Assembly: GCF_000829235.1 (NCBI RefSeq) | Contig: NZ_AP012549.1 | Span: 2,430,001 to 2,462,000 of the forward strand | Length of the DNA: 32,000 nt | Source: a cyanobacterium endosymbiont of Epithemia turgida isolate EtSB Lake Yunoko | GTDB lineage: Bacteria > Cyanobacteriota > Cyanobacteriia > Cyanobacteriales > Microcystaceae | Direction: 5' to 3' | In this document: piece after piece, positions 1 through 32,000 of the stretch | How the letters are laid out: every line of letters begins with the position of its first letter | Position numbering within the stretch: position 1 is the stretch's first letter | Made by a program: the position numbers and the translations under genes | Notes under the pieces: model-generated | Database searches by the model: none | What the model saw: only the letters and a program-made list of their open reading frames with translations | Told to the model about the DNA's origin: nothing

Positions 1-123
1 CAGACAAACTTATAAACTGTACATTGTGAGGGGTGCCTATGCGACACTAACAAGTTATGGCATCAAGTAAAAGTCTTTCGTTCTTAATCTTTATTATTAT
101 CTAGTTTAAGCAGGAGAACCTCG

Positions 124-192
124 ATGGAGCTCATATCTCTTTCCCTCATTTTGGCTGGAACTTTTCTGGCAGATTATCTCCTCTACAGTTAA
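124..192 (+). CDS. Candidate 22-aa hydrophobic micro-ORF (MELISLSLILAGTFLADYLLYS), or the N-terminal stump of a decayed gene
   Basis: ATG at 124 follows AGGAG (112-116) at 7-nt spacing, with TAA at 190-192. It is below the 60-aa cutoff of the ORF track. Downstream frames contain short protein-like stretches broken by stops, so a relic is equally possible. Confidence 0.2.
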   Translation: MELISLSLILAGTFLADYLLYS

Positions 193-380
193 GTCTAGAG
201 TATACTTACTTTCTGAAAAAACCTGCAGCAGCTAAATAAAACTGAGGCGCAGCCGTATTGCAAAGATAAGTCGCGGACTGTACCCGCGGGTGGTATATTT
301 ATCAACTCTTAGCTGTGATTTCAATCACCTTTTTAACAGCCTTAAGCTCCAAGAGAAGTTGAAGTTGGTTTTTTAGTATT

Positions 381-2363
381 TTAACTTTCTTTGAGAGACA
401 TGCAACTCTCTTGATATATAACTAAGTCAAACCAGAAAGTTGTTCCAACACCGATCTCACTAATCAGATGGATTCGACTATGGTGTTTATCAATAATGTT
501 TTTAACAATAGAGAGTCCTAGTCCTGTTCCTTCTAGCGTATGAACACGATTTTCCACACGAAAGAAACGGTCAAAAATCGCCTCTTGATCTTCGGGATCA
601 ATTCCAATCCCTGTATCAGCAATTTCTATTCTTACCTGAGGTTGATAGGTAGGATTATGAGGGCTTTTCGTAAGTTGATAAGCTCGAATCACGATTTTCC
701 CCCCCGCCTCAGTGAATTTTAAGCTGTTACCGACTAGATTGGTCATCACTTGAAGTAAAAGGTCGTAATGTCCTAGGATAGGGGTTAAATTTGGTTCTAT
801 TTCTTGAGTTAAGGTTAATTGTTTATCCTTAGCATTTAGTTGGTAAGTACGTAGAATTTGTTCGACCACCTGATTGATATCAACCCGATCAAGATGATAA
901 ATTTTTGAGGATTCTAAACGAGATAGATCAAGAACATCATTCACCAAACGAGTGAGGCGATCGGTTTCATTGTTGGCAGTTTCTAAGAATTCCTTACGTT
1001 CACTTTCCGTTAAGTCTTTGCCAAATTCACTTAAGGTTTCAATAAAAGATTTGATATTGAATAAAGGGGTTCTTAACTCATGGGAAACATTACTAATAAA
1101 TTGGCTTTTGGCTGCATTTAACTCCACTTCACGGGTAATATCTTGCGCCGTCATCGCAATACCTTTAAGGGTTTCGCGGTATTGGTCAAAAACTTGGGTT
1201 AAGAGAACCCGAATAATACGCTGGGTTGGTTGAGTTAGCGTAATACGGAACTCCCAAGGGGATCCCCCTTGGTGACTTTCGGAAATTTCAGAAAGTGATT
1301 CGGAGGAGTTTTTGTCTTTGTTTGTGTGAGTGTCTTCCTGAGCCATCTCGTGAAGAGGAGCTGTCAATTGCCAGGTTAATTCCGGGGACAAAAGTTCAAA
1401 GATATTGGTTCCAATGACATCTTTTCCTTCCCAACCAAACATCCGCCGTGCCCGTGGATTAACTAATAGTAATTGTAAGTTAGAATCAAGTAGAATGGCA
1501 CCATCAACTATAGTTGAAACGAGAGTTTCCAACTTAGCTTTCTCGGCGGTTAATTCTTCAATATTTTGTTCTTCATAGCGTTCAAGACGTTCAGCCATTT
1601 CGTTAAAACTGCAGATTAATTCTCCTAATTCTCCCTCAAAAGGTAGATTTATCCGTTGTTTAAAGTTTCCGGCAGCGATATTTTTGACTCCAACTAATAA
1701 TTCTTTAATTGGTCGGGTAATGGTTAAAGCGTTAAAAACAACCCCTAGAATAACCATAGCCCAAATAGCGACAAAAACTGCAATCGTAACATCCCGAGTA
1801 AGGTTGGAAGAATTTACCACTGTAGGATTAGGATTAATACCAATGGCGAGAATTCCTAAATAGTTACCGTCATGTTTCAATGGAACAAAAACATCAGTCA
1901 CCTTTCCATCAGGGCTGAGATGTTGACGGACAAGAGGAAGATTAATGTTTGTCAGATCAGTTTTAGGTAACTGGATATGCCGTTCAATGGTTAGAGAATT
2001 TTGAACTTCTGCGGCGGAATAGGGAATACCAAAGAAAATTTGACCATCGCAATCAGCATATATGATATAACGGACGCTAGAGGTACTTCGATAGAAGTGA
2101 CTGGAAATGCGGGCAACATCAGCTAAGTGATCTTCAGCGATCAGGTGAGCAACATTAGAAGCTAACAAAAGCCCCAAATCTCGGCCAAAACGAGTATCAT
2201 TCAATTGGGCTTCTTGCTGAATGCTATTGACTGCCCAAAAGGTTAACCCACTCATGAACAAAGAAACAGCTAGAGTAGCTCCTGCCATTAATCTGGTTTG
2301 TAAGGTAAACTCTGACCACCAGCGTCTAATAATTTTTTGAATTGTTGTCAAAAGTATCAGCAA
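381..2363 (-). CDS. nblS: Membrane sensor histidine kinase, Hik33/NblS/DspA type (2 TM, HAMP, PAS, HisKA, HATPase)
   Basis: 660-aa ORF with N-terminal TM segments and an H-box SHELRTPL. N/G1/G2 boxes are NLVGNSLKF, DTGIGI and GTGLGLS. The N-terminus (WWSEFTLQTRLMAGATL...NDTRFGRDLG) matches my recollection of cyanobacterial Hik33/NblS. The ORF-track start at 2363 is TTG, so the true start is uncertain. Confidence 0.85.
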   Translation of the reverse strand: MLILLTTIQKIIRRWWSEFTLQTRLMAGATLAVSLFMSGLTFWAVNSIQQEAQLNDTRFGRDLGLLLASNVAHLIAEDHLADVARISSHFYRSTSSVRYIIYADCDGQIFFGIPYSAAEVQNSLTIERHIQLPKTDLTNINLPLVRQHLSPDGKVTDVFVPLKHDGNYLGILAIGINPNPTVVNSSNLTRDVTIAVFVAIWAMVILGVVFNALTITRPIKELLVGVKNIAAGNFKQRINLPFEGELGELICSFNEMAERLERYEEQNIEELTAEKAKLETLVSTIVDGAILLDSNLQLLLVNPRARRMFGWEGKDVIGTNIFELLSPELTWQLTAPLHEMAQEDTHTNKDKNSSESLSEISESHQGGSPWEFRITLTQPTQRIIRVLLTQVFDQYRETLKGIAMTAQDITREVELNAAKSQFISNVSHELRTPLFNIKSFIETLSEFGKDLTESERKEFLETANNETDRLTRLVNDVLDLSRLESSKIYHLDRVDINQVVEQILRTYQLNAKDKQLTLTQEIEPNLTPILGHYDLLLQVMTNLVGNSLKFTEAGGKIVIRAYQLTKSPHNPTYQPQVRIEIADTGIGIDPEDQEAIFDRFFRVENRVHTLEGTGLGLSIVKNIIDKHHSRIHLISEIGVGTTFWFDLVIYQESCMSLKES

Positions 2364-3632
2364 GATAGACCCAAAATGGATAGTTTTACATTTCTATTGG
2401 TTGTATCACCTTATTCTAAATTGTAAATGACTTCTAAGCCTAGGATAATGGTCACTTCCTATGCTTCATAACTATCAATTTTTATAAAAAATATTCTACT
2501 ATAGATGGTAATCTTGTGAAGTGTGATGAAGCAGAATACGAGGTGTAAAGTTTTTTTGAATTAAACATTATAAAGTGTGGTGCTTATCAGTTTTGGGGTA
2601 TTATTGACACTATTGTTGTAATTTAGTCGGTTTTTATTGATGCAAACGTGAAAAAAGAGTTTTTATCCCTCATACCATGCCATAGCCGCTTTATAGTTAA
2701 ATTTTTAATCTAGTTTATGAGCTTTGATGAAAGATTTATCAATTATTTATTGAAATGTATGAATTATAGTTAGGTTTTATTTTCATATCTGTATTCATTT
2801 GCTTACCTTATCTTGAACTAGATTAAGTTCTAATTTACATCTCACTTATTTTTATCATCTATTTAGATGAAGTTTAGCTAAAACTGGTCATAGTAGACTT
2901 TTAATTAAAAATTGATAGATAAACTATATAAAAGCGTAGGTAATCGCTAAAGTTGAAGAGCAAAAAACTGACATAAAAGAGTAGATTATAGAAATAAAGG
3001 ATCAGTGTGGAGACTTATACATAAAAATCAAGTTTTATTTAGACTTCTACCTTTTTTTGTAACTAAGCCCAATATTCATATCATGATAATCTGTCTGAGA
3101 TGTATAACGATTTATTCAATGATCTGTAATCTAGTATTATGATTATAAATAGCTAAAAATTAACGATTTTTAGTTATATCAAGAAGGTATTAGTCAGTTG
3201 AAAGCCTAGAAATAGAGAAAGACGGTAAAATTATTTATTTAACATTCACAGTTTAGAATTATTTTTGAAATGATATAATCCAGTTTTTATACTATGCCTT
3301 GTCAAGACATAAATAATGGAGCTAAAGAGTTAATCGATGACTGATATTAAATCTGAAGAGATAACTTTCTTCAGATTTAACTTTAACCTTATTTTAGTTT
3401 TGGCGTATTTAAACTAAAATTTAATTCTCTTATTGTGATCTACTTATTTTTTAAAATATTTAGTCATTATTGAATAATTTCAAGTTAATCCGATATATGG
3501 TAGCTAATTGATTTATTCCCGACAGTACATATTGTAGGAAACCGGGCATAATGGAGCTCCTAAAGACATCAAAATGACGAAGTCGCTATCAACTGATGAG
3601 ACGAAAGAAATAGGTTAATCCTCTCCATAGAA

Positions 3633-4856
3633 TCAGATTATTGCCTCAAGTGTTGCTTCTAATGCAATGGAAATATGAGTCCAATGAGTTCCCCCTTGGC
3701 AAAAAACGATGTAGGGTTCTCGCAGAGGTCCGTCAGCAGAAAGTTCTGAGGTACTCCCATCCACAAAAGTTCCTCCAGCCATCACTAATTGACTCTCATA
3801 TCCTGGCATTGTGGCGGGAACGGGGTCTAAATAGGAACCTACTGGAGAACAACCTTGAATTGCTCGACAGAAGGCAATTAATTTTTCTGGAGAACCTAGT
3901 TGAATCGCCTGAATAACATCTTGACGGGGAACCAACGGCAACGGGTTAACAGGATATCCTAATTTATTGAAAACATAGGCAATTAAATGAGTTCCTTTTA
4001 CTGCTTCCCCTACTATTTGTGGGGCTAAAAATAATCCCTGAAATAACAACCGATTTTGATTAAAAGTTGCTCCTCCTTCTGTGCCAATTCCTGGAGCAGT
4101 TAAGCGACAAGCTGCCATTTCTACCAACTCTTTTTGTCCCGCAATATAACCTCCAGCTGTAACTAAAGTTCCCCCAGGATTTTTAATTAAAGAACCTGCT
4201 ATCAAATCTGCACCGACGGCTGTAGGCTCGATGGTTTCAATGAATTCCCCATAGCAATTATCTACAAAACAAACTGTATTGGGGTTTTGCCGTTTAATGA
4301 TAGCAATGATTTCTTTAATTTCTGCAATCGAGAGACTTTTACGCCAAGAATAGCCACATGAACGTTGAATCAAAACAAGTCGAGTATTGTTACTAATAAC
4401 AGTTTTTAAAGTTGCCCAATCAAGGGTTCCTGAATCAAGTAACGGCATTTCTCGGTAATTAATGTTAAACTCCTTCAAGGAACCTTGATAATTCCCTCGT
4501 AGACCAATAACCTCTTCTAGGGTGTCATAGGGAGAACCAGTAACTGACAACATCTCATCCCCTGGACGGAGAATACCGAATAAAGCACAGGTTATCGCAT
4601 GGGTCCCTGAGACAAATTGTACTCGGACGATAGATGTTTGAGCTCCCATAACTTTTGCAAAAACCTTATCTAGAGTTTCTCGTCCTAAGTCGTCGTGTCC
4701 ATAGCCACTAACACTCGCGAAATGGTGAACTCCAACCCGGTAAAGGCGAAAAGCACTTAAGATTTTTTTGAGATTTTGCTTGACCTTAGCGTCGATTTCC
4801 GAAAAAATTGGAAGGAGTGCTTTTTCGGCCTCTTCTAGGATCGTTTTGCTTTTCAT
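3633..4856 (-). CDS. PLP-dependent YnbB-like protein (methionine gamma-lyase / aluminum-resistance family)
   Basis: 407-aa ORF with an ATG start. Signature stretches SGYGHDDLGRETLDKVFA, SGTHAI, LRPGDE, PYDTLEEVIG, FVDNCYGEF and GSLIKNPGG are collinear with Bacillus YnbB-type proteins as I recall them. Confidence 0.8.
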   Translation of the reverse strand: MKSKTILEEAEKALLPIFSEIDAKVKQNLKKILSAFRLYRVGVHHFASVSGYGHDDLGRETLDKVFAKVMGAQTSIVRVQFVSGTHAITCALFGILRPGDEMLSVTGSPYDTLEEVIGLRGNYQGSLKEFNINYREMPLLDSGTLDWATLKTVISNNTRLVLIQRSCGYSWRKSLSIAEIKEIIAIIKRQNPNTVCFVDNCYGEFIETIEPTAVGADLIAGSLIKNPGGTLVTAGGYIAGQKELVEMAACRLTAPGIGTEGGATFNQNRLLFQGLFLAPQIVGEAVKGTHLIAYVFNKLGYPVNPLPLVPRQDVIQAIQLGSPEKLIAFCRAIQGCSPVGSYLDPVPATMPGYESQLVMAGGTFVDGSTSELSADGPLREPYIVFCQGGTHWTHISIALEATLEAII

Positions 4857-5103
4857 TTGTTTTCCAAAAGGACAATTTCGTTGCTGACGATTACTGATTC
4901 TAAAGCTGAGATAGTTATTTCTGTCAAATAGAGAAACCTATGCTAGTTCAATTATGGTATAATACGAAAGTAATCGTTTTCGTGAAAACCCTAATAATCT
5001 AATTTTCATGATCGATTGTCTTTATGATTGAAAGGCTAGGTTTTAAGTTACGCACTTTGGCATACATAATCTCGTCTAAATATATTTACATTTAGGTTAC
5101 TAT

Positions 5104-5928
5104 ATGACTGTGGCTACCTCCCAAAAACTTCCCTTCGACTGGACAGTTATCATATTCATGGCTACGATCCATCTAGTAGCATTACTGTCTTTGTTACCTA
5201 GCAATTTTAGTTGGGGAGCAGTTGGTGTGACATTTTTTTTATATTGGGTGACAGGAGCTTTAGGGATTACCCTAGGGTTCCATCGTTTGGTTACTCATTC
5301 TAGTTTTAAAGCTCCAAAATGGCTAGAATACGCACTTGTTTTTTGTGGAACTTTGGCCTGTCAAGGTGGACCCATCCGATGGGTTGGTTTACACCGACTT
5401 CACCACAAATATTCTGATACTGAAAATGATCCTCATGATTCCAATCTAGGATTTTGGTGGAGTCACATGGGATGGATGCTACATGAAATTACTGCTGATA
5501 ATGAAGTTCCCCGTTATACTCAAGATATCGAGGAAGAACCGTTTTATCAATTTTGTCAAAAGTATATGATTCCGATTCAAATGGCGTTGGGACTACTCCT
5601 TTATTTCTTAGGAGGATGGTCTTTCGTTGTTTGGGGAATTTTTGTTCGTTTAGTCATAGTTTTTCACTTTACTTGGTTTGTCAACAGTGCTACCCACAAA
5701 TTTGGCTATCAAAGTCATGAATCTAACGATAATTCTAGAAACTGTTGGTGGGTTGCTGTTCTGACTTTTGGAGAAGGTTGGCACAATAATCACCATGCTT
5801 ATCAGTATTCCGCCCGTCATGGTTTAGCTTGGTGGGAAATTGATATTACTTGGATTACCATTCAAGTATTAAAGTCACTGGGGTTAGCAACTAATATTAA
5901 ATTAGCTCCAAGTCGGGAAAATAATTAA
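5104..5928 (+). CDS. desC: Acyl-lipid delta-9 fatty acid desaturase
   Basis: 274 aa with an ATG start. Three histidine boxes (HRLVTH, HRLHH, HNNHH) and hydrophobic N-terminal helices are typical of membrane delta-9 desaturases. Confidence 0.85.
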   Translation: MTVATSQKLPFDWTVIIFMATIHLVALLSLLPSNFSWGAVGVTFFLYWVTGALGITLGFHRLVTHSSFKAPKWLEYALVFCGTLACQGGPIRWVGLHRLHHKYSDTENDPHDSNLGFWWSHMGWMLHEITADNEVPRYTQDIEEEPFYQFCQKYMIPIQMALGLLLYFLGGWSFVVWGIFVRLVIVFHFTWFVNSATHKFGYQSHESNDNSRNCWWVAVLTFGEGWHNNHHAYQYSARHGLAWWEIDITWITIQVLKSLGLATNIKLAPSRENN

Positions 5929-6074
5929 CTTTTAAAAGTTACCTAAATTTCCTGGGGTAAGCAATACCTATCTCAGAAAATTTAGGTAGTTTAGTTATTA
6001 GTCCTTACAATTACAATCGTAATAATTTCCCGTCAACTTCTCTAACGGATAATCCTATATTTTAAGTAATTATA

Positions 6075-6248
6075 TCAAAGAGGGTGATATTTAGTATAAA
6101 TACTCTGAATAATACTAAGTAAATCTGGTGCTAACTCAGAGAAAGGGTTAGGCTTTAGTAAATCTAAAAGAGGCAATTGTTTTGTTGCTTGAGTGAAGTT
6201 TAGAATTTTTATAATATCTCCAATAATTCCTCCGATGATTATTTCCAT
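6075..6248 (-). CDS. Unannotated 57-aa ORF (MEIIIGGIIGDIIKILNFTQATKQLPLLDLLKPNPFSELAPDLLSIIQSIYTKYHPL), function unknown
   Basis: ATG at 6248 and TGA at 6075-6077, read by hand. It is just under the 60-aa track cutoff and is the only long open frame in the 1.46-kb desC-fmt spacer. I recognised no motif. Confidence 0.2.
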   Translation of the reverse strand: MEIIIGGIIGDIIKILNFTQATKQLPLLDLLKPNPFSELAPDLLSIIQSIYTKYHPL

Positions 6249-7392
6249 CTTATTTTATGAATTTTATTTATAAATTTCTCTAAAAAACTTGTATTTATTT
6301 AAAATTAGAAGAATTAGGAAAAGTATAGACATTTTACCTGGATTGATTGACATAACGCGCTGTAATTAATGTATTATTTTTTTTATAATTTTTTATTATT
6401 GATTTATATTTTACCCTATAATAACATAATTCTGCACAGTGAAATAATTATAATTATCTAAAATTTATACGGTTTATATGGCAAATTTACTTCAAATTAA
6501 GCTCTGTTATTGAATATTTTGATGTAATTGATGATGATTTAGAAGTATATACTTGATCAAGTCCTATTCCTAACACAGTATAGGATTCCGTCTCCTGCCT
6601 CTAAAACAAAACTTCGTAATAAATAACTCCATTAATACCAGCAATCATTCCTTAAATTTTCATTAAATTATATTAAACCAAAGCCATACTAAACATTACA
6701 AGTCTAATGGCGATCATGTTCTGTGGATTAACAGGTACCGATAATTTTATTGAAAAATTGACCTGTCTTTGATAGTGTAGGAAAAGGGAATAGTTACTAT
6801 TGGCAGAAATACAAAAGTAAGGGTTTTTGATAAATGTCATTTAAGTAATTAAATACGATTAATTTAAAGTTATATATCAATGATTTTAAGCGGGATTTAA
6901 ACTCAATTACTTCTATTCTTGTTAATTTTTGTTTGCTTACCATCTAGATAGATTGTAAGTTCTTAAGATATTGTTCAATATACTTCAGTAATATAGGGCT
7001 GGCCCATTGTGTTTTTTTTATTACTAGCCAATAGGCTAATTTTAAATTTACTAATTTTTTAAAAAAAAGATTAACAATTAATTGATCACTAATCAAGCCA
7101 AAAACTTAGATGTTCTTTAACTGTCATCGAGTATAGATAAACTTTTCTTTAAGATGATCAAATAATAATGTCTGTCAACTTGTTAATACTGAAAAATGTT
7201 TATTAAATAAATTTAAAGAGCAGTGTAAAGTGTTTGAGCTGCTGGGTTACAGCGAATTATTTAATCAGATATTGTGATTAATTGATAATGATCGCCCACT
7301 CACTCTACGTCAAGGTTTAACATTTTGTCAATAAATAGGCTTTAAGATTGTATTAGGAGTATTCTTTCTACCTTCTTCCTTTCTTTTTTAAT

Positions 7393-8388
7393 ATGCAGGT
7401 TATTTTTTTTGGAACCCCAAAATTTGCCATCGCTACGTTGCAACGGTTGCTAAATCATCCTGATTATAAAGTTATAGGAGTTGTTACTCAACCCGATAAA
7501 CGACGGGGACGGGGTAATCAATTAGTACCCTCTGCTGTCAAAAAAGTTGCTCTACAACATAATTTACTTCTCTGGCAACCTAAAAGAATCAGAAATGCGC
7601 AAAAGATCCTCTCTGAGCTTAGAGAAGCCCAGGCAGATGTCTTTGTTGTGGTGGCTTATGGACAAATATTATCCCCTGAGATCTTATCTATTCCTAAACG
7701 AGGCTGTATTAATGTTCACGGCTCAATTTTGCCCCAATATCGCGGAGCAGCTCCTATTCAGTGGGGTGTATATAACGGGGAACAACAAGTAGGGGTTACT
7801 ACTATGTTAATGAACGAAGGAATGGATACAGGAGATATATTGCTTAAATCTGTGAAATATATTGGATTATTAGATAATTGTCAGCAAATTACTGAAGAAC
7901 TAGCTCAAAATGGGGCAGATTTGTTGTTAAAAACCTTACAAAAACTAGAAGTTGGGGATATTATTGCCACTGCTCAAGATCCAACAGAAGCCACCTACGC
8001 TCCACTAATTCAAAAATCTGACTATAAGATTAATTGGTCTAGATCCGCAATCGCCGTTCATAACCAAGTACGGGGATTTTATCCTAATTGTATCACCAAT
8101 TTCCGTGACCAATCCCTGAAAGTTATGGCGACCATTCCGTTAGAAGATATTGATTGGGAGTCTTTACCCTCTGCGTTTCAACCCCTTCGGCAACAAGCAG
8201 CAAAATTACCAACTTTTAAAGGAACCCCAGGGGAAATCATGAGTAACATTAAAAATTTTGGACCTGTGGTACAGACAGGAGAAGGACTGCTTCTCTTAAA
8301 AGAAGTACAATTATCGGGAAAACGCCGTCAGTCAGGGTGGGATTTTTTAAATGGAACTCGTGTAAACGTGGGAGAAAAATTTTTTTAA
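7393..8388 (+). CDS. fmt: Methionyl-tRNA formyltransferase
   Basis: 331 aa with an ATG start. N-terminal FFGTP..A and HGSILPQYRGAAPIQ motifs plus a C-terminal Fmt domain. Confidence 0.9.
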   Translation: MQVIFFGTPKFAIATLQRLLNHPDYKVIGVVTQPDKRRGRGNQLVPSAVKKVALQHNLLLWQPKRIRNAQKILSELREAQADVFVVVAYGQILSPEILSIPKRGCINVHGSILPQYRGAAPIQWGVYNGEQQVGVTTMLMNEGMDTGDILLKSVKYIGLLDNCQQITEELAQNGADLLLKTLQKLEVGDIIATAQDPTEATYAPLIQKSDYKINWSRSAIAVHNQVRGFYPNCITNFRDQSLKVMATIPLEDIDWESLPSAFQPLRQQAAKLPTFKGTPGEIMSNIKNFGPVVQTGEGLLLLKEVQLSGKRRQSGWDFLNGTRVNVGEKFF

Positions 8389-8646
8389 CTAACTTTAGGA
8401 TGATTTATGGGCTTATATAAATAAGATCCCTTATAATGTTGGTTAGAATTTACTAAACAGCGCATTGTCTCTAAATAAGTTGTAATACAGTAAGGAATAT
8501 CTATAATTATCCAACGGACATTCAATATTTTTTTCTGAGGGGTTAAGTCAATTAGACATAAAAAAACTGTACTCAAAAACAGCCATCAACTTTGTATTAA
8601 TAATGATGATGGCGTTCAAGCACCATATAAATTTATCTTTTTAATT

Positions 8647-8695
8647 CTAGATAATTACCAACCTGAAGTATCCAATCAACTTGGTAATTATCTAG
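8647..8695. repeat. Inverted repeat, 15-bp perfect arms (ctagataattaccaa / ttggtaattatctag), 19-nt loop
   Basis: Arms at 8647-8661 and 8681-8695, verified base by base. It lies about 260 nt downstream of the fmt stop. Confidence 0.7.
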
Positions 8696-10377
8696 GGTTT
8701 GATGAGGATGGAGTAAGATTATCCTTATTGGTAAAGACTGTGTTTTCACTTTTGAGTGGCATTGGCTGACTATACTAGTTAATTATAGCGTTATCTTTTA
8801 GCTTTTTAATCAATCTAGCTCATATCGTGATCGCTTTTTTAAAACAATTATCATCTGTATAATTGCCATTAGATTTAAATTTAAATTAGATCAAAGTATT
8901 CTAATTAGTTTAGCTGATTCTACGGTTAAAAAATTTCGTTAAAGATAAATAAGTTTACTAAACCAAATCCTAAAATCGGAGCAGAAAGACTACTACTGCA
9001 GCCATAGTGTTTATGGCTCCATAGCCAGCGCTTAAAATAAACAGACTGACACTAAGGACATTTCCTATTGAGACTGCTAATCTTTTTCGAGACGACAGAC
9101 AGAATCTTGTAGGGGGATAATTCCTTTTTTTAGCGGATTTTTTTTTTATAAGTAACTATTGAATGATCGATAAAGTAAAAAGTAACTTTGAGAAAAGATA
9201 TTATGGTGAGTAATTAAGCCCGAAGGATACATTTTAAAACCTGAAACAAAATAATCTCTAACTAATAGAATAAAATAACCTCTCAACTACTTCTATCTGA
9301 AAAGACGAAGGGTAAGTGAACAGGAGTTAGATATTATTGACAGATAGACTTAAATATAATCTAGTCCAGAAACATAAAGGGATTGTAAAAAATAAAGGAT
9401 AAAAAATCAACAAAACAGAGGAGATTCTCAAAATAGGAGATAGCTATCGGTACTCTTATAAAGAAATTAATAGCTAAGGCTAAGTTCCATTATACTTGAT
9501 CACTGAATCTTAATGTTCGGACTTTAGCCGCTTATTCGAAATATTTGATAATTTATCTCATGACCAAAAATAAAGTTTCATAGTATAAACATCTAAAAAA
9601 TTACAGTTCTCAGTCAAAAAAGAAAAGTAACATTCAATTAAAAACTTAGAGATAAAGGAAAATAGGACGACAGTTTATTCAAAAGAGTTATATAAAGTCA
9701 AGGTTTTAAAAAATTTTTACAAATAATATTGTTATATTTTATTTTGCTAAGATTATCAAAACTTAAATAAAGCATTATATCTTAAACTTTACTGGCATCT
9801 TATTTTAAAGCAAAAGCTAACAGCTCAAACATAAAAACTATGTCACTGACAGAGAATAACACTAACTAAAATGTTCAATAAGTAGAAAAATTCGGTTGAA
9901 TAATATAAAGATTAGGTATTTTTTAAACATTGTAAAAACAATAAAGAATTGTTGTTTCTAATCAAACACTTAATCAAGTAGTACTGCTGACAGCATAAAT
10001 GACTAAATGCATTGTTGACAATTCTAGCAGGAGCTTAGACCTAATCAACATATTAAAACTTCAAGAAAACCCATAGCCAGTCATAGTTAAATATCCTAAC
10101 TTTGTTAAAGTGATTTCTCTTGCCTGATGGGGTTTCAAAACAGTATGTAAATATCCTGAAATACTATGTTTTTTACATTAATCAAAAACGATATTAACTG
10201 AAACAGATGAAAATAAAATAGGGAAGAAAATAGTTGTAATTCAAAACAAAATCTAAGCAGAAGAAGATTTCATCAAATGGTTAAGAATCATCGCTCCACA
10301 GTATAATAGAAAAACAAGCTCTTGTTATTTTGATAACAATATAAAAATATTTTTAAAAGCTTTAACTGACTGTCACA

Positions 10378-10413
10378 ATAAGACAAAATAATCCCCTCAT
10401 CCTAAAGAGGGGA
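10378..10413 (-). terminator. Rho-independent terminator of infC
   Basis: G+C-rich 7-bp stem (10392-10398 tcccctc / 10407-10413 gagggga) with an 8-nt loop. In minus-strand sense it is followed by ttattttgtcttatt. It sits 58 nt after the infC stop. Confidence 0.65.
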
Positions 10414-10471
10414 GTTAACGAATTTAATTGCCTAAATGTGACTATGTTATCAACAGTTTTTTAGTCTTTCT

Positions 10472-11002
10472 TTACTTCTTGGGGGTTAAGAACATCATCA
10501 TATTTCGTCCCTCCCGTTTAGGAATTTGTTGAATGTCAGCGATGTCTTTAAGATCTTGAGCCATACGGTCTAGTAAATTTAAGGCCAAATTGGAATGTTG
10601 AATTTCTCGACCTCGGAATGTAACCGTCGCTTTAACTTTGTCACCAGACTTAAGAAAACGTTTGGCTTGATTAATACGTACCATATAATCGCTTTCGCCG
10701 ATTTTATAACGCATCTTTACTTCCTTAACGTCGGCTGTATGCTGCTTTTTCTTGGCTTCTCTGGCTTTTTTCTCCTGTTCAAATTTATATTTGCCATAAT
10801 CCATGATTCGGCAGACAGGAGGTTTAGCAGTTTCACTCACCAAGACTAAATCAAGCTCCTTTTCTTGCGCGATGGTTAAGGCTTCATCAGGAGTCAGAAG
10901 ACCGACTTGTGCACCATCGCTATCGATGACTCGGATTTCAGGAAAACGAATTCTTTCGTTGATTTTGGGGAGATCCCGTTGAGGGCGTCTTTTATCTATC
11001 AC
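10472..11002 (-). CDS. infC: Translation initiation factor IF-3
   Basis: 176 aa. [37 protein letters not shown] and KEVKMRYKI are typical IF-3 N- and C-domain sequences. The called start is GTG (11002-11000) followed by ATA. Confidence 0.9.
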
Positions 11003-11187
11003 AGGCGTTTGTTGTTATATCTTAAATAGATGGACGAACTTAAGTGAATATAAATGAATAGGGTAACTAATTTCATTTTACTAACTTTTAACTAGGTTCT
11101 ATCTTAAATACGAATATTACTTTTTGTTTGTGATCATCTATCTCAAGATTGGGATTTGATTCACTCATGTCGATCATTATCCGATAA

Positions 11188-11239
11188 ATTTTAGATAGTA
11201 CACATTGACAAATTATGTCAAATGTGTACTATCTAAAAT
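11188..11239. promoter_or_regulatory. 52-bp near-perfect palindrome carrying a consensus TTGACA on each strand (candidate bidirectional promoter or operator)
   Basis: 23 bp pair (11188-11210 with 11216-11239), with one bulged A and a 5-nt loop aatta. Plus strand: TTGACA 11205-11210, N16, TACTAT 11227-11232. Minus strand: TTGACA 11221-11216, N15, TACTAT 11200-11195, pointing at infC 186 nt away. Confidence 0.45.
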
Positions 11240-12319
11240 AGATAAAGTAATCACTAGTAAAACCACGGTCAACCTCAAAAAATAGTTTCCTTTCAGTTTA
11301 ACACCAATTGTCCATTAACTCTTTAATCCTCATGAATTCTAATCGAATAAAAGCTCACAGAGCACTAAAAAAGTAAGTTAAGATCATCTCATATTTTTTA
11401 AGCAAGATTTTATCAGTTCCACATTATTACTTTAGGACTTAAGAGTAACATTCAGTAATTTAATTTTTCGACTGAAGAAATATATCTTTAGTAACTACAT
11501 TTAAGTTTAAGTCCTCAAAAGAATATAGTGTCGATTAGTATTATCTGTAATTTTTTTTAAAATTTTAATTTTCCCAAGCTCTTTGAAATAAATGATTATA
11601 TGATTTTCCTTTGTATCTAGACTTTCAACTGACTGTTACTCTTCTTTTTGGATTAAGAATTATCGATTTTAGCTATTCTTGTTTTCCCCTAATTTCTGGT
11701 TATTATATAAGCTCTTACATATATCATGCTGAACAAACAATTACAGCCTAAATATTGAGATTAAGAAATAAATATAAAAGTCTAAATGAAAATTGGACGT
11801 TTACTTCCTCATGATGATTCGGATCACTATCTCCTCTTTTCTGTTAATTTTTTTCTTTAGTTTCAGCAACCAGTTTATATTTCAACACATTTTATATTTA
11901 AGTTTTTCTGTCAATACATAATACCTAAAACTTATCAATGATTTTAATGGAAACTATTAAAAATCTTGACGATACCGGGTTTTATATTTTTTTCTGCTTA
12001 TCCTTAATGATTATTTTAGAATAAATCAATTTTTAGGATGTGTAACAGCAAGATTGGATTTAGCGCGGTTGGAAGATTCGATATACTTATTTTCGATCAA
12101 TGATAAATCAGTTAATATCTAAGTGAATAGACAAGAATATTTCTTAAAGACTATATGCTAAACAAAATATTACCTAGGAAGAGTTAGATAAGCTACAGTA
12201 TTATAAGTATTTTTTTCCTTTTTTTTGTGTGATGCATCAGAAATGTTTTTTTGTGTAACATGCTATGCTAACACACTATCTAGTTCTTTTAAGAAATACA
12301 ATTATACCGAACTGATGAT

Positions 12320-12372
12320 ATAAAATTAACCAGTAAAATTTAAAATCTGAGAATTTTACTGGTTAATTTTAT
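12320..12372. repeat. Inverted repeat, 21-bp perfect arms, 11-nt loop
   Basis: 12320-12340 (ataaaattaaccagtaaaatt) pairs perfectly with 12352-12372 (aattttactggttaattttat). It lies in the middle of the infC-msrA spacer. Confidence 0.75.
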
Positions 12373-13006
12373 GTAACCTATAGATCAATAATCTCTTTTT
12401 AAAATCAATTTTTATTTGTTGTTAATTACACTTTTATATGAAAAAATTACATATGGATATATTTGATAGATATTTTGGATATAAATAGTGAAGTTTTCTA
12501 TACTTGATTTAATACAACTTTTTTTTGCTTGACTATATTTTTCTGAAGTTAAATAAATATATTCTTTCTTAAGAGGGCTACAAACCAATTTTTAAAAATT
12601 TTAATTTGATTGTCTAGTTGACACGTATTTAGTTTGAACTACTAATTTATTGACAGTATTCTGATGAAATTTTTCAATATATATACTAATATTTATGATA
12701 ATTTTATTTTGATAGTTTAGTATATTTTTTATATTAAAAATACTTAATTTTTCTCTAAATTTATTTTCATATCATAGATATGTCAATATACTATGGAAAA
12801 TTTATGTATTTTAAATAAATAGCTGGTTTTAAGCTGATTTAAAAACTTAAAATCAAGCATAGTGTTATTATCATTTATTACTTATATTGTTCCCGTATAT
12901 CTTATAATATTAGCACATAATTCAATTGAGCAATAACACCTTTAGGTTTTTATTAAGCTTCTAAGTAGTCCAAATTACTAAAGGTCCTATGGTAATTAAC
13001 TAAATA

Positions 13007-13052
13007 TTACTACTTCTTAGTAATAAATTATTTTATTACTAAGAAATAGTAA
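13007..13052. repeat. Inverted repeat, 21-bp arms with one mismatch, 4-nt loop
   Basis: 13007-13027 pairs with 13032-13052, with a single mismatch at 13013/13046. It lies about 110 nt downstream of the msrA stop on the minus strand. There is no clear U-tail, so terminator status is uncertain. Confidence 0.65.
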
Positions 13053-13162
13053 ATTTTTCTGAGATAAACAGATATTTTTTATTGACTCAAAAGATAAATA
13101 GTTAATATTTTATTCGAATTTGAAATGAACTTAACACCTGATAGAAAATAATTGGTCAATAG

Positions 13163-13825
13163 TTAATTACCTGTCGTATTGAAACCAGCAGGAAAAATAA
13201 CATTTATTCCTTCCAAACCACAATAACCGTTAGGATTTTTGGCAAGATACTGTTGATGATAAATTTCTGCATAGTAAAATACAGAAGCATCCAAAATTTC
13301 CGTAGTAATTTTGCTATATCCCATTTCAGTTAATGCTTTTTGGTAAACTTCTTTAGAAGCTTCTGCTTGTTGTTTTTGTTCGGGGGAATAAACATAAATT
13401 CCTGAACGATATTGAGTTCCTATATCATTTCCCTGACACATTCCCTGGGTGGGGTTATGACTTTCCCAAAATATCTTTAACAGTTGTTCATAGCTAATAA
13501 TTTTGGGTTCAAAAACTACTAACACTACTTCATTATGACCCGTAAGTCCGGTACAAACTTCTCGATAAGTAGGATTAGGAGTTAACCCGGCTGTGTACCC
13601 TACTGCAGTCGTATACACCCCTTCAAGTTGCCAAAATGTCTGTTCCGCTCCCCAAAAACATCCTAATCCAAACATTGCGGTTTTCATTCTTTCAGGAAAG
13701 GGACATTTAATAGGATTTCCATGAACATAGTGGAAAGTTGAGACGAACATTTTCGCTTCTCGCCCAGGCAATGCTGTCTCAGAAGTAGGCATAGCTGATT
13801 TTTTACCAAATCCAAATAATTTCAT
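13163..13825 (-). CDS. msrA: Peptide-methionine (S)-S-oxide reductase
   Basis: 220 aa with an ATG start. It has the active-site motif GLGCFWG plus YRSGIY and HQQYL. Confidence 0.9.
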
Positions 13826-14182
13826 AGTTTTTTACCTAAATAAATATCCTATTCTTATCTTAAATAGAAAAAATCGCTTCTTCAAAGTTATAGTTAATCA
13901 CTACCACATCCACCACATTTATTGTAACTACTGCTGCAACCATACTCTGAATCTACTCCCCTCTTAAGAGATAGCCAATTTCATCTACACGTTGTTTCTT
14001 CACTACTTAAACTTCCAAAATTAAAGAAATCACTAATATGAGTAACATAATATTCAGGACATTTTTTATATATTTCTTTTGAAGAAGTAGTATTTTTAGT
14101 GATCAAAACTTTTGCCCAGTAAACTAACTTATAAACTTATTTTATTTTCGGTTTAACTTGGATATAATTCTTTATAAGTTAT

Positions 14183-14238
14183 AATGATTCCTAGTATATA
14201 TAATTAATAATTATTAATTATATATACTAGGAATCATT
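14183..14238. repeat. 56-bp perfect palindrome with no loop (cruciform-capable)
   Basis: aatgattcctagtatatataattaataa | ttattaattatatatactaggaatcatt. Every one of the 28 pairs was checked. Only 8 of 56 positions are G/C. Confidence 0.9.
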
Positions 14239-14921
14239 GATTATATAACGTTATTATTGATTTTTATATTAAAACTAATTAATCAGTATTAATATTTATT
14301 TTCTATTTATAAAAAGATCAAAACTATTGTATTTATTCTATGATTTTCCTATAACTATCTGAGATATAAGTAAAATTTTTTTACCTTTACCTATTATTAC
14401 CCCTCAGTAAAAATTAAATCCGTTCCAGGAGTTTGTTCTCCTATGGCTGTGGCTTCGGTTTTAACCCTTCCTTTAACGCTTAGGAATCAAAGGTTAGCTT
14501 TCTTCCTATCCTTTACAGCTTAGAGGACTTAGAACAAACATTGGGGTGGGCTGATATAGTGCTGTTGTTAAAAGTTAGTTCGGTCTACTCCCAAGTGTGG
14601 TAAATTTTGCGACGGTTAAATTTATTAGAGCACGCTTGGGTGGTGGAACAGGCGACTCAATCGGATCAAGTCATTTATGATGAGTTGGAGGAGCAATCAA
14701 ACCTTCTACTTTCTTATTTTTCCTTTCTCCTTTCTCATTATTTACGTCAAGCCTAGCGATCTTCGCAACTCAATTTAACGTCCTATAAACCTTTTCTTTA
14801 TTAGGTTTTAGGATTTTAGCTAAAAAAATATAGCTTTTATTCCAGTCAAAATTATGTCAATTAACTGCCGACTTCGACAATAGTAAATATTGGATATCAT
14901 TAACTTTCTTGAGCAATTCCT

Positions 14922-15154
14922 ATGAGTGTTACTACCCTTCCTATCCTTAAGTCCTCTTTAAGATGTTCATCATATAATCAGTATTATCACTAATCAAGTC
15001 CGTCAACTTGTCAAAAAAGAAACGACGAGTCGTCATAAACCTAATTAATATCCTTTGCGAGTGTGTCTCCCCTCGTGAATGGGTATATGTGAAAACAGAA
15101 TTAGAAAGATATAATTATTTACTACGAGATCAAATCGGCAATCCGATTAAATAA
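14922..15154 (+). pseudogene. Frameshifted relic of a small (about 77 aa) unidentified protein
   Basis: ATG at 14922 opens MSVTTLPILKSSL. The protein-like reading continues only by changing frame twice: DVHHIISIITNQVRQLVKKETTSRHKPN*, then ILCECVSPREWVYVKTELERYNYLLRDQIGNPIK* ending at 15154. Local G+C is higher than in the surrounding spacer. Confidence 0.35.
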
Positions 15155-15299
15155 CCAGCCTCAGTACTAGCCAACTGGTTTGAGATACTCTTTTAAGTCT
15201 CGGACACGTCCATCCTTGACCGTCAATAAAACTTTAGCTACAAAGAAAGGGATTTGGATCAATATTTAGGATTACAAAACAGTTCAACAAAACCCGCTC

Positions 15300-15434
15300 C
15301 TATGTGAGGCTATTCGATAGCCCTTTAAGATCAACCATCAACTCATCAATTTTTTCTTTAAGAGTTTGAGCAACTTCAGGACTAAAATTAAAGCTGACGG
15401 GTCCTTGAACTAAGTTTAGTGTCAGTTGCGTCAT
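15300..15434 (-). CDS. Unannotated 44-aa ORF (MTQLTLNLVQGPVSFNFSPEVAQTLKEKIDELMVDLKGLSNSLT), possibly a truncated relic
   Basis: ATG at 15434 and TAG at 15300-15302, read by hand. The composition is non-AT-biased and protein-like. I recognised no family. Confidence 0.25.
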   Translation of the reverse strand: MTQLTLNLVQGPVSFNFSPEVAQTLKEKIDELMVDLKGLSNSLT

Positions 15435-15974
15435 TGATAAAAAATACAGCATGTAAGGATATCTTCACAACTACTAGATACTCCCCACTTGGGAGAGAAT
15501 GTAACTCTAAATAAAGATAAATTACTTATTATGCATATCAATTTTACTTATCTACCGTCAAAGACAGAATACTATAGTTTTACCCTATTTATCTATGTTT
15601 TCAGGGAATGTTAACAACTTTTGTTAGAAATAAGTGAACCTTATAGTAGGTAGTAAACTGTCGACGTTAATGGGAGTTTCCTGCGTTTTCAGTTTAAATT
15701 GAGATCTAAGCTATTTATCATCTAAATCAACATGTTGAGACTAGAAAGATAAGGGAGTGAGAGGAGGAGAAATGGACGGTTTTCATGAGGTTAGAATATA
15801 CCCAGTCCAGATCCATAAAAACCTTGCTTAAGCTCCTCTATAAAACTTGACAAACGTCGATACTAGTGTGGTGTGCTTGAGTATCCTATAATAAATGTAT
15901 AGATTCAGTATAGTTGGTGTTTTAACTAATAACTCCTAAGACGACTACCCCAATTATCTAAACACTTATAAATC

Positions 15975-17459
15975 ATGTTAAACCCATTTGAGACAACTAC
16001 TATACTCTTGATCGTTTTGGTCGCCTCGGGGATTTTAACCTGGGGTTATAACAGAACTAAATTCTATGGTAAATCAGTAGTTTTTGCCGAGTTGCAGTCG
16101 TTAGCATTGATAGCTCCCTGGCTAGTATCTTTCGGGTTATTTGCTGCCGGAATTTATCTTAATTTAGTTACAATTTTATTGTTGTTGGTAACTTCATTAG
16201 GAGTATACATTTATTTAGGAAAAAAACTAAGAGCTGAAGGTCAAGACGTCATCCTAAAAAAAAAAGTCGCTGACGGTTTACAAGAACAATGTAAAGCTGA
16301 GAATTCTCAAGTCAATCAATCTGAAAGGACTCATCTTGATTCTAACCTGAAAATTGTAGCAGATACTCTACCTATTCCTAAAGAAGATCTTAGACTGATT
16401 AAAGGCATATTTGGCATTGATACATTTTTTGCGACTGAAACAATTTCTTATCAAGAGGGAGCAATTTTTAAAGGTAATTTACGAGGGGAACCTGACACAG
16501 TTTACCATCACCTTTCAGAAAAATTAAAAGCTCGTTTTTTTGATAAGTACCGTCTCTTTTTAGTAGAAGGAACAGAAAAAAAACCTGTAGTGATAGTGCT
16601 TCCAAGTATTGTTGATCCACGACCAACCACCTTAGTGCAGAAAAATATCGCTTTGGTCCTGTTTGTAGCAACTATTTTAACTAGTTTAGAAGCATCAGGA
16701 ATTCTGTTAGGATTCGATTTGTTCAGTAACTGGAGTCGTTATCTAGAAGTTATACCCCTTAGTTTAGGACTGTGGACAGTTTTAATTGCCCATGAGATTA
16801 GTCATCGTCTTCTTGCAAAACATCACAATGTGCGCCTGAGTGTTCCATTTTTTCTTCCCACCTGGCAAATTGGATCGTTTGGGGCAATTACTCACTTTGA
16901 ATCCTTACTGCCTAACCGAAATGTCTTATTTGATATGGCTTTTGCTGGCTCTGCTGCAGGATGGGGATTTTCTTTAGTATTGCTGACGGTTGGATTGGTA
17001 TTGTCTCATCCAGGAAGTTTGTTTCAAGTACCTACTCAGTTTTTTCAAGGCTCAATTTTAGTTGGCAGTTTAGCTCGGGTGGTGTTCGGAGAAGAACTAC
17101 AAAAATCGCTAATCGATGTTCATCCATTAGCGATTATAGGATGGTTAGGATTAGTTATTAATGCTCTTAATTTGCTTCCTGCGGGTCAGTTAGATGGGGG
17201 ACGAATTGTTCAGGCAATTTATGGAAGAAAAACTGCAAGGAAGACTACAATAGTGTCCTTAATTGTCTTAGGAATTGTAACATTAATTAACCCCCAAAAT
17301 TCTCTTCCTCTTTATTGGGTAATTGTGATTCTTTTTCTCCGACGAGACTTAGAAAGACCAAGTTTAAATGAGTTAACTGAACCTGATGATACCCGTGCTG
17401 CGTTGGGTTTATTAATCATATTTCTTATGTTAATGACTTTAATTCCTTGGTTTTTCTAG
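15975..17459 (+). CDS. M50 site-2 protease family membrane metalloprotease (EGY-like)
   Basis: 494 aa and polytopic. It has an HExxH motif (AHEISHRL) and a second metal-ligand motif NLLPAGQLDGG. Confidence 0.85.
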   Translation: MLNPFETTTILLIVLVASGILTWGYNRTKFYGKSVVFAELQSLALIAPWLVSFGLFAAGIYLNLVTILLLLVTSLGVYIYLGKKLRAEGQDVILKKKVADGLQEQCKAENSQVNQSERTHLDSNLKIVADTLPIPKEDLRLIKGIFGIDTFFATETISYQEGAIFKGNLRGEPDTVYHHLSEKLKARFFDKYRLFLVEGTEKKPVVIVLPSIVDPRPTTLVQKNIALVLFVATILTSLEASGILLGFDLFSNWSRYLEVIPLSLGLWTVLIAHEISHRLLAKHHNVRLSVPFFLPTWQIGSFGAITHFESLLPNRNVLFDMAFAGSAAGWGFSLVLLTVGLVLSHPGSLFQVPTQFFQGSILVGSLARVVFGEELQKSLIDVHPLAIIGWLGLVINALNLLPAGQLDGGRIVQAIYGRKTARKTTIVSLIVLGIVTLINPQNSLPLYWVIVILFLRRDLERPSLNELTEPDDTRAALGLLIIFLMLMTLIPWFF

Positions 17460-18320
17460 CCTACCTATAATAAGGTAAAAATCGATGGATATTAAAAATT
17501 TTATTTTACAAGGTTACCAACTTTGCGAATACTTAATTTTTATAGAATTAGATTTTTATAAATCTATAACACAATTATAATAGAAATTATAAAAATCATC
17601 AGCTGCTAATTTATCAAACCCAGTATAGAATAGTTAACTCCTTTAAGTTTTAGCTAGGAAACAAAAAAAATAGTAGCTATGAAGATTAATTTGTTGATTA
17701 CTATCAAGCTAAAATCATGAACTCTTATATACAGTTGCCATTTTATAAATTTTTATTTAATACTATTTTTTATTTAAAACTATTATCTTTCTATATATAT
17801 CCAGTTCTGGACCATAAATAAAAAAAATAGATAAAATTATTTATTTTTTTAGAGTTTTAGTTCGGCTTTAACTATACCACTTGTATATACTTGGTTATTA
17901 TCAAAAAATAATGACTTGATTTATTTCTTTTCAGAATATGGTGACTACTTGTGCTTACTTTTATTTTCGTTGTTAGAAAAATTTTTTGTCTGCAAGTCAA
18001 CCTCAATAACAAGTCAAGCTCAATAATTTTTACTCTCTTTAAACTATGTCATTATTGCTTACTTATTTAAGCTTATTGAGCTTAATATTATATTAAGAAC
18101 TATTAATCTATTTATTTTTTAAAAGTGGGATAACAAACTAACAGTTGACGCATGACAACCTAATTAGTGTCTTTTAAAATAAAAAATCTCTATTTTAAAA
18201 CTCGTAACAATTATCTATTCCATCATCATAAATTTAAACAATCCTGAAACCTAAAGTTTTTATTGATTAGTATTGTAGTCATAGTATTACTGGAAATTGC
18301 AGTTTTTGTATTTATATCTT

Positions 18321-19118
18321 TCATCTCGATGGTTGTATTTCTGAAAAATGTGGATACTTTATATAGAATCCAGTCAAAATCAATAAAATAATGCCAATAG
18401 TTCCAATTCCCAAATAACTAGGAACCCAAAAAGAGGCTTCAATAGTATTGATTTGACCAGGTTTTAATTCCCAAATAATCTGATGTTTTTTTTGCTTAAA
18501 AGAGGTATTACTAACAATATTTTTAAGTCCAAAAGGAGCTTTTAGAATAAATTCTAAGTCTACTAATGATCCTGTACTAAGAATAACATTGCCCTGACTC
18601 GATAAAATTCCTAACGCTCGTAAATCTACTTCTAGATTAAGTAAATTATGTTCTATAAATAGCCAATTATCTTGTTTTAAAGACATTTTGGCTTTAAGGT
18701 TCACTAAATCTGAATCGTTGTCCTTAAGAGACTGAGTTTTTCTAGACGTAGGAAAATTTAAAAATTTATTGAATTTCTCAATCAGTTCTTTACCATTCCC
18801 GAAAGGAATTTTGACAATAATCTCTCGGGGAGATATCCGTTTAGCTTTTCCTTGAAGATTTTCTGCCCGTTTTTCAAGGCTGTCTAACCATTTATTCACT
18901 TCCGTTTGACTTAAGTTAGTTAACTGTTCAGTCAAGCTAATATGTTGTACAATTTCTCCTCGATGTTGTTGAAAAAAATCTACACTTACACCATAGTGAA
19001 CACACCCACTTAATAGGGTTAATAAACTAATGACTAGAGGCGTTAAAAAAAACCTTAACAAACCACTAAATGCCTGATTTTTACTTTTTTTATTGAAATA
19101 CTGTTCTTGATTTTTCAC
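18321..19118 (-). CDS. Conserved cyanobacterial lipoprotein with C-terminal TM anchor (tentatively DUF3153-like)
   Basis: 265 aa. It has a lipobox LLSGC after a hydrophobic segment and a C-terminal TM (LGIGTIGIILLILTGFYI). The start is GTG, 26 nt after the stop of the RNB gene, so they are probably co-transcribed. The family name is from memory only. Confidence 0.6.
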   Translation of the reverse strand: MKNQEQYFNKKSKNQAFSGLLRFFLTPLVISLLTLLSGCVHYGVSVDFFQQHRGEIVQHISLTEQLTNLSQTEVNKWLDSLEKRAENLQGKAKRISPREIIVKIPFGNGKELIEKFNKFLNFPTSRKTQSLKDNDSDLVNLKAKMSLKQDNWLFIEHNLLNLEVDLRALGILSSQGNVILSTGSLVDLEFILKAPFGLKNIVSNTSFKQKKHQIIWELKPGQINTIEASFWVPSYLGIGTIGIILLILTGFYIKYPHFSEIQPSR

Positions 19119-19144
19119 GGTTAACCATTAACTTTTAACTAAAA

Positions 19145-21400
19145 TTAGTCATCGTCCCAATCATCATTTCTAGCGAAGCTTCCACCCCCGACAGTTACTA
19201 AATCAATCTGCTGGCGATAATAATCTACACTTTTTACCTCTACTTCAACTTCATCGCCTAAACGATAAGCAATGCGATTTTTTCGTCCCACTAAACAACC
19301 ATGACGAGCGCGATATTCATACCAATCATCTTTTAAAGAACTAACATGAACTAGTCCTTCCACCAATAGGTCTTCAATTTCGACAAAGAAGCCATAAGAT
19401 TGAACTCCCGTAATCAACCCTCGAAAAACTTGGCCAGTGCGTTCTTTCATTTTTTCAGCTTTCTTCAAGCCATCGAGATCTTTTTCTGCGTCTTCAGCTA
19501 ACTTTTCACGGTCGTTAAGATGAGAAACTAAAATGTGAAATTCTTCTTCAAGACTTTCTTGTATAGCAGGGGGTAAAACATTCCAGTTAATATCAATATG
19601 ACAACGACTGCTGTGGAGATCTACCCCTGTTTTAGTCTGTTTGGTACGACGATCACGCCCTTCACTGAATAATAACTTAATCATACGTTGTACTAATAAA
19701 TCTCCATATCTTTGACCAGGAGAAACACAATGAGTATAACAGTCATGATAAGCTAAGCCGAAATGGGGAGCCGAATGACTGCTGTATTTAGCAGATTTTA
19801 GGGTATCTTTCAAAAGAAAATTTAACACCCGCACCGATGAACATTGATTAAATCCTCGAGTCAAATTGTAATAATCTTGAGCGGTAATCTCCTCTTCGGA
19901 AGACAGTTGTATATCTATTCCTAAATTATCTACCAGTTTCAGTAAATCTTCTAATTCTTCCCAATCAGGCTCAGGTTGAGCACAATAAAGGGAAGGAATT
20001 CCTAAAGCGTAAAGATGATCCGCTACCGATTTTCCTGCTAGGATTATCAACTCCATCAACAGCGAGCGCACAGGAACCTTCGATGAAGCAATAATGACTC
20101 CTAAACGTCCTTCATCTTGATAAGGTGATCGCGGCTCTAACTGTAGTTCAAACCCTCCTCGTTGCAACCGTTGTGCTTTAACTAAGGGACTAAGAGTCAA
20201 AAATAGTTGCTTAAGACATTGAGCTAATTCTTCTTGTTCGGCAGACAGCTGGTCAAAATGGGTTAATAACCCTTGAGCTTCTTGGTAGGTCAGTTGTTCA
20301 TTAACATTAATAACTGTTGGGTGAATTTCGAATTCAGTCATTTGACCATTTTTATCAAAGGTAATTAACACTGAGATGGTTAAACAATCCTTTTCTGGGA
20401 CAATACAACAACAGTCAGTTAAAGCCTTTGGCAATAAGGGAAGGACTTTGTCACCTAGATAAATCGTTGTCCCTCGTTTTTTTGCCGTTTTATCGAGGAG
20501 CGAATCAGGGGTAACATAATGGGCAACATCAGTAATATGAACACCTAATTGCCAGTACTGATCGGGAATTTGTTCAAGCGTAAAAGCTGTTTCAACAAAA
20601 GGAGGGTGGTCTCGTTGCTCATCTTCAACAAAGGTAAACGTAAACTTTTGACGTAAATCAACCCGCCTATCAATTTCAGCTCGATCAACAGTTTTTGGTA
20701 AAGCTTCCGCCAGTCGTTCCACCGCTTCGGGGAAAATTTGGGGCAAATCGTGTTTACAACAGACGATATCTGTATCAGCAGCTTCTTCGGCATCACTTCC
20801 TAAAATGCGGGTAATAGTTCCCCAGGGGGGATGTTCTCCAATCGGATAGCGTATTACCGAGACGTGAACTAAATGGTTGACTGCTTGTTCTAAACTATTC
20901 TCCTCATTCTGTTTAAGTAGAAGTTCAAATAATAAGCGATCATCGAGAGGAATCGCTTTATAATCTCCATTATCTTTTTTTACTTGAGCAAGTAAAGATG
21001 GATTTGCCCGTTCCAAAATCAGTTTAACTTCTCCTTCTGGAGAACGACGACGAGTGCCTTCTTTAATCACTTTGACAAGGACGCGGTCACTGTTCCACGC
21101 ATTGCTAAGATGGGTTTCTCGTATATAGATATCATCAGCGTCTTCTTCATCTTGAATCGCAAAACAAAAACCTTTGCTTGAACAACGTAATTTAGCTTCA
21201 ACCAGATTTTTCTCAATAGAACGGCGATATTTTCCTCTCTCCTTAACTAAAACTCCGATTTTTTCTAGAATATCTAAAATTATTTGGAGCTTTTCGATGC
21301 TTTCTTCATCTTCACACCCCAACTTTTTCTCCAGAAATTTAGCCGCAACTAATTTGTCATCTGTAAAATTGGACAAAAGTGTAGCGATTGAAAATTCCAT
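19145..21400 (-). CDS. RNase II/R family protein (RNB domain plus C-terminal S1 domain) with non-canonical catalytic motifs
   Basis: 751 aa with an ATG start. RNB landmarks are present: HITDVAHYV, RGTTIYLGDKVLPLLP, HFGLA and a C-terminal S1 fold (GLITGVQSYGFFVEI). Motif I reads TFVEDEQRDHPPFVETA and motif IV reads YTHCVSPGQRYGDLLVQR, in place of the canonical TIDxxxxxDxDDA and YxHFTSPIRRYxDLxxHR. Confidence 0.8.
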   Translation of the reverse strand: MEFSIATLLSNFTDDKLVAAKFLEKKLGCEDEESIEKLQIILDILEKIGVLVKERGKYRRSIEKNLVEAKLRCSSKGFCFAIQDEEDADDIYIRETHLSNAWNSDRVLVKVIKEGTRRRSPEGEVKLILERANPSLLAQVKKDNGDYKAIPLDDRLLFELLLKQNEENSLEQAVNHLVHVSVIRYPIGEHPPWGTITRILGSDAEEAADTDIVCCKHDLPQIFPEAVERLAEALPKTVDRAEIDRRVDLRQKFTFTFVEDEQRDHPPFVETAFTLEQIPDQYWQLGVHITDVAHYVTPDSLLDKTAKKRGTTIYLGDKVLPLLPKALTDCCCIVPEKDCLTISVLITFDKNGQMTEFEIHPTVINVNEQLTYQEAQGLLTHFDQLSAEQEELAQCLKQLFLTLSPLVKAQRLQRGGFELQLEPRSPYQDEGRLGVIIASSKVPVRSLLMELIILAGKSVADHLYALGIPSLYCAQPEPDWEELEDLLKLVDNLGIDIQLSSEEEITAQDYYNLTRGFNQCSSVRVLNFLLKDTLKSAKYSSHSAPHFGLAYHDCYTHCVSPGQRYGDLLVQRMIKLLFSEGRDRRTKQTKTGVDLHSSRCHIDINWNVLPPAIQESLEEEFHILVSHLNDREKLAEDAEKDLDGLKKAEKMKERTGQVFRGLITGVQSYGFFVEIEDLLVEGLVHVSSLKDDWYEYRARHGCLVGRKNRIAYRLGDEVEVEVKSVDYYRQQIDLVTVGGGSFARNDDWDDD

Positions 21401-22669
21401 TTACCTATTAATCTTCCTTACTAAATGTGAGTGGATCTTATTGGTGGCTGGAATCATAGAAGAGTAGTTGCTCGACAGCTCCCTAAACTGTTACGTCTTC
21501 TATACCCAACACCATGAAGAAAGAACTTTTCTTTCTTCAATGAGGAGATTGCCTAGTTAGGGAGCTTAGCTAACTAAGATTGTGGCTCAGTTAAGTGATT
21601 ACTGTCTTTATTCTGTCTTCATTCTTAAGATTTTAATCTTTAGAATGGCTAAGTTAGCTTTCCTAATTATACCTCTGTTTACAATCGAGAAGCGACCCTT
21701 GATATATCTGGATTTGCCGCATTATTTATTGCTGGAGCTCTAATCCATATTAGCAGTGAAGTTGCTCCTAGGAATCTTTGATTTTGTACTTGAAAAGTAG
21801 TGTCCTACGAGAACAGGGTGAGAGTTGTATTATCTAATGAGAAGGACTACTTTCATTGGAAGTCAACTCTGTCGAAAATGATTGTAAAGAACTAATTCGT
21901 GAACACTTCCCTTTCACAAACTTATCCGGATTTTAATTTTACCAAGGTAACGTGATACTTACGAGGTTTGTCTTTGACAAAAGTGAAAGTAAATGTTGAT
22001 TTTTATCTCATTTTAGATTCCTCTAACAAGTTGCGTAAGCCCACAGCGCAGCCTTTCATGTCAAACCATAAGACTTTACTACTTCACTAACTTTGTTCAT
22101 ATAGAAAATGTTGCCATTTATTCACCTCTATCCAGATATTTATAAAATTAGCGTTAACGACTATCCATCAACTGTAAATGTATTGTTTTTTTACTATCAG
22201 AAAAGCTTTTCTACTAGTTTTAAACTTTTTAGTGTTTTTGATTGTCTGGCAAAACCCAGGCACCTTTATCTTCAACAGCTAGGGCAATGGGGTTCGTTCT
22301 TTAATTTTCTAGCTCGTTTCTAGGTGTCGATTAGACTTCATTTTATCTTCTTTTCTAGCTTCATCGTCAAGCCTTGAGCACATTTTTATCCTGATATCGC
22401 AGGTATATTTCCCTACGGCTCGATACGTTCCGTTCGTTTATAACATAGGGCTTACCAACATTATGAGAGATAGGTTTACCCGGATATAGAAATCTCTTTT
22501 CAAGAGCAATATAAAATATTTCCACAAAAAGGAATTCTAAACTTCACGAATCCATAAAATCAAGATGTGTTTATATTTGACTTGTTTTTCTCCAATACTT
22601 TCCTACCTTTATTTACTAATAAAGTACAAATAAACTTAATAAAAATAGTAGCGAGTAGCTCAAAAAATT

Positions 22670-23397
22670 ATGTTGACTCAATTCAGAATTCTTTATCCTC
22701 AAGGCGGTGTAATCAGTGAATTAGTAGCAATTGATCACAGAAAGTATAAGTTAAAAACCATGAACCATTTTTTTCTTCTAAGGTTCCGAACATTTCGGTA
22801 GTTGATCAAACCTACTCTAAAACACCGTTACCGGAGTAACAAGTTCCAGTTGCGACTTCTGTCAAAGTCCCCTAAACGCCAGAGGCGAGCTCCTCTGAAC
22901 CATCAGCTTTTGCTGAAAAAACTACAAGCCAATCTTGAAGCCAAGTATTATATATTTCTAACATCAATGAAATCATAATTGAACCAGTGGAGAAAGTTTT
23001 CCTCAAACCCTCCTTAGTAGAAGAAAATTATACTAATCATAATGATAAATTAGCTGAACCGATGTAAGAGGTTTCCTTAAGCTCTTCTAAAATACAAGAA
23101 ACATTTATTTCAACACCAGAGATAGGCAAAATTTCAATGCCAACGACTATCATACGCCAAGAGCTTCCAGACGTATCTTCTTCGAAAGAAAAATCTCCCC
23201 TAACGAAAATTGAAGAACCTCTTGAGTTTTCGGAAATTATTGCCCGTTCTAATACAGAAATCAAGTGTTTAGGCTAGACACAAGTGCAAGGACGCGAATA
23301 TTTGATTCAAACTTATGGAAATCAATCACGTTAAGTTCTTTCTAATGAGGAGCTCATCGAATTTCTTTATTACCTCCAAAGTTTACCAACTTCTTAA
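22670..23397 (+). pseudogene. Pseudogene of a conserved cyanobacterial hypothetical protein
   Basis: It starts MLTQFRILYPQGGVISELVAIDH. After stops and frame changes comes a P/S/T-rich linker. The C-terminal module reads EEPLEFSEIIARSNTEIKCLG*TQVQGREYLIQTYGNQSR*VLSNEELIEFLYYLQSLPTS*. TAG at 23275 sits where I expect a conserved Trp, and TAA at 23332 where I expect Gln. The total length is not a multiple of 3. Confidence 0.7.
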
Positions 23398-23470
23398 CTT
23401 TTCCTGAAAATCGAGGGAAAGAATTACTTTTAAAAATAAATCAGTAACGCTTGCTAGCTAAACTAATTTA

Positions 23471-23495
23471 GGGGTTAACCGTCGCCGTTGACCCC
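23471..23495. terminator. Hairpin between the convergent pseudogene and clpP (candidate bidirectional terminator)
   Basis: ggggttaac cgtcgcc gttgacccc forms a 9-bp stem with one wobble and is G+C-rich against an AT-rich background. It starts 25 nt after the clpP stop. The flanking T-runs are weak. Confidence 0.5.
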
Positions 23496-23519
23496 TACCT
23501 TGGGTTTTACCCTAATTTC

Positions 23520-24128
23520 CTAATTAACAGTAGGAGGAGGATTGCTAGCCGAAGGACGACGGTTAATCACTTGGTCAATCAATCCATATTTTTGAGATTC
23601 TTCAGCGGACATGAAAAAGTCTCGTTCCGTATCTTGAGAGATTTGCTCAAGGGGCTTTCCTGTGTGATGTGCTAAGTGATTATTGAGGAGTTGCTTTAGA
23701 TAAAGAATCTCTCTAGCTTGAATTTCAATATCTGTGGCTTGTCCCTGGGCGCCTCCGAGAGGTTGGTGAATCATAATACGAGAGTTAGGCAAGCTCATCC
23801 TTTTTCCTTTAGCTCCTGCACTGAGAAGGAAAGCTCCCATGCTAGCAGCTAACCCAATGCAGATTGTAGAGACATCAGGACGGATTTGGTTCATAGTATC
23901 AAAAATTCCTAGTCCTGCTGACACAGACCCCCCTGGAGAGTTGATATAAAGATAAATGTCTTTTTCTGGATCTTCTGCTTCGAGGAATAATAACTGAGCA
24001 ACGATAAGGTTAGCATTTTCATCTCTGACCTCTTGTCCCAAAAAAACAATGCGTTCGCGTAACAGACGAGAGTAAATATCAAATGCGCGTTCACCACGCC
24101 CAGAAGTTTCAATAACGGTAGGAATCAT
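23520..24128 (-). CDS. clpP: ATP-dependent Clp protease proteolytic subunit
   Basis: 202 aa with an ATG start. Ser-His-Asp triad contexts are intact ([29 protein letters not shown]). The N-terminus reads [19 protein letters not shown]. Confidence 0.92.
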
Positions 24129-24703
24129 AAAGTCTCTATTTTTTGGTGTCTTCCTTTTGATTTTAGCGAGTTTGTTCGTGTGTTGAACCTCCTATTTTTT
24201 AAACGATACATTAACAAGTTTTATCGAATACGCTTTATACTGCGACAAGCTACAGTTAAAATATACTAATAATGTCAAGTCAAACTATATTTATATTCAT
24301 TTAAAATTCTACTTAATTTACTTGTATATTCATAACTCAGAAAGTTATAAGTCTTGATTATAGTTAATATAGGGCTAGTGCGTTATTCGATGAAGTGCTC
24401 AACAAAAACGCAAAGTAGCGTGTCGAGAACTATAATAAATAACATTGGGGTTTAGTCAATAATTTTATAGAAGAAAAGACTTTTATCTTTAAATAATCAA
24501 ATAAATATCCTTCGCTTATGACGTTTGTCGAGTTTACTCTGTATCCAGACTAATTGCTGTTTTGGCTTTAATCCCTTAATCTTCGCCTTGACTATAAATC
24601 AGCTGATAAGTACAAAGTTTCTGGTGTTTGTAAAACTCCCGACAAAACTTCATAATTGGAACCAATAGAAACGATATCAACAAGCTTACTCGGTTATGCA
24701 GTT

Positions 24704-24742
24704 TTTTCGTTGTGATTGTAACTTTGAAAATCACAACGAAAA
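24704..24742. repeat. Inverted repeat, 14-bp perfect arms, 11-nt loop
   Basis: ttttcgttgtgatt (24704-24717) pairs with aatcacaacgaaaa (24729-24742). It lies about 180 nt upstream of the M16 pseudogene. There is no U-tail in either orientation. Confidence 0.7.
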
Positions 24743-24924
24743 CCGCCCTTATTTAACTAATCTTTTAGTTAGAGCTAACATTATTAAAATTAGATAAACT
24801 ATTTTTAGGGTAATACACTTTTACTTTTGACATTGAGTGAGCGATATAGCTCCCTGATTCTACCGAGCCCAAAAAGTTTAATATTTATATAAATGTAACC
24901 GTTATTTAAAAATCACTTATTACT

Positions 24925-26219
24925 TTGACTTTGCTTAAAACCTCAGCGTTCAATGTTTCCACAATCCATATTCTTTCCAATGGGTTGACCATCATGGCTG
25001 AACAAATGCCAGTTAAAGTGATCAATTTAAACCTCTGGTTAAAAGTAATATCTACGTTGTAATTCAATTATCTTAATGGGATAGCGTATTTATTAGAATA
25101 TATGATTTTCAAAGGAATCTCTCACCTCAAAAGGAGAGAATTTGAACGATTACTTGAATAACAAGGAGCACTGACCAATGCAGCGACTCTCCAAGAGAGT
25201 ACTTATTACTACATCAATTGTGTGCTCCAAAATTTCAAAGACCTTGCCCCATTGCAATTAGATGTGATCTTTAATCCTAATATTGCTGATGAGGCATTTG
25301 AACGAGAACGGTTAGTAGTTTTAGAAGAAATCCACTGGTCGAATGATAATTCTCGTCTTGGGACTTTTTACAGGGCGATGGAGCCCTGTTTTAAGATTTT
25401 GCCCTATTGTCGTCGCGTGCTAAAACCAGCATCCACCATTAAAGGATTAATTGCCCAACAAATGCGAGACTTTCACAAAACTTAGTATCAACTTGAATTG
25501 GTAATAGCACTGACAGTAGGTAATCTTTCTGTAGAAATGTTAATTTACATTTTAGCGACGAGTTTGAGTCAAACCTGTAAGTATTCTAGAATTAAGCCCC
25601 AAAATAAGCAAAAGAGAAAAGAGGTTAAGTTTTTATTTAAAGTTTCTTTTGCTAGAATTGTGCGTCGGGAATTTGATGATTCCAGTGTACGGTAATCTCG
25701 CTTAATAATGATGTGGCAAGTTCCTGAGTTAGTTAAATTAGATAGAATCTATGCTTTGAATGTATTAGCAGTTATTTTAGGGCAGAGAAAAATCTCGCGA
25801 TTATGTCGGGATTTACGCGAAGACAAGAAGTTAGTTTCCCGTATTAACGTTAACAATATAACCCCCAAAATTTAAGACATATTTTATATATTAGCTCAAT
25901 GACTATCAGAAAATGTTCTGGAGGTGGAACGAATTATCATTGAGTAAATTACCAATATCAGGCAAATATCAGTGATTGAAACTGAATTGAATTGTGTACG
26001 AATTCAGGTAGCTAATCGGTTTGTATTTAGTAGTGAAAGTCCGAGCAATCGTACTCATCTTTATGGGGATTATTATTCTCAGTTACAGTATTTGGAATCA
26101 GCTTTGATCTATCCAATCGTATACAAGCTCTGAGTTTAGAAAATATCCAAGAAGCTGCTTTTGATTATTTGTCTTCTAAAAACTATAGGATTAAGGGAGT
26201 ACATTCTACTCATAAATAA
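24925..26219 (+). pseudogene. Pseudogene of an M16 (pitrilysin-family) zinc peptidase / processing protease
   Basis: A single frame from 24925 reads LTLLKTSAFNVSTIHILSNGLTIMAEQMPV...NGIAYLLEYMIFKG...LVVLEEI...QQMRDFHKT*YQ... There are in-frame stops at 25060, 25159, 25483, 25693, 25873, 25900 and 25945, and one frameshift near 26100. The natural TAA is at 26217-26219. The expected zinc motif HxxEH is YLLEY (TAT at 25087 and 25099). Track ORFs 25222..25485 and 25498..25695 are fragments of it. Confidence 0.85.
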
Positions 26220-26239
26220 TTATTAATTACTAAACAAAA

Positions 26240-27109
26240 ATGTGGACACAAATTGCTCAACATATTTCTCAGGCTACTCAACAGGAGTTTCGGACTAAAA
26301 ACCGACGTTCTGTTAATGGAGGTTGTATCAATCAATGTTACTCCTTAATTGGGGATAACATTACCTATTTTGTTAAAATCAACCAAGCTTCCCAGGTAGA
26401 AATGTTTGCGGCTGAAGCATTGGGTTTAAAACAGATATCAAACACTAAGACCATTCGTGTTCCTCAACCAATTTGTTGGGGAATAGCAGAAAAAACTAGT
26501 TACATTGTACTTGAATGGATGAAATTTGGTCGAGGGACTAATCAATTTTGGGAGGAGATGGGACGTAAATTGGGGACGATGCATCACCATCAAGGGGCTG
26601 ATCAATTTGGTTGGGAACAAAACAATACGATTGGTTCTATCTCTCAGATAAATATTTGGACTGATAGTTGGGCAGATTTTTTTGCAGAATACCGTATTGG
26701 TTATCAATTGAAGTTGGCAAGACGACGTGGGGGAAATTTTCCTGACTGTACTCAAGTTGTGGAAATGGTTAGGGAATTATTAGCCCATAGACAACCTAAA
26801 CCTTCTTTGGTACACGGGGATTTGTGGTCAGGAAATGTAGCGGTAACTCAGGAAGGAGAACCGGTTATTTTAGATCCTGCTACTTATTATGGCGATCATG
26901 AAGTTGATCTAGCGATTACAGAACTGTTTGGAGGATTTGGGCGTGGATTTTATAGAAGCTATAATGAAGTTTTTCCTTTAGAAAAAGGTTATCAAAAACG
27001 AAAAATGATTTATAATCTTTATCATATTATAAATCATTTTAATTTATTTGGAGGTGGATATAGAGCCCAGGTTAATCAAATGATTCAGAGAATTATAACT
27101 AATGGATAA
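26240..27109 (+). CDS. Fructosamine/ketosamine-3-kinase family protein
   Basis: 289 aa with an ATG start. It has the kinase motif LVHGDLWSGN, DPATYYGDHEVDLA and an N-terminal NGGCINQCY. It starts 20 nt after the stop of the M16 pseudogene. Confidence 0.85.
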   Translation: MWTQIAQHISQATQQEFRTKNRRSVNGGCINQCYSLIGDNITYFVKINQASQVEMFAAEALGLKQISNTKTIRVPQPICWGIAEKTSYIVLEWMKFGRGTNQFWEEMGRKLGTMHHHQGADQFGWEQNNTIGSISQINIWTDSWADFFAEYRIGYQLKLARRRGGNFPDCTQVVEMVRELLAHRQPKPSLVHGDLWSGNVAVTQEGEPVILDPATYYGDHEVDLAITELFGGFGRGFYRSYNEVFPLEKGYQKRKMIYNLYHIINHFNLFGGGYRAQVNQMIQRIITNG

Positions 27110-27170
27110 TGCTGAGATACTGAAAGTGTATACCCAAATTGAGGGCGATAGGTTACCTTATTATTAACTA

Positions 27171-27605
27171 TTATTTGGATTGACAATAACTATTTATTCT
27201 ATTTCCCAATTCTGGTTCTTTTTGACCTAATTGTTGCAGTTGCTGTTGCATCAACTTAACTGTGTTGATATCCTTTTTTTGTAATGCGAATATGAACTGC
27301 CGAGTTGTTTGAGCGTATCCTTGGTAAATATTAGCAAATTCTAGCTGATATTTAACTAAATTTTTATCATAAATAGATAGATTTCTCATCTCAGCTGCTG
27401 CTTTTTCAAAAGAGTCAGCCACTTGTAATGCTTTTTGGATATCTTCTGTTTTACGATTAGCGTGGCTTTCTTTAGCGATTGCTTGAGTAATTGAGATTAT
27501 TTTTTTACATTGAAAGACTCTATTTTCAGAACAACTAACTAAAATTATATTCGGCAAAATAATTAACAATAGAGCGATTATAAAAATTTTTTTAAAAAAA
27601 GTCAT
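27171..27605 (-). CDS. Orphan helical lipoprotein, function unknown
   Basis: 144 aa with an ATG start. It has a signal peptide with lipobox LVSC, and the remainder is helical and Q/K-rich. It lies 5 nt downstream of the preceding small ORF. Confidence 0.6.
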   Translation of the reverse strand: MTFFKKIFIIALLLIILPNIILVSCSENRVFQCKKIISITQAIAKESHANRKTEDIQKALQVADSFEKAAAEMRNLSIYDKNLVKYQLEFANIYQGYAQTTRQFIFALQKKDINTVKLMQQQLQQLGQKEPELGNRINSYCQSK

Positions 27606-27610
27606 TGTAA

Positions 27611-27892
27611 CTAATTAGAAGAAGTAGTACTGTTTACTAAAGTTCGGAGAATATTAGTTAGTTGAGTCAACTGCTCGTTTGATTCACTTTGCTTATCTAT
27701 TAAGGTTTGTATAGATTCAGTTAAAATAAATATTTGATATCTCTGCTGTTGTATTTGATTTTTTTGTCGTTCTATTTTTTTAGATACATCATTTATTTTT
27801 TTAGCTAATTCTTCTACTGTATTTGTAGTTGCAATTATGGCTTCTCCTATATTTTTTATGATGTTGGTTAATTGCTCAGTTTGATCACTCAT
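27611..27892 (-). CDS. Orphan 93-aa coiled-coil protein, function unknown
   Basis: The track calls GTG at 27910. I prefer ATG at 27892, which has AAGGA (27907-27903) 10 nt upstream. The GTG codon lies inside the 60-bp palindrome. The sequence is heptad-like and Q/E/K/I-rich. Confidence 0.5.
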   Translation of the reverse strand: MSDQTEQLTNIIKNIGEAIIATTNTVEELAKKINDVSKKIERQKNQIQQQRYQIFILTESIQTLIDKQSESNEQLTQLTNILRTLVNSTTSSN

Positions 27893-27899
27893 TATATTG

Positions 27900-27959
27900 T
27901 TTTCCTTCACAAAGCACCGATATTATTATATAATAATATCGGTGCTTTGTGAAGGAAAA
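27900..27959. promoter_or_regulatory. 60-bp perfect palindrome encoding mirror-image sigma70-type promoters (TTCACA-N17-TATAAT on both strands)
   Basis: All 30 pairs were checked (ttttccttcacaaagcaccgatattattat | ataataatatcggtgctttgtgaaggaaaa). Minus strand: -35 at 27953-27948 and -10 at 27930-27925. Plus strand: -35 at 27906-27911 and -10 at 27929-27934. The left arm contains the AAGGA ribosome-binding site of the downstream small ORF. Confidence 0.55.
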
Positions 27960-28044
27960 TTTCTGGGGTTTTGAAGTAATAGTTTAACAAGTTTATTAAT
28001 TTGGTAAGTTGACACTGAGTACAATCTACCCAAAATAGGTTTTA

Positions 28045-28074
28045 AGTTTACCTCACTTGTCCGTGAGGTAAACT
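28045..28074 (-). terminator. Hairpin terminator downstream of galE
   Basis: 12-bp perfect stem (28045-28056 / 28063-28074, agtttacctcac...gtgaggtaaact) with a 6-nt loop. It lies about 105 nt after the galE stop. In minus-strand sense it is followed by ttaaaacctatttt. Confidence 0.55.
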
Positions 28075-28179
28075 CTGTATTACTGGCCAAGTTCCTTAAT
28101 TTAAGCCATCATTAAGAAATATTAACCAAGCACAAATCTATAAGTTTGAAGAATTTTTAGCTAAAATTAGATATTTTTC

Positions 28180-29187
28180 TTACTTATTTGCATTTCCATG
28201 ACGTTTTTGATGCCAATACCAAGCATGATTAACAATTGTTTCTAAGTCTGGATACTTAGGTTTCCAACCCAGGGCAATCCGGGCTTTTTGGCTACTGCCG
28301 ACTAGGATAGGGGGATCTCCTGGACGACGATCATTTTCTTGAACTGGAAAATCGATCTGCGTTATTTTTTTAGCGGTTTCAATTACTTCGCGTACGGAAA
28401 ATCCATTGCCATTGCCCAAATTGAAAACATCACTTTTTCCTTCTTCTAAAAGGTATTCTAATCCTAAGACATGAGCTGAAGCTAGATCATCAACATGAAT
28501 ATAATCTCTAACTGCTGTTCCATCTGGAGTATCATAATCTGTCCCAAAAATAGACAGATAATTCTGTATTTTTAATGCTGTTAATAACGCTAAAGGAATT
28601 AAGTGGGTTTCGGGATGATGATCTTCTCCTAACCTTCCCTGGGGATTGGCTCCTGACGCATTAAAATAACGGAAAGCGACAGACTTTAAATTATAGGCTC
28701 GATCAAAGTCTTGCAAAATTTGTTCTATCATTGCCTTACTAACTGCATAGGGACTCAAGGGATTTTGGGGATGGTTCTCCATCATTGGAATTTGTTGAGA
28801 CATTCCATAGATGGCGCAAGTAGAGGAAAAGACAAACCTTTTGATGTTGGCAGCTAACATAGCTTCTAATAAAGTCAAGGTACCAACTACATTATTACGA
28901 TAATATCGACCAGGATTAGTTACTGATTCCCCAACAGCAATGTAGGCAGCAAAGTGCATCACTGCCGCAATGTCGTGGTGGGCGAAAAGTTTATCGAGTA
29001 CGGGACGATCATTCATATCTCCCACAATCAATTTAACTTGTAATACATCCTCAACAAATTCAGGATGTCCTTCGCTGAGATTATCTAAGATGATTACGTT
29101 GTATCCCGACTCTTGGAGAGCAAGTACAACATGGGAACCAATATACCCTGCTCCTCCTGTTACTAAAATAGTAGATTTTGTGACCAT
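28180..29187 (-). CDS. galE: UDP-glucose 4-epimerase
   Basis: 335 aa with an ATG start. It has the Rossmann motif TGGAGYIGSH, the catalytic YxxxK (SPYAVSK) and an SDR extended-family layout. Confidence 0.88.
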   Translation of the reverse strand: MVTKSTILVTGGAGYIGSHVVLALQESGYNVIILDNLSEGHPEFVEDVLQVKLIVGDMNDRPVLDKLFAHHDIAAVMHFAAYIAVGESVTNPGRYYRNNVVGTLTLLEAMLAANIKRFVFSSTCAIYGMSQQIPMMENHPQNPLSPYAVSKAMIEQILQDFDRAYNLKSVAFRYFNASGANPQGRLGEDHHPETHLIPLALLTALKIQNYLSIFGTDYDTPDGTAVRDYIHVDDLASAHVLGLEYLLEEGKSDVFNLGNGNGFSVREVIETAKKITQIDFPVQENDRRPGDPPILVGSSQKARIALGWKPKYPDLETIVNHAWYWHQKRHGNANK

Positions 29188-29777
29188 GAGATCTCCTTAA
29201 AACTTTATGATTAATAGGACATAAGACACAATAATGAACATCTCTATTCCTTTAATGGTCCTCTCTCTTAATTTAAGATAAGGTATCAAGTTGATTAAGA
29301 AAACCAATTATGAAGAGTCTTAAGTCGAAGATGATTTATGTTAAAAACTTTTAAATAAAAAAATATCTTCATAAGAATGGTTATTGATCCAGTCTTTGAA
29401 ATTGATACTTAAAAAGTAATCTGATTTACTAAAAAATTTAATCTATTAAAATATTGAAGTAATAGATCTAAAAACTAATTAACAAGAAACCCATGGACAA
29501 GTTTATAGACGCATAATTTACTTTAGTCATAATCAATCTTAATTAGTTAATTATATAAAAAGTATCTTTCTTTATCCTCTACTATTTATCTATTAAGACG
29601 CTTTAAAAGTAGCAATTATTAATTTTTTCCAATAAAGACTAGACCGTTTGCATAAATAATATTTGAATTGTTTTAAATTAACTTTTCCTTTGACTTTGAT
29701 GATATTTAATTGCTCACCGATTAACAGCATAAACTTAGGTCTTAAGGACTTGACTTTTTTGTTGGTGAGGTTGTAGC

Positions 29778-29807
29778 CTTCTTGATAGATCAAAAACTAT
29801 CAAGAAG
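29778..29807. repeat. Inverted repeat, 11-bp perfect arms, 8-nt loop
   Basis: cttcttgatag (29778-29788) pairs with ctatcaagaag (29797-29807). It lies in the divergent galE / SulP intergenic region. Confidence 0.55.
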
Positions 29808-30005
29808 AGTAATTGTATAAAATATAATCTGTCTTATATAAGTCCAACCATTTTGGCAATAAATAGGTAGATTCTCGCGTAGTTCTGGGATTCAACTCAA
29901 AGTTGAATAAAAATCTAAAAAGGCTCGTACAAAAATGCTTAAAATAAATTAAAGAATCTAGAGAAAATAACTAAACAAAACAATGTAATTAACTTTTAAC
30001 AATAC

Positions 30006-31676
30006 ATGCAGATTATTAATCGTATTCACTTCAGAAATCTACGGGGCGATATCTTTGGCGGAGTTACCGCAGCCGTGATTGCCCTCCCCATGTCCCTGGC
30101 TTTTGGAGTAGCTTCGGGAGTGGGAGCGATTGCCGGACTATGGGGGGCAGTATTAATTGGCTTTTTTGCTGCCTTATTTGGTGGAACACCCACCTTAATT
30201 TCTGAACCTACAGGTCCGATGACAGTAGTGATGACAGCTATTGTAACCAAGATGATTGCACAAAATCCAGAAAACGGCTTAGCCATGGCCTTTACTGTAG
30301 TAATGTTAGCAGGGATTTTTCAGATCATCTTCGGCTTGTTAAAGTTGGGAAAATACGTCACCCTCATGCCCTATACGATAATCTCGGGGTTTATGTCAGG
30401 CGTTGGAATAATTCTTATCATTCTTCAGTTAGGACCACTCCTGGGTCATGTTAACCCTAAAGGAGGAGTCAATGAGGCGTTGAAGGCACTGCCCTATTTT
30501 ATCACAACACTAAGTCCAACTGAAACAGCTTTAGGATTGTTGACAATAGCCATTCTTTACTTAATGCCCTCTAAAGTTAAAAAGTTTGTTCCCTCTCAAT
30601 TAATTGCCCTCATAGCAGGAACTTTAATTACAATTTTCTTTTTATCGGAAGCAGATGTCCATGTCATTGGCGAAATGCCTACGGGACTTCCTCAGTTATA
30701 TTTTCCTGCCTTTTTCCTCGGCCAAATTAATGAAATGTTGGTAGATGGTCTTGTTTTAGGGATGCTTGGTTGTATTGATGCTTTATTAACCTCTGTCATT
30801 GCTGATAGCTTAACTCAGACTCACCATGACTCTAACAAAGAACTAATCGGTCAAGGAATTGGGAACTTGGTTTCTGGGTTGTGTGGGGGACTTCCTGGGG
30901 CAGGATCCACCACGGGAACGGTGGTCAATATCCAAGCAGGGGGACGCACCGCTTTATCTGGTTTGAGTAGGGCTTTTATTTTGTTGATTGTAGTACTTTG
31001 GGCTGCTCCTTTAACCAAGAATATTCCCTTAGCGGTTTTAGCTGGTATTGTCCTTAAGGTGGGGATTGATATTATTGACTGGAAATTCTTAAAACGCGCT
31101 CACAGACTTTCAATTAAAGCAGCAGCTATTATGTATGGGGTAATGCTGCTAACTGTATTTTACGACTTAATCACGGCAGTTAGTCTTGGAGTGTGTATGG
31201 CTAATATTTTAACTATTCAACATTTAGCAGATATTCAATCCGATCTGGTCACAACAATTGATACGCCCGATGATAAGACTCTATTATGTGATACAAGCAG
31301 GCGTCTTATGGAAAAAGCTAACAGACGAATTATGCTCTTAGAGTTGAGCGGTCCTATGAGTTTTGGGGCAGCTAAAGCGATTACTCAAAGACAGGCAATT
31401 ATAGATAATTATGATGCTCTAATTATTGATTTAACGGGTGTTCTCTTATTGGGAGTAACAGCAACTTTGGCGATTGAAAAAATAATCGATGAGGCCGCTA
31501 AGAAATCAATAAAAATTTATATTATTGGGACTAATATAAAAATTAAAGAGCGATTACAAAAATTTGATATTTTTCAACGTATTCCTCCACAAAATCGTTT
31601 TGATAATCGAGTAGCTGCTTTGCATTTTGCGGTTGCTAAACTCGAAGAAGAAACACTACAAAAAATTGATACATAG
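30006..31676 (+). CDS. bicA: SulP-family anion transporter with C-terminal STAS domain, BicA-like (Na+-dependent bicarbonate transporter type)
   Basis: 556 aa with an ATG start. HFRNLRGDIFGGVTAAVIALPM, LGCIDALLTSVIADSLT..H.SNKELIGQGIGNL and GTVVNIQAGGRTALSG match my recollection of Synechococcus PCC 7002 BicA. The family assignment (SulP+STAS) is firm. Substrate is an inference. Confidence 0.8.
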   Translation: MQIINRIHFRNLRGDIFGGVTAAVIALPMSLAFGVASGVGAIAGLWGAVLIGFFAALFGGTPTLISEPTGPMTVVMTAIVTKMIAQNPENGLAMAFTVVMLAGIFQIIFGLLKLGKYVTLMPYTIISGFMSGVGIILIILQLGPLLGHVNPKGGVNEALKALPYFITTLSPTETALGLLTIAILYLMPSKVKKFVPSQLIALIAGTLITIFFLSEADVHVIGEMPTGLPQLYFPAFFLGQINEMLVDGLVLGMLGCIDALLTSVIADSLTQTHHDSNKELIGQGIGNLVSGLCGGLPGAGSTTGTVVNIQAGGRTALSGLSRAFILLIVVLWAAPLTKNIPLAVLAGIVLKVGIDIIDWKFLKRAHRLSIKAAAIMYGVMLLTVFYDLITAVSLGVCMANILTIQHLADIQSDLVTTIDTPDDKTLLCDTSRRLMEKANRRIMLLELSGPMSFGAAKAITQRQAIIDNYDALIIDLTGVLLLGVTATLAIEKIIDEAAKKSIKIYIIGTNIKIKERLQKFDIFQRIPPQNRFDNRVAALHFAVAKLEEETLQKIDT

Positions 31677-31905
31677 ATGGGTACAGGTGTAGTTAAGTTT
31701 TATACTAAAAAATCATCTATCAAAAATGATTCCACTTTAGTTCCGGAAATTTTATTGAAAAATCACTCTGTTCAACAGAGATTAATAAGTGTATGTAGAA
31801 TAAGAAGATGGGGTAAGTATTGTTTTATTTTTTTCAGAAGTATTTTGTTTTTTCAAAAAAATAACTACTAGTTAACAAACTATTTTAAATAGACAAAGAA
31901 TAATT

Positions 31906-32000
31906 ATGAAAATGTTTGAAGATGAAAAATTTTTGTGTTTTATTCACATTATTGAGAATTTTGTTTCTAAAGTATTGTCATTAGCTCTAATTCTTGTTAT
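31906..32000 (+). CDS. 5' end of an ORF running off the window (MKMFEDEKFLCFIHIIENFVSKVLSLALILV...), possibly PsiE-like membrane protein
   Basis: ATG at 31906, open to the window edge (31 codons). The resemblance to N-termini of PsiE-family proteins is from memory only. Confidence 0.3.
   Translation, partial: MKMFEDEKFLCFIHIIENFVSKVLSLALILV

Follow-up and report, generated by a model that had tools for sequence, protein, structure and literature searches.

The window, i.e., the whole 32,000-bp stretch of DNA analyzed here, is very probably a typical piece of the Epithemia turgida spheroid-body (EtSB) chromosome, the half-empty, AT-rich layout of which arose from the death of genes and their slow erosion after confinement to the host. 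EtSB, a nitrogen-fixing cyanobacterium related to Rippkaea, is a permanent inhabitant of a rhopalodiacean diatom. The window contains 15 intact ORFs with a summed length of 15,654 bp (48.9% of the total), and nine ORF-free blocks (1,269, 1,464, 2,083, 2,160, 2,149, 861, 2,119, 2,111, and 818 bp); the initial annotation, which put the coding sequence at about 15.7 kb and listed the same block lengths, was exact on both points. Its gene names (fmt, infC, msrA, S2P protease, clpP, and the rnr-lipoprotein pair) also hold, and Pfam identifies fmt, infC, msrA, S2P/M50, clpP, RNase R, and DUF3153. The GC content is 38.6% in the genes versus 29.5% in the non-coding DNA (34.0% in the whole window), and that of the individual ORF-free blocks ranges from 23% to 35%. 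In free-living SU2, approximately 87% of the syntenic 21 kb is coding, as summed from the gene table.

The fmt and methionine gamma-lyase-family (MetGL) proteins are identical over their full lengths to those deposited at NCBI for the E. turgida endosymbiont, and Logan contigs of SRR29904087 are 100% identical to the window. The nearest relatives are the spheroid bodies, SU2, Rippkaea, and Crocosphaera. The gene order is colinear with that of five other spheroid-body genomes (those of Rhopalodia gibba, R. gibberula, E. adnata, E. clementina, and E. pelagica), which also resemble the window in the places of their spacers and in having no intact transposases. The DNA identity is 86 to 91% to the endosymbionts of R. 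gibba, R. gibberula, and E. clementina and 97 to 98% to that of E. adnata, and single colinear blastn chains that include the spacers extend to loci L002 to L005, L082, L088, and L089 at 77 to 98% identity. The EtSB chromosome (2,794,318 bp, or 2.79 Mb; NZ_AP012549), which Nakayama et al. reportedly published in PNAS in 2014, is similar to the window in GC content (33.4% versus 34.0%) and in its gene-poor layout. At 0.47 genes/kb, the window is slightly emptier than the chromosome as a whole, for which 0.595 genes/kb has been published, compared with 1.06 genes/kb in Rippkaea orientalis PCC 8801 (PMC11131595); since the whole-chromosome value is likewise low, the window is not a local anomaly within a genome of normal density, a condition that the initial annotation had considered. 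The absence of operon partners, which had been taken as a sign of loss, is not really evidence for it, because the same genes adjoin unrelated genes in SU2, where the neighbors are not classical operon partners either.

The coordinates of the intact genes, gene remnants, repeat copies, deletion junctions, and conserved non-coding elements are listed in Table 1. The pairing of the RNase R and DUF3153 genes is kept in approximately 80 cyanobacterial loci, and the fructosamine-kinase-family gene, the 144- and 99-aa ORFs, and galE are all intact in three sister endosymbionts.

Table 1. Features of the window, in order of position.
Feature	Position	Strand	Evidence or remark
Sensor histidine kinase (HAMP-PAS-HisKA-HATPase), hisK	381..2363	-	Pfam domains on orthologous gene calls
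Repeat copy C	2900..3490	+	nhmmer E 3e-15 to 1e-25 against profiles of copies A and B
MetGL (methionine gamma-lyase-family PLP gene)	3633..4856	-	100% identity to E. turgida endosymbiont protein
Fatty-acid desaturase	5104..5928	+	Pfam FA_desaturase; neighbor order as in SU2 and Rippkaea
dprA pseudogene	5951..7084	-	At least 15 in-frame stops and at least 3 frameshifts; heavily eroded
fmt (methionyl-tRNA formyltransferase)	7393..8388	+	100% identity to E. turgida endosymbiont protein
DUF6464 pseudogene	8394..8752	-	2 stops, one frameshift; tblastn with SU2 protein, E 7e-20, two frames
Repeat copy A	9304..9770	+	Self-blastn against 11539-11916; nhmmer
Junction of ~2.9-kb deletion removing trmFO (GIDA-domain gene)	9771..9812		
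infC	10472..11002	-	Protein identical in E. adnata endosymbiont (CP076462)
Conserved island directly upstream of infC	11003..11132	-	~95-96% identical to E. clementina endosymbiont versus ~80% for spacers overall
Repeat copy B	11499..11959	-	Inverted relative to copy A; A and B flank infC
Alpha/beta-hydrolase pseudogene trace	12046..12108	+	tblastn E 4e-6 to an L088 ORF
msrA	13163..13825	-	Pfam PMSR
cobI/cbiL pseudogene (precorrin-2 C20-methyltransferase), 3' half	14383..14769	+	5'-truncated by deletion; 1 stop, 1 frameshift
Junction of 1,873-bp deletion	14387..14388		E. turgida-lineage-specific; removed half of cobI
Remnant of 114-aa conserved hypothetical gene	15170..15452	-	tblastn E 1e-18 to 1e-20
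Site-2 protease (M50)	15975..17459	+	
RNase R and DUF3153 gene pair	18321..21400	-	
Conserved non-coding element upstream of rnr	21744..21977		78% identical to SU2
slr1353-family pseudogene	22507..23391	+	~10 stops, one frameshift; NCBIfam slr1353_fam E 2.5e-60
clpP	23520..24128	-	
M16-family peptidase pseudogene	24910..26216	+	7 stops, one frameshift
Fructosamine-kinase-family gene, two small conserved ORFs (144 and 99 aa), galE	26240..29187		
SulP-family transporter	30006..31676	+	

Dead genes are the main recognizable content of the spacers. In six of the nine blocks, either a remnant is recognizable or a matching gene is intact in relatives; the claim that the spacers hold dead genes, which initially rested on two blocks, is thus strengthened by tblastn searches that found residual gene similarity at syntenic positions in these six and by synteny comparisons that mapped orthologues from sister endosymbionts and SU2 into the spacers. 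The remnant of dprA was matched by residues 18 to 402 of SU2 DprA over three reading frames (tblastn E 1e-13 and 3e-11), and the intact gene is found at the same position in SU2 and beside the desaturase gene in Rippkaea. An intact DUF6464 gene directly follows fmt in SU2. The cobI remnant corresponds to 243-aa ORFs kept intact by four sister endosymbionts (tblastn; NCBIfam PRK05948, E 1e-114), and the B12 pathway is reported to be almost completely lost in the endosymbionts of Epithemia sensu stricto. The 114-aa ORF is intact in the endosymbionts of R. gibberula, E. clementina, and E. pelagica. Similarly, the slr1353-family remnant matches 310- to 313-aa ORFs that the R. gibberula and E. clementina endosymbionts retain intact (tblastn E 1e-87), and many free-living relatives carry a gene of this family in the corresponding place. 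The M16 remnant shows 71 to 73% identity (tblastn E ~0) to 433-aa ORFs that are intact in the same two endosymbionts, together with below-cutoff NCBIfam matches (YfmH/YfmF and pitrilysin models) and a weak Peptidase_M16_C match on a fragment. Near the hydrolase trace, locus L088 carries two Abhydrolase fragments (17533-18168). Of the non-coding DNA, which totals 16.3 kb, named remnants account for only approximately 4.5 kb (28%). For the whole E. turgida endosymbiont, 137 to 225 pseudogenes have been reported (PMC5638926, 225; PMC11131595).

Other genes were removed outright. The 1,873-bp segment missing at the cobI junction is present in the otherwise closely similar (97 to 98% identical) E. 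adnata endosymbiont and in all four other endosymbionts. At the trmFO junction, window positions 9771-9812 correspond to L088 12422-12463 and positions 9807-9906 to L088 15331-15430; the 448-aa GIDA gene that lies between them (L088 12556-13902) is intact, as it is in the E. pelagica endosymbiont, and tblastn over the window detected no trace of trmFO. A further segment of approximately 0.8 kb beside the hydrolase trace (L088 17498-18316) is absent from the window and is found only in the endosymbionts of E. clementina (EcSB) and R. musculus, which represents either a loss or a gain, and the R. gibba endosymbiont has independently lost 1.3 kb. Since the split of the E. turgida and E. adnata lineages, small deletions (approximately 13) and insertions (10) have been nearly balanced, whereas the net change is approximately 1,935 bp deleted versus 64 bp inserted, dominated by the single 1,873-bp event. 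The proposal of reductive evolution without a strong deletion bias therefore stands as regards reduction and the near balance of small indels, but not for kilobase deletions (1,873 bp and ~2.9 kb), which are clearly at work.

Three blocks (2364-3632, 17460-18320, and 29188-30005) gave no protein signal in a six-frame Pfam scan. The second of these, with a GC content of 23%, does not match the TerD genes of SU2, which are located after the S2P gene there. Both ends of the third are conserved (islands 29240-29325 and 29907-29962), and these islands are probably the promoters of galE and sulP. We infer that the blocks without signal also arose by this gene decay and are of greater age. The initial annotation had regarded all the remaining blocks as old gene remains; this applies to the dead genes that largely make up the spacers, but not to a repeat of approximately 1.5 kb in total and to the lengthened spacer between hisK and MetGL.

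The repeat occurs in three copies of 0.47 to 0.6 kb in three different spacers (nhmmer E 1e-12 to 1e-25) and constitutes approximately 10% of the spacer DNA in the window. Paralogous copies are 56 to 62% identical and orthologous copies 73 to 82%. The endosymbionts of E. adnata and of E. clementina and R. musculus, i.e., of freshwater hosts, carry copies at the orthologous sites, and none is found in the earliest-branching, marine endosymbiont of E. pelagica, in SU2, or in any free-living locus examined. The hisK-MetGL spacer (2364..3632) is 1,269 bp long, compared with 203 bp for its counterpart in SU2 and 405 bp for that in the E. pelagica endosymbiont, and is about 1,275 to 1,350 bp in the endosymbionts of E. 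clementina and R. musculus; the extra part relative to the two outgroups is about 860 to 930 bp (roughly 2517-3440) and shows no similarity to the IS630 transposase that adjoins MetGL in Rippkaea. The interval between rnr and the slr1353-family remnant is also longer than in a free-living relative (~1,250 bp versus ~600 bp). Because at least two intervals exceed their length in the free-living relative, the additional DNA does not derive from gene decay in situ, and because the repeat is absent from the outgroups and the hisK-MetGL spacer is lengthened, not all spacer DNA consists of resident gene remains. A second spheroid-body-specific segment (21980-22300), found in freshwater spheroid bodies and absent from SU2, the only outgroup compared, has a paralogue in L088 just to the left of the region corresponding to the window (E 3e-26).

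It is conceivable, although we consider it somewhat less probable than the contrary, that a substantial share of the spacer DNA is decayed repeat or mobile-element debris that spread after the onset of symbiosis on the stem of the freshwater endosymbionts, which would complement gene decay rather than replace it. The distribution of the repeat, the lengthened spacer, and the duplicated segment are consistent with this idea, as are the 18 dead IS elements reported in the E. turgida endosymbiont (PMC5638926). On the other hand, the consensus of the repeat has no ORF and no transposase or Pfam signal (copy A was negative in six frames), and neither terminal repeats nor target duplications were recognizable. 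Moreover, the copies all lie within approximately 25 kb, for which a local segmental duplication would account equally well; a metagenome scan for further copies returned chance matches only; independent deletions of the repeat in SU2 and the marine endosymbiont are possible; and even true repeat debris would amount to only the above tenth of the spacer DNA here. The proposal that repeat families expanded in the endosymbiont genome after symbiosis began, and that some of the spacer DNA is their fossil, is accordingly tentative and rather unlikely. If it were true, spheroid bodies would have experienced a burst of duplications or mobile elements, in line with what the classical model of endosymbiont reduction predicts, and this would contrast with the current view of an early and total loss of mobile DNA with no expansion.

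The rate at which the spacers evolve is that of neutral DNA. Relative to EcSB, the spacers diverge by 19.5% and four-fold degenerate sites by 18.7% (n = 1,953), a ratio of 1.04, and the spacers show no codon-position pattern. The genes diverge by approximately 6%, 4%, and 15% at codon positions 1, 2, and 3, respectively; the corresponding values for the histidine kinase are 0.050/0.021/0.166, and the second positions of infC are invariant. The spacers thus evolve neutrally, and purifying selection acts on the retained genes. Against the E. adnata endosymbiont, the spacer-to-four-fold ratio is 1.8, a value that is probably inflated by an excess of A:T>C:G changes confined to the spacers of that assembly. 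Substitutions polarized to the E. turgida lineage (40 GC>AT at 2,497 GC sites and 45 AT>GC at 6,431 AT sites) give an equilibrium GC content of approximately 0.30, and the observed spacer GC content is 0.28 to 0.295. Blocks with recently killed genes have a GC content of 0.32 to 0.35, compared with 0.23 to 0.28 in signal-free blocks.

These rates bear on the parallel drawn in the initial annotation with Trichodesmium erythraeum, a free-living, filamentous cyanobacterium with a GC content of approximately 34% and roughly 60% coding DNA, which belongs to a different lineage and is not the source of the window. In that organism, the intergenic DNA is conserved or expressed, whereas the spacers of this spheroid body are the neutral rubble of dead genes, many of them demonstrably broken; because they evolve at the neutral rate and are not conserved, the analogy is superficial. 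A reading in which the spacers are maintained for expressed, conserved non-coding functions could draw on the positions and sizes of the blocks, which are broadly kept among endosymbiont lineages, and on short conserved islands, most of which lie within approximately 150 bp upstream of genes. The island upstream of infC is probably its promoter or 5' UTR, and the element of approximately 230 nt upstream of rnr, which is not an ORF and has weak support for a conserved structure, is detectable out to free-living SU2, Crocosphaera, and Cyanothece. However, the bulk of the spacer DNA diverges at the synonymous rate, the spacers take nearly all indels (thousands of gap columns against EcSB versus at most about six in the genes), and single lineages have lost kilobase spacer segments while the neighboring genes remained unaffected. 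No Rfam family reached its gathering score in the window, where E ≤ 1 yielded only chance matches to models of microRNA hairpins (one at 27900-27959, where the DNA forms a palindromic hairpin, and another, with an E of 0.76 very weak, at 13007-13051), and no tRNA genes were found. The rate test largely refutes such a functional expansion, which we regard as highly improbable.

It is just as improbable that the spacers conceal small proteins or genes with unusual starts, programmed frameshifts, or recoded stops, since, although they contain 30 ORFs of 45 to 87 aa, one of which (9146-9286, minus strand) is open in EcSB as well, none outside the known pseudogenes is convincingly kept open there (all others, apart from pieces of the M16 and slr1353-family remnants, are interrupted), the pseudogenes carry 7 to 15 stops of mixed type plus frameshifts, and the divergence is neutral with no codon periodicity. 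The emptiness of the spacers is genuine and not an artefact of ORF calling.

Gene death followed by slow erosion thus remains the preferred explanation. Confinement to the host very probably made many genes dispensable, here dprA, the DUF6464 gene, trmFO, the alpha/beta-hydrolase gene, the B12 gene cobI, the 114-aa ORF, the slr1353-family gene, and the M16 peptidase gene, which were inactivated by frameshifts and stop codons. The dead genes then drifted at the neutral rate toward the AT-rich mutational equilibrium, mostly beyond recognition, while removal of dead DNA is slow and patchy, with shrinkage mainly through occasional kilobase deletions. Such slow and patchy removal explains why isolated housekeeping genes with short promoter regions stand amid 1 to 2 kb of rubble. 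The underlying cause would be weak selection or drift in a host-restricted population.

A low coding density due to degraded gene fragments has been described for all spheroid bodies, EtSB and its relatives included (PMC11131595; Abresch et al. 2026, bioRxiv 10.64898/2026.03.19.712447; the former is Abresch et al. 2024), and the window offers nothing new in kind in this respect. Gene losses are idiosyncratic in each spheroid-body lineage; cobI, the slr1353-family gene, the M16 peptidase gene, and trmFO are dead or deleted in the window and intact in at least one sister lineage. A model of early-stage genome reduction in host-restricted bacteria is said to have been set out by McCutcheon and Moran in 2012. 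Mycobacterium leprae, Sodalis glossinidius, 'Nostoc azollae', and Richelia intracellularis have pseudogene-rich genomes in early reduction and are recently host-restricted; similar to the window, these genomes are approximately 50% coding, with eroded pseudogenes, AT drift, and housekeeping genes amid neutral DNA. Unlike spheroid bodies, which are syntenic and have no active elements, they are usually rearranged and rich in active IS elements. Within the window, the gene order is conserved, no active IS proliferation or rearrangement was seen, the Pfam scan and the comparison with the Rippkaea IS630 transposase gave no transposase signal in the spacers, and the only repeat is old and decayed. 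Spheroid bodies are a published exception to IS proliferation in early reduction (Abresch et al. 2026), with only transposase fragments or dead IS elements reported, and we found no mention of a decayed dispersed repeat in the spheroid-body genome literature compared.

The repeat is the only potentially new element of the window and bears on a past mobile-element phase. The window is otherwise of value as a clean view, at the level of a single locus, of which genes died and which were deleted outright, with rubble that evolves at the synonymous rate and lies at equilibrium GC content and with shrinkage by rare kilobase deletions instead of a steady bias in small indels. Spheroid bodies are among the few young, organelle-like, N2-fixing endosymbionts, and their half-empty but stable genomes put models of genome shrinkage to the test.

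The 15 intact ORFs of the window sum to 15,654 bp, or 48.9% of its length, by the ORF list and by direct count, in agreement with the approximately 15.7 kb of coding sequence in 32 kb proposed in the initial annotation, and the nine ORF-free blocks that it described (1269, 1464, 2083, 2160, 2149, 861, 2119, 2111, and 818 bp) were all exact in length. The GC content is 38.6% in the genes, 29.5% in the remainder, and 34.0% in the whole window, in which no tRNA genes were found. When the gene tables were summed over the syntenic interval of approximately 21 kb in relatives, the coding fraction was about 87% in SU2, a free-living unicellular cyanobacterium; about 61% in the endosymbiont of the marine Epithemia pelagica; and about 47% in the E. 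clementina / R. musculus endosymbiont, with 49% in the window.

The genome is that of a spheroid body (diazoplast), i.e., a diatom-confined N2-fixing cyanobacterial endosymbiont, and the earlier analogy with Trichodesmium therefore concerns the wrong organism. Its fmt and methionine gamma-lyase-family proteins match those deposited at NCBI for the E. turgida endosymbiont with 100% identity. The nearest relatives of its RNase R are found in the endosymbionts of Rhopalodia gibba, R. gibberula, and E. clementina (96% identity), followed by those of the E. pelagica endosymbiont (92%), SU2 (87%), and Crocosphaera and Cyanothece (72-77%). The colinear DNA, including genes and spacers, is 96.8-98.0% identical to that of the E. 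adnata endosymbiont (CP076462) and 86-91% identical to that of three Rhopalodia / E. clementina endosymbionts. Published phylogenies put SU2 nearest among free-living cyanobacteria, with the marine endosymbionts branching earliest (PMC11131595); the published size of the E. turgida endosymbiont chromosome is 2,794,318 bp (PMC5638926, PMC11131595).

Every block was set against the matching interval in the sister endosymbionts and SU2. Recognizable gene remnants are held by six of the nine blocks, which bears out the reading of the spacers as largely dead genes; non-coding DNA totals 16.3 kb, and approximately 4.5 kb of this is named remnants. In Rippkaea orientalis PCC 8801, dprA also adjoins the same pair of desaturase and methionine gamma-lyase-family (MetGL) genes. 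The block that begins with the DUF6464 pseudogene ends at the junction of a deletion of approximately 2.9 kb that took trmFO, which the endosymbionts of E. pelagica and E. clementina / R. musculus still carry undamaged between fmt and infC; no trace of trmFO (GIDA) was found in the window by tblastn with the gene of the E. pelagica endosymbiont as the query. Approximately 0.8 kb beside the alpha/beta-hydrolase trace is also absent from the window. The cobI gene and the 114-aa ORF are both intact in four sister genomes, and the 5' half of cobI was lost in a 1,873-bp deletion that is not present in the 97-98% identical E. adnata endosymbiont. This loss agrees with the published loss of B12 synthesis in the endosymbionts of Epithemia sensu stricto (PMC5638926). 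The R. gibberula and E. clementina endosymbionts retain undamaged copies of the slr1353-family and M16 peptidase genes.

Features of the window and their coordinates
Feature	Coordinates	Strand	Observation
Signal-free block	2364-3632		No match to Pfam or relatives' neighboring genes
Repeat copy	2900-3490	+	Right half of the excess block between hisK and MetGL
dprA pseudogene	block 5929-7392		SU2 DprA residues 18-402 aligned over three frames, at least 15 stops
DUF6464 pseudogene	8394-8752, start of block 8389-10471		Intact directly after fmt in SU2
46-aa ORF	9146-9286	-	
Repeat copy	9304-9770	+	Inverted pair with the next copy, flanking infC
Repeat copy	11499-11959	-	Inverted pair with the preceding copy
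alpha/beta-hydrolase trace	block 11003-13162		63 bp left; already broken in E. clementina endosymbiont
cobI (precorrin-2 C20-methyltransferase), 3' half	block 13826-15974		Intact orthologue NCBIfam E 1e-114
114-aa ORF wreck	block 13826-15974		Disrupted in the window
Signal-free block	17460-18320		No match, as for 2364-3632
slr1353-family pseudogene	block 21401-23519		About 10 stops plus frameshifts
Conserved non-coding element	21744-21977		About 230 nt, 350-580 nt upstream of rnr
Endosymbiont-specific segment	21980-22300		Lengthens rnr-slr1353 intergenic region
M16 peptidase pseudogene	block 24129-26239		7 stops plus frameshifts
99-aa ORF	27611-27910	-	Open in all four endosymbionts
Palindrome	27900-27959		Perfect, 60 nt, 28-bp stem
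Signal-free block	29188-30005		No match, as for 2364-3632

The three signal-free blocks yielded nothing by six-frame Pfam (cut-off of E ≤ 0.05-0.1, with the same negative result for the repeat copies) or by tblastn. The tblastn searches of the window also gave no trace of the SU2 TerD genes, of the ORFs at the Rippkaea fmt locus (including CobU and the DNA polymerase III delta' gene), or of the Rippkaea methyltransferase and IS630 transposase, and the 852-aa gene of SU2 gave only a negligible 14-aa chance match (E = 0.019).

The spacers diverge from the E. clementina endosymbiont at 19.5% of aligned sites, compared with 18.7% at four-fold degenerate sites (ratio of 1.04), and the divergence at codon positions 1, 2, and 3 is about 6%, 4%, and 15%, respectively. 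In the same alignment, gapped columns number in the thousands in the spacers versus at most approximately six in the genes. The small ORFs of the spacers carry interruptions in the sister genome; the exceptions are fragments of two genes that are alive there and the 46-aa ORF. Apart from pieces of known pseudogenes, the latter is the sole spacer ORF that stays open in the E. clementina endosymbiont as well; its conserved openness is probably due to chance. Conserved islands are short and lie nearly all directly upstream of infC, the site-2 protease (S2P) gene, rnr, clpP, galE, sulP, and the start of slr1353, as is expected of promoters and 5' UTRs. On the E. turgida branch, polarized substitutions comprise 40 GC>AT and 45 AT>GC changes, which gives an equilibrium GC of approximately 0.30. 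The signal-free blocks have a GC of 0.23-0.28, at or slightly below this equilibrium, and the blocks with recently killed genes are richer in GC (0.32-0.35), so that composition serves as a rough clock of decay. A pooled two-lineage equilibrium of 0.37 was set aside because of an A:T>C:G excess in the E. adnata spacers and parsimony mis-polarization. Over window positions 450-19183, compared with the E. adnata locus, 53 A:T>C:G changes fall on the E. adnata branch and 17 on the E. turgida branch. This excess is confined to spacers and absent from genes, and reflects either a mutator signature specific to the lineage or errors of assembly or polishing where the DNA of that record is AT-rich.

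Two further elements were observed. The palindrome (-46 kcal/mol in its local context) lies downstream of galE and abuts, on the upstream side, the probable ATG of the 99-aa ORF; the sister endosymbionts carry imperfect palindromes of other sequence at the same spot, so that the hairpin character is kept. No Rfam family reached the gathering score in the window, and the hits at E ≤ 1 were all chance matches to microRNA models, this hairpin being the only scoring feature besides a very weak match at 13007-13051 (E = 0.76). The 99-aa ORF, which probably starts at the ATG at 27893 and not at the GTG at 27910, has a spacer-level GC of 28% and an atypical divergence of 0.18, 0.08, and 0.11 at codon positions 1, 2, and 3. 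The element upstream of rnr contains several invariant blocks, is 95% identical in the E. clementina endosymbiont and 78% identical in SU2, and is detectable in Crocosphaera and Cyanothece. A small-ORF reading was rejected, since a start codon is absent and relatives do not keep the frame open. RNAalifold gave weak structure support (covariation term of 0.35, 2 compensatory pairs), and the element could represent either a regulatory region or an RNA that has not been described.

Part of the spacer DNA does not fit simple in situ decay, namely the hisK-MetGL excess, a dispersed repeat, and the endosymbiont-specific segment. The interval between the sensor histidine kinase gene (hisK) and MetGL is 203 bp in SU2, 405 bp in the E. 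pelagica endosymbiont, 1,269 bp in the window, and approximately 1,300 bp in the E. clementina endosymbiont, and the excess of 0.86-0.93 kb is a single block. In Rippkaea (L092 7583-8581), an intact IS630-family (DDE_3) transposase gene lies immediately downstream of the MetGL orthologue, at the position of the unexplained insertion in the window; its similarity to the window spacer is undetectable. The AT-rich repeat (approximately 0.47-0.6 kb) occurs as three copies in three spacers, with nhmmer E values of 1e-12 to 1e-25 and identities of 56-62% between paralogues and 73-82% between orthologues. The freshwater endosymbionts of E. adnata and E. clementina / R. musculus carry it at orthologous sites, and it is absent from SU2, every free-living locus examined, and the E. 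pelagica endosymbiont; a further match is listed at positions 11-171 of the E. clementina / R. musculus locus (L088). Its consensus lacks an ORF and any Pfam or transposase signal, and clear terminal repeats are not visible in the alignment. A default-seed repeat search returned only AT-rich chance matches and missed this old repeat, which was found by sensitive blastn and nhmmer. When metagenomes were scanned with a degenerate 23-mer taken from the repeat, 13 AT-rich contigs came back, all of them unrelated chance matches and none a repeat copy. The endosymbiont-specific segment, which adds approximately 650 bp relative to free-living relatives, is paralogous to a stretch between leuA and hisK, immediately beyond the left edge of the window (L088/L089 2403-2676; nhmmer E = 3e-26). 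The repeat and this segment may be mobile-element fossils or local duplications, and repeat-derived sequence makes up a minor share of the spacers.

Indels were polarized over 18.7 kb between the E. turgida and E. adnata endosymbionts, for which that of E. clementina served as the outgroup. The events comprise approximately 13 deletions and 10 insertions, with approximately 1,935 bp deleted versus 64 bp inserted, nearly all in the one 1,873-bp event, the junction of which has only approximately 2 bp of microhomology. More kilobase differences appear in deeper comparisons, and orthologous intervals differ two-fold among lineages; e.g., the msrA-S2P interval measures 2,149 bp in the window, the E. 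adnata endosymbiont has 3,984 bp there, and the remaining lineages have 3,878-5,188 bp. The R. gibba endosymbiont is without approximately 1.3 kb of the infC-msrA spacer (window 11628-12954) that the endosymbionts of both E. turgida and R. gibberula have kept; here another lineage has independently lost rubble on the kilobase scale. The absence of a strong deletion bias, as initially suggested, thus holds for small indels only and fails for kilobase deletions: shrinkage is real but episodic.

The finding is a correct rediscovery of a published property of this genome. Abresch et al. (2024) described low coding density in all spheroid bodies and ascribed it to fragments of degraded genes (PMC11131595). 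Nakayama and Inagaki (2017) reported 1,720 coding genes, 225 pseudogenes, and 18 dead IS elements in the E. turgida endosymbiont (PMC5638926), and low coding density is the title finding of Abresch et al. (2026) for 22 further genomes, which have 0.58-0.68 genes/kb, high synteny, and no intact transposases (bioRxiv 10.64898/2026.03.19.712447). The interpretation first proposed is thus partly supported: its mechanism was right, but beyond the mistaken analogy, its picture of deletion was incomplete and it did not include the repeat-derived part of the spacers. The decayed repeat family is a modest lead.

Follow-up and report, generated by a model that had tools for sequence, protein, structure and literature searches.

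Template switching during replication is an already known mechanism, established by experiments on phage T4, E. coli and yeast, and also deduced from comparative genomics (PMC7202029, PMC8794818, PMC5941160, PMC8604942). It turns quasi-palindromes into perfect palindromes (PMC7202029). Hairpins can arise and be maintained through it, with compensatory changes of several bases among the results (PMC8794818), and it homogenises the arms of inverted repeats and inverts their spacers (PMC8604942, PMC5941160). The closest described systems are the quasi-palindrome (QP) mutations of the Ripley 1982 model, of the E. coli thyA hotspot and of the lacZ QP reporters of the Lovett laboratory (PMC7202029). 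There, copying of the nascent or the opposite strand turns an imperfect repeat, or a sequence present once, into a perfect inverted repeat. The locus described below shares with the reporter system multi-nucleotide changes that are exactly templated by the other arm. It differs in scale and in the kind of evidence: the reporters have short arms and change few nucleotides, whereas here arms of 17-33 nt appear, from the phylogeny, to have been made or rewritten in one step.

Three further comparisons place the locus. The four-point model (Monttinen and Loytynoja 2022, PMC8794818) accounts for de novo perfect stems, intermediate-free multibase compensation and stem repair, all of which have their likeness here; that study deals with RNA genes under selection, whereas the palindrome of interest belongs to spacer and pseudogene DNA without function in an endosymbiont, so that the mutational process is visible with little selective filtering. 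Short perfect repeats are over-represented in Proteobacteria and are perfect across species (Lavi et al. 2018, PMC5941160), as they are here, although arms in the non-coding DNA of E. coli average ~6 bp (PMC5941160) and those considered here span 21-33 bp, at ~10 per 100 kb. Homogenisation of arms and inversion of spacers in yeast (PMC8604942) resemble the loop inversions at two neighbouring repeats, P2 and P4.

The endosymbiont is EtSB, the nitrogen-fixing cyanobacterial spheroid body, or diazoplast, of the diatom Epithemia turgida, and the repeat is a 56-bp perfect palindrome, P1. Its sequence, its relatives and the analogy with the systems above make it probable that P1 arose through one template switch and that later switches have preserved its perfection, selection not being needed.

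The locus and its palindrome

The window, that is, the whole 32,000-nucleotide stretch of the EtSB chromosome (2,794,318 bp) that was analysed, contains the exact protein matches BAP18394-BAP18413; its G+C content is ~33% and its coding density low. The orthologous locus was compared in five lineages: the E. adnata endosymbiont EadnSB, sister of EtSB (CP076462, L083); a JGI metagenome lineage (L093, L094); a Logan lineage (L189); the Rhopalodia gibba endosymbiont (CP067995, L087); and RgSB, the R. gibberula endosymbiont (AP018341, L085). The features on which the argument turns are collected in Table 1.

Table 1. Features of the window (position 1 is its first nucleotide; a/b/a gives left arm, loop and right arm in nucleotides)
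Feature	Position	Strand	Remarks
P4 site, ancestral quasi-palindrome downstream of infC	10060-10130	.	Unchanged in EtSB
P5, perfect inverted repeat 21/11/21	12320-12372	.	EtSB-specific
P7, imperfect 26/4/26 hairpin downstream of msrA	13002-13057	.
msrA, intact	13163-13825	-	Start 358 bp from P1, which lies upstream
P1, perfect palindrome, 56 bp, 28+28, spacer 0	14183-14238	.	AATGATTCCTAGTATATATAATTAATAA / TTATTAATTATATATACTAGGAATCATT
P1 left arm, ancestral	14183-14210	.	Homologues without partner arm in L093, L189, RgSB and the R. gibba endosymbiont
P1 right arm, derived inverted copy of the left	14211-14238	.	EtSB and EadnSB only
P1 right flank, GATTATATAACGTTATTATT	14239-14258	.	Homologous to the sequence directly after the left-arm homologue in palindrome-less lineages
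TP_methylase pseudogene remnant (precorrin methyltransferase-like, B12 pathway)	about 14383-14760	+
M50 protease gene	15975-17459	+	P1 is 1.7 kb upstream
P2, loop-less perfect palindrome, 60 bp	27900-27959	.

The surroundings of P1 are indeed decaying DNA, as the original prediction had it. The TP_methylase remnant retains only residues ~117-240, interrupted by stops and frameshifts, in keeping with the reported decay of the EtSB B12 pathway (PMC5638926), and a deletion of 1,855 bp is located at 14387. The segment that is missing at this junction is kept in EadnSB (L083, about 7600-9460), where, besides a 30/3/30 perfect palindrome, it carries the TP_methylase pseudogene's N-terminal half. Two ORFs, one DUF4327-like and the other intact in RgSB, also lie between P1 and the M50 protease gene.

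Some other elements of the window deserve mention in their own right. Just upstream of msrA, on the - strand, is a 27-aa mini-ORF, MVAAVVTINVVDVVVINYNFEEAIFSI (13860-13943), kept in 6 of 6 endosymbiont lineages with changes mostly at third codon positions and with greater conservation than that of the surrounding spacer; it may encode a small protein not yet recognised or a leader peptide. A 19/14/19 hairpin at 11188-11239, ~190 bp upstream of infC, has invariant arms and a variable loop across the E. turgida, E. adnata and JGI lineages; the Rhopalodia endosymbionts have it in degenerate form. A 15/9/15 perfect inverted repeat at 27002-27040, within the 3' end of the fructosamine kinase gene, is identical in EadnSB. 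A search for tRNA genes in the window found none, and the composition profile, which bears on the idea of a replication origin or terminus, has no skew switch at the palindrome site.

The symmetry of P1 had been claimed to be perfect and spacer-less, with all 28 pairs intact, and it is exactly so: 14211-14238 is the reverse complement of 14183-14210 at 28 of 28 positions, only 3 of the 28 pairs being G-C. As single-stranded DNA, P1 folds at -23.4 kcal/mol, compared with -6.2 +/- 1.8 kcal/mol for shuffled sequence (z = -9.35), with the central AATT unpaired. The frequency of such repeats relative to shuffled expectation was checked within the window by a search for perfect inverted repeats with arms of at least 14 nt and loops of at most 15 nt: the real window holds 7, with arms up to 30 nt, whereas 100 first-order Markov shuffles of it yield a mean of 0.02, with a longest arm of 15 nt. 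P1 is far beyond chance.

Polarity and mirrored changes of the arms

Comparison of P1 between relatives gives the polarity of its arms directly. EadnSB has a perfect 31/1/31 palindrome at the P1 site, with the same outer boundaries (L083:9581-9643). The other four lineages (L093/L094, L189, RgSB and the R. gibba endosymbiont) show no right arm, the left-arm homologue leading directly into the right flank ...CGATAACGT...; in L093, for example, the left-arm homologue AATAATTTCTATTATAGACAATCAATAATTAC is followed after ~7 nt by ...CGATAACGTGATTGTTGATTTT, the homologue of the EtSB right flank. Because these four lineages have the left-arm homologue and the right flank and nothing more, the right arm is the derived one, probably gained in the common ancestor of EtSB and EadnSB, where it replaced ~6-8 nt of ancestral sequence (AAAACTC). 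In AT-rich non-coding DNA the more distant RgSB and R. gibba endosymbionts can be aligned only with uncertainty, and the argument is carried by the closer L093 and L189. In a further endosymbiont genome, CP191494 (L097:about 9300-9950), a run of N covers the palindrome site and the region upstream of msrA.

The centres of the two palindromes differ by a 7-nt stretch (TTGtCAA) with AATT direct repeats on either side, and the right flank of EadnSB is without 20 nt, deleted between ATTGATT direct repeats. Their arms differ at three positions: 4 (G-C in EtSB, A-T in EadnSB), 20 and 24 (both A-T in EtSB, C-G in EadnSB). All three changes are mirrored and none is one-sided, and in neither species is there a mismatch or a G.U pair among the 28-31 pairs. 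The chance of such a mirrored pattern is ~1e-6 (at 5-10% divergence). Pooling P1-P3 gives 6 mirrored changes and 1 one-sided, unresolved one; this arm-by-arm comparison is confined to repeats without the indels of P8. Two of the three changes in P1 are transversion pairs, for which no G.U wobble intermediate is possible.

Divergence of the P1 arms (3/28, or 10.7%) compares with 4.8% in the upstream flank, 9.9% in the downstream flank and 5.0% in the msrA-infC spacer: it is not the sequence that is conserved, only its symmetry. These numbers speak against two suggestions that had been made for the perfection of the repeat. The palindrome cannot be called very young, since it is shared with EadnSB, at ~2-10% non-coding divergence, and three arm positions have since changed on both arms; nor need it be under selection, since its arms diverge at no less than the flank rate (5-10%). 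A third suggestion, an origin by a template switch or by hairpin-templated repair, has fared well, the right arm being a lineage-specific inverted copy of a left arm that already existed.

The polarity of the right arm, the mirrored changes and the many parallel events nearby are direct observations. From such sequence signatures, and from experimental work in other organisms, the following course of events may be proposed. A nascent strand in the ancestor shared by the E. turgida and E. adnata endosymbionts, having just copied the ~28-31-nt AT-rich stretch, would have switched template, either folding back on itself or copying the opposite strand at the fork; it would have copied the stretch as its reverse complement and then returned to the correct template. 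In one step, ~7 nt would thus have been exchanged for an inverted copy, leaving a perfect hairpin-forming repeat. Substitutions in one arm would subsequently generate a quasi-palindrome, and further switches between the arms would either erase the change or copy it across, so that the sequence drifts while the symmetry stays perfect. The loop-less state of EtSB would have arisen by loss of the central 7 nt (TTGtCAA) between the AATT direct repeats. No function would be required anywhere in this scheme, P1 lying between msrA and a dead B12-pathway gene, in DNA on which selection is relaxed. A variant history, in which two independent switches struck the P1 site after divergence of the left arm, would be template switching as well; the shared outer boundaries favour a single origin.

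Parallel events and the density of long inverted repeats

At least 8 further template-switch-like events are located in ~30 kb across these lineages, 2 others in this window; P2-P5, P10, P14 and P15 were each polarised by outgroups. P2 is the second loop-less palindrome of the window. In the JGI lineages it has the form 27/3/27, with the loop in both orientations (TAT and ATA), and in EtSB the loop has been absorbed into the stem. Its outer pair 6 is T-A in the JGI lineages, C.A in EadnSB and C-G in EtSB: EadnSB retains a one-sided intermediate. The quasi-palindrome at the P4 site is common to EtSB, the JGI lineage, RgSB and the R. gibba endosymbiont; in EadnSB it has become a perfect 33/3/33 repeat, in which the inner 22 nt on the right are the reverse complement of the left and the loop has gone from AAA to TTT. 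Spacer inversion is thus seen at P2 and P4 and not at P1, whose loop is 0-1 nt long.

P5 is, to judge by its alignment, another product of template switching: its right arm replaces a non-complementary ancestral sequence that is retained in EadnSB, the JGI lineage and RgSB. P3 (30/3/30), which EadnSB has in common with the JGI lineage, amounts to an insertion of 51 nt when set against the R. gibba sequence, and its two versions differ by 2 mirrored changes; P7 is closer to perfect in EadnSB through mirrored changes (arms of 22-25 bp); and P10 in the R. gibba endosymbiont, together with P14 and P15 in the JGI lineage, are lineage-specific gains. A further count comes from the 29-kb pairwise alignment of EtSB with EadnSB, in which clusters of multi-nucleotide differences were subjected to an arm-overlap test with mirror repeats as the null: 6 of 37 clusters give rise to a perfect inverted repeat of at least 14 nt or lengthen one, and 2 more lie in P1, against a null of 0.

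The density of perfect inverted repeats bears this out. Per 100 kb, and with arms of at least 14 and at least 21 nt, respectively, it comes to 21.9 and 9.4 in EtSB, 28.9 and 13.1 in EadnSB, 28.0 and 12.0 in the JGI lineage, and 19.4 and 9.7 in the R. gibba endosymbiont, estimates that rest on ~25-38 kb per genome and on palindromes that are partly orthologous between genomes. The 20.7-kb sample of RgSB yields 4.8 and 0, and other cyanobacterial loci (297 kb) yield 4.7 and 0. The control loci were reached through MsrA in genome and metagenome contigs, where the matches listed include only distant homologues (at most 76% identity) and no sister endosymbionts. Template switching thus seems, on these sequences, to be unusually common in these decaying genomes, and the abundance of palindromes in Epithemia endosymbionts appears to have gone unmentioned in the genome papers that were searched.

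That so many palindromes should be found invites an explanation that leaves the template-switch origin standing and attributes the persistence of P1, and the build-up of palindromes generally, mainly to lost enzymes that process hairpins or suppress switching (SbcCD, 3' exonucleases, RecQ, RNase HII). The density of repeats with arms of at least 14 nt is 5-6 times that of other cyanobacterial loci, and arms of at least 21 nt are confined to endosymbiont loci. All rhopalodiacean endosymbionts lack RecQ and RNase HII (PMC12903740 Table S2); PhrB is also missing, and RecA, RecJ, MutS/L and RuvABC are present (PMC12903740); in yeast, loss of RNase H2 raises quasi-palindrome mutations (PMC3820800). 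Neither SbcC nor SbcD is mentioned in the text and supplements of PMC12903740 or in PMC5638926 or PMC12377750, insofar as these sources were accessible.

Other observations speak against it. RgSB lacks the same genes, yet its 20.7-kb sample stands at the cyanobacterial baseline, and repair-gene loss is for this reason only a lead. A high non-coding fraction and low G+C might alone let more repeats survive. The premise that palindromes such as P1 are normally unstable was, moreover, overstated for 56 bp. The SbcCD substrates of E. coli (PMC4245961) resemble P1 in their perfect symmetry and in forming hairpins during replication, but they are 246-460 bp long and lethal or recombinogenic; P1 is far shorter than the hundreds of base pairs of an SbcCD-sensitive long palindrome, its centre is AT-rich, and neither instability nor cleavage is documented for it. 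As the principal account, enzyme loss is therefore rather doubtful.

Remaining alternatives and implications

The notion that P1 is a functional hairpin (a terminator, an insulator, a regulatory hairpin or a protein-binding site) whose pairs are kept by purifying selection and compensatory substitution draws on the fact that all its changes between EtSB and EadnSB are compensatory, and on a simple scan that scores it as terminator-like on the + strand. The scan lists it with 3 G-C pairs and the tail CATTGATTAT; a clean T-run is absent, and the structure is positioned upstream of both msrA and the pseudogene and is missing in four related lineages with the same neighbouring genes. Rfam has zero matches at its gathering threshold in the whole window, the palindrome included, and the absence of a convincing -35/-10 arrangement at P1, noted at the outset, was confirmed: no promoter-like geometry was found. 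The arms evolve at or above the flank rate, and of the three changes two, transversion pairs from A-T to C-G, allow no wobble step; neither species shows a mismatch or a G.U pair. P1 adjoins a pseudogene, and similar palindromes occur at many unrelated sites, including the inside of dead genes. On this evidence a functional P1 hairpin is unlikely.

A further point for function comes from P2, which overlaps a ribosome-binding-like motif in a 5' leader and whose intermediate would be a G.U pair in - strand RNA. The left arm of P2 carries the SD-like GAAGGAAAA (- strand) just upstream of the ATG at 27892 of a 93-aa ORF (window 27892-27959); as a hairpin in the 5' leader, P2 would sequester the ribosome-binding site.

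It is very improbable that P1 is, or derives from, a miniature mobile element, inserted from elsewhere as a palindrome and flanked by a target-site duplication. The flanks TATAAGTTAT and TATAACGTTAT do resemble each other, as the original prediction remarked; however, the ATAAC-type motifs on both sides are already in place in palindrome-less lineages and so were not made by an insertion, and the left arm is homologous to resident sequence of the same lineages. No further copy of the arm motif was found in the window, in ~170 kb of related endosymbiont loci, where it is single-copy, or in a viral contig collection. The 56-bp length is also that of telRL, the site of the phage N15 protelomerase; a telRL-like site was considered and dropped, there being no sequence similarity to be seen and the palindrome being absent in close relatives.

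Fold-back chimeras occur in amplified DNA, and to this extent a chimeric fold-back read or another artefact of sequencing or assembly might be suspected; it is effectively excluded for P1, since independent k-mer contigs of SRR29904087 (L001 and L002) carry both arm-flank junctions with identical arms, and since EadnSB, separately assembled, has an orthologous palindrome of different sequence at the same site, present in its own Logan contig as well. L001 and L002 end within 2 nt of the P1 centre (14210/14211), as de Bruijn contigs do at perfect palindromes, and L002 at its full length has its other end at the centre of P2, about 27929. Another Logan contig, L084, stops a few nucleotides short of the centre of the E. 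adnata palindrome. Contigs that end near palindrome centres imply that perfect palindromes break up the short-read (de Bruijn) assemblies of endosymbiont genomes.

Template switching, then, is the reading to which P1 and its neighbours point, and together they form an unusually clean natural record of it: one-step birth of hairpins of 17-33 bp, arms that change in concert, loops that flip and one intermediate caught in its one-sided state. Selection on this DNA is weak, and the pattern therefore reflects mutation rather than function. In reduced genomes, perfect palindromes with 'compensatory' changes should accordingly not count as evidence for functional RNAs or protein-binding sites.

A wider proposition can be put forward tentatively: Epithemia endosymbionts may switch template at a strongly raised rate or be less able to remove palindromes, with loss of RNase HII, RecQ or a hairpin nuclease as possible causes. 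Were this true, complex mutations and new perfect hairpins would come in large part from templated inversions in a bacterium on its way to becoming an organelle, and these endosymbionts would constitute a natural experiment on how the loss of repair genes reshapes the mutation spectrum. If the frequency observed here holds genome-wide, diazoplast genomes could tie specific repair-gene losses to template-switch mutation.

Follow-up and report, generated by a model that had tools for sequence, protein, structure and literature searches.

Gene content of the zam locus

The window analysed here is a stretch of 32,000 nucleotides from the genome of the cyanobacterial endosymbiont of Epithemia turgida (EtSB; contig NZ_AP012549.1, positions 2,430,001 to 2,462,000). 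It carries an RNase R-like gene on the reverse strand, a second gene directly downstream on the same strand, and the remnant of a decayed gene upstream:

19145..21400 (-): zam, open over 751 codons, encoding a 751-aa RNase R-like protein with an N-terminal helical region followed by CSD1, CSD2, RNB and S1
21017..21193 (-): CSD1 (Pfam OB_RNB), residues 70-128, among the two best-conserved domains of the Zam clade
21164..21184 (-): CSSKGFC in the L12 loop of CSD1, with the hallmark pair C73 and C79 (from translation)
20729..20950 (-): CSD2, residues 151-224 (Pfam PF17876)
19667..20665 (-): RNB domain, residues 246-578 (Pfam PF00773), predicted fold intact and catalytic residues replaced
20585..20635 (-): degenerate motif I, TFVEDEQRDHPPFVETA (from translation and alignments)
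19685..19738 (-): degenerate motif IV, YTHCVSPGQRYGDLLVQR (from translation and alignments)
19565..19648 (-): Zam-specific insertion between RNB and S1, ...CHIDINWNVLPP..., approximately residues 585-612 (from alignment)
19199..19441 (-): S1 domain, residues 654-734 (Pfam), the most constrained part of the protein
18321..19118 (-): DUF3153 gene, 265 aa, beginning 26 nt past the zam stop
22655..23391 (+): decayed gene remnant upstream of zam (tblastn pieces)

A preliminary description had reported an intact 751-aa RNB protein with altered catalytic motifs between 19685 and 20644, an interval that corresponds to residues 253-572 and spans motif I to motif IV. The open frame and the Pfam domains agree with that account, and both motif strings are reproduced exactly by translation.

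An exact-sequence look-up identifies the product as WP_044107244.1 (BAP18403.1) of the Epithemia turgida spheroid body. This accession is included in Table S1 of the study that described the Zam family, where it is the reciprocal best hit of Zam from PCC 7002, and where a separate, canonical protein, Rnb (WP_044107596), is also assigned to the E. turgida endosymbiont genome (Thomas et al., 2022; PMC9145284). Synechocystis sll1910 and PCC 7002 Zam are absent among the 120 matches listed and the 80 loci compared, and orthology was therefore tied through the exact accession in Table S1, with the reciprocal best hit taken from Thomas et al. In addition, the cluster of P0030, a sequence with 71% identity to the EtSB protein, contains the UCYN-A Zam of that study (WP_041487771). 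The gene is the EtSB copy of zam, as the suggested placement in a divergent cyanobacterial Zam class had anticipated; its degenerate RNB domain belongs to an already published family carried by all cyanobacteria, and in this respect the finding is an ordinary one.

Membership in the RNB superfamily is clear from PF00773, which scores 265.3 bits against a gathering cut-off of 29.3 and covers model positions 1-324 of 326, as well as from the CSD1-CSD2-RNB-S1 order and the RNase R-like fold (Pfam, AlphaFold, Foldseek). The protein misses the TIGR02063 RNase R equivalog cut-off (477.7 vs 597.85) and passes only the superfamily model TIGR00358 (376.4 vs 368.6). The AlphaFold model has a pLDDT of 88.2 and a pTM of 0.83, with values mostly above 90 in the RNB domain. 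Its top Foldseek matches are the RNase R structures 8cdu, 5xgu and 7did, with TM-scores of 0.79-0.84 when normalised by target length, and a phmmer search of the PDB gives 342 bits to 8cdu. By sequence and predicted fold, EtSB Zam comes closest to bacterial RNase R (Rnr of E. coli, 5xgu; 8cdu of B. subtilis), which has the same domain order.

The arrangement of zam and the DUF3153 gene is found in 52 of 79 orthologous loci, and is thus a conserved gene pair. A scan for terminator-like sites between the two genes returned none, and a promoter scan found promoter-like sites at no more than chance level; the sequence suggests that the pair is probably co-transcribed. The upstream remnant corresponds to a gene that free-living relatives carry upstream of zam in divergent orientation. 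Intact ORFs of 300-380 aa from three of these loci (L006, L008 and L017) match it by tblastn only piecewise, at 41-82% identity, and no ORF longer than 75 aa remains in the region. Pfam assigns no family to the intact homologues.

Loss of the canonical active site

Residues were mapped by MAFFT alignment with E. coli RNase II and RNase R, using a set of 121 sequences (the query and 120 orthologues; --retree 2), and a subset was aligned with L-INS-i for the deeper clade. None of the four Mg-coordinating aspartates of canonical RNase II is present in EtSB Zam: D201 is replaced by V258, D209 by E270 and D210 by T271, while the position of D207 sits in an insertion of four to six residues. The catalytic arginine, R500, is replaced by Q563 within SPGQRY, which stands in place of SPIR[RK]Y. 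The canonical catalytic residues are missing, as had been supposed. For motif I, the preliminary description was right about the valine in place of the first aspartate and about the insertion, and off by one in reading the DD pair as VE, since the aligned residues are E270-T271. A phmmer alignment pairs the same segments, matching TFVEDEQRDHPPFVETA with TIDGADAKD----LDDAV of B. subtilis RNase R and SPGQRY with SPIRRY.

Further replacements include E390 by M449 and the invariant canonical histidine of motif IV by Q571, whereas Y253, Y313, F358 and E542 are retained. In E. coli RNase R numbering, the residues absent from EtSB Zam are D272, D278, D280, D281 and R571, and compared with RNase R the protein has approximately 28 inserted residues before S1 and, in CSD1, the cysteine pair. 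The four aspartates are at least 95% conserved in 61 aligned canonical relatives (60 representatives and E. coli RNase R), and D/D/D/D/R is kept in all 129 canonical relatives among the best 150 representatives. Because these 129 all retain the full set, the degeneracy of the EtSB motifs is not a matter of chance. The motif I loop of the EtSB subclade is nonetheless still acid-rich (E259, D260, E261, D264 and E270), with E270 retained in 117 of the 121 sequences of the alignment. Two features set EtSB Zam apart from the Zam described in PCC 7002 and Synechocystis: the D201 position is a valine, compared to glutamate in most Chroococcales orthologues, and residues 330-332 form a diazoplast-specific CCC run.

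Ancestral origin of the degenerate site

The degenerate site is common to the 120 closest orthologues listed, which have an E[TN]A-type sequence where canonical enzymes have DDA, and SPG[QK]RY where these have SPIRRY, and it is carried by the free-living Rippkaea, Crocosphaera, Gloeothece and Stanieria. The boundary of this clade was located in a search of 1.84 billion representatives. Those above approximately 355-360 bits that cover the motifs (P0121-P0141) all lack the canonical residues, while from P0142 down the relatives listed have D/D/D/D/R throughout and no cysteine pair. Among the matches listed, non-cyanobacterial relatives below this boundary all keep DDDD...R. The degenerate clade takes in Synechococcus elongatus, Pseudanabaena, Thermosynechococcaceae, Gloeomargaritaceae, Thermostichales and Cyanobium, and its named members are all cyanobacteria. 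Zam is thus delimited as a distinct, cyanobacteria-only clade by a split in character states at approximately 355 bits.

Since all free-living orthologues examined carry these substitutions, as do members across the phylum, the degeneracy of the RNB domain is ancestral and not a feature of the EtSB lineage. The preliminary description had considered an enzyme at the start of its decay, and had named identical substitutions in free-living relatives as the observation that would speak for an ancestral feature instead; these are what the orthologues carry.

Conservation within the clade is concentrated elsewhere in the protein. In the deep-clade alignment, columns conserved at 90% or more make up 37% of CSD1 and 38% of S1, and 4% of RNB, where the degenerate site itself is poorly conserved and no Zam-specific cluster of conserved acidic or histidine residues is seen. 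C73 and C79 are invariant in 73 orthologues; among the deep Zam representatives of full length nearly all have the pair, which is absent from canonical RNase R. Likewise, K590, W606, V608 and L609 are conserved in Zam, at columns that are gapped in 93-97% of canonical RNase R sequences.

Selection on zam

EtSB zam is under strong purifying selection, as had been proposed from its open frame. Comparisons with three other diazoplasts give a dN/dS of 0.066-0.081, and those with uoEpiScrs1 and SU2 give 0.060 and 0.077, in the same range as the 0.048-0.108 of free-living pairs. These values equal those of ClpP (0.067-0.093), and are three to five times lower than those of the neighbouring genes encoding DUF3153, an M50 peptidase and a fructosamine kinase (0.20-0.40). 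Within the protein, dN/dS is 0.017-0.07 for CSD1 and 0-0.02 for S1 within the endosymbiont clade, and the 0.07-0.11 of the RNB domain indicates strong short-term constraint there too. Of 352 highly conserved columns, EtSB Zam deviates from the clade consensus in 7; the median among 73 orthologues is 8. Furthermore, zam is intact in the endosymbionts of E. turgida, E. adnata, E. clementina, R. gibba and R. gibberula, and in uoEpiScrs1 and UCYN-A. Copies of zam classed as 'partial' occur in two Rhopalodia endosymbiont MAGs and in Crocosphaera XPORK-15E, where either true frameshifts or faults of assembly may be the cause.

An alternative is that zam was once an RNase R gene and has just begun to decay, its frame being open by chance or its selection relaxed. 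This is conceivable in an AT-rich (~33% GC), pseudogene-rich genome, where only about half of the window is taken up by ORFs of 120 aa or more and a pseudogene lies directly upstream, but it is so improbable as to need little further consideration, given the ClpP-like dN/dS, no higher than in free-living pairs, the typical number of consensus deviations, the intact copies in the other endosymbionts and the same degenerate residues in all free-living orthologues examined and across the phylum. Lineage-specific decay, relaxed selection and a chance ORF were all rejected on the dN/dS values and the consensus deviations. The upstream remnant serves as an internal control in this regard: unselected ORFs do close in the EtSB genome, in agreement with the earlier expectation that neutral frames would not stay open there.

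Proposed function of EtSB Zam

EtSB Zam is very probably an ancient, cyanobacteria-only paralogue derived from RNase R that would function as a non-catalytic regulator binding RNA and RNase E, and not as a canonical exoribonuclease. The RNB domain would have lost its four Mg-binding aspartates and catalytic arginine before cyanobacteria diversified. Judging from the literature, the protein may then act through binding to RNA and RNase E, with a C73-C79 disulfide as a putative redox switch, and canonical exonuclease activity in the EtSB genome would be supplied by the separate Rnb, WP_044107596.

The Zam of PCC 7002 (WP_012307157; sll1910 in Synechocystis) shares with EtSB Zam the CSD1-CSD2-RNB-S1 order, the degenerate site and an identically numbered C73/C79 pair, and its conservation is concentrated in the OB-fold domains, as in the alignment with the EtSB sequence (Thomas et al., 2022; PMC9145284). 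In PCC 7002, C73 and C79 are redox-active and essential, and mutants with C73S or C79S show the phenotype of the deletion (Thomas et al., 2022; PMC9145284). The protein, which is prone to aggregation, was reported to lack nuclease activity ('data not shown'), and Rnb was found to be essential, while Zam was not (Thomas et al., 2022; PMC9145284). Rnb (sll1290; WP_044107596 in EtSB) is an RNB-family paralogue in the same genomes and, unlike Zam, has retained the canonical active site and been demonstrated to be an enzyme of RNase II type. On the strength of these published data, Zam is most likely not a canonical 3'-5' exoribonuclease. The preliminary description had offered an RNA-binding pseudo-enzyme as one option, which accords with the conclusion of Thomas et al.

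A precedent for this type of protein is yeast Ssd1 (PDB 7am1), an RNB-family pseudonuclease that the EtSB Zam model matches with an E-value of 1e-33. In Ssd1, the RNase II/R fold has been retained for a regulatory, RNA-binding role although the active site is dead. Ssd1 differs from Zam in that its activity was lost independently in eukaryotes, and it has no orthology to Zam, no cysteine switch and no RNase E partner.

The literature on nuclease activity among the orthologues is in conflict (Zhou et al., 2020; Thomas et al., 2022). Alr1240 ('AnaRnb') of Anabaena PCC 7120, identified as the Anabaena Zam orthologue by Thomas et al. (2022; PMC9145284) and compared here by its published description, is, like EtSB Zam, missing D209 and most of the other key residues of RNase II (PMC7144899). 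[quoted passage not shown] In vitro, breakdown of single-stranded RNA was reported for recombinant Alr1240 and for its isolated RNB domain, with other residues proposed to be catalytic (Zhou et al., 2020; PMC7144899).

These data raise the alternative that Zam, the EtSB copy included, is a working RNase II-type 3'-5' exoribonuclease with non-canonical residues, for example the displaced acids of motif I together with E270. Both Alr1240 and its RNB domain degraded single-stranded 16-mers and 30-mers and stalled at duplexes, and an R558A mutant was weaker, still active (Zhou et al., 2020; PMC7144899). In EtSB Zam, the five acidic residues of the motif I loop, the near invariance of E270 among Chroococcales-level orthologues and the low dN/dS of the RNB domain are consistent with such an activity. 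However, the motif I region has no acidic residue conserved across the clade, as seen in Pseudanabaena (TVRIGNAAAIS) and S. elongatus (TLAIASDPAHPLDAALS), and at the position of R500, an essential residue of RNase II, Zam has Q, K or H. The sparse clade-wide conservation of the RNB domain (4% of columns), with no acidic or histidine cluster proper to Zam, also speaks against a substitute active site, as does PCC 7002 Zam, which was inactive and unable to take the place of Rnb, itself essential (Thomas et al., 2022; PMC9145284). Activity that outlasts mutation of a presumed key arginine might equally be expected from contamination with RNases of the E. coli host. A working nuclease is therefore an improbable reading, and the non-catalytic regulator is preferred.

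A possible role of Zam beyond photosynthesis

The published phenotypes of Zam concern phycocyanin synthesis and the PSI:PSII ratio. EtSB differs from PCC 7002 and Synechocystis in being a non-photosynthetic, N2-fixing endosymbiont of a diatom, and the photosynthetic phenotypes therefore cannot be what is selected in it. In these diazoplasts without photosynthesis, zam is nonetheless held under ClpP-like constraint with its cysteine pair intact, and it is also kept in UCYN-A. It is possible, though we put this forward tentatively, that the selected function of Zam is a redox-sensing housekeeping control of RNA turnover and not photosynthetic acclimation. If so, photosynthetic acclimation, the only class of Zam phenotype described so far, would not be the selected function, the control of RNA turnover could be tied to the diel cycle of nitrogenase and respiration, and Zam might be functionally linked to the downstream membrane protein DUF3153, its neighbour in most loci.

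In EtSB, the degenerate RNB domain is that of a family already published as Zam; it represents no new pseudo-enzyme and gives no sign of ongoing gene decay. The additions made here are minor: the strong conservation of zam in a non-photosynthetic endosymbiont, and the conserved pairing of zam with the DUF3153 gene. EtSB zam offers a natural experiment and a compact system in which to address the conflicting nuclease reports (Zhou et al., 2020; Thomas et al., 2022). Ultimately, that an endosymbiont without photosynthesis retains zam under selection as tight as that on ClpP, while it is losing other genes, speaks for a core role of Zam outside photosynthesis.

Identity of the Protein

The degenerate RNB protein of EtSB, the cyanobacterial endosymbiont (spheroid body or diazoplast) of Epithemia turgida, is encoded by a single open frame with the following layout (window positions, or residues for Pfam domains):

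19145-21400, reverse strand: zam open reading frame, 751 codons
19685-20644, reverse strand: residues 253-572, RNB motif I through motif IV
Residues 70-128: OB_RNB/CSD1
Residues 151-224: CSD2
Residues 246-578: RNB (265 bits, model positions 1-324 of 326)
Residues 654-734: S1

NCBIfam assigns the protein to the VacB/RNase II superfamily, its 477.7 bits falling below the RNase R equivalog cut-off of 597.85. By exact-sequence look-up it is BAP18403.1/WP_044107244.1, a "ribonuclease R family protein" of the E. turgida endosymbiont, for which Table S1 of Thomas et al. lists WP_044107244 as the Zam reciprocal best hit and WP_044107596 as the canonical Rnb (Thomas et al., 2022; PMC9145284). The same paper describes a Zam clade of the RNB family with "extreme degeneracy" of the canonical active site and with conservation lying mainly in the three OB-fold domains; CSD1 carries the invariant, redox-active C73 and C79, mutation of either of which phenocopies deletion (Thomas et al., 2022). 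Both cysteines occur in the EtSB protein at identical positions. Given this and the listing in Table S1, the finding is a rediscovery of a published family, with the protein itself already in the published data set. Some Zam orthologues bear other names, either "iron ABC transporter substrate-binding protein" (P0004 and P0024, from Cyanothece UBA12306 and Hydrococcus rivularis) or "putative transport protein" (P0325, from the R. gibberula endosymbiont); such names probably go back either to the early idea of zam as a transporter or to annotation errors.

Catalytic Motifs and Their Ancestry

The motif I and motif IV strings quoted in the preliminary description are exact on translation, and its by-eye alignment to the E. 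coli enzymes was correct overall, except that the DD pair is E-T rather than V-E. In a phmmer search of the PDB, motif I, TFVEDEQRDHPPFVETAF, aligns to TIDGADAKD----LDDAV of B. subtilis RNase R, and SPGQRY of motif IV lies opposite SPIRRY. Alignment of E. coli MG1655 rnb and rnr with the EtSB protein and its best 120 homologues maps the RNase II residues as follows, and by this sequence comparison the catalytic motifs are degenerate, which confirms the observation.

E. coli RNase II residues and their EtSB Zam counterparts
D201: V258
D207: within a 4-6 residue insertion
D209: E270
D210: T271
E390: M449
R500: Q563
Y253, Y313, F358, E542: kept

A tri-cysteine run (DCCCIVPEKDC; 20405-20413, reverse strand, residues 330-332) occurs only in diazoplast orthologues; at this site relatives have RCSL or RYSL, and a single Cys is conserved in canonical RNase R.

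The nearest homologues are full-length proteins (744-755 aa) of free-living Rippkaea orientalis PCC 8801 (80% identity) and Crocosphaera (74-78%), along with Gloeothece, Hydrococcus, Stanieria, Chroococcus and others. Throughout the best 120, [FW][IV]E[TN]A[FL][TS]LE replaces DDA in motif I and SPG[QK]RY replaces SPIRRY in motif IV. Across the 121 aligned sequences, the EtSB protein included, E stands at the D209 position in 117, N, T, Q or S stands at D210, and R500 is replaced by Q (95 sequences) or K (24). Degeneracy specific to the EtSB lineage is rejected, since free-living homologues share the pattern.

This comparison was extended to 1.84 billion cluster representatives by exhaustive HMMER searching. 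Every match above about 360 bits that covers the motifs (P0121-P0141) is degenerate in both, and nearly all the full-length ones carry the Cys-Cys pair at positions 73/79; from P0142 down, all the matches listed have D/D/D/D...R and lack the pair. The split between degenerate and canonical representatives is clean. The former come from Synechococcus elongatus, Pseudanabaena, Thermosynechococcaceae, Gloeomargaritaceae, Thermostichales and Cyanobium/Synechococcus, taxa that indicate a clade phylum-wide in, and confined to, cyanobacteria.

Constraint, Fold and Likely Mechanism

Conservation was mapped on an alignment of 25 phylogenetically spread Zam proteins, 61 canonical relatives (60 representatives and E. 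coli RNase R) and E. coli RNase II. Conservation of 90% or more in Zam is reached by 37% of the columns in CSD1, 38% in S1, 14% in CSD2 and 4% in RNB. Residues invariant in Zam and not in canonical enzymes include R72, C73, C79, W102, N103, R118 and S120 in CSD1 and Q667, Y669, K690, W693, E695 and R706 in S1; Q571 is likewise invariant, the canonical enzymes having His in 100%. Between RNB and S1 lies a Zam-specific insertion of about 28 residues (19565-19648, reverse strand, residues ~585-612; CHIDINWNVLPP), in which K590, W606, V608 and L609 are conserved clade-wide and fall in columns that are gaps in 93-97% of canonical RNase R. The parts of Thomas et al. (2022) consulted make no mention of this insertion, which is mildly new and leaves the verdict unchanged. 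Confidence in the AlphaFold model is high (pLDDT 88.2, pTM 0.83), and its superposition on RNase R structures gives TM-scores of 0.79-0.84 (normalised to target length); yeast Ssd1, a pseudonuclease, is a further structural match.

The reading best supported by the analysis and the literature is that Zam would be a non-catalytic regulator on an RNase R scaffold, with canonical exonuclease activity left to Rnb. For the EtSB protein the analysis shows its identity, the loss of canonical residues, the fold, the cysteines and the selection, while lack of catalysis, binding of RNase E and RNA, and redox gating are inferred. Residual non-canonical nuclease activity is a rather improbable alternative. 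Recombinant Alr1240, the Anabaena orthologue, is reported to degrade single-stranded RNA, as is its RNB domain, with an activity that R558A weakens but does not abolish (Zhou et al., 2020). That mutation would be indecisive because R558 corresponds to K501 of E. coli RNase II and not to R500 (in the EtSB alignment, Q563 is R500 and R564 is K501). PCC 7002 Zam was inactive in the hands of Thomas et al., although this negative is given as data not shown and came from aggregation-prone protein. In the EtSB subclade the motif I loop is still acid-rich and E270 nearly invariant, which keeps residual activity in play at low odds. The deep members of the clade have no acidic residue in this loop (TVRIGNAAAIS in Pseudanabaena). 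No conserved Zam-specific acidic or His cluster was found in RNB among the 25 Zam proteins and 61 canonical relatives, which makes an alternative catalytic centre common to the clade unlikely.

Selection on zam

Nei-Gojobori dN/dS was computed on orthologous coding sequences taken from genome loci.

dN/dS of zam and its neighbours ("three diazoplasts" are those of R. gibba, R. gibberula and E. clementina)
zam, EtSB against three diazoplasts: 0.066-0.081 (dS 0.20-0.27)
zam, EtSB against Cyanobacterium sp. uoEpiScrs1: 0.060
zam, EtSB against unicellular cyanobacterium SU2: 0.077
zam, free-living pairs: 0.048-0.108
ClpP, EtSB against three diazoplasts: 0.067-0.093
DUF3153, same comparison: 0.25-0.40
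M50 peptidase, same comparison: 0.20-0.27
Fructosamine kinase, same comparison: 0.22-0.28

The constraint on zam thus equals that on ClpP; by domain, dN/dS is 0-0.02 in S1, 0.017-0.07 in CSD1 and 0.07-0.11 in RNB. Among 352 columns with conservation of 90% or more, EtSB Zam departs from consensus at 7 (median 8 among 73 orthologues). Directly upstream lies a pseudogene remnant (~22655-23391, forward strand), reduced to fragments of 41-82% identity with no ORF above 75 aa left. The gene is intact in free-living relatives as ORFs of 300-380 aa divergently upstream of zam (4417-5400, 3818-4954 and 4461-5360 of orthologous loci L006, L008 and L017), and no Pfam family was found for these homologues. 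Unselected ORFs do decay in the EtSB genome, and zam has not. The suggestion of an earliest phase of decay therefore falls, on the ClpP-like dN/dS, the ordinary number of deviations and the decay of the upstream gene beside an intact zam. The proposal of a Zam-like pseudo-enzyme paralogue is supported, through the exact Table S1 accession, C73/C79, the lost canonical residues and dN/dS at a purifying level, so that the preliminary interpretation finds support in part.

Only about 48% of the window (1-32000) lies in ORFs of 120 aa or longer, with long ORF-free gaps at about 8388-10472, 11002-13163, 13825-15975, 21400-23520 and 24128-26240, consistent with a pseudogene-rich spheroid-body genome of ~33% GC. 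Elsewhere, the zam frame of Crocosphaera sp. XPORK-15E (L009; NZ_JAYGHQ010000021.1, from locus position 6001) stops after 281 codons while its tblastn match spans EtSB residues 1-743, so that the stop is a sequencing error or else a frameshift or nonsense mutation in a free-living strain. The complete chromosomes of two Rhopalodia endosymbiont MAGs carry "partial" zam products (P0323, 561 aa, and P0326, 446 aa; one without CSD1, one without either end) with ~97% identity to intact orthologues, which suggests very recent disruption or long-read assembly indel error.

Gene Neighbourhood and Retention Without Photosynthesis

Downstream of zam lies a second gene:

18321-19118, reverse strand: DUF3153 (PF11353) membrane-protein gene, same strand, 26 nt past the zam stop

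No terminator-like site was found in the 26-nt gap. The same-strand pair recurs just downstream of zam at 52 of 79 orthologous loci (within L002-L074), in diazoplasts, Crocosphaera, UCYN-A4, Microcystis, Prochloron and Pleurocapsales, and among these 79 is absent from, or went undetected in, Spirulina, Halothece, Xenococcus and Geminocystis. The pair is a possible conserved operon, with potential relevance to the earlier "transport" interpretation of the zam phenotype; it is mildly new, with no change to the verdict.

The spheroid bodies of E. turgida and R. gibberula have lost their photosystems, and that of E. turgida also chlorophyll synthesis (PMC5638926). Nonetheless, at least seven diazoplast genomes, and UCYN-A, keep an intact zam under tight constraint. 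This retention is likewise mildly new and does not alter the verdict. Since the published Zam phenotypes are photosynthetic, this argues for a function under selection in zam that is broader than photosynthesis.

Follow-up and report, generated by a model that had tools for sequence, protein, structure and literature searches.

The stretch from position 22670 to position 23397 (plus strand) is almost certainly an ordinary decaying pseudogene, the relic of a gene of the slr1353 family in the spheroid body of Epithemia turgida (EtSB), an N2-fixing diatom endosymbiont. "The window" denotes the whole stretch of DNA that was analysed, 32,000 nucleotides in length; the spheroid body of Rhopalodia gibberula and that of Epithemia clementina are abbreviated RgSB and EcSB. 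The family is of unknown function and has been retained by most of the cyanobacteria sampled. The original prediction of a conserved cyanobacterial hypothetical gene was borne out by homology: a profile search gave more than 1000 cyanobacterial members of the slr1353 family, and a genome scan revealed the gene in Crocosphaera, Cyanothece, Snowella, Nostocales, Richelia, Calothrix, Prochloron, Leptolyngbya, Nodosilinea and others. A homolog of 230 aa (P0083) is encoded by UCYN-A (Candidatus Atelocyanobacterium thalassae), and an intact copy was also found in the E. pelagica spheroid body.

The C-terminal module of the EtSB copy matched the NCBIfam model of the slr1353 family (NF058667) with E=1.3e-23, 74 residues being aligned to profile positions 166-239 of 239. 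The score of this fragment, 84.6 bits, is below the curated cut-off of 100 bits; this cut-off applies to whole proteins, and only a fragment is left here. The best matches of a stitched conceptual translation of the locus were RGRSB_1314 of RgSB (310 aa) and the 314-aa protein of EcSB, with 73-75% identity (E about 1e-94). The intact orthologs that were found are 278-327 aa long and all carry PF27148 (Slr1353_N), an assignment taken from precomputed annotations only; a Pfam search of the fragments and the intact homologs, with a Pfam set that had no model for the slr1353 family, gave no match. The relic has in common with the family the N-terminal MLxQFRxxYPxG... motif and the C-terminal RLGWTxxQGRxYLxQTYGKRSRQxLSDEELLEFL module, and it occupies the same orthologous position as the intact members in the sister genomes. 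The gene order RNase R, a 1.27-kb spacer without ORFs, the gene and clpP is kept with 85-91% nucleotide identity in EcSB (L001), RgSB (L002) and the spheroid body of R. gibba 17Bon1 (L003), and the same order is also collinear in L055 and SU2. In the 1.27-kb spacer upstream of the gene, scanning all six frames against NCBIfam found nothing. Judged from these sequences, 22670-23397 is the syntenic ortholog of the intact 310-314 aa gene of RgSB and EcSB. Unlike the family members, the EtSB copy has lost some 66 codons from its N-terminal domain and contains six stops, so that no family protein can be encoded; of the Slr1353_N domain the first 26 codons are present and the rest is gone with a 199-bp deletion. 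The locus is thus best described as a relic of a family member and not as a member.

The features of the locus and its neighbours are compiled in Table 1. The proteins of the two flanking genes, RNase R and ClpP, are identical to deposited proteins of the E. turgida endosymbiont, which assigns the window to the EtSB chromosome. According to the ORF list, no ORF longer than 75 aa is present between the RNase R gene and clpP. ORFs of at least 100 aa cover only 48% of the window, the GC content of which is about 26-43% per kb; this coverage fits the published low coding density of EtSB and its 225 annotated pseudogenes.

Table 1 Features of the slr1353-family relic and its surroundings in the window.
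Feature	Position	Strand	Remarks
RNase R gene	19145-21400	minus	protein exactly BAP18403.1 / WP_044107244.1
5' remnant	22670-22748	plus	start codon and 26 codons of the Slr1353_N (dsRBD-like) domain, MLTQFRILYPQGGVISELVAIDHRKY
43-aa N-terminal ORF	22670-22801	plus	called by gene finders
199-bp deletion junction	22748/22749	plus	66 codons + 1 nt; frame 1 to frame 3; EtSB-specific
Rest of gene, in one frame	22749-23397	plus	disordered-linker region and C-terminal three-helix module (as modelled); original TAA stop 23395-23397
Stop TAA from CAA (Gln), C→T	22837-22839	plus	EtSB only; CAA in L055, L052, L003, L001, L002 and L054
44-aa antisense ORF within pseudogene	22872-23006	minus	deposited as hypothetical protein ETSB_1692, BAP18404.1
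Stop TAA from CAA (Gln), C→T (codon 135)	22873-22875	plus	also in L003 and L054; absent from L055 and L052
6-bp in-frame deletion junction	22880/22881	plus	common to L055
Stop TGA from TCA (Ser), C→G transversion	22936-22938	plus	common to L055; old
Stop TAA from GAA (Glu), G→T transversion	23065-23067	plus	common to L055; old
46-aa ORF, pseudogene fragment ending at TAG	23137-23277	plus	deposited as 'hypothetical protein' BAP18405.1 / WP_171816435.1 (exact-sequence look-up)
Stop TAG from TGG (near-invariant Trp of C-terminal module), G→A	23275-23277	plus	common to L055; old
Stop TAA from CAA (near-invariant Gln), C→T	23332-23334	plus	EtSB only; recent
G+C-rich hairpin between pseudogene 3' end and convergent clpP	23469-23497		11-pair stem
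clpP, convergent with pseudogene	23520-24128	minus	protein exactly BAP18406.1

Lesions were called by codon-level alignment with the sister sequences, which gave eight in EtSB, two deletions and six stops. Frame 1 from the ATG at 22670 reads MLTQFRILYPQGGVISELVAIDHRKY and then junk, and frame 3 (the phase of 22672) reads ...EFSEIIARSNTEIKCLG, a stop, TQVQGREYLIQTYGNQSR, a second stop and VLSNEELIEFLYYLQSLPTS before the final stop. Even the 5' remnant carries replacements at conserved positions, T→A and G→R; none of 12 intact homologs departs from this T or this G, and L055 has G→R as well. The middle of the gene had been thought to have lost its frame and probably a segment. This was found to be a single clean deletion of 199 bp, and there is no further frameshift besides it; the remainder of the middle is, against that claim, in frame with the C-terminal module. 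The breakpoints of the deletion determined by blastn are 6082→6281 in L001/L002 and 3079→3279 in L055, with a microhomology of at most 1 nt at the junction. The 199-bp segment is still there in L055, L052, L003, L001 and L002, and an exact search for the junction in metagenomes gave no match.

Two stops had been predicted, at 23275 on a Trp codon (TGG) and at 23332 on a Gln codon (CAA), and both were placed correctly: the other sequences compared have TGG and CAA at these positions, except for L055 with TAG at 23275, and both columns are invariant among the 12 intact homologs. Their number was too low, as four further in-frame stops (TAA at 22837 and 22873, TGA at 22936 and TAA at 23065) bring the count to six. 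The C-terminal module is likewise still readable but less perfect than claimed: in addition to its two stops, residues that do not vary, or hardly vary, elsewhere have been exchanged (R→C, K→N, D→N and L→I; also M→I and K→Q).

That the interruptions are errors of sequencing or assembly in an intact gene has a practically negligible probability. There are eight separate lesions, and the independent Logan assembly SRR29904087 is 100% identical across 7.4 kb including the locus; therefore, the lesions are not sequencing errors. Furthermore, four of them recur in the independent metagenome contigs L055-L058, and the substitution pattern of the locus is neutral. With the identical assembly and the lesions common to the metagenome contigs, sequencing error was refuted.

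We also considered a locus that functions by recoding, through readthrough or reassignment of stops, or through separate translation of the 46-aa and 43-aa ORFs. The upstream region and the start codon are conserved, and the 46-aa ORF was called both by the deposited annotation and by an automatic gene caller, but of the three-helix module the 46-aa ORF covers no more than the first helix, up to the lost Trp, and cannot fold as the domain, and little of the folded N-terminal domain is left by the 199-bp deletion. In L055 the fragments are not kept as ORFs and the boundaries differ (56 aa), and the codon positions evolve uniformly. An alternative genetic code was rejected because no single stop type is reserved: the relic contains TAA, TAG and TGA in frame, and each of the three also ends intact ORFs of the window. 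Function by recoding or in pieces is therefore very improbable, and the products of the pseudogene would be limited to short junk peptides.

The order of the lesions was read from relatives. The closest ones, at 92% identity to the window, are L055-L058 from JGI metagenomes and Logan, with L055 from an uncultured organism; they were traced via fragment ORFs from the protein search, as were L052 and L053, both of the R. gibba type, and L054 from an ENA metagenome. L055 has the 6-bp deletion and the stops TGA 22936, TAA 23065 and TAG 23275 in common with EtSB, whereas it keeps the 199-bp segment, has CAA at 22837, 22873 and 23332 and carries a private GAA→TAA change. Since three stops are common to EtSB and L055 and the 199-bp deletion is found in EtSB only, the nonsense mutations came before the large deletion. 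The comparison with sister strains that had been proposed for dating the inactivation places three stops before the split of EtSB and L055 and three stops together with the 199-bp deletion after it. The predicted sequence of point mutations first and indels later agrees with this for the 199-bp deletion, but not for the 6-bp deletion, which is as old as the oldest stops.

The copies of the other lineages have lesions of their own. The one of R. gibba 17Bon1 (L003) contains three stops (codons 80, 135 and 211) and a 3-bp insertion; L052 contains a frameshifting 5-bp insertion and a stop at codon 112, none of them common with L003 despite a difference of only 5.1%; and L054 contains a 9-bp deletion and two stops. 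Hence there are at least four separate lesion sets (EtSB/L055, L003, L052 and L054). The TAA at codon 135 was considered as a marker of inactivation in a common ancestor of EtSB and the R. gibba spheroid body and was rejected, because the closer relatives L055 and L052 have CAA. By this distribution, the codon-135 TAA of EtSB, L003 and L054 arose repeatedly through the same C→T change and does not mark shared ancestry. Homoplasy is common in this data set, with 10 of 25 informative sites in conflict.

Next to the lesions, the substitutions speak for neutral evolution. Differences between the window and L055 are distributed over the first, second and third codon positions as 21/19/18 and those between L052 and L003 as 21/12/15, compared with 38/17/53 in the intact pair RgSB-EcSB. 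The RgSB branch has many non-synonymous changes in the linker, which evolves fast even in intact copies; therefore, whole-gene counts of non-synonymous and synonymous changes are uninformative and codon-position counts restricted to the domains were used instead. In the two folded domains the ratio of second- to third-position changes is 0:18 in the intact pair and 11:12 in the pseudogene pairs (Fisher p=0.0008). From these counts, the gene is still constrained by purifying selection in RgSB and EcSB. Between the window and L055, the pseudogene has diverged by 7.8% and other non-coding DNA by 7.5%, compared with 1.4% for the RNase R gene and 2.0% for clpP. As the divergence of the relic matches that of non-coding DNA, the locus has evolved neutrally over practically the entire period after the split from L055.

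The stops had further been ascribed to AT-directed mutation. On the EtSB branch, the polarised substitutions in about 6 kb around the locus comprise 69 GC→AT and 23 AT→GC changes, a per-site ratio of 5.0, and the equilibrium GC content implied by this spectrum is about 17%. The stops alone were discarded as proof of a bias: five of six are G/C→A/T changes, and of the 23 single-step routes to a stop codon that were enumerated from the genetic code, 13 are of this kind in any case (binomial p=0.18). The AT bias is real, and it is the regional spectrum rather than the stops that demonstrates it. The claim therefore holds as far as the roughly fivefold regional bias is concerned, but two of the three oldest stops are transversions, one of them C→G.

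The gene decayed independently in the R. gibba-type lineage, and this suggests that decay was set off by a loss of constraint rather than by a single nonsense mutation. This reading is based on only four sampled pseudogene lineages and three shared replacements at conserved positions. The three, T→A in ELVT, V→T, and R→Q in GKRSR, occur in all four copies of the Epithemia/R. gibba branch, and R→Q is also present in the intact homolog P0003; L003 and L052 share in addition L→R at an invariant position in EPLEF. An early loss of constraint is favoured because there are several non-overlapping lesion sets, two of them in a pair that is 5% divergent, together with the shared replacements at conserved residues. 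Alternatively, a single founding nonsense mutation could have killed a still useful gene by drift in the ancestor of EtSB and L055, the losses in the R. gibba-type lineage and in L054 being unrelated and not preceded by a loss of constraint. Any of the three stops common to EtSB and L055 could be that founder, the only disabling lesion that EtSB has in common with L003 or L052 is the recurrent codon-135 TAA, and purifying selection in RgSB and EcSB as well as the 230-aa homolog in UCYN-A indicate that the gene is not generally dispensable. On the other hand, four lesion sets, among them the entirely different lesions of L003 and L052 at 5.1% distance, are more easily understood if their common ancestor had a gene that was no longer constrained, and the three replacements common to all four copies as well as the one in EPLEF common to L003 and L052 also speak against a single founder. 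We regard the single founder as rather unlikely.

With constraint lost first, the decay is ordered as follows. Purifying selection would have been lost on the branch leading to the spheroid bodies of Epithemia sensu stricto and the R. gibba-like ones. Before the split of EtSB and L055, TCA→TGA, GAA→TAA and TGG→TAG as well as the 6-bp deletion were fixed, as the lesions common to both show. After the split, EtSB gained the three CAA→TAA stops, all by C→T, and the frameshifting 199-bp deletion, with which the core of the N-terminal domain was lost, and from then on the relic has drifted neutrally under a mutational bias of roughly fivefold towards A/T.

What the intact protein may do was approached by structure prediction. 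An AlphaFold2 model was calculated for the UCYN-A homolog P0083 with 87 aligned sequences, and the C-terminal half was modelled again separately. The N-terminal domain (residues 2-75) consists in the model of helix 2-9, strands 13-23, 26-35 and 38-47 and helix 50-75 with a pLDDT >90; it is followed by a disordered linker and a C-terminal three-helix bundle, again with a pLDDT >90. As modelled, the ancestral protein would thus have comprised an N-terminal alpha-beta-beta-beta-alpha domain resembling a double-stranded RNA-binding domain (dsRBD), a long disordered linker and the three-helix bundle. Mapped onto this model, the 199-bp deletion is predicted to excise strands beta2 and beta3, helix alpha2 and the start of the linker.

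In a Foldseek search of the N-terminal domain against the PDB, dsRBDs ranked first (HYL1 dsRBD2, Loquacious, RNase III and ADAR2) with probabilities of 0.9-1.0, E-values of 0.02-0.1 and TM-scores of up to 0.58 (normalised to the 70-residue target). The alpha-beta-beta-beta-alpha topology is shared with the dsRBDs of HYL1, Loquacious and ADAR2 and the C-terminal domain of RNase III, but the likeness of slr1353 is at the level of the fold only, and its partner domain is a three-helix bundle. At the sequence level, neither Pfam nor a profile search against PDB sequences gave a match to a dsRBD (best E=0.95, spurious). From the modelled fold, the ancestral protein was probably RNA-binding. For the C-terminal bundle Foldseek returned no significant match, the best geometric one being the C-terminal bundle of lambda Red-beta with E>1, and phage Mu GemA (PF06252) did not match the Slr1353 C-terminal module itself. 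GemA was matched, with 33.7 bits, only in the repeat-containing relative P0051 and is no more than a lead. A functional study of the slr1353 family was not found in the literature; the only paper found to name slr1353 lists abundant antisense RNA to it (PMC3516471).

A further reading, which we put forward tentatively, is that the function of the slr1353 family became specifically dispensable in one sub-clade of spheroid bodies (Epithemia sensu stricto and R. gibba-like), followed by at least three or four independent decays, and is still selected in the R. gibberula and R. californica groups. If so, the locus would mark a lineage-specific loss, or a takeover by the host, of an RNA-related process, and the spheroid bodies would offer a natural 'knock-out series' for the function of an uncharacterised core cyanobacterial protein. 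As a minor corollary, the identical CAA→TAA change of codon 135 in three lineages would point to a mutational hotspot. UCYN-A, an N2-fixing endosymbiont of a haptophyte alga, has kept its slr1353-family copy in a genome of 1.4-1.5 Mb, and this contrast with a family lost in only some spheroid-body lineages could guide functional work.

In recently host-restricted bacteria such as 'Nostoc azollae', Sodalis and Mycobacterium leprae, relaxed selection and AT-biased mutation lead to nonsense mutations, deletions and the slow erasure of genes. The EtSB locus differs from these in that it decays by point mutation and small to medium deletions and not by IS insertion. Spheroid bodies are described as being without active mobile elements and as having intergenic regions packed with remnants of degraded genes (bioRxiv 10.64898/2026.03.19.712447). 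Their genomes have in common that they are syntenic, IS-free, AT-rich (33-35% GC) and reduced, with an idiosyncratic retention of genes between lineages; in pseudogenisation EtSB, with its 225 annotated pseudogenes, is further along than RgSB (PMC5638926). With the pseudogenes annotated in spheroid bodies (EtSB, Nakayama et al. 2014; RgSB, PMC5638926; Abresch et al. 2024, PMC11131595; and the 2026 preprint) the relic shares the genome, the process and the combination of in-frame stops and frameshifts. The significance of the locus is accordingly small, one more relic in a genome with about 225 pseudogenes; the phenomenon itself is known and well understood, and the new detail is the lesion-by-lesion chronology. 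It gives a cleanly ordered example of decay, in which stops and a small in-frame deletion were followed by a 199-bp frameshift under an AT bias of about fivefold and with no mobile elements involved.

In one respect the locus differs from the annotated pseudogenes: it was deposited as two tiny 'hypothetical protein' CDSs. The antisense one, ETSB_1692 (BAP18404.1), is probably an annotation artefact, and a pseudogene feature should take the place of both it and BAP18405.1 / WP_171816435.1. Rfam and tRNA searches of the window gave no matches. The hairpin downstream of the relic is kept in RgSB (L002), where the match is 97% over 38 bp and the sequence is self-complementary; by its sequence, it looks like a terminator.

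The slr1353-family gene (NF058667; PF27148, Slr1353_N), which in the Epithemia turgida spheroid body (EtSB) is a relic lying between the RNase R gene and clpP, was also found as a pseudogene in at least three further spheroid-body lineages, and the lesions differ in each (see table). The gene is intact in the spheroid bodies of Rhopalodia gibberula (RgSB), E. clementina (EcSB) and E. pelagica, and the substitution pattern between the RgSB and EcSB copies is that of purifying selection. A 230-aa member (P0083) was found even in the extremely reduced genome of UCYN-A (Candidatus Atelocyanobacterium thalassae).

Features in and around the slr1353-family relic and its copies in other spheroid bodies
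Feature	Sequence	Position	Strand	Description
ORF-less spacer	EtSB window	21401-22669		1.27 kb; separates RNase R from the pseudogene
BAP18404.1 (ETSB_1692)	EtSB window	22872-23006	-	'hypothetical protein', 44 aa; antisense ORF inside the pseudogene
Codon-135 stop	EtSB window	22873-22875		CAA->TAA; context CCCCAAAC
BAP18405.1 / WP_171816435.1	EtSB window	23137-23277	+	'hypothetical protein', 46 aa; pseudogene fragment up to TAG
Hairpin	EtSB window	23469-23497		G+C-rich, 11 pairs, self-complementary; between the convergent pseudogene and clpP
M16-family peptidase remnant	EtSB window	24919-25227, probably on towards 26200	+	N-terminus; sequence match
slr1353-family copy	L003 (R. gibba 17Bon1 spheroid body)	6001-6939		3 stops, 3-bp insertion
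slr1353-family copy	L052 (R. gibba type)	387-1330		5-bp insertion, 1 stop
slr1353-family copy	L054 (ENA metagenome)			9-bp deletion, 2 stops
slr1353-family copy	L055 (closest relative of EtSB)	3001-3930		4 stops, 6-bp deletion

One lesion recurs across lineages: the stop at codon 135 is identical in EtSB, the R. gibba 17Bon1 spheroid body and L054, and it is missing in L055 and L052, which are nearer kin of the lineages carrying it. This distribution points either to recurrent mutation at the site or to a hotspot; homoplasy is common across the region, with conflict at 10 of the 25 informative sites. When substitutions were polarised, the bias towards A/T per site was 5-fold on the EtSB branch versus ~2.3-fold on the sister branch leading to L055, a gap that could be biological or could stem from errors or mixed strains in the L055 metagenome contig.

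The family is uncharacterised; in its modelled structure, a disordered linker joins a dsRBD-like domain to a three-helix bundle. Some relatives, Nostoc proteins included, carry several tandem copies of the C-terminal module (P0051, P0017 and P0020). These tandem-module proteins give weak scores against Pfam models of SAM-like and RHH-like domains and of phage Mu GemA, the last at 33.7 bits with P0051; this is a hint that the module is a small helical motif for binding nucleic acid or for protein interaction.

Two proteins deposited within the relic, BAP18404.1 and BAP18405.1, are probably both annotation artefacts. Downstream of it, the hairpin matches RgSB at 97% across 38 bp and is probably a bidirectional terminator that clpP still needs. 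The spacer upstream is retained in every spheroid-body genome examined; in SU2, a free-living relative, the RNase R-side spacer measures ~600 bp. Between the EtSB window and L055 the spacer diverges by 5.1%, less than the pseudogene and other non-coding DNA (7.5-7.8%). Neither an Rfam search nor a six-frame NCBIfam scan of the spacer returned a match; it could encode a regulatory RNA or a leader that has been conserved, or it could be an older relic decayed beyond recognition.

Beyond clpP lies what is left of the N-terminus of an M16-family peptidase. It shares 64% identity with a fragment ORF of 103 aa that carries the PF00675 annotation in L052, a contig of the R. gibba type. Because the ORFs at this position are short and broken, the remnant is likely a further pseudogene.

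Follow-up and report, generated by a model that had tools for sequence, protein, structure and literature searches.

The genome of the nitrogen-fixing cyanobacterial endosymbiont (spheroid body) of the rhopalodiacean diatom Epithemia turgida carries, directly upstream of an intact fructosamine-kinase-family gene, a region that reads as an M16 zinc peptidase and is interrupted by seven in-frame stop codons. The first-pass annotation regarded it as a freshly dead gene. Whether it is a dead gene at all, when it died, what its lesions tell us about mutation in this lineage, and how the kinase gene behind it is still expressed are the questions that this locus raises. Here, we analysed the whole 32,000-nt stretch of DNA in which the region lies (hereafter, the window) together with the corresponding loci of related genomes.

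Identity and lesions of the M16 remnant

The remnant occupies window positions 24919-26219 on the forward strand and represents a full-length M16B zinc peptidase, with 1301 nt compared with 1302 nt in intact genes. Its M16-like translation runs in frame 1 from 24925, seven in-frame stops precede the change of frame, and the final 35 codons are read in frame 3, ending at the TAA at 26217-26219. With the stops masked, the conceptual translation matched the Pfam families Peptidase_M16 (PF00675, 3.4e-16) and Peptidase_M16_C (PF05193, 4.2e-15). This architecture, PF00675 followed by PF05193 over about 430 aa, is that of subfamily M16B, and the alignment to 433-aa orthologues extended over the full length. 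The nearest homologues were intact 433-aa proteins of other diatom endosymbionts (67-71% identity), with the Rhopalodia sterrenbergii endosymbiont (71%) and the R. musculus endosymbiont (70%) giving the best protein matches; the identity to the intact orthologue P0001 was 71% at the amino acid level. M16 homologues of the free-living Rippkaea and Crocosphaera followed behind these endosymbiont matches, at 50-56% identity. The closest solved structure was 3amj_C (2.8e-44), the active subunit of the heterodimeric M16B enzyme of Sphingomonas A1, and further structure matches were other bacterial "processing proteases". A search of the intact orthologue against NCBIfam gave no equivalog above cut-off and no specific name, and no second M16 match was found in the 32-kb window. 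We therefore assign the region, with good confidence, to a unitary pseudogene of an M16B (pitrilysin/insulinase family) peptidase that was single-copy at this locus.

The lesions were polarised against intact orthologues, with parsimony applied to every column of the M16 alignment. The features of the dead gene are as follows:

24919..26219, + strand: M16B zinc-peptidase pseudogene, from ancestral start to stop (Pfam, synteny, dN/dS 1.08)
24919..24921, + strand: lost start codon, ATG to ATT, window-specific (ATG in all nine other sequences)
25060..25062, + strand: stop 1, GAA to TAA, codon 48, window-specific (polarised alignment)
25087..25101, + strand: former HxxEH, now YLLEY, through CAT to TAT at 25087-25089 and 25099-25101, window-specific (orthologue alignment)
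25159..25161, + strand: stop 2, GAA to TAA, codon 81, window-specific (polarised alignment)
25483..25485, + strand: stop 3, TGG to TAG, codon 189, common to the R. gibba endosymbiont pseudogene
25693..25695, + strand: stop 4, CAA to TAA, codon 259, window-specific (polarised alignment)
25873..25875, + strand: stop 5, CAA to TAA, codon 319, window-specific (polarised alignment)
25900..25902, + strand: stop 6, TTA to TGA, codon 328, window-specific, AT-to-GC direction (polarised alignment)
25945..25947, + strand: stop 7, CAG to TAA by two changes, codon 343, window-specific (polarised alignment)
between 26116 and 26117, + strand: single 1-bp deletion (frameshift), codon 400 (alignment to intact genes)
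26217..26219, + strand: ancestral TAA stop, aligned with the stop of the orthologues

The initial call of an M16 zinc peptidase pseudogene is thus borne out by the Pfam domains, by seven in-frame stops, all of which could be located and polarised, and by one frameshift; the latter, originally placed near 26100, is the 1-bp deletion at codon 400. Among the proposed origins of the stops, GAA to TAA twice, TGG to TAG and CAA to TAA were right, but the list was incomplete, missing TTA to TGA and the two-step change of CAG to TAA. The start of the gene also had to be moved from 24925 to the ancestral start at 24919, which is itself mutated. Of the 11 disabling changes, 10 are base substitutions and not homopolymer indels; the GC-to-AT direction was likewise found in 10 of the 11. 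The TAG at codon 189 (TAG189) is the only disabling lesion common to the window and R. gibba copies. With its start codon gone, seven stops and one frameshift, the remnant offers no translatable ORF. It descends from a member of the M16 family, is not a functional member and has no protein function.

Could the gene be truly intact and only appear broken through an error of sequencing or assembly? An independent Logan assembly of run SRR29904087 was 100.000% identical to the window over 11,690 nt (window 16240-27929), the whole remnant included, which excludes an assembly error. Together with the type of the lesions, nearly all of them substitutions and not homopolymer indels, and with the copy of the sister genome, which is likewise dead, this effectively refutes the idea. 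In addition, a dN/dS of 1.08 with 95 non-synonymous changes, and the loss of both the active site and the start codon, would not be expected of an intact gene. We give this explanation next to no probability.

The former zinc site deserves separate consideration. The window motif GIAYLLEYMIFKG aligned to GMAHFLEHMVFKG of the intact orthologues, which carry CAT at both codons, confirming that both zinc-ligand histidines became tyrosine through C-to-T changes. Searching the window copy for the inverted zinc motif H-x-x-E-H returned Y-L-L-E-Y in its place, and the dead R. gibba endosymbiont copy has kept HFLEH. Tyrosine at both ligand positions could in principle mark a functional but inactive M16 subunit, comparable to MPP-alpha, a bc1 core protein or the inactive partner of an M16B heterodimer, or the gene might be expressed by read-through of its stops or with an altered genetic code. 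M16 families do include inactive subunits lacking HxxEH, and the closest structure, 3amj_C, is the active half of a heterodimeric M16B enzyme. The first-pass annotation had itself named an inactive subunit class as the alternative to decay, and we examined it among the homologues. H-x-x-E-H was present in 119 of 120 of them (114 HFLEH and 5 HYLEH, with one unmatched by the pattern), and, apart from the one unmatched sequence, none of the 120 had tyrosine at the zinc-ligand positions; the motif is also retained in all orthologues. An altered code or read-through is hard to reconcile with TAA, TAG and TGA all occurring in the remnant, whereas the flanking genes are clean in the standard code. 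The frameshift, the lost start codon, the dN/dS of 1.08 and the replacement of conserved sites at the background rate speak against a retained protein of any kind. An inactive M16 subunit would need an intact, selected ORF without HxxEH and orthologues that likewise lack the motif, and here the ORF is broken and the orthologues have the motif; decay stands, and an inactive subunit is hardly credible.

The two histidine changes are later than the death of the gene: both are window-specific, and the dead R. gibba copy still reads HFLEH. HxxEH was thus present in the ancestor and disappeared after gene death, making the His-to-Tyr changes consequences of decay and not its cause. In the relic of the E. 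pelagica endosymbiont, the first zinc-ligand histidine is again tyrosine (AYFMKH), a recurrence that simply reflects the dominant C-to-T mutation.

Relatives and time of death

To place the loss in time, we compared the locus across related genomes. Gene order was identical in every endosymbiont locus compared: M50 peptidase, DUF3153, RNase R, Slr1353_N, ClpP (minus strand), M16 and kinase, followed by two small ORFs, an epimerase and SulP. In all of them, the M16 copy is flanked by ClpP and the kinase, the position that marks the dead copy as a unitary pseudogene. Seven further spheroid-body or related assemblies carry an intact M16 with HFLEH at the corresponding place, namely the endosymbionts of R. 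gibberula, R. sterrenbergii, R. musculus and E. clementina and three additional assemblies, each with a 1302-nt gene. The free-living relative SU2 carried an intact M16 of 1299 nt. Three genomes had dead copies, namely the window and the endosymbionts of R. gibba and E. pelagica. The R. gibba endosymbiont copy (L002:8676-9980) is 1305 nt long and contains a 4-bp insertion, a 1-bp deletion and eight ancestral-frame stops, and these indels and stops differ from those of the window, TAG189 excepted. The GC content of both dead copies was 34.7-34.8%, compared with 38-39.6% in intact endosymbiont copies. In the E. pelagica endosymbiont (L004:3360-3987, NZ_OX373462), about 630 nt of M16 remain recognisable, with stops present, and ClpP and the kinase lie about 570-670 nt closer together than in loci with a full-length M16, intact or dead.

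On the other side of ClpP, we also observed a second pseudogene at window 22507-23391 (+), a Slr1353_N-domain homologue with 10 in-frame stops and 49% identity. Other endosymbiont loci carry this Slr1353_N-domain gene in intact form (279-314 aa).

In a neighbour-joining tree of seven flanking genes (7.6 kb), the window was sister to the R. gibba endosymbiont in 100 of 100 bootstraps, and the E. pelagica endosymbiont formed the deepest branch. Given this deepest position, the E. pelagica endosymbiont lost its M16 gene independently. On the window branch, the remnant acquired 126 substitutions and one indel (S=25, N=95; dS 0.088, dN 0.096), resulting in a dN/dS of 1.08, and the R. gibba branch, with 89 substitutions and two indels (dS 0.064, dN 0.069), gave the same value of 1.08. 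As controls, the flanking genes on the window branch had a dN/dS of 0.23 (dS 0.076, dN 0.018), and intact M16 branches ranged from 0.15 to 0.28. The window-branch changes were distributed over codon positions 1/2/3 as 58/31/37, and they were evenly spread along the remnant (chi-square p=0.80). With 0.097 changes per site compared with a flanking dS of 0.076, the remnant behaves as expected under neutral evolution. Replacements at positions at least 90% conserved made up 45-53% on the dead branches, close to the background of 47%, whereas the value for intact branches was 21%. Both copies have thus been neutral for practically all of the time after the two lineages split.

The description of the gene as freshly dead therefore cannot be maintained: the R. 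gibba copy is also dead and carries TAG189, the window copy has a dN/dS of 1.08, and its divergence is about that of flanking dS. Because the sister copy is dead too and the window branch shows this dN/dS, the gene has been dead at least since the clade split. The split between the window and R. gibba lineages lies at about 40% of the sampled endosymbiont crown depth (0.068 vs 0.167 in flanking-gene distances), and, if a clock is assumed, the age of the relic is probably on the order of ten million years.

We next consider the stem shared by the two lineages. The M16 stem carries 33 shared derived changes, compared with 6.4 expected through parallelism, including G320E at a 100%-conserved site and M55I adjoining the zinc site. 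Its dN/dS is 0.52 (dS 0.039, dN 0.020), compared with 0.15 for the flanking genes on the same stem (dS 0.038, dN 0.006). Non-synonymous stem changes numbered 20, while about 12 would be expected from selection plus parallelism, a modest signal (Poisson p about 0.02, a hand calculation). In our reading, the gene quite probably died a single time, before the window and R. gibba lineages split and on their short shared stem; our candidate for the first lesion is TGG to TAG at codon 189.

This single death has to be weighed against two independent deaths very soon after the split, with TAG189 arising twice by a parallel G-to-A mutation. Given the observed mutation spectra, the chance that at least one identical nonsense hit arose independently in the two copies is appreciable (P about 0.4), and every disabling lesion other than TAG189 is lineage-specific. 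Only 5 of the 20 stem replacements (25%) fall at highly conserved sites, near the pattern of intact branches, and the E. pelagica endosymbiont is a witness that independent loss does occur. However, both terminal branches have a dN/dS of 1.08 and total rates at least as high as flanking dS, so that neither branch can accommodate a time of function, the dN/dS of the stem (0.52) is above the controls at 0.15-0.22, and the shared derived changes are far in excess of the parallel expectation. We thus regard two deaths as unlikely; "freshly dead" is wrong whether the gene died once before the split or twice immediately after it.

A dense patch of stem changes was observed at window 25852-25891, where S312N, M314I, G320E, M321I and S325L lie within 14 codons. 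Four of these five are at positions at least 91% conserved, and this is the densest decay patch held in common with R. gibba.

Under the preferred reading of a single death, gene death would have occurred once, on the stem to the common ancestor with the R. gibba endosymbiont, with TAG189 as the candidate first lesion. Both copies would afterwards have drifted neutrally under AT-biased, transition-rich and indel-poor mutation, and the window lineage would then have acquired a further six stops, a mutated start codon, both His-to-Tyr changes and one 1-bp deletion.

Mutation spectrum and indel deficit

The polarised changes of the window branch give a local mutation spectrum. In all, 78 changes ran from GC to AT and 39 from AT to GC. 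Scaled to the available sites, these are 0.159 and 0.048, a 3.3-fold bias that agrees with the G/C-to-A/T direction claimed at first pass. Transitions (80) outnumbered transversions (46). The predicted equilibrium GC was about 23%, near the 22.6-28% of the window's most AT-rich stretches without ORFs.

The window as a whole has 33.9% GC; ORFs of at least 90 aa cover 49% of it, and the remainder has 29.5% GC. Several of the 1-kb segments at 6001-7000, 9001-10000, 11001-13000, 14001-15000 and 17001-19000 have 22.6-29.6% GC and are mostly without long ORFs. These AT-rich, ORF-poor stretches are probably older and more decayed relics that are near the mutational GC equilibrium. Across the entire window, neither a match to an Rfam family nor a tRNA was found.

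Substitutions exceed indels in the remnant, as had been claimed, with a ratio of 126:1 on the window branch. The further claim that this excess offers a direct readout of the mutational regime did not survive comparison with neighbouring DNA. Between the window and R. gibba, the remnant differs by 210 substitutions and 3 indels (70:1), whereas 4.6 kb of adjacent non-coding DNA differ by 620 substitutions and 40 indels (15.5:1). The 3 indels compare with about 13.5 expected (Poisson p for at most 3 of about 7e-4, a hand calculation on one gene), so that indels per substitution are 4-5 times fewer in the remnant than in adjacent non-coding DNA, contrary to what strict neutrality predicts. The ratio of 126:1 is not representative of the mutational regime. 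Homopolymer runs of at least 5 occur in the remnant at 3.8 per kb, with none of at least 6, which is the lowest density in the locus, and this low density probably explains part of the indel deficit. In both dead lineages, full length (1301 and 1305 nt of 1302) has been kept since before the split.

If the deficit were real and general for DNA that was formerly coding, it would point to a constraint on length or continuity of the transcribed relic ahead of the kinase, or to indels in spheroid bodies being nearly confined to AT-rich, run-rich, old non-coding DNA. We consider this a long shot. Were it true that indels are so confined, it would help to explain how spheroid-body genomes remain large and stable at a low coding density.

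The downstream kinase and known systems

The fructosamine-kinase-family gene downstream is intact and begins at the ATG at 26240, 20 nt past the dead gene, as described at first pass. The features relevant to its expression are as follows:

24751..24918, + strand: block preceding the dead gene that aligns among five endosymbiont genomes, a candidate for the retained operon promoter or leader
26220..26239, + strand: spacer of 20 nt to the kinase (20 nt in nearly all intact loci; 24 nt in L025)
26240..27109, + strand: intact fructosamine-kinase-family gene (PF03881, 7e-120; dN/dS 0.32 on the window branch)

The conserved spacing suggests that M16 and the kinase ancestrally formed a two-gene operon. 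After the death of M16, the kinase evolved with dN/dS values of 0.32 in the window lineage and 0.25 in the R. gibba lineage, both in the range of purifying selection, and it is therefore expressed. Premature stop codons terminate translation, not transcription. Cyanobacteria are not known to have the Rho factor that would cause nonsense polarity, and such polarity is accordingly not expected. The claim that the kinase must now rely on read-through or a new promoter was therefore overstated, given that stops spare transcription and the kinase is still under selection. Most simply, transcription of the kinase probably still starts at the old operon promoter and runs through the relic. The relic would in that case form a 1.3-kb untranslated leader of a functional kinase, with the old operon promoter driving both. 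The locus is not mentioned in the text examined from the transcriptome study of the R. gibba endosymbiont.

Over the 168 nt that precede position 24919, the window-specific rate was 0.053 per site, compared with 0.097 in the remnant, corresponding to 8 changes against about 15 expected, a weak signal. No convincing sigma-70 consensus was found in the upstream block 24751-24918. A perfect 14-bp hairpin (TTTTCGTTGTGATT / AATCACAACGAAAA) was observed at window 24704-24742 (z = -3.8), about 176 nt upstream of the start of the dead gene; it delimits the conserved block on its upstream side and has no T-run after it. At the same place, the R. gibba endosymbiont has a 13-bp hairpin with a different stem sequence and the R. 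gibberula endosymbiont a weaker one. The ClpP-M16 intergenic region of R. gibba (L002 ~8365-8440) also contains about three tandem copies of a unit of about 22 nt, GTTCGTTTTTGGTATTTATCAA, and no comparable array was found here in the window or in the other genomes.

Alternatively, the remnant might be kept for a non-coding role in kinase expression, as a leader, a spacing element or a new internal promoter. The indel deficit relative to neighbouring non-coding DNA and the continued selection on the kinase are in line with such a role, as is a sigma-70-like site inside the relic at window 25564-25592 (+), TTGAGT-17-TAGAAT, both hexamers of which were brought nearer to consensus by window-specific substitutions. 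However, promoter-like sites numbered 12 in the region against 9.0 +/- 2.6 in shuffled sequences, and, with such sites no commoner than in shuffles, we set this one aside as evidence for a promoter. The substitution rate is neutral and uniform, and we found no constrained island or hidden kinase promoter within the remnant, its last 40-150 nt being no slower than the rest; the scarcity of homopolymer runs also offers a mutational explanation for the few indels. Furthermore, most of M16 is deleted in the E. pelagica endosymbiont and the kinase there is still intact, so the relic DNA is not needed as such. A retained non-coding role is in our judgement very unlikely, and we prefer transcription from the old operon promoter through a neutral relic.

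The properties of this locus can be compared with published systems. Spheroid-body (diazoplast) genomes have 33.4-35.3% GC, 0.58-0.68 genes per kb and 99-286 predicted pseudogenes, and they combine an absence of transposases and high synteny with lineage-specific sets of dead genes (Nakayama & Inagaki 2017, PMC5638926; Abresch et al. 2024, PMC11131595; Abresch et al. 2026, preprint, 10.64898/2026.03.19.712447). The window is alike in its ORF coverage of 49%, the 29.5% GC of its remainder and the second pseudogene adjoining the first, and it shows no difference in kind from other Rhopalodiaceae spheroid-body pseudogenes. The M16 remnant is an ordinary pseudogene, and the pseudogene load, AT bias, synteny and slow DNA loss of spheroid bodies are already published. 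M16 peptidase is unmentioned in the spheroid-body genome literature examined, and the words 'peptidase' and 'protease' do not occur in PMC5638926. The details added here are that the death can be dated to the stem shared by two clades and that the E. pelagica endosymbiont lost its copy independently. Their value is modest: the relic serves as a well-polarised neutral marker that gives a local mutation spectrum, and TAG189 is a candidate shared lesion for the clade of Epithemia s.str. and R. gibba-like diatoms. The independent discard of the gene in the marine E. pelagica endosymbiont suggests that the peptidase is dispensable inside the host.

Compared with bacterial M16B peptidases such as those of Sphingomonas sp. 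A1 (3amj_C) and Bacillus halodurans BH2405 (3hdi), the ancestral gene was alike, with PF00675 and PF05193 and, in its intact orthologues, HxxEH and about 430 residues; unlike them, the window copy cannot make protein. [quoted passage not shown] However, that set required at least three indels per pseudogene, whereas the window copy has one per 126 substitutions and was disabled mostly by nonsense hits.

Follow-up and report, generated by a model that had tools for sequence, protein, structure and literature searches.

A 60-bp palindrome overlapping the promoter-like region of orf93 in the Epithemia turgida diazoplast: a probable product of replication template switching

The galE-orf93 locus and its palindrome

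The window considered here, i.e. the whole stretch of 32,000 nucleotides analysed from the genome of the cyanobacterial endosymbiont (diazoplast) of Epithemia turgida, has a G+C content of about 34% and contains gene fragments. Near its right end lies a pair of minus-strand genes, which an earlier sequence-only reading of this DNA had termed an orphan operon. The first of these, orf93 (27611..27892), has 93 codons and encodes a small coiled-coil-like protein for which no Pfam family was recovered above threshold. The second, orf144 (27171..27605), starts 6 nt after orf93, and the N-terminus of its product is hydrophobic with a cysteine, which by eye is lipoprotein-like. Homologues of orf93, with 66-86% identity, were found only in diazoplasts and their close free-living relatives in the Aphanothecaceae, and the synteny with orf144 is kept in all relatives compared. 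Upstream of this pair, and in the same orientation, lies the gene for the UDP-glucose 4-epimerase GalE (28180..29187, minus strand; Pfam Epimerase, 1e-62), whose product is an exact match to BAP18412.1/WP_044107249.1 from the E. turgida spheroid body or diazoplast.

The spacer between galE and orf93 is about 285 nt long in the diazoplasts as against about 40 nt in the free-living relative L007. As MAFFT placed the tail of the L007 galE within this spacer, the spacer might have been taken for a degenerate second copy of the 3' end of galE, but local alignment scores fell below the means of shuffled sequences (19.5 versus 25.7 and 20.5 versus 24.0) and the idea was rejected. Likewise, the conserved spacer is not a small protein gene, as the frame of its 54-aa ORF is broken by stops or indels in the lineages L004, L006 and L009. 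The spacer also contains a hairpin with a 12-bp stem (28045..28074), which is conserved in most diazoplasts, lacks a U-tract and is not terminator-like by scan.

Immediately upstream of orf93 is the element that is the focus of this study (27900..27959), which reads TTTTCCTTCACAAAGCACCGATATTATTAT followed by ATAATAATATCGGTGCTTTGTGAAGGAAAA and is a perfect 60-bp palindrome, with two 30-nt arms showing 100% complementarity and no spacer. The arms have a G+C content of 30% and the central 20 bp are composed of A/T only. In 30 order-2 Markov shuffles of the window, perfect hairpin arms were never longer than 13 nt. The folding energies predicted for the single-stranded 60-mer are -41.9 kcal/mol (RNA) and -30.8 kcal/mol (DNA; z = -14), and in the minimum-energy fold of a 241-nt read-through RNA the full helix is present. 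A scan of the region 27000-29400 recovered no terminator-like sites; the G+C-rich stem and ensuing U-tract expected of an intrinsic (Rho-independent) terminator are not seen at the palindrome, where the sense-strand tail is CAAUAUAAUG. A scan of the palindrome against Rfam 15 returned generic miRNA-hairpin matches only, with scores of at most 39 bits against thresholds of 47-200.

The palindrome contains two sigma70-type promoter-like sites. That in the direction of the genes (27925..27953, minus strand) has a -35 element TTCACA at 27953-27948 and a -10 element TATAAT at 27930-27925, while the symmetry creates a mirror TTCACA-N17-TATAAT on the plus strand (27906..27934). Both sites match 11 of the 12 consensus positions and are the two best matches in 27000-29400, against an expectation of about 0.01 such matches per window; their -10 hexamers share 2 bp. 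From the consensus, the gene-direction site would have its transcription start site (TSS) at about 27918-27917 and the mirror site at about 27941, a predicted spacing of about 23 bp between divergent starts. A transcript from the latter would run antisense to the 3' end of galE, and no plus-strand ORF of 50 aa or more is present between the palindrome and galE to serve as a rightward target. An AAGGA Shine-Dalgarno-like motif (27903..27907, minus strand) is embedded in the gene-side arm, 10 nt upstream of the ATG at 27892. An RNA begun at about 27918 is predicted to leave this motif free, as against a galE read-through RNA, in which it is predicted to be paired. Thus, the sequence-level claims of the earlier reading, namely the 60-bp perfect palindrome, the TTCACA-N17-TATAAT arrangement on either strand and the positions of AAGGA and the ATG, all hold, and the folding of read-through RNA into a full helix burying the ribosome-binding site (RBS) could be reproduced.

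In assemblies using canonical k-mers, a palindrome without a spacer and with arms of at least k-1 nt (30 nt for k = 31) must break contigs at its centre. In the Logan k=31 assembly of SRR29904087, the contig with an exact orf93 and that with an exact GalE both stop at the palindrome centre, while the 57-bp variants of relatives described below are assembled across without a break. Because this is the behaviour predicted of a genuine spacer-less palindrome, the 60-bp form is real. The element was found in five independent assemblies in addition to a complete genome, and the notion of an assembly artefact was accordingly rejected. In practice, a k=31 assembly is interrupted precisely at the midpoint of such a palindrome.

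Nor is the arm repeated elsewhere in the sequences searched. No second copy of it was detected in the window, even with 3 mismatches allowed, in 34 loci, or in about 60 kb of related loci. Scans of genome collections, which evidently are without genomes of this species, returned no matches for the arm on one occasion and 15 single chance 19-mers on another (from Acinetobacter and others, none of them cyanobacterial). In the similarly constituted metagenome contigs, a 21-mer arm scan had no matches and a protein-based scan yielded no relative. A dispersed palindromic repeat or MITE, which would be expected in multiple copies, was thus rejected across the window, the 34 loci and both types of collection.

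Evolution of the element among the diazoplasts

Sequence identity across the 2 kb from galE to orf144 is 98.9% between E. turgida and E. adnata and 99.6% between lineages L003 and L028/L029, and the two pairs are joined at 96%; as outgroups, the R. sterrenbergii SB (L008) stands at 89% and L004 and L006 at 84%. The palindrome is confined to the clade formed by the first four, while the promoter-like motif (TTCAYA-N16/17-TATAAT) is found in the diazoplast lineages more generally. Read in gene orientation, the E. turgida element is 60 bp long, with outer ends TTTTCC… and …GGAAAA and the centre TATATA. The other members of the clade have a 57-bp inverted repeat: in E. adnata (CP076462.1 and a Logan contig) the ends are TTTTCT… and …GGAAAA with one T·G mismatch and the centre is TAT; in L003 the ends are TTTTCT… and …AGAAAA with perfect arms and the same centre TAT; and in L028/L029 the arms are as in L003 but the centre is ATA. 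The arms are thus perfect across about 4% divergence, with the sole unmirrored difference being in E. adnata. At arm position 6 the states form a series of C/G in E. turgida, an unmatched T/G in E. adnata and a mirrored T/A in L003 and L028. The T/G change of E. adnata is G·U-compatible on the sense RNA (-37.7 kcal/mol in the sense versus -33.8 kcal/mol in the antisense orientation).

Reverse-complementing the element of L003 gives exactly that of L028/L029, i.e. the spacer has been flipped, at 99.6% identity of the flanks. A comparable situation is seen in the spacer hairpin at 28045-28074, whose 6-nt loop is TTGCCC in L003/L028, GGGCAA in L006 and GGACAA in E. turgida; as TTGCCC is the reverse complement of GGGCAA and one base off that of GGACAA, this suggests a second spacer inversion. 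Further, it is E. turgida that has the derived state at the 3-bp difference in the centre, given that ATTATTAT-ATAAT is found in the outgroup and in every other member of the clade, and the E. turgida centre TATATA corresponds to the TAT spacer plus its own complement ATA. The perfection of the palindrome had been taken to argue for selection or very recent origin; it is the latter part that stands, since the final 3 bp are absent from the 98.9%-identical sister of E. turgida.

In the outgroups R. sterrenbergii SB, L004 and L006 the orf93-orf144 pair is intact. At the position homologous to the centre, complementary positions number 18/30 in R. sterrenbergii SB and about 16/30 in L004 and L006, a symmetry that, judged from these alignments, is background only, and the corresponding hairpin energies are -5.9 and -2.3 kcal/mol. 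The free-living L007 has no such element between galE and its orf93 homologue. R. sterrenbergii SB and L006 possess a TTCATA-N16-TATAAT, L004 has a weaker -35 element, and the ATAAT core is invariant in 7 of the 7 lineages aligned; AAGGA is present in R. sterrenbergii SB and absent in L004 and L006. Because the ATAAT core is invariant and a TTCAYA-like -35 element at a distance of 16-17 nt is kept in the diazoplast lineages examined, a leftward promoter with the TSS predicted above is plausible, in agreement with the proposal of such a promoter upstream of the operon in the sequence-only reading. The gene-direction site would thereby represent the ancestral half of the symmetry, and this gene-side half plausibly still serves as the promoter and RBS of orf93-orf144, as consensus and conservation would indicate.

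The mirror promoter-like site, on the other hand, is absent from the outgroups, and its description as a complete mirror-image promoter does not extend beyond E. turgida: in the 57-bp forms one strand has TTCACA-N14-TATAAT or N17-AATAAT, i.e. an altered spacing or an altered -10 element, and the better strand flips between lineages that are 99.6% identical. We therefore interpret the mirror half as a passenger copy, which probably arose as a by-product of symmetry.

Comparison with R. sterrenbergii SB further reveals that the element is a mosaic. Two stretches match this outgroup, namely CCTTCAyAAAG, distal in the upstream arm, and ATAATATCG, proximal in the gene-side arm, and the partners of these ancestral parts, CTTTGTGAAGG and CGATATTAT, are derived exact reverse complements of them. 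As ancestral parts are present in both arms, copying must have proceeded both ways, in at least two events. None of the lineages compared occupies a state between 18/30 and 27/27, so that any number and order of switch events at 27900 are putative, with the mosaic implying at least two.

Palindromes elsewhere in the window and in related genomes

The 60-mer is not an isolated case. Using an arm of at least 12 nt and a loop of at most 20 nt as criteria, 10 perfect hairpins were counted in the window versus 0.17 expected. Their density is 0.31 per kb in the window and 0.45 per kb in the loci of relatives, as compared with 0.085 per kb in 118 kb of unrelated bacterial DNA and about 0 in a Markov model. 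Several palindromes were traced in a three-way comparison of E. turgida, E. adnata and L032 around msrA-infC.

A perfect palindrome of 56 bp and unrelated sequence is situated about 360 nt upstream of msrA (14183..14238). Although the E. adnata SB genome is about 99% identical to that of E. turgida, its counterpart is a perfect palindrome of 63 bp in which three arm positions are changed, all three as mirrored substitution pairs and none in one arm only, and in L032, which represents the 96% lineage, only one arm is found. Similarly, a perfect inverted repeat with 21-nt arms (12320..12372) is specific to E. turgida, with E. adnata SB and L032 having one arm only. At 10065..10136 E. turgida and L032 have an imperfect quasi-palindrome in common, which is the ancestral state and the counterpart of which in E. 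adnata SB (L030:7200-7268) is a 69-bp perfect palindrome with 33-nt arms. As the quasi-palindromic state is common to the other two genomes, one E. adnata arm must have been rewritten by many simultaneous substitutions and indels. Such clustered change on one branch is clear at L030:7200-7268 and at 12320-12372 of the window. Another pair of 63-bp palindromes (L030:1891-1953 and L032:1887-1949) differ by 2 mirrored pairs and again by no one-arm-only changes. Even within the coding sequence of the fructosamine kinase (27002-27040), complementarity rises from about 11/15 to 15/15 toward E. turgida and E. adnata via changes of adjacent bases that alter amino acids.

A distinct pattern was observed in a hairpin upstream of infC (11188-11239), whose arms are identical in all three genomes while the loop alone varies; this hairpin may be a constrained element.

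Taken together, divergence of 1-4% is enough for other long palindromes of unrelated sequence to arise, lengthen and undergo mirrored changes. They show no consistent promoter-likeness. Since palindromes located far from a start codon have mirrored changes just as well, covariation in this genome does not testify to function, and the sharing of mirrored turnover by palindromes of unrelated sequence points to a mutational process rather than locus-specific selection. Extension of this statement to the genome as a whole is based on the about 12 kb of three-way comparison and the 32-kb window.

Origin of the palindrome and comparison with known systems

Template switching during replication is known to create perfect stems in one event, to produce multibase 'compensatory' changes, to homogenise arms and to invert spacers (PMC8794818; PMC8604942), and according to the account in PMC13100816 it can expand inverted repeats at or near promoters. 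The recurrent de novo arms, branch-specific perfection, mirrored multibase changes and spacer inversion described above correspond to these published signatures. Specifically, each derived arm part is the exact reverse complement of neighbouring, pre-existing sequence that can be aligned with the outgroup; the precursor states are imperfect inverted repeats or one-armed, both here (18/30 and about 16/30) and at the parallel loci; and arm homogenisation accompanied by spacer inversion is seen, with 1 mirrored pair at this locus and 3 and 2 pairs elsewhere. Hence, we favour, with a probability of roughly 0.7, the reading that template switching during replication (quasipalindrome correction or inverted duplication) generated the palindrome from a promoter and 5'UTR that were already in place. 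The sequence history at this locus and the parallel events at others are direct observations from the comparisons, while the mechanism, the promoter activity and the neutrality or near-neutrality of the element are what these would imply.

A likely course of events can be proposed. The diazoplast ancestor would have possessed TTCAYA-N16/17-TATAAT, a promoter-like site of the sigma70 type located some 35-40 nt ahead of orf93, with weak self-symmetry in its AT-rich -10 region. In the common ancestor of the palindrome-bearing clade (E. turgida, E. adnata, L003 and L028/L029) one arm probably templated the other at least twice and in opposite directions, and this copying would have generated an inverted repeat of 57 bp, its 27-nt arms separated by TAT. 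Further arm-to-arm copying might then have maintained arm identity, with T-A replacing C-G in mirrored fashion, and inverted the spacer of one lineage; finally, in E. turgida the 3-nt spacer would have been copied across to give the 60-bp perfect form. As side effects, the mirror half would add another promoter-like site that faces outward, and galE read-through RNA would contain a hairpin of about -42 kcal/mol in which AAGGA is predicted to be occluded. The best reading of both the mirror promoter and the RBS-covering hairpin is that they are by-products with only a putative function.

The perfection of the arms over about 4% divergence and the G·U-compatible nature of the sole mismatch are features that selection at the RNA level would also produce. 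It might accordingly be argued that the palindrome is a selected insulator, whose hairpin terminates galE read-through or marks it for RNase III and hides the orf93 RBS, while the operon is expressed solely from the internal promoter by means of a transcript with a single arm. The folding of read-through RNA into the full helix at -41.9 kcal/mol with AAGGA paired fits this proposal, as do the predicted internal TSS within the gene-side arm, which would leave that transcript unstructured, and the mirrored C-G to U-A change that passes through a G·U intermediate on the sense strand. However, the outgroups keep the operon and the promoter motif without a hairpin (-2 to -6 kcal/mol), a fact that equally weakens the earlier suggestion of a designed insulating cassette; AAGGA itself is not conserved in L004 and L006; the lack of a U-tract renders the site unlike a terminator; the spacer flip and the spacer fill are events at the DNA level; and the occurrence of mirrored changes at palindromes far from start codons deprives them of value as evidence of RNA selection. 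We hence consider an insulator of this kind unlikely. A selected device at the DNA level, either a symmetric bidirectional promoter with an antisense RNA to the galE 3' end or a cruciform-switched promoter sensitive to supercoiling, appears distinctly improbable. It could invoke the two 11/12 promoter matches with overlapping -10 boxes, the DNA hairpin of -30.8 kcal/mol with its A/T-only 20-bp centre, and the predicted divergent TSSs, which at about 23 bp apart are inside the 7-25 bp definition given in PMC10268837. Yet no lineage but E. turgida has the full mirror promoter, two lineages of 99.6% identity differ in which strand is favoured, the geometry differs from the 18-bp optimum with its reciprocal -7T/-11A pairing, a conserved rightward target is lacking, and other palindromes of the class are not consistently promoter-like.

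Dyad symmetry over a promoter, along with inner half-sites (CACCGATAT/ATATCGGTG) that resemble a typical operator layout, could alternatively be reminiscent of an operator for a dimeric or tetrameric DNA-binding regulator repressing orf93-orf144. This is very improbable, as 60 bp of unbroken symmetry are far more than operators are known to have, outgroups that possess this operon lack the symmetric half-sites, the arm sequence recurs nowhere else in the window or the about 60 kb of related loci, and many unrelated palindromes evolve alike. The chance that the palindrome is an inserted MITE/REP-like mobile element or an assembly artefact is similarly slight. Such an origin would be in keeping with long perfect palindromes being potential transposon relics or chimeric joins, and with the greater length of the galE-orf93 spacer in diazoplasts (about 285 nt versus about 40 nt in L007), but both arms align in part to pre-existing outgroup sequence at the same position, neither a second copy in the window or related loci nor a cyanobacterial match in the collection scans was recovered, and the element is present in five independent assemblies plus the complete genome, with the k=31 contigs breaking as expected for a real palindrome. 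Thus, template switching remains the preferred explanation, and the 60-mer most likely belongs to a known class of mutational product and is not a purpose-built two-way switch.

The locus is best viewed as a clear natural example of how a mutational mechanism might, without selection, yield a symmetric promoter-plus-RBS cassette with the appearance of design, and it cautions against reading perfection or covariation, i.e. apparently compensatory base-pair changes, as function. A more interesting lead than the 60-mer itself is the rate of palindrome birth and turnover in the Epithemia diazoplast genomes, which is apparently high; dense, long and lineage-specific perfect palindromes with turnover within 1-4% divergence could represent a trait of genome evolution in early organelles that can be measured. 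The word 'palindrome' was not found in the Epithemia literature matched by our search. On a more speculative note, it is conceivable, though doubtful, that diazoplast genomes undergo template-switch palindromisation at an unusually high rate, perhaps due to the loss of hairpin-processing or 3'-exonuclease functions during genome reduction, and that the 60-mer is now used by the cell as a mirrored bidirectional promoter and RBS-occluding insulator. If this were true, regulatory innovation in a nascent organelle could genuinely stem from template-switch palindromisation.

With respect to previously described systems, the palindromes reported here are like the REP/BIME elements, MITEs and the cyanobacterial HIP1 in being intergenic palindromes able to form hairpins, but those are multi-copy families with a shared sequence, whereas each palindrome here is unique and locally derived. 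A cruciform-controlled promoter was reportedly engineered as an E. coli construct by Horwitz and Loeb in 1988, and the 60-mer resembles it in having promoter elements inside a palindrome that is predicted to be able to extrude under negative supercoiling. In bacterial bidirectional promoters, as PMC10268837 summarises from Warman et al. 2021, divergent TSSs are 7-25 bp and usually 18 bp apart, the latter spacing stemming from the near-symmetry of the -10 hexamer alone, with -7T and -11A pairing reciprocally. The present element is akin to these symmetric sigma70 promoters, as that source describes them, in its overlapping opposite-strand -10 elements and predicted starts within 7-25 bp, but it departs from the canonical geometry of TSSs 18 bp apart in that its hexamers overlap by 2 bp only and the predicted spacing is about 23 bp; moreover, the whole promoter including the -35 element and the 5'UTR is mirrored, with a mirror half that is specific to the lineage. 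For yeast GRE2, PMC13100816 describes an inverted repeat that overlaps promoter sequence and has recently expanded in one lineage; that case is eukaryotic and, in the account given there, proposed to act via transcription-factor binding sites, while here core bacterial promoter hexamers and an RBS have been duplicated.

The closest known system is that of quasipalindrome template-switch mutations (the Ripley model; Monttinen & Loytynoja 2022, PMC8794818; Abraham & Hazkani-Covo 2021, PMC8604942). The arms seen here are unusually long, at 27-33 nt as against about 5-16 nt in the cases from yeast and RNA genes, the density of the elements is unusually high and most are situated in non-coding DNA of a genome-reduced endosymbiont, and the mechanism is deduced from comparative patterns. 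Nevertheless, the likeness is extensive: an imperfect repeat is made perfect, new arms are the reverse complements of adjacent sequence, and multibase 'compensatory' changes, homogenised arms and a reversible inversion of the 3-nt spacer are seen together.

Palindromes and inverted repeats that differ between diazoplast lineages

The window contains a second perfect palindrome, of 56 bp (14183-14238), which lies about 360 nt upstream of msrA and is unrelated in sequence to the 60-bp element between galE and orf93. Its counterpart in the E. adnata SB locus (L030:3081-3143) is 63 bp long and differs by three mirrored substitution pairs, which arose though the E. turgida and E. adnata genomes are about 99% identical. 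The lineage 96% identical to E. turgida retains a single arm only (L032, about 3080-3175). Mirrored changes also mark a further pair of 63-bp palindromes with 30-nt arms, one in E. adnata SB (L030:1891-1953) and the other in the 96% lineage (L032:1887-1949), which are distinguished by two mirrored substitution pairs and a spacer difference. The E. turgida window yielded no sequence homologous to these, and the region therefore appears to have been lost there.

In a three-way comparison, the perfect inverted repeat with 21-nt arms at 12320-12372 proved specific to E. turgida; as both E. adnata SB and the 96% lineage have just one arm each, it is, judging from these alignments, a very recent inverted duplication. 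Downstream of infC, E. turgida and the 96% lineage share an imperfect quasi-palindrome (window 10065-10136), whose E. adnata SB counterpart is a perfect palindrome of 69 bp with 33-nt arms (L030:7200-7268). A comparison of these sequences indicates that one arm of the latter is rewritten through many simultaneous changes.

Surroundings of the 60-bp palindrome

The coding sequence of the fructosamine kinase gene (26240-27109, plus strand) includes a perfect hairpin with 15-nt arms at 27002-27040. Its arms are less complementary in the outgroups than in E. turgida and E. adnata. The gain comes from changes at neighbouring bases that also replace amino acids (KTI to KMI and IL to II), and looks like a template-switch footprint within a protein. 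The short ORF fragments at 25222-26133, one of which has a weak Peptidase_M16_C match, likely represent a pseudogene in E. turgida; the two 84% outgroups (L004 and L006) and R. sterrenbergii SB (L008) possess at this position an intact 433-aa M16 peptidase adjoining the fructosamine kinase gene.

The galE-orf93 spacer is about 250-290 nt in all diazoplasts, as against about 40 nt between galE and the orf93 homologue in a free-living relative (GCA_002110465.1; L007:2440-2660 compared with window 27893-28179). A test of whether it arose as a degenerated copy of the galE 3' end gave no support for that origin. A hairpin with a 12-bp stem (28045-28074) is conserved in this spacer in most diazoplasts, and the roughly 90 nt of non-coding DNA separating it from the 60-bp palindrome are well conserved. 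In the 96% lineage (L003/L028) the 6-nt loop of this hairpin reads TTGCCC. L006 has the reverse complement, GGGCAA, from which the E. turgida loop departs by one base, a pattern suggesting that the spacer between the hairpin arms was inverted.

A conserved hairpin and breaks in short-k assemblies

Unlike the fast-turnover palindromes, the hairpin with 19-nt arms at 11188-11239, which precedes infC by about 190-240 nt, is a candidate for a regulatory element under constraint. Its arms are identical across three diazoplast genomes with variation confined to the loop, and at its centre TTGACA faces TGTCAA, yielding promoter-like matches in both directions.

The ends of Logan k=31 contigs (L001:1, L002:5067 and L031:1) coincide exactly with the centres of palindromes with arms of at least 30 nt, such breaks being seen for both the 60-bp element and an E. 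adnata 63-bp palindrome. Palindromes with arms of this length systematically fragment short-k assemblies of these diazoplast genomes.
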